Counted from the whole stretch's first letter, positions 1 to 63,848 are shown. The stretch is DNA of 63,848 nt, filler included, from Globobulimina sp. (GCA_003354225.1; 47 parts of 47 records of this genome joined end to end with filler, not necessarily neighbours in it), one strand, 5' to 3'. Program-made: numbers and translations. Notes: generated by a model not told the origin, from the letters alone.

Positions 1-1262
1 GATTGTTCGAAAGCGAAGGCGGTCTACGCACCACAGGCACCACCGCCCTATCTCCGCCATATTCATTATACGCATCATATCCGCCATAATACCAATCGTC
101 AAACTGCTCAAAACGCGCAGGAAAAGTCAACGTCGGACAACAACCCGCCCGAATAAGCCTCGCAATCAACGACGTACCAGAAATAGTAACACATTTATCA
201 GGATACGGTAGTTCCGCAATTATAGGCCATGGACCAAACGTATGATCGACGGTCGCGTGAGATATTCCCAATGGATCATTAATAATCTCAGCCATAGCAA
301 CACAAAAATGTTCAATTTGTCCCATCCGTTTATCGATTCTCTCTTTATGTGCTTCATACGTTGCCTGTCCCTTTACTGCCCATCGTCGAATCAACTCCAT
401 CGCCACAAGAATTTCACCCATCCCTTCCCTCGCATTTCCTGATTGCATTTTTTCCAAACCAACTTTAATTCCAGTTAAATAACCCATAATTTGATGAGAA
501 GCACCACTCAAATCAGCTGCAAATACCGTCAAATCCTTTGCGATCCCATCCACAATCTCGTGCAATACAAACGCTTCCTCAATAACCTTCATAAAATTAA
601 CTATCCTCACATATGCGCCAATTTTTACCTCCAACGTAAGTTTCCACGATGGCAATGTCTGTCAAATCACCCGCTCGTTTCCTCCACGGTTTCCGCCATC
701 TCCTTCTCCGCTCTCTCCTGTTCTGCGTCGAGAAACTCTTCCGTTTCCGCCATACGTTTATGCGAAAAGCGTATCCACTCTCTCGTTTTCGCCATACCCT
801 TTTTGAATTTCATCGTACCTTTTGTTTTATATATACGTTATACTGCAGTCTGCGCAGATTTTGGTTTCAAGACCAAGCGGACGTACCTTTAAATTTTTTG
901 TAAGCAGTGCGCAAATGGTCCACCACTTTACTTTTGAGGGATGCGCTTCGATGTGGAACGTCTGCTTTTACTTTTGGTTGTACGTCGGCGTTCATCTCAT
1001 ACAGATCTAGATATTCATCATAAATATCAGCCATTCGCCGCTTATTCTCATATTCACGATAATCTTCCTCCGCTTCTGCCTCTTCCATATGCGAAGTGTC
1101 ACGGGTATAAATATCATACTTTTTGGACGATTCAGCAAAGCCCGGTTTGTCAATGTTAAAATCAGCCATCAACATATAATCCTGCACTGATTCCGGCAAT
1201 TTAACATATAATTTCAGTATCTGACGATTTATATTGTTTTTCGCAGTCTTCACCGGTTTAAT
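1..1262 (-). CDS. Unknown multi-exon protein, partial at both ends, with an apparent frame disruption near 665
   Basis: ORF 867..1253 joins via GT-AG intron 819..886 to GTMKFKKGM...; a further open minus frame runs ~660 to 1 (TLPSWKL...DDWYYGGY...) and is not in the ORF track. Confidence 0.45.
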
Positions 1263-1362
1263 NNNNNNNNNNNNNNNNNNNNNNNNNNNNNNNNNNNNNN
1301 NNNNNNTTAATTAATTAANNNNNNNNNNNNNNNNNNNNNNNNNNNNNNNNNNNNNNNNNNNN
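1263..1362. other. Artificial contig linker (N44-TTAATTAATTAA-N44); the first of 46 identical linkers, spaced every ~1.36 kb
   Basis: Identical 100-nt block with stops in all six frames between segments of steadily falling length (1262 to 1259 bp). Confidence 0.99.
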
Positions 1363-1499
1363 AAGAGGTACGCATATTAGTACTAATATATATATTAGTT
1401 GTACTAATATATTTATAGAATGGAGCACATGTCACGCATTTTTTTACTAATATATAATATATATATTAGTTATAATATATAATATGCGTACCTCTTATC
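1363..1499. repeat. Short palindromic MITE-like element
   Basis: aagaggtacgcatatta (1363-1379) is the reverse complement of taatatgcgtacctctt (1480-1496); the same end motif recurs at 21008-21031. Confidence 0.7.
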
Positions 1500-1673
1500 C
1501 ACAGTTGTGAAAAACAGCATATTTTGAGCATCTACTTTGAACATACTAGCAATGCTTTTTTAGTACTTTTTACGACCAAAAATGGAAATATCAAATATTA
1601 TGTTATGTATCGATTCCCTATGAATATTTACACAATTTAATCATATTTTCGCGGTTCTTGACAAGAAACTTAT

Positions 1674-1949
1674 TTATTTATTACTCTTTCCATTTGTATA
1701 CATCTGACAATATTTTGGAGATGTAATCAAATATATCTTTTCCATCATATATTGCACTCTCAACACTCCTTTTTGATTCAAATACGATCGCCGACAGTCA
1801 TTACATATCACATGAAGTCCTTCCAATCCTTCCTCATCCACAAATCCTATTGGTATGTTTAATAGACAACAAAACATCACACAGTGTTCCAAATAATGAA
1901 ATTTTGGTGGCATATTAATGTTTGTTGCAATTTCTTTCTTTAACTCCAA
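1674..1949 (-). pseudogene. C-terminal fragment of a RAG1/Transib/Chapaev-like DDE transposase
   Basis: MPPKFHYLEHCVMFC..IPIGFVDEEGLEGLHVICNDCRR matches the PK.H..(.)H...IG..sEE..E..(H/N) block of these transposases. Confidence 0.68.
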
Positions 1950-2338
1950 CCATTTTGTAATTCATTTTTATAATCAACAAATTTCACATCATATTTTTTT
2001 AACTTATTTTCTAACGATTTTTTTTGTGTTTTCAAGCCACAAATTGTTCCATTTATGGCCCACTGTTGATTTTCTTTATTGTTTCTATTCAACACTGAAT
2101 TTGTAATATTATCATATAACGGAATATAATCTTTTTCAAATTCATTTCTTTTTCTATTTTCATGTTGTTTCATTTCAATTAACCATTCCTCAATCAACAG
2201 CATTGAAATATTATTAAACGGTTCAAACTCTTTCTGTAAAAACTTGGCTTTGTTACCGCTTCGTGATCGAGCGGTGATATTATATTCACCTCCTTTGGCT
2301 TTTATAGTATCAATAATATCTTTTCGCGTCCAGGCCAT
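1940..2338 (-). pseudogene. Probable N-terminal remnant of the same transposon ORF (charged, coiled-coil)
   Basis: 132-aa ORF inside the TIRs, same strand, out-of-frame junction with the C-terminal fragment. Confidence 0.4.
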
Positions 2339-2964
2339 TGTACCTTATTTTCTATTTTTTGCCTTTTCTTGCTCTGTATAATTATTTAAAAAGGTATAGA
2401 AACACAATATGTTATCTGACACTATATACATACTCTCAATCCATAATTCATGATATTTCTTGTCAAGTCGCGCGAGATTCTGTGTATTCAGTTCCTAGGC
2501 GATGGGACAAGTGATTTAGAACGTTTGTTAAACTTTGTTTGAGAAAGATTGGTTTGTTTGAGAAAGATGTCTATGCTTTCAAAAAAATTGAAGTCTTGAC
2601 CAACGCCAAAACTTCACAACTGTGNNNNNNNNNNNNNNNNNNNNNNNNNNNNNNNNNNNNNNNNNNNNTTAATTAATTAANNNNNNNNNNNNNNNNNNNN
2701 NNNNNNNNNNNNNNNNNNNNNNNNGTTAAGAAAAAAATATTATTTTTGAATCATTTGCGGCTTTATGAAAAGCTTTTTGCAATTTTGGTTCAAAAATCCT
2801 CAGAATCGTATAGCACAAAGATTTGGCCTTCGAGAGGTTTTGATTTGTGAATAATGTGTACATGCTACAATATTAAAAACTTATATTACTACTGTACATT
2901 TGAACACATATCCTTGCACACACAATATACCACCAAATGTTTGATACAACAATTCAATTCAGTG

Positions 2965-3922
2965 TCAGTGAGAAGAGCCTGAAGTAGCAACTTTATGTAA
3001 TTCCATTATAATCTGATCATTCTGCACAACATCACCTCTTGGTGTTGACACCTTTATTATTGTATTTGACTGTACATCGACAGTCATTCTTCGTCGAACA
3101 ATATCAATTTTATCATCCATTCCATTGTATTTACAGTTATTGCAACATCGAATACAACAAAAACATAATCGATTGTAATATATTTCATCCTTATAATACG
3201 GAGTCATTAATATGACACAAACAGAGTTTATTACCATATCAAATGATAAAATCAGAAATGAATCAGTCAATCCACCAATAATCAGCATACATAACGAACT
3301 TAGAAATTATAATTACAAACATATTGATAATAATATAAAATTTCAGAATCATACTATACACGTTTCTGTGCAATATGAATCTAAAATGTTTTATTTGTTT
3401 TTGTCAATACCTTAGAACTGCAGTCATTGTAACGATTAAAAATTTCAACCCAACCATTGCTAACAACGCTGTGTGTCGCGATAACGATTTTGTTTCATTT
3501 GGTATATCGTTTATTAATTGTTTCAAAGGGACAATGAATGCAAACAAACAGCAACAACTCATTACGACATCATAAGCTGCAGTCGAATATAAAATAAATG
3601 CCGGTATTACGATATTACAATAGATCGCAAAATATGAAAATTTATATGTCACATAATAGTCAGAGTACGTGTAATAAATCATGAATAAAATGAATATTGA
3701 ATTCAGAACAAGTGTAATAATACCAATGAATAATATTTTTTTAAAGTTATATTGATATTGTGATCCTTTGTAAACAGTATGCAATCTCAGTAATACAATG
3801 ATGTATAATCCACATTTAGCAATTTGCCAAAAACATGATATAGAAATGGATGTAAATGTGCAAAACGCTGACATAAAATACATATTTCCAATGGAACCAA
3901 GGATTAATGACAGAGTGTACAT
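2965..3922 (-). CDS. GPCR-like multi-pass (7TM-type) membrane protein, 5' partial
   Basis: Two hydrophobic ORFs joined in frame by GT-AG intron 3299..3410; LLRLH, F..PL and D..IN..C motifs; Cys-rich tail. Confidence 0.7.
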
Positions 3923-4086
3923 CTAAATAGTCACAAAAGCACAAAGTGTAACCATTACGCATATTCTATCAATTCCTGGGACATACNNNNNNNNNNNNNN
4001 NNNNNNNNNNNNNNNNNNNNNNNNNNNNNNTTAATTAATTAANNNNNNNNNNNNNNNNNNNNNNNNNNNNNNNNNNNNNNNNNNNN

Positions 4087-5128
4087 TAAAGTGGGCGGAA
4101 TGATTGAGACCTTCTCCGGTGCCATGAATGCGCAAGGCACGAATATGGAGAAGATAACAAAGACAGTGTCAACGCTCAATGAATATAAGCAAAAGACGCT
4201 GGCCATGCACAAGGCCCATTACATTGAGCTGTTTGCGACCGCATCAACTCTCACAACATTGAAGCATAACTTAGCGGCATTCAGAGTAAATCGCGTACGA
4301 TGCCAGTTAGCGAACCGCGGCGTGAAGCAAACTGAGGAAAGAGTGCCATTTGACGAGAAAGCACCGGGTTTTGACATGTTAATGCTCCTAACATTGGAGC
4401 ATATGGCCATGACGATGGTAGATAGGGAGGCTATGATCATGAAGACGAGAGCAATGATTTATGATTTGAAGCACATTCAAAGTGACCCAAATGTGGTCAA
4501 AATGAGTGATTTGTTGAAGGAATTTGAGAGAGAATTGGTACATAGAAAGGATATGATATCAATGCAATCGTGGATGGCAGAAAGAAGATTCTTTGAAATT
4601 GGCAATACCTCCACGCGAATACAGAAAGCTTTGCAGCAACTCATAAATAAGAAGGAGCAGCAAAGGAAGCAATTGGATGAGGAGAAGGAACAATTGTTGA
4701 TTTGGGAGGAAATGATGGGACTAAATTATGATGAGATTGATCAAGAAAAAATCGATGATTTGATTGAAAAATTGAAGAATGAGAAGACCCGGAAAGTGAA
4801 GATTATGACTGATGCAACAAAAAAGAAACGATGTCCGCATGACAAGAAAGTCGATGGATGTGTTGATAATTTATGGCATGATAATTGTGGCAGAGGTTGG
4901 CATTGCAATGGCATTCCCGGTGAACGTAAGGGAGAGCCAAACCCTTTGAAAACGAGAAAAAGACAAAGAAGAGAGACCAATATGATGGTTTATGACCAGA
5001 TCAAACCAGCATGGAATGCACAAAGCAGACAGCCACGGTATATGCAACCGGCTTATTCTGCACCGGCACCCAATGACCAATGGGCACAGCCTACGCATAA
5101 TCGTAATAATAGGAACAATCAACAATAA
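4087..5128 (+). CDS. Unknown coiled-coil protein with a Cys/His cluster, possibly retroelement gag/ORF1-like
   Basis: 345-aa ORF, helical and charged, followed by CPHD..GC..WHDNCGRGWHC. Confidence 0.5.
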
Positions 5129-5450
5129 ATTCGATAGCATATATCAAGGAACTGGCCAATAAAATAGTTCTTGAGTCTGATATATGGCGTGTCTTGCTTT
5201 TAAAACTTATATTTTCTTTTTGTTTTTTCTTGCTTTGTTTTCCAAACTTGCCTTATCAAACTTTGTGAAACATTATTATTTAAATTATATGTTTGTTTTT
5301 TTTCTTTATACGCAGTCGAAAAAATATAAAACACAACACCCGGCGGTCNNNNNNNNNNNNNNNNNNNNNNNNNNNNNNNNNNNNNNNNNNNNTTAATTAA
5401 TTAANNNNNNNNNNNNNNNNNNNNNNNNNNNNNNNNNNNNNNNNNNNNTA

Positions 5451-5787
5451 ATCGAGCTAGTTCATATGGTATTGAATATATGGAAATCCGCTGATTAGAT
5501 TTAATTATATTGGTCAAAATGTATTCTAATGGACAAATACATGGAAGTACATACAAAAAATCTAATTCCGCGAATATTTATTGAATTGGTCTCGTTCAAA
5601 CGAGATTGGAATCAGGATTCAATTCTTTATCATATAACTAAATTAGCAGAAGTAAATTTTCGTTGAAGATGGTCACCTCAGTTGTATGCACATCCGTTTA
5701 TCTGTCCATTATAATACATTTTGACCAATATAATCAAAACTAATCAGTGGATTTCCACCCATCCAATACCATATGAACTAGCTCGAT
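5451..5787. repeat. Foldback/MITE-like inverted repeat
   Basis: ~85-bp arms (5451-~5537 versus ~5701-5787), roughly 90% complementary. Confidence 0.85.
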
Positions 5788-6035
5788 CAGAGCTTTCAAA
5801 TGATATACTTATCGTCTTCTGGTGATGAATATTGATCGTATAGTGATGATTTCTGTTTAATATGTGAAGATAGAGTGATATATAACAAAACTGCCTTGAT
5901 GGAAGTGGTATAGATGCATAATATATGGATATTGACCTGTATGAGATTTGAAGACAAGCACAAGAATGATTCTTCATTCTTTATTTATTGCGAATCAACT
6001 GCAAAAGTACTAAAGTAAAAAACGCCCAACTAAAC

Positions 6036-6641
6036 ATGTTATCCTGTCTCAAACGGGCTAGTTCTTTCTATTCAGTAAATAAGCTACTTCCACAGTTTGT
6101 AACTTGTAGTTGTAAATGGATACATGCTCCGATGTCAACATCACAAGAAAATCGAATGAAAGATATAATCGAATTATGGGATTATGAATTGGAAAGGAAC
6201 AATGCTGGAGCATTTGGAATGCAATATATTGTGTCTCATCCAACCACACGGATTCAAAATAAGCACATATTAAAAGCGACATCGCTATTTCAACAAATTA
6301 TGGGTTATATTGCTGGCGCCGATGGATTGTCACAAGCTGAGATTGATTTATTGTGTGAAAATCAACACTTACTTTGCAATTATACATTTACATCGAAAGT
6401 TGCACGCAATAATTTAGAAATCGGTGCAAAATTTACTGAGCAACAATTGGATGACACCATTACGAAATATATGAATGAGTGTGGCATTGATAACACACCG
6501 CATATGATATCCGGCCTATATATGTGTCTATGTCTATCAGGGTCTGATGGTTTGGGCAATGAGGACATGAAGAAATATTTTATTGTTGCTGATAAAATGG
6601 GCTTTTCACGAGATAAATCCGATAAAATATTGAGTACTTAG
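6036..6641 (+). CDS. TerB-like domain protein with a presequence-like N-terminus
   Basis: Two (A/S)DG motifs: IAGADGLSQAEIDLL and LSGSDGLGNED...ADKMGFS; N-terminus MLSCLKRASSF is Ser/basic with no acidic residues. Confidence 0.6.
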   Translation: MLSCLKRASSFYSVNKLLPQFVTCSCKWIHAPMSTSQENRMKDIIELWDYELERNNAGAFGMQYIVSHPTTRIQNKHILKATSLFQQIMGYIAGADGLSQAEIDLLCENQHLLCNYTFTSKVARNNLEIGAKFTEQQLDDTITKYMNECGIDNTPHMISGLYMCLCLSGSDGLGNEDMKKYFIVADKMGFSRDKSDKILST

Positions 6642-6857
6642 TTTGTGGAATGCGAATGAATTGCTTCTTTTAAACAAGGAGAATCTTTTTGTTGTTTTAC
6701 TTTAGCTTTANNNNNNNNNNNNNNNNNNNNNNNNNNNNNNNNNNNNNNNNNNNNTTAATTAATTAANNNNNNNNNNNNNNNNNNNNNNNNNNNNNNNNNN
6801 NNNNNNNNNNATTTTCAAATATTTTAAAATTGAATGAAATATATTTGTAAATACTTT

Positions 6858-7934
6858 TTAAGTGCGAGCATTTTTTTTATGAAAACTGTTAAGTGTATTA
6901 TTGCGACAATGTGGCTGTTTATTATTGCTACCGCCGCTGCTTAGACTCATATCACTATGAACAGAACCTTGGATAGAACTTATACTCAAATAGTTTGACA
7001 GTTGAATACTTTGTATGTTATAATTATGATTAAGATTAGTGTTATTATTTGAATTGGAATAAACAGACATGCTCGAATAGGCAGCATCCATTGTAGGAGC
7101 ATGAACAGGCACAGACAGATTCGTGTTATTATTATAGTTATGGTTTGGACCGTTTGGTATATGTATCGACGGCAATGCTGATAATGGAGTAAATGCTGGG
7201 GAACTTTGACCTGAATTTAAAGAATCAGCTGAGGAGTGATCAGGACATAAACATTTCTGAGTGAACATTATTTTTATGGATTGTAAATGATTTGCGTTAT
7301 TATTTAAAAATGGAATGAATTCTGATGGTAAACATTTTACGTCGCATAATGATATTTCTTTAATTGTGGTAATTTTTGATGATTGATTGTTATAACTATG
7401 ATTTAAACAATTTATCGCATTCGAAATATCAAATAGTAATGATTTGGTTGTAATTTTTTTACACAAATTATAAATACGTAATCTTTGATACATTTCTTTT
7501 GTAGATTGTGAATAAATATATTGTGCATAATTTGGATCATCTGTGGCATGAAAATGATAGTTTCGTGTATGATGTATTGGGTGATAATAATTTTCAAAAT
7601 GTAGATTTAACATATTTTGCATATCACTCATATTCAATGATTTCACTGCAAAACGAATTGATTTAAGTTGTTTTGAACAAGACAACAATTTTGATTTCGG
7701 AATACCGATCGATGGGAAACGTATACGTTTTGAAATAACTTTGTTATAATTTAGGGAATTTTGTAGAATGTACGCTATCAATAAAATATGAGGATCCTCC
7801 AATAACAAATCTAATTTTTGTAAGGTTTCAATTGAAAATAATACAGACAACGTATCCCAATACGAATCCATTAGTGATTGATTGATATAATATATTAATT
7901 TATTATGTGATGGAATCGTTAAATCAAATTGCAA
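6858..7934 (-). CDS. Unknown protein with an Asn/Ser-rich low-complexity region
   Basis: 358-aa ORF in AT-rich DNA. Confidence 0.55.
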   Translation of the reverse strand: MQFDLTIPSHNKLIYYINQSLMDSYWDTLSVLFSIETLQKLDLLLEDPHILLIAYILQNSLNYNKVISKRIRFPSIGIPKSKLLSCSKQLKSIRFAVKSLNMSDMQNMLNLHFENYYHPIHHTRNYHFHATDDPNYAQYIYSQSTKEMYQRLRIYNLCKKITTKSLLFDISNAINCLNHSYNNQSSKITTIKEISLCDVKCLPSEFIPFLNNNANHLQSIKIMFTQKCLCPDHSSADSLNSGQSSPAFTPLSALPSIHIPNGPNHNYNNNTNLSVPVHAPTMDAAYSSMSVYSNSNNNTNLNHNYNIQSIQLSNYLSISSIQGSVHSDMSLSSGGSNNKQPHCRNNTLNSFHKKNART

Positions 7935-8172
7935 ACTACTAACATTACCAAATAATTTGCAATCAATCCGTTTCGAAAAAAAAAGAGGAAGACAACGTTT
8001 CGAATCATGATTTTGTTGATTCTGTCTTTGCGTAGATTGAGGAATTGGGTTTTTGTTATTGCCGCACGCATANNNNNNNNNNNNNNNNNNNNNNNNNNNN
8101 NNNNNNNNNNNNNNNNTTAATTAATTAANNNNNNNNNNNNNNNNNNNNNNNNNNNNNNNNNNNNNNNNNNNN

Positions 8173-9434
8173 CCCATACCAGTCCCAATGCACATACTCA
8201 CAATACCTCTTTTTGCACCTCTCCTTTCCATTTCTTTTAACAAAGTAACAGCCATTCGAGTCCCCGTACAACCCAAAGGATGACCAAATGCAATTGCACC
8301 ACCATTCACATTTACAATATCCATATCTAAGCCCAATGTATCAACACAATACTTAGCTTGTGATGCAAATGCTTCATTTATTTCAAATAAATCAATATCA
8401 GACAACGCAAAGCCCGCTTGTTTGCATACTTTTGGTATTGCAAAAGCTGGGCCAACGCCCATGATCTCCGGTGGTACGCCACTCACTGCAAAAGCTGTAA
8501 ATCTGCCCAAAACTTTCAACCTCAACTTATTTGCTACGCTGCGTCTCATCATCAATATAGCCGCCGCACCGTCAGATACCTTATAAGTTATAATTAACAG
8601 AAATCATATTTTTGTTGTTGATAAAATCGATCAGCTCAACTTGTGATGAATTGCCAGCTGTGGCACTCCCACCTTTTCTAAATGCCGCCCTCAACTTAGA
8701 TAATCCTTTCATATTCGTATTCGGCCGAATTCCATCGTCTTTATCCACTGTAATGGTTTTCATTTTGCCTTAGATTTTCTTGTGTTTTTATTTCTATTTC
8801 AACAGCCAAATTAAATAATATTTATACCTGTTTTGGGATCTTTCCACTGCGTAGTAATCGGTAATATTTCCTGCGCAAATTTCTTATTTTCACCGAAAGT
8901 TGCCGCTGCTGCGCGTTTTTGTGATAACATGGCAAATTCGTCTTGTTCTTGTCGGGAAATGTTATATTTTGCTGCAACATTTTCAGATGTAATGCCCATT
9001 GGAACATAACAATGCAATGCATCCATATTCATTTTAACCTCATCAGGAATGTGTGTTTTCTTTGTTGGTGGTCCAGTTTGAGACATTAATTCCAAACCAG
9101 CTGCGATACCAACATCAATATAGCCAGCTTTGATCGAAGCAGCAATGTCAGCAATTGACTGCAATCCAGACGAACATTGTCTATTTACAGTACGCAACGT
9201 GGTGGTTATTGGTATTCCAGCAATAAATTGAGCTTGGCGACATTCTCCAGCCCGTTGCTTTTGTACTGTACCAATGCAAATATCGTCTACTAAATCGGGT
9301 GAGGGCAAATCTTTAATCACATATTTGAAACATGGAGCTAATAAACTGATTGAATGAGTATCTTTAAATGAACCTCTTCGAGCCTTACCAATCGCAGTGC
9401 GGATAGCTGATACAAAATTAGCCCCTCTAGAAAC
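8173..9434 (-). CDS. 3-ketoacyl-CoA thiolase (peroxisomal type), partial, 2 introns
   Basis: VNRQCSSGLQ, MGITSENVA, GNSSQVSDGAAA, EINEAFASQ, GAIAFGHPLGCTG, SMCIGTGM; introns 8769..8827 and 8580..8640. Confidence 0.97.
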
Positions 9435-9818
9435 NNNNNNNNNNNNNNNNNNNNNNNNNNNNNNNNNNNNNNNNNNNNTTAATTAATTAANNNNNNNNNN
9501 NNNNNNNNNNNNNNNNNNNNNNNNNNNNNNNNNNAAATACGAGTACAACCACATATATGTTAATTTTTCGAGATGGTAAATAAATTTAATATGTAATGGC
9601 TGAGATTGGACACTTGTTTTTATGATATTACACGACTGTTTCTGCCGAAAAAAGCAACATGTTATTCGACAACAAACTGAATAGCATATTCTATGAGATG
9701 CATCAATATATATGCAGTAAAAAAATAAATTAAAAGACATGTTTTTAACTACCTCGTAACATTTTTCTCATCTTTCTAATGTCACAATGCTGACACTTGC
9801 TAGCATGGAATATTAAAT

Positions 9819-9889
9819 GTGCACATAGCTCAACGAAGAGCACTGGCTTATTAAACCCAGAGATACAGGTTCCAATCCTGTTGTGTACA
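9819..9889 (+). ncRNA. tRNA-like element (non-canonical, 8-nt anticodon loop)
   Basis: Acceptor GTGCACA/TGTGTAC, D stem GCTC/GAGC, T arm ACAGG-TTCCAAT-CCTGT; no D-loop GG. Confidence 0.7.
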
Positions 9890-10126
9890 GTCATGGCTAT
9901 CGCCACATCCACGGTTTGTATTGTATTCTATTTATCTTTCTATTTATAAATAATTTACTGTTCTATTTAATTAATAGTTCTATTGTTTATGCAGTTTGTT
10001 TTGCTTTGTATTAAATTATTTTGTTTTGCTTTGCTTATTTTGTATTTGTTTTATTTTATTTTGTTTTGCTTATTTTGCTTTGCTTTTGCTTTTAAAAGTA
10101 ATTATTTTGCTTTTAAAAACAAAAAA

Positions 10127-10327
10127 TATTCTCTTTGTTTAAGGATATAATTTTTTGTCTTTGTGCAAGGATATTTGTAATTAATCACTGCGCTCAATTA
10201 CTAGTAATTGAGTGCTTTATCGTAAATGAATTATTCTCTTTGAGTGTTTGTGCAAGGATATTTTTTTCCGTTTTGTGCAAGGATATTTGTAATCAATCAC
10301 TGTGCTCAATTACTACTAATTGAGTGC
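10127..10327. repeat. Two ~100-110-bp direct repeats, each ending in a palindrome
   Basis: ttgtgcaaggatatttgtaat.aatcactg.gctcaattacta.taattgagtgc occurs twice. Confidence 0.8.
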
Positions 10328-10556
10328 ATTTTTGTTTTCATAAACACATATTTAGTAAAGTTCGCATTCTCATTGTCATTTTGGATTATTTGCAAAAGGG
10401 TTTTTGCTTTTAGTTCATTTCTTCAATGAACGCTTTGATAATTGAAGAAAAAAAAACTTTTGTCATTTAGAAACATAACATTTTGCTTTCGATCGTCATG
10501 GCACTCAGCGAATTACAAATCAAATGCAATCTCAATCCAATGCACAGTCCACAAAC

Positions 10557-10627
10557 TCCTGCCTAGCTCAAGTAGAGCACTGGATAGATACATCCAGAAG
10601 ATTCAGGTTCAAAGCCTGAGGCGGCCC
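10557..10627 (+). ncRNA. tRNA-like element (non-canonical, 8-nt anticodon loop)
   Basis: TAGCTCAAGTAGAGC D arm, CTGGA/TCCAG stem, T arm TCAGG-TTCAAAG-CCTGA, 5-bp acceptor pairing. Confidence 0.65.
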
Positions 10628-10664
10628 CAACAAAGTATTTATTATTATAGGTATTTAGTATGGT

Positions 10665-10796
10665 TTCATGGACAGATTGGCGCAGTCTTTACGATATTGG
10701 ATCGCGTACAAACTTCACAATGACAGCGGCTGGAAAGGCATCAAAGTGATTCTGTCCGACGCCAATATTCCCGGCGAAGGCGAGCATAAAATCGCG
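10665..10796 (+). CDS. XRN2: 5'-3' exoribonuclease (XRN2/Rat1-type) exon fragment
   Basis: [44 protein letters not shown], the XRN N-domain PGEGEHKI motif; absent from the ORF track. Confidence 0.9.
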
Positions 10797-10896
10797 NNNN
10801 NNNNNNNNNNNNNNNNNNNNNNNNNNNNNNNNNNNNNNNNTTAATTAATTAANNNNNNNNNNNNNNNNNNNNNNNNNNNNNNNNNNNNNNNNNNNN

Positions 10897-11998
10897 ACCA
10901 GATGGCATCATATCCCAAGTACAACCAGTTGTTACATTTCCTAAACAAGCCCAAGTTCAAAAGCCGATACGCCAATCAGATGCCGTGGTAAAGTATGACA
11001 AACCCAGACAAGAAGAGGTAGATGTTGAAGAACGCGTGCCATCAGATGAATGTGTGCAAGTAATGGAAACACCTAAAGATTTATTTCGATCGTCATATGG
11101 AATGAGGCCTACGACACTTTCAGCCCAATCCATGGATACAAACCAAACAGAGAAACGTGAGACGGTACAAGGTTATGTGAACAGACATGCTAAACTCATT
11201 CAAACAATCACCAAACCTAAACCATTACCTCCCATAATCATCGTCGGCTCCAAAGCCAAGCAGATGGAGAAGCCCAAACCATTGTTTCGTTCGTTTCAAG
11301 GTCCAAAGCCAACAAATTTATCTCAGGAGGTGATTGATAAGAACAAACCAGGTCAAAAAGAAACTGACGAACCGGTCGAACATCAGATGGATAGACACGC
11401 TCAAACGATTGACGCTCTTAGAGTGGCACAGAAACAAGATGTAGAAATTGAACCAAAAACTTTGTTGCGATCAGAAATGGTGACCAATGGAAAAGCAACA
11501 GCTCTATCGACAGACATTATGGAACCATCGGGTCAAACCAAAGAGTCCTTAGAACCCATGGAGAAACAGTTGGATAAACAAGCGAAGGTTATTGAAGATG
11601 TTATATGTCGACAAAAGATCAAATCACCTACTGCAAAAGCAACACCGGCCCTTATACCAACGAAAACCATAGTTTCACTACCTCAGAAGACCGATGCAGC
11701 ACATGTTTGTAGAATTTCGACCCCTCAGATAAGCCCAGTTCCTGCACCGACAAAGACAATGATAGTACCATTACCTCCGAAAAGTTTGACACCAATTGAT
11801 ACTGGATCGACGCCACAAAAAAGGACGACCCCTATTCTTACCAAAAGGACAAATAAACCAATTGTTATGATGAAACAACATCAACCAACGACTATTAACA
11901 AGCCGACAGTGACACAAAATGGTGAAGTTGGACTCCCCAAGAATACGACGACAGAAACCAAAGTAGAAAAGACCAAGGATCCAGCTGAACAACAATGA
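10897..11998 (+). CDS. Unknown Pro/Thr/Lys-rich protein with three ~55-65-aa repeats, 5' partial
   Basis: PK.L(F/L)RS...(P/A)T.LS...(R/K)(H/Q)A..I unit occurs three times. Confidence 0.6.
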
Positions 11999-12333
11999 TT
12001 TATGTGACACAAATATATTTCTCTTACTGACTTTATAAATATTGATTTCTTACTGGTTTTGTTCTAAAACTAATAAAAATGATTACTTAATGCATTTTTC
12101 AGTAGATGAAACAGCAAAAATGTAGGGCTATCAGCATCGGCGATTGCATTGCAGTTCCNNNNNNNNNNNNNNNNNNNNNNNNNNNNNNNNNNNNNNNNNN
12201 NNTTAATTAATTAANNNNNNNNNNNNNNNNNNNNNNNNNNNNNNNNNNNNNNNNNNNNAAAACCCTTTGCGTGGCTCTATGGCTCGCTTGCAGAGCAGAA
12301 CCTTGTTGTTGAAAATTGGTAAAGTGCCGCAAA

Positions 12334-13520
12334 TCATGCGAGGGTTTTGATAATGGATTTGAATACGTATTCTAAGTCTGTATCTTTGATGATTTTTAAT
12401 TGTTTTATGTGCGAGATTGTGCTGAAATGCTTACTTAAATCCGTAGCTAACACCGAATATACACATTGTTTACGGAATTCTTTCTTATTCATTTTGTCCC
12501 ATTTCGAGGTGAAATCCATTTCGTTTTCGTATTTTTTGAGTGCAGCAAAGGTGTATTGCAAGTGATGATATTCTAATACAGATTGGTCTGAATATAGTAT
12601 GGCTTTCTCACTCAATATATTTATCTCAAATGCATTGTTATTGCCCGGATGATCTACGTCGTGAATGATAGCGGAGATAAACGCTGCAAATATCTGCAAA
12701 GTGGACATCATTTCCAATATGGATTCGTCCAAACAATCGATAAAGATCATAGTCGATAGCATCACTTCAGTCGCATGCATTCGATTATGATACGTATTAT
12801 TTTTATGATATGACCGCTCGATAAATAGCACAAAATTGTAGAATTTCTCAATGGAAATATTCAATTTCGACACAAAATCGTATTTTGGACGCAAGAAAAT
12901 GCACATAGCCGCATGTAATAATGGATGCTCAGTCAATGCATCCAATTCAATCGAATCCATACTACCATCAAAGGCCATGATCATTGCGGTTAACTTATCA
13001 ATGGCAGGTGTTATATGCAGTAATTTTCTCAACAAATTCTCGCCAGAAATCTCTATTAAAATTTCGTCCTTAATAATACCGACAATATCAACCTCACATT
13101 TAACATTCTTCTCATCCATTTCATCATATTTGCGCTCATTCTGCTCATCATCCATCGCATGTTTCTGCGGTGTGATGGCAAGTAATACATTTAACCGTTT
13201 GTCAGATTTCTGCGGCGATTCTGTATCATGCGATGTAACCGGCGTAATCAAGACATGTTTAATATCCTCCTCCACAGTGCCCTTTGTGGTGGGACTGGCA
13301 AAATCAAAGCGTGGCGTATTATAATTGTCCTGCATGGAATGCTTAGATAACAGCGTCTGTGCTAAAAAACGTTTGGTGTCCACATCTAATTCGTCATCCA
13401 ACTCGATTTTCTCCTCAATATTGCCTTTATAATGCGATTGGTTTTCTTGTTTAAAATACTGCCAATAATAAAAAATGAGGCCAGTGCTAAATGTGCCAGC
13501 CATTGCTTTTGCAAATTTTG
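12334..13520 (-). CDS. Class I cyclic-nucleotide phosphodiesterase, partial
   Basis: [41 protein letters not shown]. Confidence 0.95.
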
Positions 13521-13620
13521 NNNNNNNNNNNNNNNNNNNNNNNNNNNNNNNNNNNNNNNNNNNNTTAATTAATTAANNNNNNNNNNNNNNNNNNNNNNNN
13601 NNNNNNNNNNNNNNNNNNNN

Positions 13621-14882
13621 TTATGTCAAAATAAAAATATGACAGCTGTATGTACAGTATACTTAAGACATCAAGGAGCCAAAAATGCGTTAGATACAAA
13701 TACAAAAATTTGCCAGAGACTTGCAAACCATATTAATTGGTGCAAAATACGAAATTATAATATCATAATAGTAGGAGATTTTAATGGTCATATTGGCAAT
13801 GATGATTTGGGTATCATTGGCAATCATGATCCAATAAATAATAATGGACATATTATAAGAAATTTTATTAAAGATACAAATATGATATTAGCTAATAGAG
13901 ATAAAGAAACTACAGGTACATGGACATGGGGGTATCACAAGAAAAATACAAAACCACAAATATTAGATTTAATATTAAGAAGTGAAAATGTTATTAATGT
14001 AAATATTAATATTGACGAAGAAAATATTATATATGGAAATGGAAATAAAGACCACTGTTTTATACATGGCAAATTCAAAGTAAAATATAGATCAATATCA
14101 GGTGACACAGATATTAAGAAAAAAAGATGGAATATTAGGGATGATACGGATTGGATTATTTATAAAAAAGATATTAAAAGAAAATTAGAGGACAGACAAT
14201 CATTAAAAGATATTGATGAGAATGAAATAATAGATATTATAGAAAAATCGGGAGAAGAAACAATAGGATATAAAAATTATAAAATTAAAAAACCAAGAGA
14301 ATCAAAACAAATTCAACAAATATCATTAGAAATTAGAAATATTAGGAAAAAATTAAGACATAAATTAGAATTTAAAGGAAATTTAATTAATGAATTATTC
14401 ATAAAAATTAGAGAGAAAAAACAAATATTAATGAGAGCTGAAATGGCTAGAATAGAAAAAGCACATGATAAATGGATTAAAAATCCAAAAAGAAAATTTC
14501 ATCAATTATATGATACTATGAAAACTCTAAAAAGAGGAGTAATAGAAAAGGTAACATTAATTGATGATGATAAAAATCCAATCATAGGAGAAGAAAATAT
14601 TAAAGCACATATATCAGAATTTTGGGATGACATATTTACTTTAGGAATTTGGCCTGAGGCTAATGATAAGATTAAAAGACTTGGAATGAGTAATATCATT
14701 AAAGGAGCAGATAAATTAGATTTAGAAAGTGAAATAACAACTAAAGAATTAAAAGATGCAATTAATAAATTAAAAAATAACACTTCATCCGGATCAACTA
14801 ATTTACCACCAGAATTTCTTAAAAATTGGCTAATAGAGATGATAGAAACTGTTAAAATACTATTTAACAAATGGTACGATAC
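13621..14882 (+). mobile_element. LINE (non-LTR retrotransposon) ORF2: APE endonuclease plus linker to RT
   Basis: VGDFNGH, TWT, LDLIL and DH endonuclease motifs; ITTKELKDAINKLKNNTSSG pre-RT motif. Confidence 0.92.
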
Positions 14883-14982
14883 NNNNNNNNNNNNNNNNNN
14901 NNNNNNNNNNNNNNNNNNNNNNNNNNTTAATTAATTAANNNNNNNNNNNNNNNNNNNNNNNNNNNNNNNNNNNNNNNNNNNN

Positions 14983-16115
14983 TGAAGAAGGCGAAGCAAT
15001 CGCAGATAATAAATGGAAGCGATTACGATGCAAAACGACTACAATGACATATTCAACAACATGGGTGAAATGCATTTACATCATGGTTGCTGTTATCTGC
15101 ATTCCAATTGGTGTAATCACATACAATCTCTCCCAATCAGTTAAGCGTTCATTCTTTATACGTGACAGATATCTGCGAATAACCGTATCACTCCCAACCA
15201 TAGGTTGTCATACAAGAATTCCCGGCATATGACAGCATCTCAGCGTGTGCCTTGTCAGAGCACACAAAAAATGAGAGCTGGGGCAAAACCTGCGTCATTA
15301 ATTACACTTTGGAGCACGATTTCTCTCCACCCATCTATTTCCATTACAAATTAACTAATTTTTATCAGAATCACCGTTCCTATGTCAAGTCCCGCAGCGA
15401 GGATCAGTTGCAAAATAAGGATATCTATGATCTAGAACATTGTGACCCGAATGAGGTGAAAACCTCTCAAGTTGCAGCTTATAAAGGCCATGCTATGCTG
15501 CCGTGTGGATTGATTGCAAACTCCTTCTTCAATGACAAATATAAGGCCACTTACTTCGAATTAAGTGACGACTCTGCTCCCGTTGTAGTTCACTTTTGTG
15601 ATACCGCCCAATGTGCTGCAAACGAACAGGCTGACGGGGTCTCATGGAGTGAGGCCACCTGGTTCGCGTCACCCAATTGGGAGAATAGTGATATTGCATG
15701 GAAATCGGATGTAAATGGGAAATTTGAGGAAACCACACAGGTTACGGGCAAAACCAGTGATATCAACACGTTGCAGTCGTGGCAGAGGGTCACGTTGCCA
15801 GATACTGACGATGAGGATTTTATTGTGTGGATGAGAACGGCGACTATTGCCACATTCTCAAAGCTACATCGGATTATTAATGGGCAGAGCTTGAAGAAAG
15901 GATCGATTTTGCAAGTTACTATAAAGAATTATTTTGGCACTTCGACTTTTGACGGACAGAAATCAGTGTTGATTACTACCAATTCGTCGTTAGGCGGAAG
16001 GAATGATGTGTTGGGCATTGCTTTTATGATTATTGGGAGCTTGTCGTTGTTGACTGCGGTTTGTTTCCAATTATTAATACCACCTAAAAGGTCCACGGAT
16101 TTCCATGATATGTAG
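14983..16115 (+). CDS. CDC50: CDC50/LEM3 family P4-ATPase beta subunit
   Basis: YKLTNFYQNHRSYVKSR, PCGLIANSFFND, DFIVWMRTA, LGGRN; intron 15140..15203. Confidence 0.95.
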
Positions 16116-16360
16116 ATATTTTATATGTATTGTATTGTTTTTAACTTATTGTTTGTGTAACTTTTTTTTTTGATCAGTTCAGGGATTCGCACTATTGAGA
16201 GCGAATTAGAAACTGCGGTTGTTATGGATTATAGGAATGGGAATNNNNNNNNNNNNNNNNNNNNNNNNNNNNNNNNNNNNNNNNNNNNTTAATTAATTAA
16301 NNNNNNNNNNNNNNNNNNNNNNNNNNNNNNNNNNNNNNNNNNNNATATTTCAAAAAAACA

Positions 16361-16478
16361 TTGATTTTTTTAAATATTAATATTCCATAAATTTGATTTT
16401 TTTAAATATAAATATTTCATAAATTTGATTTTTTAAAATATTAATATTTCATAAATCCAGTTTAATATTCCATAAATT
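16361..16478. repeat. ~32-bp AT-rich minisatellite, probably intronic
   Basis: ttgatttttttaaatattaatatt(t)cataaat repeated about 3.5 times. Confidence 0.75.
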
Positions 16479-16511
16479 CATAATGATGTCAGAATGTGCG
16501 TCATAATATAG

Positions 16512-17324
16512 CGGATTTTAATGTCTTTACAAGATTGTTTCTGGTCTGCTTTTGATACAATACAACAACGAATTGAATTTGAACAAGCTGATAAATTGGT
16601 GATGGATAAACGTGCTCCAAATTCCAATGAAAATAATAATTCAAACTCAAACAATACTATTAACGCCGCATCAAATTCATCAAATTCGAATAGATCAAAT
16701 AATGTTAAACCTGGGATGTTTGATTGGGGAACAGAATGGGACCAAATAGCTTTTGACATAACAGCAATGTCAATGCGATGTCAGCCGCGTCATTCAACAA
16801 ATTATGCTCCATTGACTGCGCTAACAATGAAAGAACCTGTTTTAGATTCTTCAGCTGTTGTTGAACATGAATGGGATGACAATTATTACGATGATGAATA
16901 TGCAGCGTTAACGAAGCACTCCTTTGATGAAAGAATGGCAAATTTTAAAACTTTCAGAGCAAAATTAAAAGTTTCACTGCGTAGATCAAAGTTTGCAATG
17001 AAGAAAAAATGGGATGCAAAGCGTGGATGTGGTAAACAGGTAAAAGTTGGAGACCCAGTGGTGTTTAGAAATAGTAAAGGTAGCAGAACCAACGTTGTAA
17101 GAGCGAATCAAACGTGGCTACCTGAAACTGGATATGCATTATTACGACATACATCAGATGGTGGTGTTTGTAAAATTGATATTTTTGATAAATATAATAA
17201 TTTACTGAAAAAGGATAAGTTTGTAAGAGTTGAAAATTTAAAGTTTGATCCAACATATACGGCACAGAAAATAACTGGTCGTAAAAGAAAAATATCTGAA
17301 ATTGAGGATGAAGATTCTCAATAA
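16512..17324 (+). mobile_element. C-terminal part of a retroviral-type integrase (Ginger/Gypsy-like) with an SH3-like GPY/F-type module
   Basis: WDQIAFDI...MRCQPRHSTNYAP, then KKKWDAKR...VKVGDPVVFRN...W...VRVENLK; preceded by an AG acceptor at 16510-16511. Confidence 0.65.
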
Positions 17325-17974
17325 ATTGAGGATGAAGTGTATTCTCAATGTAATATTTGTTTATTTAATAAAATATTTTGTTTATTTAATATAAAAGTTG
17401 CGTTCAGTCCTATTCAGTCCATCCATTGTAAAAACCATTGAAAAAGATTATGCGTTAAGTATGAAAAAGCGTTAAGTATGATTATGAAAAAACATCTTAA
17501 GCGTTAAGTATAAAATGATGATATTTTAGTTTGCTGGATATTGTAAATGAGATCATTTTACATGGAACTCATGCTACAGAATTTTGATTTAATGCGTTAA
17601 AACAANNNNNNNNNNNNNNNNNNNNNNNNNNNNNNNNNNNNNNNNNNNNTTAATTAATTAANNNNNNNNNNNNNNNNNNNNNNNNNNNNNNNNNNNNNNN
17701 NNNNNTGCATACTCATACAAACCCATACAAACGCCAAATTATACGCGTTTAAAATAAAAACAATCCAAACCATTATACAAAATCTCAAAACCAATCCTTT
17801 CAAACCAATCTACAGGGAAAGTATCTTTTGGAATCTATCGTTTATTTAAACTGAGTTGTTTTTAGAATGTCCGAACATTTCACAATTCACCCCCGACTTT
17901 TCGGACTTTAGAATTGTACAAATAAAAATATAAAAAATGAATTATAGGTTATATAAAAACACTATCAATGCGTT

Positions 17975-18966
17975 TTAGCCACTGCACCATCTTCTTTTTT
18001 TAGGTGGTGCTACTGGTCGTACTCTCTCATTCAGATCAATTATATTTTGCATTTTTCTTATTTTTTTCGGTGGTGCGATTGGTTGTACTCTCTCATTCAA
18101 ATCAATTTTATTTTGCATTTCTTCTATTTTTTGTTCCAACAAAAATACCTTTTCTAAATTAATATCTTTCTTTGCTTCTCGATAACTGCAAACTGTACAA
18201 AATCGACAGGTATTACTATTAATATATGTACATTGCTCACATTCCCATTCACCAAATGTTTGCTGTACATCATTAATATCATTCCAATCCGGTCCATGGT
18301 ATTTTTCTCCATTGTCATCATATTTTTGTTCTTCATGTGTCGGCGTCTTATTATTATCTCTTCTTTTATTCATCACTGCTTCTGCTGCGGTTAAAAATAC
18401 ATTCCGTACATTACTCCCTGTTTTGGCACTACATTCACAATACATTGTATCGAATTTCTTCCAATCCGGATGTTTTATAATACTCACTGCCTTCACCTCG
18501 TCGGGTTTATCTTCAGCACCAACATTGTTTGCATGGTCTAACGCAAACCCACCGGCGAATTGTGTATCCAACAAATGTCCATCATCATTGTTGATGCATT
18601 CTTTGTCATTATTAAGTTTTCTTTCTTGTTGCTCCCTTCTTATATCACCTTTACATCCGACTAGTATAACAATCACTTCATCGCCAGCATAATTCTCAAT
18701 TTGTTTTCTCCATTTTGTGCAATTATCCAATGTCTTTTCATCTGAAACATCATAGCAAACAATAATTGCATCTGCTCGACGATAATAATTCCGGCACAAA
18801 CTTTGGTATCTTTCCTGACCTTAATATACAAATAATATATAATTATACATGATTTTGTTAGCTATGGCCCCGGCATTAGCATACCTGCAGTGTCCCAAAT
18901 TTCCAATTCCATAATAGAATTATCACTCAACTGTTCATTACGTAAAACATTATCAAACCCCAAACT
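17975..18966 (-). CDS. Rab-family GTPase with a RanBP2-type zinc finger in an extended C-terminus, 5' partial
   Basis: IWDTAG/QERY (intron 18820..18884), YYRRAD, VGCKGD, ECSAKTG; WECEQCTYINSNTCRFCTVC; ends WCSG*. Confidence 0.9.
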
Positions 18967-19066
18967 NNNNNNNNNNNNNNNNNNNNNNNNNNNNNNNNNN
19001 NNNNNNNNNNTTAATTAATTAANNNNNNNNNNNNNNNNNNNNNNNNNNNNNNNNNNNNNNNNNNNN

Positions 19067-20247
19067 TACACAGCTGGTTATTATTTACCAGGTACGTATT
19101 GGTGTGGGTATACTCGGTGGAAGTTCTACGTTTTACCGGTTGCGGCACAGATTTCACCTGAATCGACGTCTCCGTCACCGATATAGATATTTTATCCACT
19201 CGCATATCACTGATAAGTACAGATTTTGTTGTTGACAGATCGTGTTCGGATAATTCGATGGTCGCTGACGATCTCGGTCCAATGGCGGGCGATCTCATTG
19301 GCGTTAAAGTTAACGTTTTATCCATTGGCAGGTTTGGCACAATCACATCGATGGTCAATCTCGCTGTGGCTGTACGACTGTGCCCATTTGCACCATAGTC
19401 GCCATTTGGTTTTGTTAGTAATTGCTTTGCTTTCTCAGTATTCACAAATTTGTTGAAATATGCGGCTTTAATTTGTTCATTGTATTTCATTAAAAATACA
19501 TACAACACATACAATAACAGTAAAACCAGTGATTCCCACCAATGAATTTCATTTCTGGATATTCCACCGAAAAATAAAGCTATTTAGTTTGTACCGTATA
19601 TGGTTAATTAATTTGTATTTTGAATAGGTTTCTCTGAAAACGATATATACACAAAACTAATTATCATATAAGTTATACGTACCTAAGACTCCGAGGCAGA
19701 GCAATAAACACAGCATATCCCTGGCAAAAGGCCAGCATTGTATTTTGAGCTCGCCTGAGGTGAAAATAGCACACGAACCAACGATGAGTCCTACATTGAA
19801 AATGGCTGAACCAATAATTGTACCAAAGCCGACATCAGATTGGGCAACAAATGTACCTATAAAACATGTGAATATTTCAGGTGCGGAGGTGCCAACAGCT
19901 AACCACGTGGCCCCCGCGATGTCTTCACTGATTTGGAATTTATCTGCGATTACGTCGACGCAGGGAACAAAATAATCTTCACAAACTATGGCAATCCCTG
20001 CTATTGTATAGATCATGCCGACGAAGCATAAAGTCCACGCCCAATCTGTTAATTGTTGGTATGTAAATAATAACGGAGGGAACTCATTCAATGAAGCAAT
20101 GTAATAGTCATCGTCGACTGGCAATCTTCTCATTGTTGGTTGGGAGGGAGGGGATGTTACAAAATAATCATAGCTGTATATGACCAGTATAGATGAGATA
20201 AATGTGATTAGCAATGTAATGCATATACTGCGTTGGGAACTCGGCAT
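19067..20247 (-). CDS. K+-dependent Na+/Ca2+ exchanger (NCKX/SLC24 type), 3' partial
   Basis: IVCEDYFVP, GATWLAVGTSAPEIF, GFGTIIGSAIFN; intron 19580..19682. Confidence 0.93.
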
Positions 20248-20427
20248 GATAGAAAAAAGATTAGTTTGGAGGAATTAATGAGTAGTTCACTTCCAAAAAA
20301 GATTTGGGATTGAAGTTTTAACATTTTNNNNNNNNNNNNNNNNNNNNNNNNNNNNNNNNNNNNNNNNNNNNTTAATTAATTAANNNNNNNNNNNNNNNNN
20401 NNNNNNNNNNNNNNNNNNNNNNNNNNN

Positions 20428-21135
20428 AAAATGAATGCGATTAAAATAGCTAAATCCAACCATAATAACAAAATAAACAAATATATCCAATCCTGTAAAG
20501 ATTATGGCCGCAGATTCTGGCGGACCATAACCAATAATAATTCCAATCATACGGATACAAATAATATTCCTCCATTAACATATAAGGATAAAACTAATAT
20601 AACTGATCCAGCACAGCAAGTTAAAGCATAGCATGAGGCCATGACTAGACCTCCCAAACCTCCATCCAACCCTAAACACGACCATTGGCATAAATATGTA
20701 AATACGTTTGTACCAAAGTACCTCCGTAAAAATATATAAATACGTTTGTACCATTGCCATTGCAATATCTTCCTGCCTAGGTAGAGTTTTTGAGAAAGTC
20801 CTGGCAAACAGACTCCAACTACCAGTGCGGATTTCAAATAAATAGATGTTGCGATGATGTATTAACTTCCTTCATCGCCGATATCCAGTCCTCCCTTGAT
20901 ATGGTCAGTGAAACGGATGTTGTTTTCACGGACTTTTCCAAAGCTTATGATAGCGTTTGGCATAATTGACTGCTATACAAGCTTATACAGAATAATATAA
21001 AAGGCAATACTAATATGCGTACCTCTTATCCGGAACACTACTGTATACAAAAGTCATAGCGAAAAAGGCCGAATCTAACTGGGTAGCCCAACCTATTGGA
21101 GTACCCCAAGGATCTGCCCTATCTCCCATACTATG
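20428..21135 (+). pseudogene. Degenerate LINE reverse transcriptase
   Basis: DVVFTDFSKAYDSVWHN*LLYKL and GVPQGSALSPIL lie in different frames, with stops. Confidence 0.88.
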
Positions 21136-21788
21136 ACCTCACCACTATTTATTTTATAATTGAATTAAACAAAGCCAGAGACCATCTTATATTTACAGAT
21201 CTGCATAATGAATATCATTCTCATTGCAATCTGTTTTTTAATATAAAACACTCTACTTTAAAACTTACAAATTCCTTTTCAAACCCATGTGATTATCACA
21301 TTTTAATTAATTCAATTCAATTATTAACTCCTTGTCTTTTCAGTGGTGTCCATTCATTCGAAATAAAAACCTAGTCAGTCAGAAAAACTGCTCTGCTTAA
21401 ACTGGATCTAAACGACAAACAGTGGCAAATAAGCTACGCAATAAAGACGAAACCGAATTATAAGGTCCATCACGTTGGCACCGAGACCGCGATCTTATAC
21501 AGAAATGTCCTAAATGTTACCCCCTTAGATCCTCCACCAAATTATAACCAATCCTGTCGTACCAAAAACTGTCATATAACTAGCGTGATATTGCATAGTG
21601 GCGAAAGAGACATTGGCGTCCACTCACTATACAATTGCCCACGAAACCCGAATATTGACCAAATGTTTAATTATCCATTGACCATGGANNNNNNNNNNNN
21701 NNNNNNNNNNNNNNNNNNNNNNNNNNNNNNNNTTAATTAATTAANNNNNNNNNNNNNNNNNNNNNNNNNNNNNNNNNNNNNNNNNNNN

Positions 21789-23049
21789 CCATTATTCTCA
21801 TTATAATTTCTCGGCGACAATTTCATAATTTTATTAATTATATTCCTTGGTGATATCGAGGCAGATTTTGAGTTTGGACTTGGTGAAGGCAACAGATTAT
21901 TGCTCATACTCCGCGGCGAATCAATATTACTCAATGTCAGTCCCATTTCTCTTTTAAAATGCCTCTTATTTTTATGTTTTCGATGTCTATTTGAAATCTC
22001 CTTATTTTCCATAATAATATGAGCCAACTTATTACTCGCAATTGAATTCACATTAAACTTAACAATTCCCGGCTTTTCCTCTCCTAAATTATTCAAATCC
22101 GAATATATATCTTCTTTGGATATCAGTTCCCTTGATTTATCCTTCAAAAATTTCCCCGTTTTGCCACTTTTACTCTTAACAATGTTAACATTTCCGTTCA
22201 CAACTTCTTTTTCTGGAGCTCGCAAAAACAAGTCGCTATTCTCATCATCATTTATTTTCTTCAACTCTGCGTCCGATATTTTTGGCGACTTTGAGTTAGT
22301 ATCACCACCAAAACCCCGCGGCGTAATCACCGCAAAATGTGATGGCTCCTTGGTTGGATTTAAAAATTTGAAATTAACATCAAATTTGGGTGGGATAGGT
22401 AGCGTATTATCCGTGTTGGTTATATCTGGAGCTTGAATTTCATCCATATCCTGATCCTCATTCGTATTGTTTTGATCATCACCGTCTTCTTCAAAGTTTC
22501 GTTTTGTTTCCTCCTCGATATTAGTTCGCTTTTTGGGAGACTCTGGCTGTTGACTCCAAAAAGTGATCTCGGGATCTTTCCGCTGTTCCATCCCATTAAA
22601 AGAATCACTGTCATCCAACTCACGTAAATCTAACGCCGGCGCATTTTCTAAATCATTTTGTGAGTCGTATTCTAAATTGTGCTCATATTCAATTGCTTGG
22701 TCATCCACTGCAACATCGTAACATTCCATGACTGGCAGCTCGATGGTTGTGATTGCTGTTGTCGCTGCAATGTGGTTCAGCTTTTCATCTGCATTGTTGT
22801 CGTAATATTGATTTGTATGTTTGATTTGTGTAGAACTGTTATTTGGAGGTTTGAGAGTTTCAATATGTTGATGTTGATGCTGTGGATTGTTATTTTTGTT
22901 TCTGCAGCAAATCCAATAAAAACAGCATAGGATATTCATACAACATATTAAGAAAACTGATATGATGATTATATATTGGATCAGATTTGGAGTTGTAAAG
23001 AATTCCATAAATACAAATGTTGTATCAGAGTTGTTGTTGTTTTCAATGT
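21789..23049 (-). CDS. Unknown single-pass membrane protein with a long disordered tail, partial
   Basis: Hydrophobic segment with juxtamembrane Cys cluster, then an acidic, Asn-rich, SP-rich region. Confidence 0.6.
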
Positions 23050-23149
23050 NNNNNNNNNNNNNNNNNNNNNNNNNNNNNNNNNNNNNNNNNNNNTTAATTA
23101 ATTAANNNNNNNNNNNNNNNNNNNNNNNNNNNNNNNNNNNNNNNNNNNN

Positions 23150-23305
23150 CATCAATATATATAAGCATCAACATCAATGAAAACAGCTAATTCATTAAAT
23201 AATTTGAATATATATTTATATTATATGTTGAGATTGTTAAATTATTTATTGGATTAAGTTGATGTTGTTAAATTGCATTGATGTTGATGCTTATATATAT
23301 TGATG
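23150..23305. repeat. Inverted repeat / MITE-like element
   Basis: Perfect 30-bp IR: 23150-23179 versus 23276-23305. Confidence 0.85.
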
Positions 23306-23971
23306 TTATGTACTTAGATACAGTTTTGTATGGAGATTACAAAAATCGATATTAGAAATTGTTTTGTTGACTTCATGTGACATGATTAAGCAATAAATGT
23401 TGAAATTTTGCTAGCATTAATAATGTTGAATTAAAATAGTGATTTGAACATTTTCGACAAAAATAAATTTCATAACAATAAAATACTATATGTTTAGCAT
23501 ACTATTCTAAAATAAAAAGTACATGTTTATCACGCAGATTTTTCACAAAATTGAATTCAATCTTGACTCTTTGATTTAGCATTCCAAAATAAATGTTAAT
23601 TTTGAGCAAGTAGAAAAGCTGTGATGAAATTGCGATGCTGATATTTGCATTCAGCGCATCAAATAACCTAATTTCATATCTTTCTGTGTTTCTATAGTTA
23701 AGTTTTTGTCAAATCATGGCACCATCAAAGTCATGTGAATTTTTCGAAAAAAATAATTTTACCATCAAAAAATAGCAGACTACCACCTTTAAACACTGTT
23801 TAATTGTTACACGGAAAAAAGTGCAAGTTTGTTATTTAAAAGTTATATCTCTCTCTCTCTCTCTCTCTCCATATGTTATTTGAAAATAAGAAGTAAAGAC
23901 TAAGTCTGTAAAAGAAGTGTTAGAGAAAAGGGCTTGAATCATTGGCTTGGATTATTTAGAAAAAGAGTTAG

Positions 23972-24410
23972 TTATATATTAAATTTTAGATTGGTTTTGG
24001 TTTCAATCATATCAATGATGTCATTGACTTGCATGAGAGATTCAGCAATCGAGGCATCCCATGAATTTAAGATCAACTCATCATTATCGAACTCAATGAT
24101 GCCGTCGACTTGGTCGATGGTAGCATTTAACCGATTTTCCTGAATCATAATTCGCGCCAAGTCCTCGGCCTGAACCACGGTGACACCCAACAACTTGCTC
24201 AGTTCCACCAAACCGATGTTTTTGTACAATTGGGCGGCCGCCAACATATTATGCTCATAGATGGCCTTCTGAGTCACAGTCAGACCGCCGGCCAATTGGG
24301 CGCGGTGATGCTCCGCTAATTGTTTGCTAAAATCAGACTCATTCTTTTGAGACAATATCATATTTTTATGCATCTTTTCCAACACTTTATAATTTTTTAA
24401 TTTTTTGCTT
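23972..24410 (-). CDS. CSN4: COP9 signalosome subunit 4, C-terminal PCI region
   Basis: LEKM, AIYEHNMLAAAQLYKNI, ENRLNATIDQVDGIIEF, WDASI. Confidence 0.92.
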
Positions 24411-24525
24411 NNNNNNNNNNNNNNNNNNNNNNNNNNNNNNNNNNNNNNNNNNNNTTAATTAATTAANNNNNNNNNNNNNNNNNNNNNNNNNNNNNNNNNN
24501 NNNNNNNNNNGTAGTAGGGGCACAT

Positions 24526-25771
24526 TCAGCCAGGGAGTAAGTCTGGCTCCATGCTCACCGATTGCTGGAACATCCCGGCGAGGTTGTTTATGGTATCAAA
24601 CGAGATACCGTTTGCAAAGTGGAATGATCTATATTTTGCATATTGCGTCGAGTTGTAATGTACATTCAGATAGTTGGAGTTATTGGGATGCATTCTTCCA
24701 ATCTCTGCTAGCTTATCTGCTACATTATTGAATGGTTGCTGCTTTGGTTTAGTATGTGATTTTACTTTCCAAAGTATACTTTCGCTTCTTTTTATATACT
24801 TTTGTGTGTTTCTAAATAGATTGGAATGAGCTAATTTATCTATTCTATGTGGGGTGGTGATTAATGGAACAAACTTATACAGTGAATCGGTGAATATTAT
24901 CTTTCTACGATTAGTTGTGTCAATATCACAATATTTAACAAGAAACTCTGATTTGTGTATTGCAAATAGCTCACCAAAGTGGTTGGTTTGGGCTCCTATT
25001 GGTTGCGAGAAACAATGGACAGTGTTGTGATCTAATATGAATATGCCAATGCCTGTGGTATTAGTCCTCGGCTCATGTGATGAATCTGTTGCAATTATAA
25101 GGTCATTGGTATTTAATCTGTGCTTATGGGCATTCCATTCATTTATATTTCGATTTCGTGTATGATATAATGGCATTTTGGAGGGCATGGTAATGTGTTT
25201 GTTTCTCATTCTCGTGAGATTCAATGTATTTTGATTCAGGCGGTCGATATTATATAACCATCGATGAGTCTGTGATATTAAATTGCGATACAGCGTGTAT
25301 TTATGGACATTTATGTTTATTATTCTGTGTTTATATAGGAATGAATTGGTATCAGTGTCATAAACATTTGCACCGCAAAGGATTTTCCAAAATTGGGACT
25401 TCTGGACATTGACATTGTGACATAACTCAATTAATCGTTGCATATATAATTGGTTATGGATTTTATTTATGGCAGAGCCATTTTTGGCGAACTCAAAGCT
25501 GGCATGATACCAATAGTCTCGTCTTAGGCCATTGAGCACAGGACACATGACAGCAAGATGCAGCTCTAATGGTTTGTCAATGCGGCTATGACACAAGTTG
25601 CAGTATCTATTATTTTGATCAAAGTTATAAAACAACTCACGATATTTTCCAATCATTGGTTCTTTGACGTATTCCGCCAATTCATTCATTTCATATATAT
25701 TCATCGGTCTGTAATCACTGGTTACGTGATTTAGTATGTTTAATGGGTGATATTTATTCAGTTTGCTGAGG
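24526..25771 (-). mobile_element. 3' end of a LINE ORF2: CCHC zinc knuckle followed by RNase H
   Basis: CNLC...HLAVMCP; ATDSS, TNHFGEL, FTDS, KVKSH, NNVADKLA; stop followed closely by ...ctactac at the contig end. Confidence 0.85.
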
Positions 25772-26179
25772 NNNNNNNNNNNNNNNNNNNNNNNNNNNNN
25801 NNNNNNNNNNNNNNNTTAATTAATTAANNNNNNNNNNNNNNNNNNNNNNNNNNNNNNNNNNNNNNNNNNNNATCAAAGTAAAATATATTGAGGTGTTATT
25901 AAAGACCATCGATAATTATAAACGAATGTGTAAGGAGAGAGATGATAAAATAGTGGAATTAAAAAGTAAAATAGATGAAAAAGATGATGATGAATTTACT
26001 AAATCTGAGGAGGACTTTTGGAATGATCTTGAATAGATTTGACATATTATATTTTATTTATTTAATATTGTGTTCGGGTTTTATGGATATTCGCATTTAT
26101 TGATGTTCATAATGCAGTCTTACTGCTGTCAGTCTTACTTGCTTCAGTCTTACTTGCTTTAAATCTTATTATTTAAACA

Positions 26180-26703
26180 ATGTCAAACAATCTTATCACG
26201 TATTCGATTTTTTTGAAGAAATACATTGAATATCACAAAGAAGAAACAAAACATCGGGCGAAAGTTGATAAAATATGGAAACGTTTACGCGAAAAACATG
26301 GTGTTATGGGATCAACATGGTTTCATCATAAAGGATCAAAAGATTTCCCTCAAGAATTCCACAAAGAGGCCCATGGTATGGTGGCAAGATGGAGATTGAA
26401 GCAAAGTGAGAGAGCAAACCAAGCGACGAGAATGTTTTTTGGGTTATATTCCAAAGCAAATAATAAAAGGGTTTGATATTTTGTATTATATTGATTTTTA
26501 TTTTTATTTTTGTTTTGTTTTATATTGAACAGAAACGAAAACGCGATGCCATCACTGATCCAGAAGCAAAAACATCGCCACATTTACAGAAACGTACGAA
26601 TAAAGGAACTGTGAGTATTGATTTGAAAGAGAGTGATGATGAGAGCGATATTATTGACATGATGGCTCAGATGAGCGAATTAATATTTTATTGCGCCAAA
26701 TGA
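26180..26703 (+). CDS. Unknown small protein, probably two exons
   Basis: ORF 26180..26476 plus an AT-rich GT..AG segment (~26472-26533) leading into KRKRDAIT... Confidence 0.35.
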
Positions 26704-27132
26704 GTGCAAGTGAACAGTATAAAAAATTGAAAATATTTTATGAGAATAAGGGATTTAATTTATTTGATCGATGGAGGGCTTGCGGAGAACGAGCAAATTT
26801 GCTCCGATTGGTATCAAATCCGTTATTTTATGAACTCATTGAATCACTGAATGGATGTCATGTATCTGATGCTGTGTATTATGGTTTAATTATCGCATCA
26901 AAATTATTTATAAATTGCAAATTTGTAACATTATATCAATATATTTCATCGACAGACTATAAATATGTTGCTAGAGAGATATCATTCCATTTTTATTCAT
27001 TATCAAAATTAATCGGACAACAAACACCATCACTTATTATTGAATTAAATGAATATAATACGAAAAATGATTGCAAATACAATGCGTTATTGATTTTATT
27101 TGAATTTGTAAATGTTATTAAGATGACAAATA
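26700..27132 (+). CDS. Unknown protein, 3' partial
   Basis: Open frame from ATG 26700 to the contig end. Confidence 0.4.
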
Positions 27133-27273
27133 NNNNNNNNNNNNNNNNNNNNNNNNNNNNNNNNNNNNNNNNNNNNTTAATTAATTAANNNNNNNNNNNN
27201 NNNNNNNNNNNNNNNNNNNNNNNNNNNNNNNNGTATATATAAACGGCAGCAACACTCGCCACTGATTACCGAA

Positions 27274-28473
27274 CTACCTTAATGCATGTTTATTGTAAAC
27301 ATATGTCGAGATTCTGTTGTTTAAAGTCTGTGATCCATAGTCGGTCAAAGTGTATCTTTCTGAGCAGAAATCAATTCCTTTCAATATATATGGTTTATGA
27401 TTGGCTGCTAACTCATTATATGAATAATTAAGATATATTTTGTCTAATTCTAAAGGATTAATAAGATATTCTTTCAAACATTGTTGGAACTGTTCATAGG
27501 AACGATTTTGTAACAACACAGCCTCTGAAACATTAGCCATTGATTCATAAAATTTGGCAGCTTTGGCATAGTCATCGACCCATTGATCAGAACAAATTGG
27601 ATTCACATCTCGAAAGATAACACATTTTATATTTTTATTATCCAATGCTACATCGATAAATTCATCAAAATATGATTCTAAATTGATTAAGTTTTCCATT
27701 GTATGCTCTTCGTATTTTCTCCATGGATATAAATGTAAATGATGCAAACCGCCAAAATCGTGGAAAATAACATTTATTTTGGAAAAATCCATACTAGTTT
27801 TATTTAATGTTTGTGGATTCGGCAACAATTCATGCAATAAATATAAATTTTTATAGTCGAAATCGAAATTGCTCCGATAATTCAAATTTTGTGCTGGTCG
27901 CAATTCTCTTAAAACGAGACGTTTCTTCTGTCGCTCATCATATATGTTTCTGAACGCGTTTACATTGAAATTGTTGGGAATTGAGGACCGGTTATTGAAT
28001 GCATTTAAATATTTAACAAATGCCTGGGTTTGGTTGGATTGGTTGGAGCTGAGATACAAATCGTAATTATGAAGCTGTGTTATTATAAATTGGAAGGAAC
28101 ACTGCGGAATGGAATCGCCAATCATTAACATTGACGAATCTTCAAATGTATTGTTTAGAAACTGATGGGAAAATTTCTCAAACAAATAATCCCGATCTGT
28201 GCCAGTGATTGTTAATTGCTCATTAAATTCAGAATATTTTTGCTTTGACAATGTGGCGAAATATTGATCGATTATGAATTGATAGTGTTGAGGTTGCGCT
28301 GTTTGAGCGGGTATGTTAATAATAGAAAATGTGCTGATCAGCCAAGTGTAGGATTCGAAATACAAAATCTGGCAAACCATTGCGACCAAAACAAACCACA
28401 CGAAACATTTCAGCAGAACTGGAAGAGATTTCAAGTGGGTGTTTAATTTTGCCTGATTGCTGAACGTTGGCAT
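27274..28473 (-). CDS. Type II membrane SGNH-like (GDS motif) esterase/O-acetyltransferase
   Basis: N-terminal TM helix, MLMIGDS, FGGLHHLH, VIFRDVNP. Confidence 0.65.
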   Translation of the reverse strand: MPTFSNQAKLNTHLKSLPVLLKCFVWFVLVAMVCQILYFESYTWLISTFSIINIPAQTAQPQHYQFIIDQYFATLSKQKYSEFNEQLTITGTDRDYLFEKFSHQFLNNTFEDSSMLMIGDSIPQCSFQFIITQLHNYDLYLSSNQSNQTQAFVKYLNAFNNRSSIPNNFNVNAFRNIYDERQKKRLVLRELRPAQNLNYRSNFDFDYKNLYLLHELLPNPQTLNKTSMDFSKINVIFHDFGGLHHLHLYPWRKYEEHTMENLINLESYFDEFIDVALDNKNIKCVIFRDVNPICSDQWVDDYAKAAKFYESMANVSEAVLLQNRSYEQFQQCLKEYLINPLELDKIYLNYSYNELAANHKPYILKGIDFCSERYTLTDYGSQTLNNRISTYVYNKHALR

Positions 28474-28593
28474 TATTCTGACAAAACTCTTAANNNNNNN
28501 NNNNNNNNNNNNNNNNNNNNNNNNNNNNNNNNNNNNNTTAATTAATTAANNNNNNNNNNNNNNNNNNNNNNNNNNNNNNNNNNNNNNNNNNNN

Positions 28594-28717
28594 ATATTTT
28601 TATGGTCAACCCGACCCGACACCTTTATCATCCCGACCCGACCCGACAATTTAAAAACGTGACCCGAAACCCAACTCGAGTCGGGTCAGGCGGGTCGGGT
28701 CAGGATTTCCAACTCTG
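28594..28717. mobile_element. hAT-like transposon terminus
   Basis: Clustered ACCCG/CGGGT subterminal repeats ending ...ttccaactctg (TIR 5'-CAGAGTTGGAA). Confidence 0.6.
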
Positions 28718-28776
28718 CCCTCTACCCGATGTATATCTTACTTCGATCCATACACTGGAATATGCTTTGTTTTAGG

Positions 28777-29075
28777 TCGTTTCAATCTTGTCCCATGTTT
28801 AATGGATGTTGTAAGTTCCGACATGTCTCTTGGTGTCACCAACGATGTTGCAGAGGCGATAGCAAATCTCTTTCATTTGGTTGATGCGATGAGTCAAGAC
28901 ACCATGCAGTTATCTGATATCAACTGGGTTAAGGAAAGGACGACTGCTGTCTTCGCTCAATGTGTTCGACATTTGGACATACCCTTGTTCAGGCTTAGTT
29001 TCCATTTAATTTTTCATGTGGCCTCCGATTTGGACAAAGTTGGAAATCTTAAATCAGTATCTCAATTCAATCTTG
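28777..29075 (+). pseudogene. CACTA/EnSpm-like transposase C-terminal exon
   Basis: LFRLSFHLIFHVASDLDKVGNLKSVSQF resembles the H.L.H....I...G.L...s.F motif. Confidence 0.45.
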
Positions 29076-29966
29076 GTATGTTCACTCATTATTTACTATT
29101 CTCCATGTACTACATATGGTAACATAACCAATATAATATGGTAGCTATAGGTAGCAAGTGGTATTTTCTTCTTTCATGTTTTCAAACAAAAGAAGAGATG
29201 CACAAAATTCTCATTTCAGGAAGGGACAATTATTTTAATTTGGAGAGGGCTAAGTCAGTTAAGGGGGTAAACTAACAAAGTAAATTTATCCCACCAATAT
29301 GTAGGTCTGATTCAGACCGTCTGAAAGTATCATTTCATAAACATTCTTTATAACATTTACATTCAATATTATAGAAAACAAGTTGGGTTCTCTGTCAAGA
29401 TCGGTACATTGCCCTCCACAACCTGTTGTGTCACTGTTTAGCAGGATACAAAAGCTCGAATTTTTTGGCCATTTGATCGTTTCAAAATCCATTGATTTGT
29501 CTACAGTGCCCTTGAACGAATTTGAACCTATATGGTCTGCAATCAGGTATGAAAAATTCTAAACATCAACACAACACTCACAAATCAGTGATATGTTCCA
29601 ATCACCATATTGGTGAAATGTTCCAATCTCCAATTTGGTGATATGTAGTATATTCCTATGACATCATTCTCACTAAACGTTGGAACACTAATTTTTATGT
29701 GCCAGAGGCAATAATTTACAAAAAAACTCAAAAATCGAAACACATGTCACTAGCTAAAGTTTGTCTAAAAAAGGTTGGCCAAAAATTTTTTTTTAAAAAA
29801 AAAATGAACAAACCCTTGAAATTTATTTACCCAAACGTTACTTAGGACTTGGCANNNNNNNNNNNNNNNNNNNNNNNNNNNNNNNNNNNNNNNNNNNNTT
29901 AATTAATTAANNNNNNNNNNNNNNNNNNNNNNNNNNNNNNNNNNNNNNNNNNNNTTTCTTTTTTGG

Positions 29967-31148
29967 TTATAGCATTTTCACTTGCTTGACTATCTGCTCT
30001 ACGTCTTTGCAGTGATAATGTCTCTTTTTGTCCTTATATTTCTTACACGTTTGGCCCACTGAACACATTTCATTCGCCTGTACGACTTCGAACAAATTGC
30101 AATCGATATTTTCTTGCTTTACCTTCTGTGCTGGAAGCAAATGTTTGGATTCCGGCGCAATCTGCAACTTATTATTCTTTTTAGACAGTTTAATAATTGG
30201 TTTATGTGAACATTGTCGGCATTTCCATTTAGTTTTTTTATGACTGTTCATGTCATTCACTTTCGAAGCACAGGCAATGTGACAAACGTTGAAACATTTT
30301 TTCTTTTTCGGATTGTTATAATTCACACAGAAATTCACATCTTTTTTATGTGGATACATTTTGCTCGAACAGTAAACACACCGTCGACCAATATGTTTTG
30401 TGTCTGCACATCTTGGACAAAACCAATCTGTTTTGGGTATGCAGGTTAATGGAGGATCCAAACAATACAAATGTGCGCCATGCTTAGCAGCAACATCTTC
30501 GTTGTCACATAATAAGAAATGTTCTTCGTCGGTGATGCTGCCGCAACCCATACACTTTGGGTCGTCCTCAATTTTATCCAACGAAGTAGACGGTGTCGGA
30601 GTGGGCGTCGCTTCAATCTCACTCTCAATAATCGGTTTTAAGCTTTTTTTGTGGACATTATTACTCTCCGCAGCGGGAAGTTGCTCATCATCTGAAGTGG
30701 AGCTGTCTGTTTCCATCAACATTTGATGATCATTGGGGTCGTAATATTTCTTCCATAGTTTGATGAATGTCGCTGCTGAATATTGAATATGTCGATGTTG
30801 TGCACAAGCACTCCACACACTGCGTAAGGTCTGAAATTCGTCATTTTCCAGACCCAATTTCAATTTCTGCAGAAACATTATTGTTTTCATTTGCTTTATC
30901 AATATAATATATTGTTTTGTTGACGAAACTTGAATTTTTTTGATTGCTTTTTGTAATTTGTTGGTGTCGGTGATGGAGAGTTGGAGCATTTTTTTCAAAT
31001 CTTTGGCAGTTAATTCCCCCAAACATAAGCCATCGATGCCATTTTTTTCAAATATCTTTGTAACATTATGTAATTTGCATTTTTTTAACCATTTAGTGAC
31101 CCGTTGAATATCCCATGTTGCATATTCTTGTAAAGGTACCATACACAA
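29967..31148 (-). CDS. SAM domain + two PHD fingers + additional Cys/His finger
   Basis: WDIQRVTKWL...GIDGLCLGELT (SAM); CMGC...LLCD...HLYCLDPPL...WFCPRC; second PHD; probable in-frame 63-nt intron 30867..30929. Confidence 0.88.
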   Translation of the reverse strand: MCMVPLQEYATWDIQRVTKWLKKCKLHNVTKIFEKNGIDGLCLGELTAKDLKKMLQLSITDTNKLQKAIKKIQVSSTKQYIILIKQMKTIMFLQKLKLGLENDEFQTLRSVWSACAQHRHIQYSAATFIKLWKKYYDPNDHQMLMETDSSTSDDEQLPAAESNNVHKKSLKPIIESEIEATPTPTPSTSLDKIEDDPKCMGCGSITDEEHFLLCDNEDVAAKHGAHLYCLDPPLTCIPKTDWFCPRCADTKHIGRRCVYCSSKMYPHKKDVNFCVNYNNPKKKKCFNVCHIACASKVNDMNSHKKTKWKCRQCSHKPIIKLSKKNNKLQIAPESKHLLPAQKVKQENIDCNLFEVVQANEMCSVGQTCKKYKDKKRHYHCKDVEQIVKQVKML

Positions 31149-31536
31149 TGAAAAATTACATTGTTGATGGCAGGTTACATGACAATGAATGCCGCAAATT
31201 AAACAATATATTTGTNNNNNNNNNNNNNNNNNNNNNNNNNNNNNNNNNNNNNNNNNNNNTTAATTAATTAANNNNNNNNNNNNNNNNNNNNNNNNNNNNN
31301 NNNNNNNNNNNNNNNCTTCCTCTGTAAATGCTTTATGGTTAAGAGGGAAGGAAGAAGTTTTTCAAAGTCTGATAAAAGCAGCTAGCAGAAAAACCTTCTT
31401 CGCCTTGCCGCAATAACCTTGTAAATCTGCAAGTGTTCGATTGACTGCAATTATAGCTACTTCAAGGTTTCAAGGTTTTTGTGAATAAATAATTCAAATT
31501 AATAAATAAATAAATCATAAACAATAGATAAAAAGA

Positions 31537-31739
31537 GTTTGTTAACGTTCTTCACGTTTGCGGGTAATGTCGGTAGGATCCAAACCAAAGACTAGGATAT
31601 AATTATCAAAAGTTTATAATTACCGATTATTAATTTACCTAAACTTAGGATAAAAATATCAAAGTCTTCGACCACCGAAAGTGTTGGATCCTAACGGGAT
31701 CTAACAGTTACCCCAACGTGCCTTAGAAGATTAACAAAC
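31537..31739. other. Long imperfect stem-loop 3' of the tyrosine recombinase
   Basis: At least nine nested complementary blocks (see findings). Confidence 0.75.
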
Positions 31740-31772
31740 AAGTTTTTGAGTTTTTTAATTAAGTCAGTCTTT

Positions 31773-32576
31773 TTAACGTCGTATTTTATTGATGGTAGTG
31801 TTGGACATTTTTGCTAAGTCAGAGAAGTCCAAACGGATATATATCTTTTGCCAACAATCTGTCGACCAACGTCCCCATCGGGCAATTAAATAGTCTCTCA
31901 TATTAGAGCGAGCTAAGTCAGTGGCTCTCCCAATTCGTAGTGAGTGGCTTCGGTACGTGGACCCGTCTAGGCCTATTCTGTTGGCTAAGACTTCTAATGT
32001 ATTATTGATACAGTCAGCGGTCATAGCTACTTTGTGTGATTTTTCAAAAATCAAATCATTGCGCTTCAAGGCTCGTCCCTTTTGCCTAGCTTTAAGTTGG
32101 CATAATCTTTGTAATAAATGTGGTCCGCATGTTGCTTTACCATGGACTTTACATGTGCAATCTACAGGCAATGTCTCATTTTTCTCGCCATATTGGTTAC
32201 ATTTGGATTTTATAATTTTTATGGCGACAGAAATTAATTCTCCGTTTTTATCGAAAAACCATTGTAGGTGTTTAAAACGTAGGGGGATGTCGCCCAAAGC
32301 TATGGTGCTAGGGCTCGATGTATATTCGCCTACTCGACAGCCCCACCAATAACCGACTGCTAAACAAGATGCTAATGTGACAGATAAAAGTGTCTCGGTT
32401 TCTAATAAAATCTTGATAGCAAGTTTCATATGTTTTAGACACCATGGTTTTCTAGACCGCTTTAAGCTAGGTCTCCATTTTTTATAACCAAGTAATTTCC
32501 GTCGGATAGCTGGGTGATGCTTTCTGACGAAAGTCAATCCATTATCATTCCAATATTTGCATAGAGCTGTTAGGCA
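31773..32576 (-). mobile_element. Tyrosine recombinase of a DIRS/Ngaro-type retrotransposon, 5' partial
   Basis: GCRVGEY, KSKCNQ, SHSLRIGRAT, GRWSTD...YIR (R-K-H-R-W-Y catalytic set). Confidence 0.9.
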
Positions 32577-32892
32577 NNNNNNNNNNNNNNNNNNNNNNNN
32601 NNNNNNNNNNNNNNNNNNNNTTAATTAATTAANNNNNNNNNNNNNNNNNNNNNNNNNNNNNNNNNNNNNNNNNNNNAAGTAACGATGTAACTGATCCGAT
32701 TGCAAGGACTTTAAACAAACAACACAAGACACACAAATTAATTAAACACTGTATTACCGTTGCAATCAACAAAAAACATAATACTTAAACATTAAAAACA
32801 ATCGAAAAAAAAAGCGAGACAGACTAGTAATTATATTAAACAATGAAATAAACAAATATCTAAAAAAACAATTTTTGCAGTTTACATCTCTA

Positions 32893-33525
32893 TTAATTGA
32901 GAGGAATATGTAAAGACAAAGTCAACTGTCCGGTAACCGGATCAGTTCTAATGGAACAATACGAATTTGGCATATTTTGTAAGTTAAACGGTAACATATT
33001 TGGTGGCAACATAGTTGGTGAAAATCTTTGATTTGCGACAGAACCGCTCTGTCCCCGCGTAGCGCCATAACTGCCATTCACCGGTCCTTGTCCCGGCATG
33101 AACAAATTCAGCAAAGCACCATCAGGCGAATGCGGGGAATGAGGCGAACGGGGCGGTGTGTTGTTATTCGCTATCGTATTAATCATGGATTGTATATCGA
33201 CTCTGGGCGAAGGTAAACACAAATTAAAGCCGATACCGCCGGGTGTATTGCAATTTTTTGCAATGTTCATACTAGTCATATCCGCAATGTTTCCCGTATG
33301 TGCTATATGCGCCACATTCATATTCATGCTCATACCTACACTCGGCGGCAAATTAAAATTAAAATTCGGCGTCGACACCACCACCGGATTATGATTATTA
33401 TTTAAATTGCCATTCGACAACAAGCTCTGCGCCGCAATCGACGTCATATTGATGCCATTCATCTTCTTTATACATGCTAAGGATGCTATCGATGGCGGCA
33501 AACCTACGGAAAATAACAGAGTCAC
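32893..33525 (-). CDS. Unknown low-complexity (N/P/S/M-rich) terminal exon
   Basis: 210-aa ORF downstream of a probable intron. Confidence 0.5.
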   Translation of the reverse strand: MTLLFSVGLPPSIASLACIKKMNGINMTSIAAQSLLSNGNLNNNHNPVVVSTPNFNFNLPPSVGMSMNMNVAHIAHTGNIADMTSMNIAKNCNTPGGIGFNLCLPSPRVDIQSMINTIANNNTPPRSPHSPHSPDGALLNLFMPGQGPVNGSYGATRGQSGSVANQRFSPTMLPPNMLPFNLQNMPNSYCSIRTDPVTGQLTLSLHIPLN

Positions 33526-34037
33526 AATACAAAATACAACCTATATACACATATAACGCATATATAACACACGTAACATACACTGCGGTGTAGCAATATT
33601 AGTATTACATAACATCGGTTCGCTTTTGATCTCTGTAATATTGTAAACAAAACAAAACAAAAAAGTGTATGGAAAGCTGCAGTCAAAGTTGTCTTCACAC
33701 TTAACGTAATTCGGCATGCGTATAATGAGCATATAAGCGATGTTTTAAGATCTCCAACGAGTCCATGAAGGAGTTATTTACTTTCAAGCTGCGATCTTTG
33801 TCTTTGATATAATAAGATTGTCGTTGTTGTACATGCATCTGTATGCTGCTGCTGTGGCTGTTGGAGTTCGTGGAGGTGCTGTCATCGTCGCTGCAGCTGT
33901 TGGAGTCTATATTTTTGCCCGTCCAATGGATGCCGTTNNNNNNNNNNNNNNNNNNNNNNNNNNNNNNNNNNNNNNNNNNNNTTAATTAATTAANNNNNNN
34001 NNNNNNNNNNNNNNNNNNNNNNNNNNNNNNNNNNNNN

Positions 34038-35297
34038 TTAAGATGGGTCAAAATGAATAAAACTGGGACATTATTGAGAGCATTTTCTGAATTCATAATA
34101 AAGCCAATAAAAATATTGCACGATGCAATTATAAATGGTGCTGACAACGTATATGTCCCAATTGTACAGTCTCTGGGATTGGACATTTCCTGTCAAGAAT
34201 TAGATAATTTATCGGAGAAAAGTGATATTTTAAGATTGATAATGAATAAATGGTTACCACTCAGTAACGTGTTGTTAGATATGATGATACATTATTTACC
34301 TTCTCCTGTAACATCACAGTCCTACAAATGCGACAAACTATATTCTGGGTCAATATATGTACCAATATCTATCCGTTTAATCAAGCATGAAATTAAAACA
34401 TTTTTCGCAAATTATTGTCATGGAGCATTTGCATTTTGTCGCAATATTATTTATGAATATTTGTTTGATGCAACCTGTTCAACTGTCAAGGCGAAGGGAA
34501 ATGTTCCTTTAGCCATACAACAATGTAATCGCAACAGTCCTTCGTCGGTTATGTATATATCAAAGATGATTCCATCAACAAAAGGGAGATTTATTGCATT
34601 TGGAAGAGTGTTTAGTGGCACATTACAGACTGGCCAAGAAATACGTATCATGGGACCCGATTATCAGACGGGCCAAAAGAAAGATTTATTTATTAAAAAA
34701 GTTCAAAGAGTGGTTATAATGATGGGCAAATGTGTTGAGAGAGTCGAAGAGTGTCCCGCTGGTAACCTATGCGGCATAGTTGGCATTGATCCATTCATAG
34801 TGAAGAATGCAACAATTTCAAATAATGCACAAGTACTGCCATTTCGTGCCATACCACTGGGGATATCAGCTGTTGTTAAAATGGACATTGATGTAACAGA
34901 CCACAGCCAGTTAGCAAAGTTGGTTGAAGGATTGAAACGATTTGAAAAATCAGATGTGTTGATACGATGTACAACTAACAAAACAGGCAAACATGTAATA
35001 GCCGCTGCTGATTATACACATTTAAAAGTTTGCTTGAATGATCTGCGTCAAAACTATTTGGAAGATGTGCAATTATCTGTATCACAGCCAACAATATCTT
35101 ACCGTGAGACCATTGACTCGTTGACTGGAATGAATGCAATGTATCCAAAGGAATGTGTTGCTAAATCACCAAATAAACACAATAGATTGTATATGGATGC
35201 GGAGCCATTGGATGATCCATTCATTGAAGCGCTTGAAAGTGAGGAAGTTATTTTGCCGGTCAGATCATCACAAATGAAATTATTTAGTAGACGCTTA
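34038..35297 (+). CDS. Divergent elongation factor 2 (eEF2)-like protein, internal fragment
   Basis: KWLPL...LPSP, MYISKMIP, FIAFGRVFSG, LVEGLKR, SYRETI, KSPNKHNRLYM. Confidence 0.92.
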
Positions 35298-35473
35298 NNN
35301 NNNNNNNNNNNNNNNNNNNNNNNNNNNNNNNNNNNNNNNNNTTAATTAATTAANNNNNNNNNNNNNNNNNNNNNNNNNNNNNNNNNNNNNNNNNNNNAAA
35401 AAAAAAAGCATAAAAAGAAAATTAAAAAAAACACAAAAAAAACAAGTCATTGAGTCATTTATGATATCATTCT

Positions 35474-36657
35474 TTAGTCAATATTCACAGTGTCTTGGTC
35501 GTCATCATCACTTTCATTCACACTCATATCGCCAAACATATCCTCCTCATTTTCAGGTTCATCTCCCTCTACCACTACGTCCTCCTGTTCCTCTTTATTA
35601 TTCTCATCCGATTTATCAACAACAACCACATCGTCATTAGAACTATTCGCGTCATTTATAATATTTACATTCTCCCGATTCTCGATACCGTGTATTTCCG
35701 CTCCATTCCCATGTTCCAATTGCTCGTTTTCATGCTCATCAGTAATTGCATTGTATCCGTCCATTATTTCATCACTAACTTCATTCATTTCCTCCTTTTC
35801 CTTTTCCACCAACTCCTCATTCAATCCATCCAACACTGCTTTGGACTCATTAATCTCTGCCAATAATTTCTTTTTTTTTGGCGCCAATTTCCCGGCTTCT
35901 TCAAATGCATCATTTGCCACAGCCAAATTAATCTCATTTTGAATCTCTTCTTTTAATTTTTCTTTCTGCAAAATATCCTCATTCAAATGCATTATTTCCG
36001 TCTCAATCTCGCTCTTATTCCTACTCACAGCCACAGGCACTGCCGCTGCCGCACATTCCTCTTCTTCCTCTTCGGCATTATTCGATAAAACATCATCCAA
36101 ATCCTCACTGTGCTGTAGATCCCGCTTTGTTTGCTCCATATTCCAGCCATATTCTTGCATAAAATATTCCAATTCAACCTCAAATTGATTTAACTCCATA
36201 TTCAGTACAATATGCTCCACATCGTCCTCCTTATCGTGGTTCATAGACTGCAAACTGTCGCGAATAATGTCCCGTTCATCTATCATTAAATCAAACCGTT
36301 GCTTATGAATTTTGATTTTTATATCGGATAAGTCGTGCTTTATCTGGGAGTGCAGCGCCTGTTCACCGGCATATTTCTCCTTAATTTTAAAGGTTTTATC
36401 ATTTAATACTTTTAATTGTTCCATGGATTTCTCTTTTAGCTGCGTTTTATGCAAGATTTGTTTATGGATTTTGCCGGCTTCTAAGTAGTTTTCGTTGTTG
36501 ACCGCCGAGGTTTTGTCGCTATGCAAGATTGGCAATGCACTGTCTACGGTGGACATAGTGGACCGATGTTGGATGCATTTGCTATCGATTTGTTTTAGCT
36601 CTTTCTCGTACTTTTCAATGGAGTACGAAATCTCATCCAATTTCTTGTTTAATACCT
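35474..36657 (-). CDS. Acidic coiled-coil protein with two UVR-like motifs, 5' partial
   Basis: AVNNENYLEAGKI and AVANDAFEEAGKL. Confidence 0.6.
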
Positions 36658-36956
36658 NNNNNNNNNNNNNNNNNNNNNNNNNNNNNNNNNNNNNNNNNNN
36701 NTTAATTAATTAANNNNNNNNNNNNNNNNNNNNNNNNNNNNNNNNNNNNNNNNNNNNGGGATCAGCCCAAACACCAAAATCACGCACGCTCACCGGAACG
36801 TCACAATTCTTCGTATCGTATACATGTCAAATTTCACTCGAAGGATTATTCGTTCTCGTACAAAAAGTAAATACAGATCTATTATCAGCAGTCAAAGCAG
36901 ACAAAAATAAAGAGGAACAGATCAAGGGTAGAGAGATTGAAAGACAGATCGAAGCA

Positions 36957-38017
36957 TTGATAACAACAACCAAAAGCATAATTAATGATAGAATAGTTGC
37001 CGACGCTGATGCTAATATGGAAACACCTTTGAAACAAGCTGAACCAATTCCAAATCAGCAACAAGGTATAGATCAAAATATACTTATGCAATTTATGCAA
37101 CAACAAGCGCAATTGCAACGCGATGAAGCACGTGAACAAAGGAAGGTACACCAGGATCAAATAGAGTTGCAACGAGAACAAATGAATAAAAATGACAGAC
37201 ATGTTAGGTTGATGCAAGAACAAATAAACGAACAAAAACAAACAACTAACGATCAAATATTGATATTGCGTGAACAATTAAAACAACAAAAATTAGCAGA
37301 TGATGCACGTCTTGAAGAAATGCGAATGCAAAGAAGAGAGGGCAATACCCCAAGTGAAACAAGTAGTAGTAGAAACGGTAAAGGCACAGTTAAATTACCA
37401 TCGTTAACAATCGAACCGTTTGCAGGAGACATGTTGCGTTGGCAGGAATTCTGGGACCGATTTGACACGGCAATAAATAAAAACGAAAATTTAAGCGCAG
37501 TCGAAAAATTCAGCTACTTGAAAAGTTATCTTAGAGGTCCAGCACTTCGTATGTTAGATGGTATACAATTGACAGAACAAAATTACAATGAAGCTATAGA
37601 TCATCTTAAACAGAAATACAGTGACGAGGATCTCGTAATAACTACACATTTGAAAAAGTTGTTGAATTTACGGCCACCAACGGATGACGTAATACAATTA
37701 GAAAGATTTTATAATGAAGTGTCAAATCATTTTAGAAGTTTAAAAACATTTGATGTCTCAGCAAAGGGTCCATTATTTGTCGAAGTTATCGTAAGCAAAT
37801 TACCATCTGTTATGCAACAGAAATTAGTTACAAAACTAAAAGGACAGGAAGAAAAAATGAAATGCATACTTGAGTATATTAGCGACGAAATTAAAAAGCG
37901 ACAAATAATTAAAACAAGTACAAATGTGACACCATCGCAACAACGTGATACGGTCAATCAAACACGTAGTTTCCCCAATTTAAAATGGTCAGGCAATGAA
38001 AATAAAAACAGTGATCA
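36957..38017 (+). mobile_element. Bel/Pao LTR retrotransposon gag region (DUF1759-type)
   Basis: VKLP...PFAGD...WQEFWDRF...LSAVEKFSYLKSYLRGPA...NYNEAIDHLKQKY. Confidence 0.9.
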
Positions 38018-38117
38018 NNNNNNNNNNNNNNNNNNNNNNNNNNNNNNNNNNNNNNNNNNNNTTAATTAATTAANNNNNNNNNNNNNNNNNNNNNNNNNNN
38101 NNNNNNNNNNNNNNNNN

Positions 38118-38627
38118 CCATATTTCACCTTTTTTCCAATGTCTATAACCTCCATTCAAATATGCTTTCAATTCCTTATCATTATGTTGATAACCACCAC
38201 CTTTTCCTGATTTTTGTAAACTTAAATATTCTTCCTTTCGTTTTGAATAAATACCAAAATATCGATAACAAGATGTCGCATCGTGACATTTAAGCGACCA
38301 TAAATGTATTCCTTTACTATATCCGTTAGAATCAAAGGTTTGTGGATAAACAAAATATCCCGAACATCCACCAGTTCCTTTAATGGCATATCCATCATCT
38401 TCTAACTTAAACTTATGTTTATTATAGAAATCAAATTTTGCTAATTTTGGATAAAATGAAAATATTTCAGCAGTTATGTCTTTTGGTATAATTTGACTAA
38501 TAAATGTTTCTAATTCTCGCACATAACCAAAAACCAGCAACTCTTGCAATAGCACACCACCACAGTTGAGAAGTATTGGCGCTGGTTGGCACTTCATGTT
38601 TTTTGAAAGCATCGACTGATCATTCAT
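38118..38627 (-). CDS. 'FGY.R...IP' family SPRY/B30.2-like protein, 3' partial
   Basis: LLVFGYVRE...IIPKDITAEIFSFY; GYSKGIHLWSLK. Confidence 0.65.
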
Positions 38628-38777
38628 GTTAACTACAAAAAAACTTTAGCCCATAAAAAAACATCTGAGTAATACAATTAAGACAATAAAAAAACAACGA
38701 TTCGCTTCAATTTAGATAAAAATTTAATTTGACATTACAATCAAAACGCGTTGATAAAGTAAGTAAAGTTGCATGAG

Positions 38778-39377
38778 CTACGATTTCTTTTCTGAATCAT
38801 AAGATTCGTTTACAGTTTCTGACAGATGTAATATGCTTTGCTTATTATCTTTCTCTTTATCCACATCAGTTTTACCTTTATGTTTATCTTTCGCTTTTTG
38901 AAAATTTTGCAAACACACTGGACAATTCTGATGCTGATCGAGCCATTTTATACAACAATCTTTATGGAAATGATGACCACATTTCAGATGTAAAACATTA
39001 GAATCTTTGGCATATTCATCCAAACAAATAACACACAACGCAGATTGCTCCGATATTTCGCCATCATCCATTAATTCAAGGTATGGCTTACTTGCACATT
39101 TCAATTTTTTCATTTCTTTTTCCCTTTTTAAAGTTGCGTATGCTTGTTTTGATAATGGTATCTTAATCCTATTGCTGCAGCAACTTAATATTTGGTCAGG
39201 ATTATACAAACAACTGTGCTCATTTGCACTCAAACGTTTGCATCCACAAAGTGCTAATATCACAACCAATAATATTGAGGCCGGCAATACACTTTCGAGT
39301 GTAAAATAATGTGGTCCTGATTTGCAACATAAAACTCCACCTTGCTGTTCATTTATTTTATAGATGCTGTCAATTAA
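38778..39377 (-). CDS. Membrane-anchored RING-H2 E3 ligase, 5' partial
   Basis: CVICLDEY...CGHHFHKDCCIKWL...CPVC after a TM segment. Confidence 0.9.
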   Translation of the reverse strand, partial: LIDSIYKINEQQGGVLCCKSGPHYFTLESVLPASILLVVILALCGCKRLSANEHSCLYNPDQILSCCSNRIKIPLSKQAYATLKREKEMKKLKCASKPYLELMDDGEISEQSALCVICLDEYAKDSNVLHLKCGHHFHKDCCIKWLDQHQNCPVCLQNFQKAKDKHKGKTDVDKEKDNKQSILHLSETVNESYDSEKKS

Positions 39378-39477
39378 NNNNNNNNNNNNNNNNNNNNNNN
39401 NNNNNNNNNNNNNNNNNNNNNTTAATTAATTAANNNNNNNNNNNNNNNNNNNNNNNNNNNNNNNNNNNNNNNNNNNN

Positions 39478-40737
39478 AGAGAATGAAGTGAATGATTTAC
39501 GAAATGGTAAGAAAACCAACGAAGAGAAATTATTATTATTTGAAGAAAACAAATGTAAAATGGAGCAAATTGAAGGGGATAAAACTAAAATAATTCAAGA
39601 ATTAGAAAATAAATCAAATGAATATATTCAACAAATAACTGCATTAAAAACGAAGATGAGTGGCCATACAAATAATAACAACGAACAAAATCAACAAATC
39701 CAAGCATTGCAAACCGAATTAAACGAATTATCCGCAAAACATCAGCAATTAAACGAAAATATAATAAGTATACAAAAAGAAACAGAAACTAAAAATGAAG
39801 AAATATTGAAATTGAACGCGGAAATGTCTGGATTTAAGACCGAGATAACTGAGAAAAACCACGTAATTGAGGAATATAAAAAGAATGAGAGTGAGTTTAA
39901 AATATTAAATCAGAATAAAGCCAATGAACTAACGGTATTAACTCAAAAATTAACAACATTACAAGAGGAAAATGACACAAATGTAAATACATTAGAAAAC
40001 AAAGAAAATGAGACTAAGAAATTAAAAGAAGAAATTGCTGAAAATACGGAAAAAATCAATGAGTTTGAAATAAAAATGAAAGAAAATGACAGTTCGCTCG
40101 AATCAAACAAATGCGAACTAAATGAACTAAGACAACAACTCAATGACAAAACAACTGAAAATAATAAGCAATTGGAAGAATTCAAAAAAAACGAGAGTGA
40201 GTTTAAAATATTAAAAGAAAAATATGAATCAAAGATGGATGCATTCAAAACCAGGCTAAATGATAATAAATCACAATTGGAGCAAATTGAAGGTGACAAA
40301 GATAAAATAATTCAAGAATTAGAAAGTAAATCAACTGAATATATTCAACAAATAACTGCATTGAAAACGGAGATGAGAGGTTATTCAAATAGTAAAAACG
40401 AACAAAATCAACAAATTCAAACATTGCAAACAGAATTGAATGAATTATCCGCAAAACATCAGCAATTAAACGAAAATATGGCCAGTATACAAAAAGAAAC
40501 AATATCCGATAAAGAGTCAAATAATAAACAATTGGAAGAATTTAAAAATGAGACCTTATCTCTAAGAGATACAGTGAATGGATTTGAAAGTACAAGGAAG
40601 GAATTGGCGAATGAGATAAATGACAAAGTATCGGAAATAAATAAGTTGAAACATGAGAATGAAGAGAATTATAACAAAGTGAGTGAACTGCGGAATGAAT
40701 TGAATGAAAAAAAAGAAGAAATGTTAAGTTTAAAACA
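39478..40737 (+). CDS. Large coiled-coil protein with long internal duplications, partial
   Basis: E/K/N-rich heptads; a ~75-aa block repeated 717 nt apart (39561 and 40278). Confidence 0.8.
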
Positions 40738-40837
40738 NNNNNNNNNNNNNNNNNNNNNNNNNNNNNNNNNNNNNNNNNNNNTTAATTAATTAANNNNNNN
40801 NNNNNNNNNNNNNNNNNNNNNNNNNNNNNNNNNNNNN

Positions 40838-40927
40838 TATTGTCGTACTGTAAATCGAAAATGTCTATATTAAATTTCGTCGATATCAATATTCGATATC
40901 GATATTCAAAAACAGTGGGTAACCCTA
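40838..40927. mobile_element. hAT-like transposon terminus
   Basis: CGATAT-type repeats ending ...gtgggtaacccta (TIR 5'-TAGGGTTACC). Confidence 0.4.
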
Positions 40928-42197
40928 GTGGGGACCAGTGAAAACCCCAGTCCGACCCATGGTGTCATGCTGCCAAAAAAATGCATGAAAATAGGAAACG
41001 ATGGTTTTTTTCAGGCCCAATAAAGCAATTTTGTTAGGAGGGCGCATAAGTGGTTGATTGGACTGGGAAGAATTGGGTAAATAAAAGAAATGAGAAAGAA
41101 TTGTGTAATGATTTTCCTGTATCATCGAGAGAAAGTACGAAAATTCAGAATGATTATAAGTTTTGCTCAGTTATTATTTACTTACTGTAAACTGCAGAGG
41201 CCATGAGAAATAAAATCGTTAATGCATGAAATGTACAATATTCTGATTGTACATGATGCGTAAGAATCGATAAACGCGCATTTTACCTTGCTGCCATAAA
41301 GACAAATCGGTGCTGCCTAACGGAATAGTGATGCTGCCTAGACAATGCATATGTTTTATAGAGAACCGCGCATGTCTGCATGCAATATATTGAAGAAATA
41401 AACGCGCATGTGCGCTTAATTGAAACGCGCTAAATAGTTTGAAAAAATAAACGCCGCGTTTATCGGTTGGTACTAGGAGGCATTAAAGGTCTTAAAACAC
41501 GAAATATAGCTTATGTAGGTATAACCGTAAGGAACGATTTAGTCAAATATTTGAATCAAAGTAAAAGATTTACAATTGAGGTTATTTGAAGTATTATGTA
41601 CACACACATGTAACTAATGTACAGTATGTTACTGTAAAATGTCGATAAATCATGTGAAATAAAGTTATAAAGCTTTCCGATATGTACCTTTTGAATGAAA
41701 TTTGTGTGACATTTTATTTCTGGACATAATACTATATGAATCGACAATTGAATTCGGTTATACCTACATAAAGTGACTATTGCGTATTTTAAGATTTTAC
41801 ATTACTGTAGTTTAGTGTGGTTGCTGCAGTCGGTTAATTCATCATTAGTCTTGGTCCTTGTTATGACATTATTTGTCAGTTGGTGTCTCACACGAGTCGT
41901 CGTATGGTTATTATTTTTATTAAAGTAGATATTTATTGCAGTTAGTTGAGTCCTATCATATTGTCCTGTGGCTCATTTATATTCAACAATCATTACATCA
42001 CCCTGTTTCACCATTGTCACCATTCATCCGTTTCCTGCATCCCTCAACATTACAATCACAATGGATGATCGGTTAAATATTGGTAAGTATTGTAAGANNN
42101 NNNNNNNNNNNNNNNNNNNNNNNNNNNNNNNNNNNNNNNNNTTAATTAATTAANNNNNNNNNNNNNNNNNNNNNNNNNNNNNNNNNNNNNNNNNNNN

Positions 42198-43302
42198 TCA
42201 CACTCCGCAGTCACGACACCTCCATCATACTTCATCGCACTGTCACCAAATGCCCTCGAAACTGCTATCTTGCCGTCAATTCGTCCATGAATAATCTTAC
42301 CACCCATTTTTTCAATGCGTTCCTTTTCATGTTCATTGTGTACGTTATGATCCATAGTTAAAGCCTCAAATTTTGGAACATTATTCCCCTGCGAAGTTAA
42401 CAGCAAATAACCTCTGGCATCACCAGCCCAAAATATTCTGCCACTATGTTCTGAAAAATGCACATTTCACATATATCAAAAACGAAGTAAATTGATCTGA
42501 AAATCTGAATATGTTTAAACTAACTTCAAATATGATACTGTTTTTGCTCAACGTGTAACTGTTTACTATCCGTATAACGCCGAACAAAAAAAAAATAAGT
42601 ATCATTCGATAATATTCAGATCAAACAGTGTTTTTTACGATCTTCGGATGCAAATCTCATAGAAAAACGCGTTGTGTATATACCCATTTCAAAGCCGTCA
42701 AGCCATGTTTTTTTGCCATAATCTAATTTGTGTACTTTTTTCTGTTTATCTTTTAAGTTTTTAATGGATGGCCGCTGTTCGGGTTTCTGTCCTTTAGCCC
42801 GAATAGTTTTTGCTTTGTCCAAATCCACAGCGGCCTTAACCTGCGAATAAATGATCGCAAAAACCACTGTGCTGCCGGCACTGCCACCGCTTTCTGTTGA
42901 ATTTGAGATGAACTCTTTGTCCATTTCTTGAATTACTGCGGTGATATCTTGATTATTTTCTAAGTCGTCGAGATTATTAAGTTTCTGATATAAATGTTCC
43001 GCCAAATATTTCGATGCTTTGGCGCCGTGATGGCCATCAAATACACCAAATAAACTGTAATTGTCATGATCCTCGAATTCAAATTGACATAAATGATCAT
43101 CTTCCATGGTTTTTCGCTCACCTTTTGCCGAACAGACAGATACTTGGAACTGTCGATTAAAATATCGTTCATATTTTTTTGTATGAACAAAAACATAATT
43201 GGTCCTATCATTGTTTGCTTTTTGTTTAAGCGGTGTTGCTGGTGATTGTATCTCGTCATCCATAGGAACATTGTCAACAGAACTAGTACAACAGATACCC
43301 AT
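42198..43302 (-). CDS. PP2C (PPM) phosphatase with an acylation-type N-terminus, intron-containing, 3' partial
   Basis: MGICC; RKTMEDDH, FGVFDGHHG, GSTVV, WAGDAR, TMDH, AVSRAFGD. Confidence 0.95.
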
Positions 43303-43644
43303 TGTTCGTTAATTTGATTTTAGTGATCGGAGTTTTATCCTACACCATGTCTGTCACATTTTTTGTAATTTGGTTCATTGTTTCTCTACCAATATGTGGG
43401 TTGCTTGCATACTGGTTTTACAAAAGTGATTTTATCACCATTGAAATATTCCAGAGTNNNNNNNNNNNNNNNNNNNNNNNNNNNNNNNNNNNNNNNNNNN
43501 NTTAATTAATTAANNNNNNNNNNNNNNNNNNNNNNNNNNNNNNNNNNNNNNNNNNNNCTGTGATACGACTTTGGTTTGTTCGTTTTCAATGTTTTAACTC
43601 TGATTTGTATCTGCAATGCATTGAGCTGTAATTGTTGTTTATAG

Positions 43645-44163
43645 CAAAATGGAGGGCATTGGTTCTACACACAATCCGCCGGAGTTCGAGATTTAAAGAC
43701 TTTGATTGAAGTTTATCACGACACAGTTGGTGCCAATGGAGTGTTGGAGATGGATTTTGCTATCGATCAAACCGGAAATGTTGCTGCCAATCAAGCCGCG
43801 GCGTATAAAGAATTTGGTGATTGGATCAATGGCTGCTATGAAACAAGTGTTGCTTCGACGAAAGGAAATGGATTAAATGATAATAATAAAGAGTTGCAAT
43901 TGAAAATAAGTGACAGTGGCAAAGTGTTTGATCGCGTAATGATTAAAGAAGATTTGAGGAGAGGCCAAAGAGTGCGAAAGTATGATATTGTGGTTGATGG
44001 AAATAAAGTGGTCTCGACCACTGTTGTTGGATATAAACGGATAATAGCATTAAATAAAAATTTCACAACGCCGGCAACCATTTCATTTGTATTGAATGGA
44101 TATGTTGGAGATAGTGTTGATATTACTAATTTTGCGGTGTTTGCGCCATGTCCAAGTGGCTGA
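43645..44163 (+). CDS. GH29 alpha-L-fucosidase, last exon with C-terminal beta-sandwich
   Basis: HWFY...LIEVYHDTVGANGVLEMDF; FDRVMIKEDLRRGQRV; VGYKRI. Confidence 0.85.
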   Translation, partial: QNGGHWFYTQSAGVRDLKTLIEVYHDTVGANGVLEMDFAIDQTGNVAANQAAAYKEFGDWINGCYETSVASTKGNGLNDNNKELQLKISDSGKVFDRVMIKEDLRRGQRVRKYDIVVDGNKVVSTTVVGYKRIIALNKNFTTPATISFVLNGYVGDSVDITNFAVFAPCPSG

Positions 44164-44259
44164 TTTAATTGTTGTAAATGTTCAATTGCCTCATGCTTTA
44201 AAAATAAATCTTTTGGTTCGCAACGGTTTTACTGTACGGTCAGTACCGAGTAGATCCAG

Positions 44260-44450
44260 CACGAATTAAATCGGTCCTGATGAAAAATCAGAATCAGCAT
44301 CAACAACAAACAAATGCAGCCAAACCAAGCATTGATTTTAATTTTTTTTTTTAAACACAGAAATAAATGACAGTAATAACTGCACAGTAAATTAATGCAA
44401 AGTGATTCAAAGAGTGATGAAAGCATTAATGTATTACGAAACCTTAAATA
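44260..44450 (+). pseudogene. Truncated, frameshifted duplicate of the 5' end of the gene at 44554
   Basis: Near-identical to ~44537-44732, with an extra T in the T-run and an in-frame stop. Confidence 0.7.
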
Positions 44451-44553
44451 TGCTGTTTTTCACAAGTGTGACTTCACATTTTTCCCACATTAGCATTCCC
44501 TTTTTTTTCTTGCGAACTAGTATCGTTTCGTTCAACCACGAATTAATTCGTGA

Positions 44554-44817
44554 ATGGGGAATCATCATCAAAAACACCCAAACGATGATAAAAGTAGCAA
44601 CACAGCCAAACCAAGCATTGATTTTAATTTTTTTTTAAACACAGAGATAAATGACAGTAATAACTGCGTAGTAAATGAATGCAAATCAGTCCAAAGAGTG
44701 ACGAAAGCGTTGATGTACTACGAAAGCTTAAATAACACAAAACAGGAAAACAGTAACGGACAGGCAATATTCAGTGCGTTTTTAGTGGAAATTTATAAAC
44801 ATTATTTAGATGATATT
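44554..44817 (+). CDS. Unknown protein (C..C...R...AL.YY family), 3' partial
   Basis: ORF from ATG 44554 to the contig end. Confidence 0.55.
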
Positions 44818-44917
44818 NNNNNNNNNNNNNNNNNNNNNNNNNNNNNNNNNNNNNNNNNNNNTTAATTAATTAANNNNNNNNNNNNNNNNNNNNNNNNNNN
44901 NNNNNNNNNNNNNNNNN

Positions 44918-45393
44918 TCAAATTGGCTGTTTATTATCTCTTTGAATTTGGTGAAATTCGGCATTGGTTTATACGCATAAAATGTAGTTACAACACCAAA
45001 GGCAATGTTTCTGTCATATTTGCCAGCCACGCCGGCTAAGCCACCAATCATTTCTCTGTCGCTGTTTGGTGGGCGCGAGTTATCGATGTCATTGTCACCA
45101 AAGAGATAAACGGGCCACGCTGAGGTCGTAATGTCTGGGTTTTGGAGGTATAATGTGTGTGTTGCAGTTAATTGATTGTCTGAGAATCTATCTATTTGAT
45201 ATATTATGCATCCATAGCTAACGTCGTCATTTTTATTGTTGTTGTTGTTGTTATTGTTGTGGTTGTTATCGCGTGCAAGTTTGGTGATGGATTTATTTTG
45301 TTCGCCACATATTTCACACTGGTCGTTGAGTGCGGATTGTTGAAAGGTGCAACGGGAACAATCCCATTTGCTCTCTGATACCACAGAAGCCAT
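44918..45393 (-). CDS. RanBP2-type zinc finger fused to an FGDN-motif domain, 3' partial
   Basis: WDCSRCTFQQSALNDQCEIC; VYLFGDN...GGLAGVA...IAFGVVT. Confidence 0.75.
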
Positions 45394-45458
45394 ACTTTGT
45401 TTATAAAATGTAACTAATTTGAAAAAAAAACTTACTGAAAATCGTCGGTAAGGTCAAA

Positions 45459-46130
45459 ATGAGCAAAGCAATGGATGGAGAGATAAGAGATGTTGTTTTT
45501 GGTTATGTGCATCGTGTTAATCAGCGTTTCAACATTCCCATTCCGGTAAAAAATATTATTTTGGTGTATTATGATGATAATTATGTGTTTGATAAAGAAC
45601 ATCATTCTGACAAAATCATCATTGTTAATGGTGGTAAATCCATCAGAAAGCTTAAATGTGCCGGATTTGGTCAAGTTTCGTGCATATTCGGACAAGAGAT
45701 AACAAATAAAATCTGCAATAAATTTGAGATCCAAATGAAATGGAAGAAATGTTGTAGCAATTTTTATTTTGGGTTTACAACGTCGACACTGAAGGAATCC
45801 ATCAAAAATTGGAACCAACCATTCGGAAAAGGACAAAACTGGGAGCATTCTGTGAGTATTTTAGTTGGAAATCATTATAATTCTTTTTATCTCAGTGATA
45901 AAAATAACAAATCCAAACAATTAACAGATTATTTATCACCACATAATTTCAAAGAAAACGATTTGTTTAGTTTTGTGTTTGATTTTGTGAAGGATTCGGT
46001 AGTGCTATATCATAATAATAAATATGCCACCAAAATATCATTAAATAAGAAAAGCAAAATACTGACTGGATTTTCATTGGGATCGAGACAAAAGGAAGAA
46101 ATCCAAGTCATTAAATCTTTGTTATCATGA
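45459..46130 (+). CDS. 'FGY' family SPRY/concanavalin-like protein, complete and intronless
   Basis: VVFGYVHR...IPIPVKNIILVYY; FKENDLFSFVFDF. Confidence 0.7.
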   Translation: MSKAMDGEIRDVVFGYVHRVNQRFNIPIPVKNIILVYYDDNYVFDKEHHSDKIIIVNGGKSIRKLKCAGFGQVSCIFGQEITNKICNKFEIQMKWKKCCSNFYFGFTTSTLKESIKNWNQPFGKGQNWEHSVSILVGNHYNSFYLSDKNNKSKQLTDYLSPHNFKENDLFSFVFDFVKDSVVLYHNNKYATKISLNKKSKILTGFSLGSRQKEEIQVIKSLLS

Positions 46131-46277
46131 CTGTACGTTTAATATATTCTTAAATCAAAGTTTTTCAGTGATAATCTNNNNNNNNNNNNNNNNNNNNNNN
46201 NNNNNNNNNNNNNNNNNNNNNTTAATTAATTAANNNNNNNNNNNNNNNNNNNNNNNNNNNNNNNNNNNNNNNNNNNN

Positions 46278-47537
46278 GAATGAATGTCATAAATATTGTT
46301 CATACGGTGGACATTTGACCATTGCGGGTAAAGAGAAATGGTTAATTCAGATAAATAGAGGGAAAAATATATTAATTGGTATATGTGGAGTGACTGACAA
46401 TTATTTGTTACCAGATAAGATATATACATTCAGTGAATATGGATATGGCATGAATAATAATGGCAATATCTATAATAATAATATGTTAATGAGAGGTGGC
46501 AATGGTGGATATAGTGAGGGCGATGTAATTATTATTAAATTAGATTTAATTAACGGTGAATTGAAATTTAATCCAAAATTATGTGAAAATATTACAGTTA
46601 AAATAAGCAAACCAAGTCACAATAATAAATTGAGAGGATATCGATTAGCGGTATATTTACATGATATTAATGATAAAATAACAATGATTAATGGTAACAA
46701 ACGAAGAAAAAATCGATCTTTCGAACCGTCAACACCGGGCAATACCACCTGCAGTGATGACGAACATGGCATGTTTGAATTTAATGGTTCCTTTGAGTCA
46801 GATGGCGAGATTGGTGCTGATTATACAACGCTTTTTAGTCCAACAATGAGAGACATATTCACTGAGAATGTATTGCCAAATCCACAAACTAAATTAATTA
46901 ATTTAAGTGCGTTCCATTCCAAATAAATAATATTTTTTCATTTGCATTTATTTTTATTGTTAGATGATGATAATATTTTGATGGCATCTTTGATGAAATG
47001 TTATTGTGAAAACAAACGAAAATATATCGACGTGGCTGGTATATTAACCAAAGATTATTTGTATTTTGTAAACTGTAAAAATTATCAGATATGGTCGCAA
47101 TTTAAAAATAGAACAAAAATTGATAATGTGTTATACAATGACAATGATACGGGAATTAATAGCAACATCAAAATACAGCAAAAACATGCCATTGAAATGA
47201 TTGTCAACTTAGGATATAACCAACAGGAAAACACAAAAATAATACAATTTCTAGTCGGCAAAACAAAAAACGATATCAAACTACAAATATTATTAAATAG
47301 GGATAATAATATCACATCGCTGGCGTCATTGTTTAAATTAAATGACGAAGAAACATATCATATGCCGACAATAAAAAAAATAATAATACCTCAATTGTTT
47401 CAGTTTAATTCAGTGGAATATATAGAATATATTTTAAATGATATTGAATGGGATCAAAATGATAACTTAATTACAATGAAACAATATCATACATTAAATG
47501 AAATGGATAATATCCTTCAACGACAAAAACAATATTT
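46278..47537 (+). CDS. SPRY-domain protein fragment, probably two exons
   Basis: ILIGIC, YGYGMNNNGNIY, GYSEGDVIIIKLDL. Confidence 0.65.
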
Positions 47538-47637
47538 NNNNNNNNNNNNNNNNNNNNNNNNNNNNNNNNNNNNNNNNNNNNTTAATTAATTAANNNNNNN
47601 NNNNNNNNNNNNNNNNNNNNNNNNNNNNNNNNNNNNN

Positions 47638-48560
47638 ATATGTTGTTCCGTTAAGAGTATAATCAAATTTAATAGCAAAAGAGTTCAATGAAGTTGGTCT
47701 ATTCACAATAAAATCACATACATTATCAATAAAATCATCCATTGGATTATAAAATTTTCTCTCATATGTTCTGTACATTCCATGTATGCTTTTTATTGTA
47801 TACATTGCCTGTATGTTATTCAAATGACACACAGTGAGACAATGATTCTTTCTTAAATATAAAAGTAAATCAGTTGCAATATTCATTGATAAAACATCAA
47901 TTTTTATTTCCGATAAATTATAAAATACTGCATTCCAATCCAAACTTTTTGAAAACAATGAACAATCATAATCATAGACCCTGCGAAAATACCCAAAAGC
48001 GGGAATTTATATTGAATGGAATTTAGAGTGGGGTATAATTTTCGTACATTTTTCAAAAACAAATTTAATTTTGCACATAATATTTCGTCATTAAATAATA
48101 TTTCATTCGTAAACATTGTGTCTTCGAAATACAATGATAATTTTTTAAATTTTGATTTTTTTTGCAATGATTGATTAAAAATTGAAGCTGATAATAATTT
48201 ATCAAACTCTGTTTTAAATGTATGAATCTGAAATAATTGAATTGGCATTGAACATGATTCTAAATTTGGTATATTCCATAACCAAAAAATTGGATGAGGT
48301 GTTGCTGTCAAATCACATTTTATTGGGAGTAGAGTAGAAAGCTCTGCCTGTTGAATGGTTAATACCTTTAAATTTGAACGTTTTATCAAATATTTGTTGT
48401 TATTTTTTGATATATCAACAACTGATGATGGCTTTTCTTGGTTAATCCAAACAGATTTTATTTGATCCAAAGCTTGACTGCGTCCAGAAACTGTCAAAAA
48501 TGTTAATTGTTGAATGTTGATATTGTTTAAAAGACTATCATTCAGATCTCGAACATGCAT
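47638..48560 (-). CDS. Unknown Leu-rich (LRR/F-box-associated-like) protein, frameshifted
   Basis: Two overlapping minus ORFs with L..L.I/L..L.L patterns. Confidence 0.4.
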
Positions 48561-48997
48561 GTTTTTTAATCTTAATAATGTGAATAATTTTGGCCAGTTT
48601 GACTTAAATATTTTTCTCTTTCTTTGAGTGTTTGATACTTTATGTCCCGTAATTGATTGAATATTTCTATATTTATTTATATATTTAAGTGCATATTTAT
48701 TCGAGTATTTATTTTCCCATAATCCAGTAAAGTAGCAATTTCTGTGTCTATTAACTTTATTTGTGTGGCAATCAAATACAGATACGTACGGTCAAGAATG
48801 ACAGCTGACTGGTCAGGGAAATAAGCTGATCAGTCAGGTTATAATTACCTTAATTAAATGCATCAAATATGATCTGATCGGGGCAAATCACGTCAGANNN
48901 NNNNNNNNNNNNNNNNNNNNNNNNNNNNNNNNNNNNNNNNNTTAATTAATTAANNNNNNNNNNNNNNNNNNNNNNNNNNNNNNNNNNNNNNNNNNNN

Positions 48998-50257
48998 CGT
49001 GATATCGAATATGCGATCATATAACCGGTCGTTACAGAAAATGATCAAAATGAAAACGATTACACTGGCCTCCATTCCAAAGAAATCCACAAAACATCTC
49101 ACTTTGTCTACGGATATTATTGAATTGAATCAAATCTTGGACAATTCCACCAAATATATCGATCATTTGCGAACTGAAAAAAGGGACATTGTCAAAAATC
49201 ATTATAAAAATATCCAAATATCTGTACGATTATCAAAGAAACGGAAATTATTAAATTTATGGAAACAGCGATGTAACGAAAGACAAAATAAACGCGATAT
49301 TATGCAGAAATTATGTATGATGCAATACAAACGGCAATGTCGAGATACATTTGCTAAATTACGCATTGATAGGATTACGACAAATAAATTGGAATGTAAA
49401 CAGAATATATTTACGAAAACAAAGCAATGCTATTTATACTTAATTGCGTTTTTATTATATAAATTTATGCATTTACGCGTTGAAAATAAAAAATGTAAAA
49501 ATGAGAATGAAAAATATAATATATTCATTAAGGAAAAAACAAAGTATTTCCATACAAAAATATTGAACAATACGATAAAACATAGACTGACATTAAATTC
49601 AAAATATACGCGCTTCCTAAAAAAGGATATGTTGAAAAACTGGAAAAGTATAAACCAAATCGCTAAAATCAGAGAACATTATAAAATCACATATGCGTCA
49701 AAGGAGAAACAAAATATTATTTCCCAACATTTCTCATCGTGGTATATCACCACAAAACAAAATAAAGCTAAAATATCCGTATTATGTCATATTATCAATA
49801 CCCAAACAAATAAATTATTATGCAAATCACTGAACAAATTACAAACCTTTGCTGCTAATAATAAATATCACAGGTTTGCCACACAAAAATATATGGATAA
49901 TAGCATGAAAATATTCGATAAGAATATACAAAAACGAATATTTAAAGCATGGCTGAACTTATACCATCGGAGATTGACACAAAAACAACACCTAAATAAA
50001 TATTTGAATCATAGGAAAGCAAAGATATTACAACGTGCATTTGACAAATTCCAATTGAAATTACAGCAACAAAGATCAGTGCATTTCTTATCGAGATTAA
50101 CATCGCAACAACGAACCACAGACACATTACGCGAACAATTGACGCTAACTAAAGATATGAAGTATACATTCAGTGATTGGAGGGACACTGCACATTCACA
50201 GCGCAAATCAGACATTGCGGTGAAGGCAATGCGGAAAATATATAGAAATGTTACATT
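48998..50257 (+). CDS. Sfi1-like repeat (centrin-binding type) helical protein, partial
   Basis: Recurring (L/F)..W(K/R/L/Y) motifs: LNLWK, LKNWK, FSSWY, FKAWL, FSDWR. Confidence 0.6.
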
Positions 50258-50899
50258 NNNNNNNNNNNNNNNNNNNNNNNNNNNNNNNNNNNNNNNNNNN
50301 NTTAATTAATTAANNNNNNNNNNNNNNNNNNNNNNNNNNNNNNNNNNNNNNNNNNNNTCCGGCCGCAAAGTACCCCAGGGACCCCCGCAGCGCCGCGCGT
50401 GGTAACAGGCACGGTAGTAGGAATAGCAGCGGTGGCAGTAGTATTAGGAATAGTAATAGTAGTAGTAATAGTAGCAGCAGTAGCAGTAGCAGCCGCAGTG
50501 GGAGTAGTAACAGTATTAGTCGTATTCACCGTAATAATAGTGTTGCACCACTGACGCCGTATGTGGAGAGTCGCCCTTTGACGCCGCCGCGCGGTGGATG
50601 GGAAGATGCGACCCTTGACATCGCAGTGCCATGAGTTACAAGATTCGAAGACGTAAGACAATGATTAAGAATAGAAGCAAATAATCGTGATGTTTAATTA
50701 ATATTTTTTTTAATTACAGTATTATGAAAACAGGGATCTTTTTGTCCAGAAACGGTTTAAATATCCGACCTAAAAAACAAGATTAATTTTCACAACGTGA
50801 GGAGTTTTCGCTGTCGTTTTCAATCCTTTCGTGAAATGATGTTGAAATTAATTGGGCATTTAGTAACAATAAATTATATGTTAAATGACGCAATTTATA

Positions 50900-51617
50900 T
50901 AATTGATAATGAAATTGATGTTCGTATTGTGGCGGATGACAACGAGCTTTGTAATGTGGGACGGATAGAATTTTATGACGGTGAAAATTGGGGATCATTT
51001 AGTGATTGTTCCATGCAAATGACTCATGACATTGCTTCTTCAATTTGTCAAACATTAGGTACCAAAATAACAAAATACAGACATATAATTATATTAATTT
51101 ATACAATATTATATAGGATGGGACCGAGCAGAATCTTTTCACCATGGTCCTTATGCAAATAATACAGATCCAAGTCCAACCACACCACAATACATAGCTT
51201 ATTCAAGTATTTATTGCCCAGATATCTGCAGTGCGTATGATTGTGATATTTGTGTAAATTGTCAAATATCAAATGATTTTGATAGTAAATGTTCAAATAT
51301 GTCCATCAATAAAGTACATTCATCGTATGATATTTATGTAAGGTGTGGCAATGTTGTGGCTAATCCATCATCGGATTTATATAATTGTACTGATTATATT
51401 TATGCGGCGAATACCGCTGCAAAACAAATCTATAATAATACAGAATGGCATTCCGATGCGTTTGGTTCATGTAACGGTGCGTTTCAAGGTGATGATAGAG
51501 AGAAACATAGCGATTTGTGGAAATTATTAGTTGCTGTGGGAATAATAGTTGCTGTGGTTTTATGTATGCTCATTTATTGTAAATCGAAGAGACGAATGCC
51601 ACATAAAAAATTTACGA
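50900..51617 (+). CDS. SRCR-like domain single-pass membrane protein, multi-exon
   Basis: VRIV...GRIEFYDGENWGSFSD...ASSICQTLG; later DIYVRC and a TM helix; introns near 51059-51116 and 51236-51285. Confidence 0.7.
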
Positions 51618-51717
51618 NNNNNNNNNNNNNNNNNNNNNNNNNNNNNNNNNNNNNNNNNNNNTTAATTAATTAANNNNNNNNNNNNNNNNNNNNNNNNNNN
51701 NNNNNNNNNNNNNNNNN

Positions 51718-52577
51718 TGAAGCTCACTATGATCGCTATAAACCCGATTTAAATCCCATGCAACCGATATATCATAACCATTTTGTAAAAATCTGCTTTG
51801 TTGTTCCACCAAAGTTGCATATTTTTTATAAGACATTAATTCCAAATCGCGTTCATGTAAATTCTTAATCAATTGTTTCCCGAATGCATCATTTGGCAAA
51901 ATCTGTTCATAAATACTGAAACAACAACCATTTGTAAATAATTTGGCTGTGTCTCTTATAATAATCTCTGATTTCTGCCATGGGATATAAATTAATACGC
52001 ATTCAGATATAAATAGGGTTGGATACGCATAATTTATCAATTTCCTGTCATTTAAATATTTTATAATCTCATTCCATTTGGTCAAATCTCCCGGGATTAA
52101 TACGTATTTATCACTAAAAATGGTGGCGGTTTTTATATCGATTTGGGGTTTGGAGCCTAAAATTTTAGCATTTAAAAATAAGTTTGCGTTATGATTTAGT
52201 GACATTATTTTGCGTGAACAGGTTTGATAAATATCAATTTCTATAAATTTTGCCAACGTTTTATCGAAAAGCTGTGGATATAAATCGTGTAATCGCCAGA
52301 ATGTAGTATCAATACCGCCGCCTAAACTTATTATTTGTTTTGGTGAGCCTTTGATGCATAGATTTGCTTTCAAAAAATCAACTATTATTTTATCAAAGGA
52401 TGCAACGCGAACATAATATCCACGATTTATTATTGGCGATCGTCGAACGTGTTTTTTATTTTTAAACAATTCTTCTAAAAATTTATCTTCGTAATATTTT
52501 AATCGTACACATGATAATTTGCTCAATATCGCATCATCTGCGGTGGCAGCGACTGGCTCAAGAGCTTGGCGACGCAT
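51718..52577 (-). CDS. LCMT1: Leucine carboxyl methyltransferase 1 (PP2A methyltransferase), 3' partial
   Basis: TADDAILSKLS, RSPIINRGYYVR, QIISLGGGIDT, PTLFISECVLIY, DAFGKQ. Confidence 0.93.
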
Positions 52578-53178
52578 TCTCCTTTTTAGACAAGACTGTA
52601 AAGATAAGATTGTCGAAAGCAGTTTTTTGAGTTTAAGCATATGATATAAAATAAAAAAAGTGTTAACCATGGATTAGTGCTTTAAAAAAATGGAACTGGG
52701 ATGAGACAAATGCAATTAGTTGGTTAAGGGTTTAGCCCCGGTCTTGTTTGTGAAAAACAATATTTATTGTTTACGCTTGCTGCTAGTTTTCCATACATAA
52801 ATCTTCTTCTATTTTAATCCTAATAATTATATAATGATAATAAACCATTAATGCTTTAATAATCTATGTTCCTTTTGTTATTTTGAAAGCGCTCCATGCT
52901 CCATGTGAACCTCAGCTAAAACAGTAACATTTTGAAAACTTATCAGTCAATGCTCTCGATAATGTCTCTGAAAGTTNNNNNNNNNNNNNNNNNNNNNNNN
53001 NNNNNNNNNNNNNNNNNNNNTTAATTAATTAANNNNNNNNNNNNNNNNNNNNNNNNNNNNNNNNNNNNNNNNNNNNCATTATAATTTGTAAAATACAACG
53101 TGATAAAGATGCATTTTCACGTTATATTATAAATAATTTTATATTATATAAATAATAATATCATCCATTCCATTCCAT

Positions 53179-53260
53179 ATCTCACCGTAGGATTCGAACC
53201 TACATCCATTTGGTTTGTGTTTCATTCAAACCAATGCTCTGTCAATTGAGCTAGGTGACC
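53179..53260 (-). ncRNA. tRNA-like element with an extended anticodon arm
   Basis: TAGCTCAATTGACAGAGC; 8-bp stem TTGGTTTG/CAAACCAA; T arm GTAGG-TTCGAAT-CCTAC. Confidence 0.7.
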
Positions 53261-54787
53261 AATTGGATGTGGAGGACTATTTTTCAAATGACTTTTTGAT
53301 TGCATATACATGCATAGATAGGAGAGGAAGGAGTACTTTTAATCAATTCACGCTCCTTGCATGCAATGCACTAAGTGTTCTTCGAAGTTTTAAGTATTAG
53401 CTCTCAGAAAATAGTTAGTTAGCAGTAGTCAATTAGTTGATTGCATTTACAAACTGCTTCTATAATATGTTAGATATATTTTCATGAATTCCATCTTAAT
53501 TTCAAATTGAAGAATAAAATATTGTGATAATTTATTAAATTTTGTTGTTCTACTCTGCACTTCCATGATATCAACTCATATTTTGATAATCAAACGTCTG
53601 GATCTATGTATATATGCACATATATTATCCAATACCATTTTCCTATGATACCATGACAGTGCCTTTGGTGGGAATAAAATATGTTCTAATGTCAAATCAA
53701 TGGTATATTTCTCAAATATTTCCGCTACACAACTCAAAAAAAAATGTCTTTCCTCAGCATATTTAGTACATTCTATCATATAATGATATACAGTTTCTTT
53801 GATTCCACAGTTTCTTTTCGCACGCGAGTGATAATATTGATATAGTGAGTATACTGACCCGAGCCAATAGAGATTCCAACCCATACATAACCTCACACAC
53901 GAACACAAACACCTCAGATCAAACAGACTCGGATATAGTGGATCTATCAATGATTCCAAATCAAAAAAGGAAAGACAATGAAAGTGCGATCACAAATCAG
54001 AAACCACAAAAGATTAGAAAAAGATATCACTCCCACCCAATGAAGAAACGGAGAAAGCCACAGCCGCCAAAATAGCCAACCAATCAATAACTCCGTCCCT
54101 ACATTAATCCATTTTTTTTCAAGTAATAAAAAATCGAATTTAAATTATAGCTTTACAATACTTATAACAGCATATAGATCAGGTCGATACTACTATAAGT
54201 AGTCTACAATAAATCCAATGAGTGCTTGTGAGTGTAACAATAAGCAATCTACGGTTTACCTTACACAATCTTGCTTGACCCAATCCAAACCATTAGACTA
54301 CTGCTAACTAACTATTTTCTGAGAGTGAACTCAAANNNNNNNNNNNNNNNNNNNNNNNNNNNNNNNNNNNNNNNNNNNNTTAATTAATTAANNNNNNNNN
54401 NNNNNNNNNNNNNNNNNNNNNNNNNNNNNNNNNNNCGAACATATAATTTTTTGGGTGCTTTCTTTCCGTTGAGATCAACCAATTGAATGTGTTCCAAATC
54501 ATCGCAAATGCTTCATTTTTAATTATTTTATGATTTATTTGTTGTAATTGCTGCGCTCGATATTTTAATTTATGACATTCCGTTATTTTTAACACACATT
54601 GAGACTGAACATATATTGTATTATTATTCGCTTCAATATTATTTGTGGATAATAACAGTTTAACAATACGTTTCCTTGGTTTTGCCGAGGAACAATATTT
54701 TTTCATCACCACGCCAGAGGTGAAATATTTAATATAATCATATCAACAAACCTGTAATTACCTGAATTAAGGCGCCATACCGCCAAT

Positions 54788-54856
54788 ATCCCACGCCAGG
54801 ATTTGAACCTGGATCCCTGCATAAAAGCAGTGCTCTTCTAATTGAGCTACGTGAGA
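54788..54856 (-). ncRNA. tRNA-like element with a shortened anticodon arm
   Basis: Acceptor TCTCACG/CGTGGGA; CTGC-TTTTAT-GCAG; T arm CCAGG-TTCAAAT-CCTGG. Confidence 0.7.
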
Positions 54857-55794
54857 CTTATACGCCAGCAAATCGCCAACAAACAAAATTAATATGTTTT
54901 GTTGGCGTATAGATATAAAAGCTATTTAAGACCTGTTCGATAGGATTGTGACTATGGTGGAAAAGCGTTTTTGAACTGACAAAAAAATCAGTACTTATCG
55001 GAAAGCCCTATTGGTTTTACATTTCATTGTGTGTCTGATACTGTACAATCCTTGTTTTCAGGATGTATACAAAAGAGAGTGATGCGGTCGGAGAGTGATG
55101 CGGTCGTGAAAGAGAGTGATGTTTTTTATATGATATTGTATTGGGTTGGAATATATTGTATGGCAAACGGTGCAATTCAACTCACACAAACACAGCAAAA
55201 ATCAGCCACAGATGAAAGCCAACAACAATCCGAGACTCAACTGTTCGTAAAAGGCCGTGATGATATCAATAATGAATCCGTTGATGATTTTTAAATAACA
55301 GAAGTCAATAAAATCGTGCCTGGGAATTAACGTGTTTCTAAAAATAAAGTTTTGTGCGTAGCACGTCAACATATCCATATTGTGCGTTTTTCTAATGATT
55401 GTAAATAAATTTCTTTCTTTGTATAATATTGACTTATTGATACGGCGCAACGCCGATTTCAAGTCTGTTATAAGCGCCAATGCGATAGCGACCTGTGCAG
55501 CGATGATGCGCGCTTTTTGGGATAAAACGAGATCATCCTTACTTGGCAAACGCGAGAGAGAAGATGTAGCCGTAGCCACACCGGCTGAAATTACTGGCAT
55601 GGTGGATGGCGACCTGGATGGTGACCTGGATGGCGAAGTTGAGGAAATCATCATGCGAAATCATAGAGGCACCGTCAGCCAGGACGATGACAGGNNNNNN
55701 NNNNNNNNNNNNNNNNNNNNNNNNNNNNNNNNNNNNNNTTAATTAATTAANNNNNNNNNNNNNNNNNNNNNNNNNNNNNNNNNNNNNNNNNNNN

Positions 55795-56267
55795 CTTTTT
55801 AATTGACGCAAAATTTCTTCTTTTTTTGCATCAATTCGTTGCAATAAATTGTTAAATGCTGACTCGATCTTTGCATGACAGGCTTTGATGTTTTTGGTCA
55901 ACGAATCATTGCATATTTTAATTTGTTGTTTGTAATCTAATATTTTCGCCTTGTATTCATTCAATTTGTCGGTGGCCTCTTCCTCTTCTTGGCTGATATA
56001 TATTCGGATTACTTTGCCGCTCATATTATTAATAACGGCACCGATTTGCTGTATTGCTGTCATAAGACTTGGAATAATATACGTTTTACTGAGAAATGAT
56101 TGGTCAGACATCAATTTAAAAAATTCTGCCGATGTTGTGTTTAATGTATGCATATTTGTCATTTTATGTTTCACCAACAACTGTTTTATCTCACTCAGTT
56201 TATTGTCTTCAATCCAGTCATCAAAATTGAATTCTTTCTCGCCTTCACTATCAGTGTTAACTTGCAT
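55795..56267 (-). CDS. Unknown protein: SAM-like N-terminus plus coiled coil, 3' partial
   Basis: FDDWIEDNKLSEIKQLL...; IESAFNNLLQRIDAKKEEIL. Confidence 0.55.
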
Positions 56268-56656
56268 TTGTACAGTAACTTTAAAGAGGAAGCGCCATTA
56301 CGGTCAACACCTGAGTGGAATTTTTATTTATCTATTCTGAACCAAAAACCCGAACGATGCGACTGCAGAATTAAAATTATGGTTAAGATGGATTGGGTTC
56401 ATTGGGTGCGAAATTACTGCAAAAAGGATTAAAAACAAAAGAAGAATTATTATGGTTGACCAAGAGGAAATTGATGCAATCTGTACAGAGAATGATATTC
56501 CATTATTTGGAAAAAAAAGGTTCCAAATGAAATTATTAGCATTGTTACGCTTTTCGAAAGGGTTTACCTATTTGGATTCAGAATAATTGTAGAAATTTGA
56601 ACAATTCTCAAATCCTGAAAAAAGGTGGTATTAAATATTTGTATTTTTAGTGGAAA

Positions 56657-56883
56657 AAGGTGGAAAAGATACTCCAAATTCCACAATTTTAGTATTTTCA
56701 TCTTTTTTGCAATATCATTACTTTTTAGAATTTATGGAAATTTGTAATATTTCTTCAAAAAATGGCAGAAAATGCGTTATATTTGTGAAAATTTTCAAGA
56801 TTGAATGATATTCAAAAAGTAACGATATTGCAAAAAAGATGAAATTATTAAAATTGTGGAATTTGGATTATCTTTTCCACCTT
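56657..56883. repeat. Foldback/MITE-like element
   Basis: ~75-bp imperfect inverted arms: aaggtggaaaagata... and ...tatcttttccacctt. Confidence 0.85.
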
Positions 56884-57309
56884 CGTAGTGTTGATAGGTG
56901 GTGAAAACACCCATTTGACACGTGTGTGTTAGAACCAAATTAGAAACACACTGCAGTGATCACACTGTCGTGACAACGGGTGTTTGTAATTATGTTGTAT
57001 ACACTGTTGTCACTGTATGTGATAACGGATAGTGATGATAAAGTGATCACGATNNNNNNNNNNNNNNNNNNNNNNNNNNNNNNNNNNNNNNNNNNNNTTA
57101 ATTAATTAANNNNNNNNNNNNNNNNNNNNNNNNNNNNNNNNNNNNNNNNNNNNCAAACAACAGAGTTCAATTCTCTGTCGTTTCTAGAATAGTCCTTTTT
57201 ATTTGGAGAATATAATTGTGAACAACCATTTTAATACAGAAACATTGTACTTTTCCAACCCCTTTAGATTACTGAAACGTGCATTTTTAAGCTAAGTTAG
57301 CTAACAATC

Positions 57310-58412
57310 ATGTCTTCCCAAATCTATTTTGAAGCGCAAGACGATGCGTTTCAACTTTGCGGACAGCATTCACTAAACAATTTATTACAAGGTGCATATT
57401 TCACAGCATTTGATTTAGGTGCTATTGGCGCAAAATTAGATGAACAAGAAGCAATGCTATATAACGATTCAACTAAATCCCTTCATAAACAAAATTGTTA
57501 CAAAAACGTGTCATTGTCTGGCTCCTTCTCTATCGATGTATTAATTGCTGCATTAAATACAATGAACTTAACTGCAATGTCGCTATCCCATCCACAATGT
57601 TGCTCTGTTAAGCACCATCCACAAACAGAACAAGCGTTTCTTATCAATTATGACGGCCATTGGATGTCATATAGAAAAATAAGTAACATTTGGTATAATT
57701 TAAATAGCATTGCAAACTATGCCCATATCGAAGCGCAGCCAGTACACATATCTGACTTTTATTTAACTGCAACACTCTCAAAATTACAAAACAATGGCTT
57801 TCAGATCTTTGTCATTCGAGGAACGTTCCCAAAAAACACTGACAACGCTCCTAAAATGAATGAATTGAAACATGAATACAAATGGTATGAAGCACGAGAT
57901 ATAAATACACATAACAAATTACACAAATTATCCACGGAAATTAGCAATAAACAAAGAGAAAATAACTACGTTTTTGAACAAGGTTTTCATATCAAATGGA
58001 ATATAAAACCATTACAAACCAAGGATATAAATGTCATATTAAAGAAACAAAAGTATTTATGTGCCAGTTGTGGATGTAGATTGGTGTCAAATTTCCTATC
58101 AAAAAAATCGTATTTATTGTGCCAATATTTAGGGAATATGCATTGTATTAAATGTCATAAAAGAGACAAATCTGTGATACCGTCGCAAGTGTTAAATACA
58201 TTAAATTGCAAAGCATTGAATGTCTGTGTGTATGCAAAAGCGTTTTTAGATAAAATGTATTTTATACCCTGTATTAGTATGGATATGTTCAATGGGAAAA
58301 ATAAAAAAATTGGAAAAAATAAAAAATTACAAAAGTTGAAGCAATTATTATTTCAATTGATGGGAATGAAGGGATATATTGATGGGAATGAAGGGAAATG
58401 TATGAACGGGAA
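57310..58412 (+). CDS. Josephin (ataxin-3-like) deubiquitinase fused to a Rubicon-homology zinc domain, 3' partial
   Basis: IYFEAQ...LCGQHSLNNLLQG, GHW, WYNLNS; then QKYLCASCG...CQYLG..HC..CH....VIP....LNVC. Confidence 0.85.
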
Positions 58413-59732
58413 NNNNNNNNNNNNNNNNNNNNNNNNNNNNNNNNNNNNNNNNNNNNTTAATTAATTAANNNNNNNNNNNNNNNNNNNNNNNNNNNNNNNN
58501 NNNNNNNNNNNNTTCGTTGTGATACTTTCTCTGTACTTTTTTTTCCTTTTTTTGATCGTGAAAATTATTGTTTATGAATGAGAACAGAAATTTTGGAAAG
58601 TGTGTCGCGATTTGTGAATTGTGATTTCAAAATTTTTGCAAGTTATCGTAAAATATTAATATGATAATAGAAAATTATTTGCGACGGTGATAACAGCCAT
58701 TCAGAGTCATACAAACTACAAACTTTCACTTTTTAAATTTTTTATTTTATATCACTTAAATCTCAGCAACAATCCATGTAATATAATACCAACACTTTCC
58801 TGTAATATAGTATTCCAGGATTTATTAACTTCATTACTGACAATAATATCTGCCTTCATTGTTGGATATGCTACGAATGAATTGAAATTAAGCATAATTA
58901 TAAATGGTAGTGTTTCCATATTGTATGCCATTAAAAATATGATTGAATTTAACAGCGGTGATATTTTAATATTTGATGCAAGCACATCAGAACAAATAGT
59001 TCATGGAATTGAGAGCATCTGTGATGCTTCAAGTTGCCCACAAGAATTAAGGTCAAAAAATCAAACATTAAGTGAGAATAGAATAGGAGTGCAAATAAGA
59101 TATTATAAATGAATATTGTAATGAGTTATAGCTGCATGTATCTGAAATTCTGAATGTGTGTTTTTATTTGGAACACTTGCTTTGTTCCAACGTGCGCATG
59201 CATGCTTCTTGTTCACTGACCGCTGATCATCACTGACCGCTGATGACCGCTTCTCTGTTGGATAACCACACCTCCTTCTCTCAGTCAAACAGTTGTCTTA
59301 TAAATTGCAATGTCAACTGAAGTGCAGGAAAGCTGTATTACATTATGTGAAGATAAGCAGTATGTTACACTTTGTGAATTGAGACAGCGCATCGATTCGA
59401 AAAGATAATAATGTCGCCCATTTTATCACCACTCTGTATAAAGTCAGACTGAATTAGGATGATATGCGACATGCACAAATACGAATTGATAATAATTGTT
59501 CTTGTTCATCTATTGTTAGATGTGATGTTATCATAAATTTAATATCAATCCCATGAGATGGTTCTTGGAGTAATTGTGCGGCATAAATATCGCGTGTAGT
59601 TTTACAAATGTTTCAAGTGCAGTTGAAAGAAACGAATTCAACCCGAAAGTACGTACTCAAATGTACGACGCGCGAAAGTCATCCAATAGTACGACGCGCG
59701 AAAGTCATTTGCAAGCATATATGTACGCGCGT

Positions 59733-59765
59733 TGCCCCAAGGGGCCCAAAAGGCCCCTTGGGGCA
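59733..59765. repeat. Perfect GC-rich hairpin (14-bp stem, 5-nt loop)
   Basis: tgccccaaggggcc-caaaa-ggccccttggggca. Confidence 0.85.
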
Positions 59766-59871
59766 CCTTCGNNNNNNNNNNNNNNNNNNNNNNNNNNNNN
59801 NNNNNNNNNNNNNNNTTAATTAATTAANNNNNNNNNNNNNNNNNNNNNNNNNNNNNNNNNNNNNNNNNNNN

Positions 59872-60934
59872 CAATCGGTCGTTTACTGACTGTTCTGGAA
59901 TCTACATACCAAATACCACCTGGTGTTCTTAATTGGCTGCAATCTTTTCTTGTCGACATGGTCCACCAAATTAGAGTCAATGGTTGCCTATCAACACAAC
60001 GTGAAGTCATTTCTGGAATCCCTCAAGGTTCCATTTTGGGCCCTATTTTATTTAATGCATATGTGGCTCCAGTGCAACAATTAATTCTATCAAATTCTAC
60101 TACTACCATTGGTTATGCAGATGACCTAGTTTATTTGAAAAAGTCACAATCTCTGGAAGAACAAAGGGACGTTGTTAAAGACATTAATGCAATATCTAAC
60201 TGCTATCACAGTATGGGATTGGATCTTAATGTTAACAAGACAAAATTTTTACTATTCACCTTAGCCGACAGAAATCCAAAACCTGAATTAGAAATTTCAC
60301 CATCAATCTCTGGTCGTCAATTAGAGCAAGTTATGTCCTATATAAGTATTTGGGCATATGGTTGGATCCAAAACTTTCTTGGGCTGAACATTGCACCAAA
60401 ACAACTCTTAAGTGCAAACGAGCTATTGGTGCCTTTGCTAGAACATGTCGTCGTTATGTACCTCAACCAGTCTTCAAGAAATTGTACTGTCAGACTATTT
60501 TACCATCACTTATTTATTCGATACCTGTTGTATGGCCAATCTATGCTAAGGATCAAAGAAAGTATGAATCTGTGCACAAGTATGCAGCAAAACTATCAAC
60601 AAATAATTTCGTGCTTCCCTATCATACACTTCTGTTACAACTTGGATGGCATTCTATAGAGTCAATGGTATCATATCGAAGACTGACATTATTTTATAAA
60701 TATCATCATGGGTTACGATATTTTCCTGCCAACATAATTCATCCAAAAACGTCTGAAGTGCGTACAAGAGGAAGCATAATAAACTCTCATCAATATGTTG
60801 TACCAGTTTATACACGTGATCGCTGCAATAAGCTATCTCTTATATATTGTATTAAGGATTGGAACCAATTATCTGACAGTATTATTGATATGGACTTGTT
60901 TCACTTTAAAAAAGCAGTGAGATGCCGTAGGTGA
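59872..60934 (+). mobile_element. LINE reverse transcriptase 3' half (CR1/L2/Jockey-like), single frameshift near 60340
   Basis: SGIPQGSILGPILFNAY, YADD, then YKYLGIWLDPKLSW in the next frame. Confidence 0.93.
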
Positions 60935-61026
60935 GGCAGTTTTAACTAATATTACTAACAACTGCACTCACTCGCGCGGTGTCCCACTGCTTTGAGTGTA
61001 GTATAAATAAACTATGTATGTGAATG

Positions 61027-61116
61027 TATTGTGCAAAGCATCCAGTGTAATGTACAAAGCATACAGTAATGTAATGTACAAAGCATGCAGTAATGTAATG
61101 TACAAAGCATACAGTA
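61027..61116. repeat. ~24-bp minisatellite
   Basis: gtaatgtacaaagcat(a/g)cagtaat repeated 3-4 times. Confidence 0.8.
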
Positions 61117-61230
61117 CCTAATGTATTGTANNNNNNNNNNNNNNNNNNNNNNNNNNNNNNNNNNNNNNNNNNNNTTAATTAATTAANNNNNNNNNNNNNN
61201 NNNNNNNNNNNNNNNNNNNNNNNNNNNNNN

Positions 61231-61481
61231 CCAGCGACACAATTTTGTCGAATGACATGTCTCGCCTCAGTTGTTTCTGTTTCCATATTTTGATCTTTTG
61301 TTATGATTTTAAGTGATTTAAATAAAGTAGATTTACCGGATGACCCTGTTCCTAATAATAACAATTTCTTAGCTTGCTTATTGACGCGTTCTGCGTTTCT
61401 CATTGACGAAGTGATTTGATTATTTGCATGTTTTGTTTTCTCATCCACTTCAACTTGTGGCCCACTCTCAGCGCAACCCAT
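61231..61481 (-). CDS. Heterotrimeric G-protein alpha subunit, N-terminal part
   Basis: MGC lipidation signal; KLLLLGTGSSGKSTLFK. Confidence 0.93.
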
Positions 61482-61626
61482 AACAAATAAATTATATTAT
61501 ATTTATATTTCACTTTCTTATGTTTGCAATGGCTAAACGGAGTCTGACTGACTGAGTCAAAAAAAAAACAATTATTAATAAACATCATAAAAAGTTAAGA
61601 AACACTTTTGTTTTTTAAATTTAAAT

Positions 61627-62421
61627 TTAAATATTGACACTCCATTGAAAACTGTCAGTACCATATTCACCCAAAGAAGCAATCAATTTTAATATATGAC
61701 CAATGATATGACAATATTTTGCAATTAATATAAATATTTGTTTTTTATTGTTTGTATTTTTATTGATTAATAAGACTAAGGAGGCCATTTCTATTTTTTT
61801 AACCATAACAATAGAATCATTTGCATGAATAATTACTTCGTTGTCAGTTTCCGTACATAAAGACATGATTTGTTTGGTTTGAAACATTAATGATCGATAT
61901 TCTGAAACAAATGATATTGCATCAACTCTATGATTATGCGGTAATAATTGATCCGATGATATTAGCATTGCAATATTAATATATTTTTGTGATTGTAAAA
62001 ATTCCAAAATTGGAGTAATTGAATTTTTTATTGCCGGCGCGATCTTATTTTCAAATTCTTTAAAATGTTTCTCGTCTTCACCAATTTTATCAGATTTTTT
62101 TAATTTAATTATTTCATCTCCAAATTCGCTACAAAATGATTCAACCAATTCTGTTGCTATTAATTTACCAAACTCTTCACCACATTCTTTATCATAGAGC
62201 AACAAGCATGAAATATCATATTTTGTATTCGTCACAATTGATAAACTAATTTTTGCCAGTTCCAAATAACAACACGGTGAACCAATTATATCTGTACATC
62301 TCTCATTCATTGCTGTTATAATTCCTGTAAATATTCGAGGTCGTATCTTATCATTTGGAATAAATTCTTTTTGAAATACAGGTAATCCTGCTTTTGAAAA
62401 CAAAATTACATTGTATAACAT
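61627..62421 (-). CDS. Longin/roadblock-like domain protein
   Basis: NVILFSKAGLPVFQKEF...GIITAM...LVESFCSEF fits a longin-type beta-beta-alpha pattern. Confidence 0.5.
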   Translation of the reverse strand: MLYNVILFSKAGLPVFQKEFIPNDKIRPRIFTGIITAMNERCTDIIGSPCCYLELAKISLSIVTNTKYDISCLLLYDKECGEEFGKLIATELVESFCSEFGDEIIKLKKSDKIGEDEKHFKEFENKIAPAIKNSITPILEFLQSQKYINIAMLISSDQLLPHNHRVDAISFVSEYRSLMFQTKQIMSLCTETDNEVIIHANDSIVMVKKIEMASLVLLINKNTNNKKQIFILIAKYCHIIGHILKLIASLGEYGTDSFQWSVNI

Positions 62422-62658
62422 TCTTCAAGTTTTAGCGTTTTTAATAGTGCATAAAAACATATATCAAAAACAAAGCTTAACAAACAATGNNNNNNNNNNN
62501 NNNNNNNNNNNNNNNNNNNNNNNNNNNNNNNNNTTAATTAATTAANNNNNNNNNNNNNNNNNNNNNNNNNNNNNNNNNNNNNNNNNNNNACATTTTCGCC
62601 AATTCCATCAACCGGAGCCGAGCTTAGCGCCGGACCCGAGTTAAGGCAGCTACCTGCC

Positions 62659-63720
62659 ATGGGTGATCCCCCCATGATACAGAGACCTCAAGCCACACTG
62701 CCGGCTACCCCAGGGATCGTCCAAACCCCACCCAGTGATTTTGCAAGATTGGTAAACCAAACTGTACCACTACCGGGTGGATCTTTGAATGTCGATGCTC
62801 TTATTGGCCAGTTCAGTGAGGAAGGAAAAGCGTGTATTCAGCAATTCTTTCAAATGGCAATAGGATCTGGAATGTCATCACCGGTTCCCCCAGTCAATTC
62901 AGAGGAACAGCAGGCTGAGGCCGCTAGAAGAAAACGAGAATCTGTCGGACTGGAGATTAAACGTCTCAAGGAAGAACGAGATCAGCTTGAAAGACAGCAA
63001 CAAGAAGCTCAAGAACGGCGCCAAATTAGATTACAACAGCAACAAGACGCCGCTGATCGTCAAAACGAACAATTAGCCGAATCGCAACGACAACAACGCG
63101 AAGCTTTGTCCCTGGAAGCAGAATCCGCTTCACGAGGACGAGGGCAGCAAGATCCCCCAGCTGCTGCCGCTCACCCTCAACCGCCAATCGCTCAAGGGCA
63201 GCAAGATCCCCCAGCTGCTGCCGCTCACCCTCAACCGCCCGCTCAAGGGCACTTTACAAAATCTGCACTCCGATTTCAAGATCGTCCCTTCAAAGTCCAA
63301 CTCGTCATTGCCCAGCGCTTGCACTTAGAAGGTTTTTCAATCCAGTCAGCCGCTGAGGCTTTTGAACATCAAAAATTATCCAGAGAGGAGAAATTACCCG
63401 CCTGGATGGAAGCCGATGAAGCTCTACGCTCATGGGCTGAAGCCCGTTATGAGGAACTCTGTGCCACCCTGGACAGCCCTCCAACCGCCTACTTGCCATT
63501 ATTCATGGGCATAGATCTCGAGCCCGACCCTCAATTTCCCGATAAGCCAGCATTTGCCGGTTTGATCAACAAGATCTGCCAAGAAATTGAACAAGACACT
63601 CATGAACGTTTGGTAAAACAAGGTTCTCACCTGTTGGACCCCGCTCATTATCGATACCCGACAGACGATCCAGAGGCCGGATCTCAGCAAAAATCGGGGA
63701 TGTCACATGGACCGAAATAA
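62659..63720 (+). CDS. Unknown Q/P-rich coiled-coil protein with a 54-bp tandem duplication, possibly retroelement gag/ORF1
   Basis: GQQDPPAAAAHPQPP twice (63141-63249); higher GC than most contigs. Confidence 0.5.
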   Translation: MGDPPMIQRPQATLPATPGIVQTPPSDFARLVNQTVPLPGGSLNVDALIGQFSEEGKACIQQFFQMAIGSGMSSPVPPVNSEEQQAEAARRKRESVGLEIKRLKEERDQLERQQQEAQERRQIRLQQQQDAADRQNEQLAESQRQQREALSLEAESASRGRGQQDPPAAAAHPQPPIAQGQQDPPAAAAHPQPPAQGHFTKSALRFQDRPFKVQLVIAQRLHLEGFSIQSAAEAFEHQKLSREEKLPAWMEADEALRSWAEARYEELCATLDSPPTAYLPLFMGIDLEPDPQFPDKPAFAGLINKICQEIEQDTHERLVKQGSHLLDPAHYRYPTDDPEAGSQQKSGMSHGPK

Positions 63721-63848
63721 ATTCAGAACAGTCCAGATGAAGATGCCAAAAACGTTGCTTGCAAGAGAAATTCCTTCAAGTTGCGCTTTCCTGACTCACT
63801 GGACTCTATGCATTATTGGCCCAAATGTATTATATTAATGTATTATGT

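Follow-up and report, generated by a model that had tools for sequence, protein, structure and literature searches.

Four tRNA-shaped elements in the DNA analyzed here are probably the tRNA-derived heads of several SINE-like repeat families, together with later DNA-level duplicates, in a foraminifer-like genome. On this reading, they are a familiar type of genomic component rather than a new class of structured RNA. The window (the whole stretch of DNA that was analyzed; 63,848 bases) is composed of 47 contigs of about 1.26 kb each and derives from an AT-rich eukaryote. The four elements, here named E1 to E4, and the sequences attached to them are as follows:

9750..9990, plus strand: E1 repeat unit, with the tRNA-like part between a leader of about 47 to 78 nt and a 3' body of about 85 to 100 nt, repeated as a whole
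9819..9889, plus strand: E1, tRNA-like head; acceptor stem paired 7/7, D loop of 6 nt without GG, anticodon arm of 18 nt; fold z score, -3.44
9991..10110, plus strand: T/G-rich simple-repeat stretch after the E1 unit, of which 9994-10094 was skipped as repeats in the depth analysis
10508..10634, plus strand: E2 subfamily unit, with a 49-nt leader, the head (its acceptor strand immediately followed by CCA), and a short A-rich tail
10557..10627, plus strand: E2, tRNA-like head of family B; acceptor stem paired 5/7, D loop of 5 nt, anticodon loop of 8 nt
53077..53178, minus strand: 3' tail of E3, made of (ATGGA)n-like repeats followed by AT-rich sequence and ended by the contig end
53179..53260, minus strand: E3, tRNA-like head of family C; acceptor stem paired 5/7, D loop TTGACA, 5-bp anticodon stem with a 15-nt loop
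54788..54856, minus strand: E4, orphan tRNA-like element; acceptor stem paired 7/7, D loop of 8 nt without GG, 4-bp anticodon stem with a 6-nt loop; fold z score, -4.53

Motifs, folds, and tRNA scores of the four elements

The tRNA-like structures of E1 to E4 are well beyond chance. The initial annotation had placed four elements at these positions and described motifs shared among them, and both the positions and the motifs hold. TAGCTCAA occurs exactly four times in the window, each time within one of E1 to E4, where 1.41 occurrences are expected by chance; four occurrences were reached in 6 of 100 shuffles. The exact GGTTCNAANCC occurs five times, four times within E1 to E4 and once (60856-60866) with no stems around it. 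Of the 19 aligned copies introduced below, 18 (all four window copies among them) carry both TAGCTCAA..GAGCA and GGTTCNAANCC, the exception being L018b, with GGTGC in the B-box region. In each of the four, the minimum-energy fold is a cloverleaf (z scores of -3.1 to -4.5 compared with shuffles). Further features described in the initial annotation were likewise recovered: T stems that are fully paired and all mutually different, acceptor stems that mostly pair (7/7 in E1 and E4; 5/7 in E2 and E3), anticodon arms of 18, 18, 25, and 14 nt (with loops of 8, 8, 15, and 6 nt), and the lack of the D-loop GG (G18-G19) in every window copy. None of the four has the arrangement standard for tRNA, a 7-nt anticodon loop with U33 and a purine at position 37 on a 5-bp stem; in E2, the loop has no U33 in register.

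Scores obtained with the Rfam tRNA model were 53.1 bits for E1, 50.1 bits for E4, and 39.8 bits for E3 (gathering score, 29), and no match to E2 was found even when 201 bases were searched at an E value of up to 10. With a model built from the 19 copies, E2 scores 76.9 bits, and its fold is cloverleaf-like (z score, -3.14); a search of the window with this model gave no further convincing copy (best extra match, 13.3 bits; E value, 0.27). Run without introns, ARAGORN recognizes just two of the elements, E1 (with a 4-base anticodon in an 8-nt loop) and E4 (with a 2-base anticodon in a 6-nt loop). There is no TTTT terminator within 85 nt 3' of any of the four. The first downstream TTTT lies at +110 for E1 and at +86 for E3, and none is present in the available downstream sequence of E2 (169 nt) or E4 (352 nt). 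Among the Rfam matches, no snRNA, 7SL, or other small RNA gene adjoins E1 to E4.

Families, copy number, and insertion marks

A strict pattern scan yielded 18 metagenome loci, 13 of which are on PJEL01 records (14 matches). One further copy was obtained by BLAST. The 15 extra copies, from 13 PJEL01 records that belong to one assembly, and the four window copies make up the aligned set of 19. Because about 30 positions in the D and T arms are set by the search pattern, through which 14 of the 15 extra copies came, the conservation of these two arms is partly built in. The copies were grouped as E1 with L008, E2 with eight copies (family B), E3 with six copies (family C), and E4 alone. Multicopy status was observed for E1 to E3, whereas E4 has no close relative among the loci.

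Dispersed copies with unrelated flanks exist in the families of E2 and E3, whereas E1 is repeated along with its flanks. The E1 unit is 82.5% identical to L008 over 9741-10058, and L008 contains a second, degenerate head some 210 nt beyond the first. Most family B copies match E2 over the tRNA-like part only (10559-10623); within the family, the anticodon loop ranges from 4 to about 20 nt, and the rest of the head is about 80 to 93% alike. The longer E2 subfamily unit is 93% identical to L006 (10508-10634) and 92% identical to L014 (10508-10663), and in a contig of organism B (X4 record 21) the match to the unit stops at 10634. The six relatives of E3 show 87 to 92% identity, or 83% across a longer stretch, and homology to the E3 tail extends as far as 53077 in L011 and 53138 in L020. 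Five of these six relatives keep the D-loop GG, and its absence from E3 is a decay that E3 has in common with only one relative.

Depth was calculated by placing contigs of four runs on the window at 80% likeness or more and summing them. In run X1, this summed contig depth, which is not a copy number, was 135 to 253 across 9750-9921 of the E1 unit versus 13.5 upstream, and it reached 19,531 in E2 (10567-10609) versus 8.9 to 13.9 in long single-copy pieces elsewhere on its contig, a difference of three orders of magnitude. The very large family that the initial annotation had predicted is seen in this depth of E2 and in the 15 extra copies.

Direct repeats of 11 nt or more were sought around the copies, and 1 of the 19 (L009) is flanked by them: a 187-nt insert, consisting of a 15-nt leader, a 65-nt head, and a tail, lies between perfect 20-nt repeats (239-258 and 446-465). 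No such target-site duplication was found around E1 to E4. CCA lies right behind the acceptor strand in six of the nine family B copies and behind one extra C in a seventh, and it is followed by an A-rich linker and then by a shared AT-rich end or simple repeats. In L004, L012, L018b, and L009, linkers of varying length precede a common AT-rich 3' end, and the clipped ends of other family B copies in the runs are A-rich tails just 3' of the head. The tails of family C are (ATGGA)n-like repeats. "SINE head," one of several options listed in the initial annotation, agrees with the explanation favored here.

We propose that the ancestors of these repeats were Pol III-type tRNA genes, whose internal promoter would survive as TAGCTCAA..GAGCA (A-box/D arm) and GGTTCNAANCC (B-box/T arm). 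RNA of a few source copies, presumably transcribed by Pol III and supplied with CCA, would have been reverse transcribed and inserted by a LINE-type endonuclease/reverse transcriptase, leaving target-site duplications, CCA with A-rich linkers, and simple-repeat tails. Because such copies would not decode, the anticodon loop would be free to vary in sequence and length, and the stems may still be paired because the copies are young and inherited the pairing from their source. Among the retroelement open reading frames of the window are one with a LINE-type endonuclease domain (13621-14880) and one with RVT_1 (59874-60656); in a search for a partner LINE with a matching 3' end, the 18-nt tail motif had no match in the window with up to three mismatches. 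A classical SINE begins at the 5' end of the tRNA, whereas a common leader lies upstream of the tRNA-like part in the E1 unit (47 to 78 nt) and in the E2 subfamily unit (at least 49 nt). Hence, the E1 and E2 units may have spread as DNA duplicates or within a larger repeat.

Stem pairing and alternative explanations

Stems that differ between the elements and still pair had been taken in the initial annotation as compensatory change and thus as selection for a nontranslational structure. The sequences do not support this argument. (i) E1 to E4 belong to different lineages, so that their stem differences are between-lineage differences, which may simply reflect descent from different parent tRNAs or source genes. 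(ii) Within lineages, the outer part of the acceptor stem loses pairing with no compensating change: of the 19 copies, 16 lack pair 1:72, 8 lack 2:71, and 5 lack 3:70. Within lineages, the sequences appear to carry no sign of extra constraint on structure. E1 and L008 differ at 1 of 42 positions upstream, 3 of 71 in the tRNA-like head, and 4 of 78 downstream, i.e., the head is not conserved beyond its flanks, and all three head substitutions are in the anticodon loop.

All 19 copies have a paired T stem, with four pair types among them, and position 5:68 is never unpaired (G:C, 10 copies; A:T, 9 copies). The degree of pairing and covariation over the 19 copies was reached by none of 500 shuffles, a control that ignores kinship. 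Families B and C, which have an upstream AAAT in common and similar acceptors, are set apart by five stem differences, each fully compensated (5:68, 49:65, 50:64, 27:43, and 31:39), with no uncompensated change in those inner stems. Compensated double changes also separate close relatives, namely, L019 and L007+ at pair 49:65 (T:A versus A:T) and L017 and the rest of family C at pair 5:68 (G:C versus A:T). These two double changes and the hypervariable anticodon loop form the residue of the stem comparison.

One alternative, which we regard as unlikely, is that the elements are nondecoding tRNA-like RNA genes whose cloverleaf is kept for a cellular role (as Pol III noncoding RNA, RNase P/Z processing signal, or TFIIIC/insulator site), the many dead copies being a by-product. 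Such genes would agree with the cloverleaf folds, with the constant pairing of the T stem and of 5:68, and with both sets of compensated changes, those in the T and anticodon stems of the otherwise similar families B and C and those between close relatives. The restriction of the E1/L008 head substitutions to the anticodon loop points the same way, as does the templated CCA of family B, which implies tRNA-like processing of the source RNA; furthermore, the E1 unit, with its conserved leader, head, and 3' body up to a T-run, resembles a small gene of about 180 nt. An intact acceptor stem, however, is generally regarded as important for RNase P/Z and for CCA addition, and the outer acceptor pairs of families B and C are broken with no compensating change. 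Head and flanks of E1 and L008 changed at the same rate, and the shuffle result was obtained, with kinship ignored, on copies drawn by a pattern in which the D arm and the inner T stem were prescribed. Both compensations between close relatives were picked out post hoc, with a rough estimate of about 5% chance each, and the T arm of L007+ could stem from an E1-like copy by conversion. Given the two double changes and the hypervariable loop, the source genes may nevertheless be under selection. That the source genes are nondecoding tRNA-like Pol III genes with a selected cloverleaf and an anticodon loop free or driven to vary seems a minor but real possibility; if so, the source RNA, matured like a tRNA as the CCA templated in the copies would suggest, may serve a cellular function in its own right, and the thousands of dead copies would be incidental to it.

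A further alternative is that the elements are decayed tRNA pseudogenes without any history of mobility, each derived from an ordinary tRNA gene by segmental or tandem duplication only. This would fit E1 and E4 best: E1 and L008 have flanks in common (47 to 78 nt upstream and about 170 nt downstream), L008 carries the degenerate second head, the orphan E4 has no tail and all seven acceptor pairs, and the window copies lack target-site duplications. As an account of the elements, this is quite unlikely because family B includes a copy with a 20-nt target-site duplication, carries CCA, A-rich linkers, and a common 3' end, shows homology that mostly ends at the tRNA-like edges, and at E2 exceeds single-copy depth so widely. 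Working tRNA genes with odd anticodon loops or short noncanonical introns (for example, an intron-bearing E3 or a quadruplet-decoding E1) are very improbable and close to refuted. When introns are allowed, ARAGORN does call E3, L007-, L011, and L020 as Val(GAC) with 8 nt removed and a 7-nt loop, and E1 and E4 score 50 to 53 bits with the Rfam tRNA model. Yet the 8 nt removed are inside the anticodon and not at the canonical 37/38 site, the calls are inconsistent among copies (L017 is called Ala(TGC)), and every family C copy has one to three acceptor mismatches. The E1 loop differs between paralogues, and the missing U33 of E2, the missing D-loop GG, and the distance to any TTTT also argue against decoding.

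Comparison with known systems

The tRNA-derived SINE-like repeats that we favor as an explanation have a counterpart in the AfuSINE2 families of Aspergillus fumigatus, which are presented as a SINE2/tRNA example of "simple" SINEs with a tRNA-related head and a tail (PMC5063351). As far as that account describes such SINEs, the likeness comprises a head with A-box and B-box regions, several coexisting families, numerous dispersed copies, one copy with a 20-nt target-site duplication, A-rich or simple-repeat tails, and a degenerate anticodon arm. In contrast, in some units here the tRNA-like part is preceded by a leader (15 nt in L009, where it is fixed by the target-site duplication, and at least 47 nt in E1 and E2), no LINE partner was found in the window, and the host is a foraminifer-like protist. 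Our literature search found no description of SINEs in such protists.

tRNA retropseudogenes and CCA-bearing tRNA-derived retroposons are known kinds of elements. Family B resembles them in having CCA directly after the acceptor 3' strand (6/9 copies and one more with an extra C) and then A-rich sequence, the arrangement that a processed, CCA-tailed RNA template would be expected to leave. It differs in its source, which was already nondecoding (anticodon loops, 4 to about 20 nt), in its very large size, and in its subfamilies, which have 3' ends of their own.

In trypanosomatids, tRNA-like elements are described as providing A and B boxes to adjoining snRNA genes (PMC4950102). Like those elements, as portrayed in that source, E1 to E4 are degenerate tRNA-like sequences in which the A and B boxes are kept, whereas Rfam shows no small RNA gene adjoining them. 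A nondecoding cloverleaf shape is also shared with mascRNA and menRNA, the tRNA-like processing signals/small RNAs from MALAT1 and NEAT1 (PMC9777231), and with the Arabidopsis GUT15 tRNA-like RNA (PMC6152437). As described in these sources, those RNAs are single conserved loci within longer Pol II transcripts, in contrast to the hundreds to thousands of dispersed copies here, with their tails and one target-site duplication.

Shape of the four tRNA-like elements

The window comprises 47 contigs, each about 1,260 bp long, with N spacers between them (G+C content, 34%), and its open reading frames encode ordinary eukaryotic domains (including thiolase, cyclic-nucleotide phosphodiesterase, CDC50, Ras, PP2C, and Josephin). 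The four tRNA-like elements reported in the initial annotation (E1, 9819-9889, and E2, 10557-10627, on the plus strand; E3, 53179-53260, and E4, 54788-54856, on the minus strand) were confirmed in the sequence at the positions claimed, and the motif said to be shared by them, TAGCTCAA, is found at four places in the window, each inside one of them. The description of their shape also holds: the T stems are fully paired and each differs from the rest, the acceptor is mostly paired (7/7 pairs in E1 and E4, 5/7 in E2 and E3), the anticodon arms of E1 to E4 measure 18, 18, 25, and 14 nt, and the D-loop GG is missing from all four. The minimum-energy fold of each element is a cloverleaf (z, -3.1 to -4.5).

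The Rfam tRNA model scores E1 at 53.1, E4 at 50.1, and E3 at 39.8 bits and does not match E2, even in a separate search of 201 bases. ARAGORN calls E1 with a four-base and E4 with a two-base “anticodon” and leaves E2 and E3 uncalled. The possibility that E3 is an intron-bearing tRNA was considered and rejected, given that the ARAGORN intron calls differ among copies and cut within the anticodon. No T run was found within 85 nt downstream of E1 to E4, BLAST comparison of all 47 contigs with one another showed no flanks common to the elements, and an Rfam scan of the window (E≤10) yielded no further tRNA-like matches. The five B-box-like sites read outside the elements (2220, 11300, 29518, 53872, and 60856) are without surrounding stems.

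Relatives and families

A strict pattern made from the shared motifs was scanned against viral and metagenome contig collections; because it fixes the D stem and the inner T stem, conservation there is partly built in. Viral contigs gave two loci, both of them unrelated tRNA-like sequences, and metagenome contigs gave 18. Five of the latter (L003, L005, L010, L015, and L016) are unrelated tRNAs of bacterial, phage, or organellar origin, L016 being a real tRNA (74.5 bits), and were dropped from every count. The remaining 13 lie on PJEL01 records, which, according to an excerpt of PMC6783311, comprise the contigs left unassigned in a Globobulimina-associated metagenome. These loci contain 14 matches to the pattern, one more copy identified by BLAST (L018:115-194), and a degenerate second head (the tRNA-like part) in L008. 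In default mode, ARAGORN finds no canonical tRNA on these 13 loci, calling only L008 and L013, both with a four-base anticodon.

The 19 copies, including the window elements, form four lineages: families A, B, and C and E4. Family A consists of E1 and L008, which are 82.5% identical across 9741-10058 in an alignment that runs from a leader of 47-78 nt through the head and some 85 nt of 3' body into T/G-rich repeats. Substitutions number 1/42 in the near leader, 3/71 in the head, and 4/78 in the body, indicating that the head is conserved no better than its flanks; all three head changes fall in the anticodon loop. The degenerate E1-type head (L008:121-183, minus strand; 23.8 bits) is situated some 210 nt 3' of the intact head; it keeps the acceptor 5' strand and the 5' half of the D arm, the remainder being replaced. 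This head and a 13.3-bit match at 61050-61119, which is regarded as chance, are the sole additions made by our own covariance model with filters off. Downstream of E1, 10134-10218 and 10247-10330 are direct repeats (87% alike), each with an internal palindrome including GCTCAATTAC and each preceded by the motif GTGCAAGGATAT. The same motif lies 3' of the degenerate head in L008, which points to a longer composite repeat on the 3' side of E1-type units.

Family B contains E2 and eight further copies, with anticodon loops of 4 to about 20 nt. CCA directly follows the acceptor strand in six of the nine copies and follows one extra C in a seventh; this CCA is templated. Four members (L004, L012, L018b, and L009) have A-rich linkers of varying length and then a common AT-rich 3' end, and E2, L006, and L014 have at least 49 nt of upstream sequence in common.

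Family C comprises E3 and six relatives. Because five of these six keep a D loop of TTGGCA or TTGGTA, the missing GG of E3 represents decay, common only to L017. All copies have (ATGGA)n-like tails, and all but L013, in which the arm is shortened, have a loop of 14-16 nt closed by a 5-bp anticodon stem. Downstream of the family C head, two loci have 37-39-nt tandem repeats that each contain a GC-rich hairpin (L018:207-326 and L007:304-377). In L007, a family C head (392-472, minus strand) and a family B head (500-565, plus strand) stand head to head with 27 nt between them, and the latter is followed by a minisatellite (569-919) of about 25 or more 12-13-nt units.

No close relative of E4 was found among these loci. 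A 53-nt stretch of the window (54961-55013) has an 83% similar counterpart in L004 (218-270). The two precede E4 and the family B head of L004, respectively, by 105-175 nt and are oriented alike relative to them; the likeness may be due to chance or to a shared upstream repeat.

Origin of the paired stems

Pairs of the acceptor, D, and T stems were counted on the 19-copy alignment. In total, 89.1% of cells are paired, and none of 500 shuffles reached the observed pairing or covariation score, in a control that ignores relatedness. The variable pairs (49:65 and 50:64 in the T stem and 5:68 in the acceptor) distinguish the families and, but for two cases, do not vary inside a family. In the first case, the close relatives L019 and L007+ (the plus-strand copy) have T:A and A:T, respectively, at 49:65; in the second, 5:68 is G:C in L017 and A:T in the six other copies of family C. 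Outer acceptor pairs are unpaired without compensation (1:72 in 16 of the 19 copies, 2:71 in 8, and 3:70 in 5); the acceptor ends are decaying. Covariation had been taken as a sign that selection maintains the structure. That interpretation is not supported, as the pairs vary between families and the outer acceptor pairs are broken without compensation. On the simplest reading of these alignments, the copies would be young and would have their pairing by descent from distinct parent tRNAs or source genes, and decay would show wherever recent descent does not mask it.

Selection could instead act on how the source genes are structured. Plain neutral decay explains neither an anticodon loop that is far more variable than its flanks nor two compensated changes between close relatives. 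Nor does it explain that families A, B, and C have similar acceptors and share AAAT just upstream of the head (9/19 copies, shifted by one base in one of them). These features leave room for such selection, which we nevertheless consider improbable.

Spread of the repeats and comparison with known systems

Contigs of four public sequencing runs were placed on the contig that carries E1 and E2 (9535-10796) at a threshold of at least 80% likeness. In run X1, depth is 8.9-13.9 over long unique pieces, the summed depth is 135-253 around E1 (9750-9921), and inside E2 (10567-10609) it reaches 19,531, three orders of magnitude above the unique pieces, summed contig depth not being equal to copy number. 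Just 3' of E2, the clipped ends of other copies read as A-rich tails, and some other copies have a different acceptor 5' strand before the same D arm. In X4, a run from a second organism, one contig has the E2 unit (10472-10634) with two letters differing, and in another the E1-like sequence is limited to 9818-9884. The families are multicopy and have unit boundaries. Just upstream of the E2 unit, 10395-10480 is a separate, very abundant repeat (summed depth, 12,474 in X1 and 1,581 in X4) that includes a short hairpin-like inverted repeat at about 10420-10450.

One insertion has a clear target-site duplication: in L009, alone among the 19 copies, perfect 20-nt direct repeats (239-258 and 446-465) flank a 187-nt insert in which a 15-nt leader precedes a 65-nt head, followed by CCA and then short AT-rich repeats as a tail. 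No target-site duplications were found around E1 to E4. As in SINEs generally, the A and B boxes inside source copies would drive their transcription, the RNA would mature at least partly like tRNA, which would account for the templated CCA, and a LINE endonuclease/reverse transcriptase would copy it into new sites. The anticodon loop is free in these repeats. The E1 and E2 units, with their long leaders, probably spread further as DNA duplicates or within larger repeats.

Domain annotation of the window open reading frames shows the following retroelement fragments, from which the reverse transcriptase mobilizing the tRNA-derived repeats may come.

Retroelement fragments in the window
13621-14880, plus strand, LINE-type endonuclease domain
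59874-60656, plus strand, RVT_1
24529-25770, minus strand, RNase H
31776-32576, minus strand, tyrosine-recombinase-like piece, under the Pfam cutoff
36759-38015, plus strand, DUF1759

No partner LINE with the family B tail was found in the window, where the tail motif has no matches. Long imperfect palindromes (self-inverted, 72-79% alike) lie at or near contig ends (5451-5787, 23150-23305, and 56657-56883).

For annotation, tRNA-like matches with odd anticodon arms in the Globobulimina genome should be masked as tRNA-derived repeats, and the same is probably apt for related foraminiferal assemblies; they are neither tRNA genes to be counted nor new RNAs to be reported. We searched the literature for SINEs of foraminifera or Reticulomyxa and found none described, and by term search the word SINE is missing from the main text of a recent rhizarian genome paper (PMC13746701). 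A documented family that combines a target-site duplication and templated CCA with several subfamilies would be a small, useful gain for Rhizaria repeat libraries. Such a family could also supply insertion markers between closely related species; the E2 unit is nearly identical in contigs of a second organism. The closest known kind of element is the tRNA-derived SINE, exemplified by Aspergillus fumigatus, for which an excerpt of PMC5063351 describes several SINE families that are related to tRNA and have short target-site duplications.
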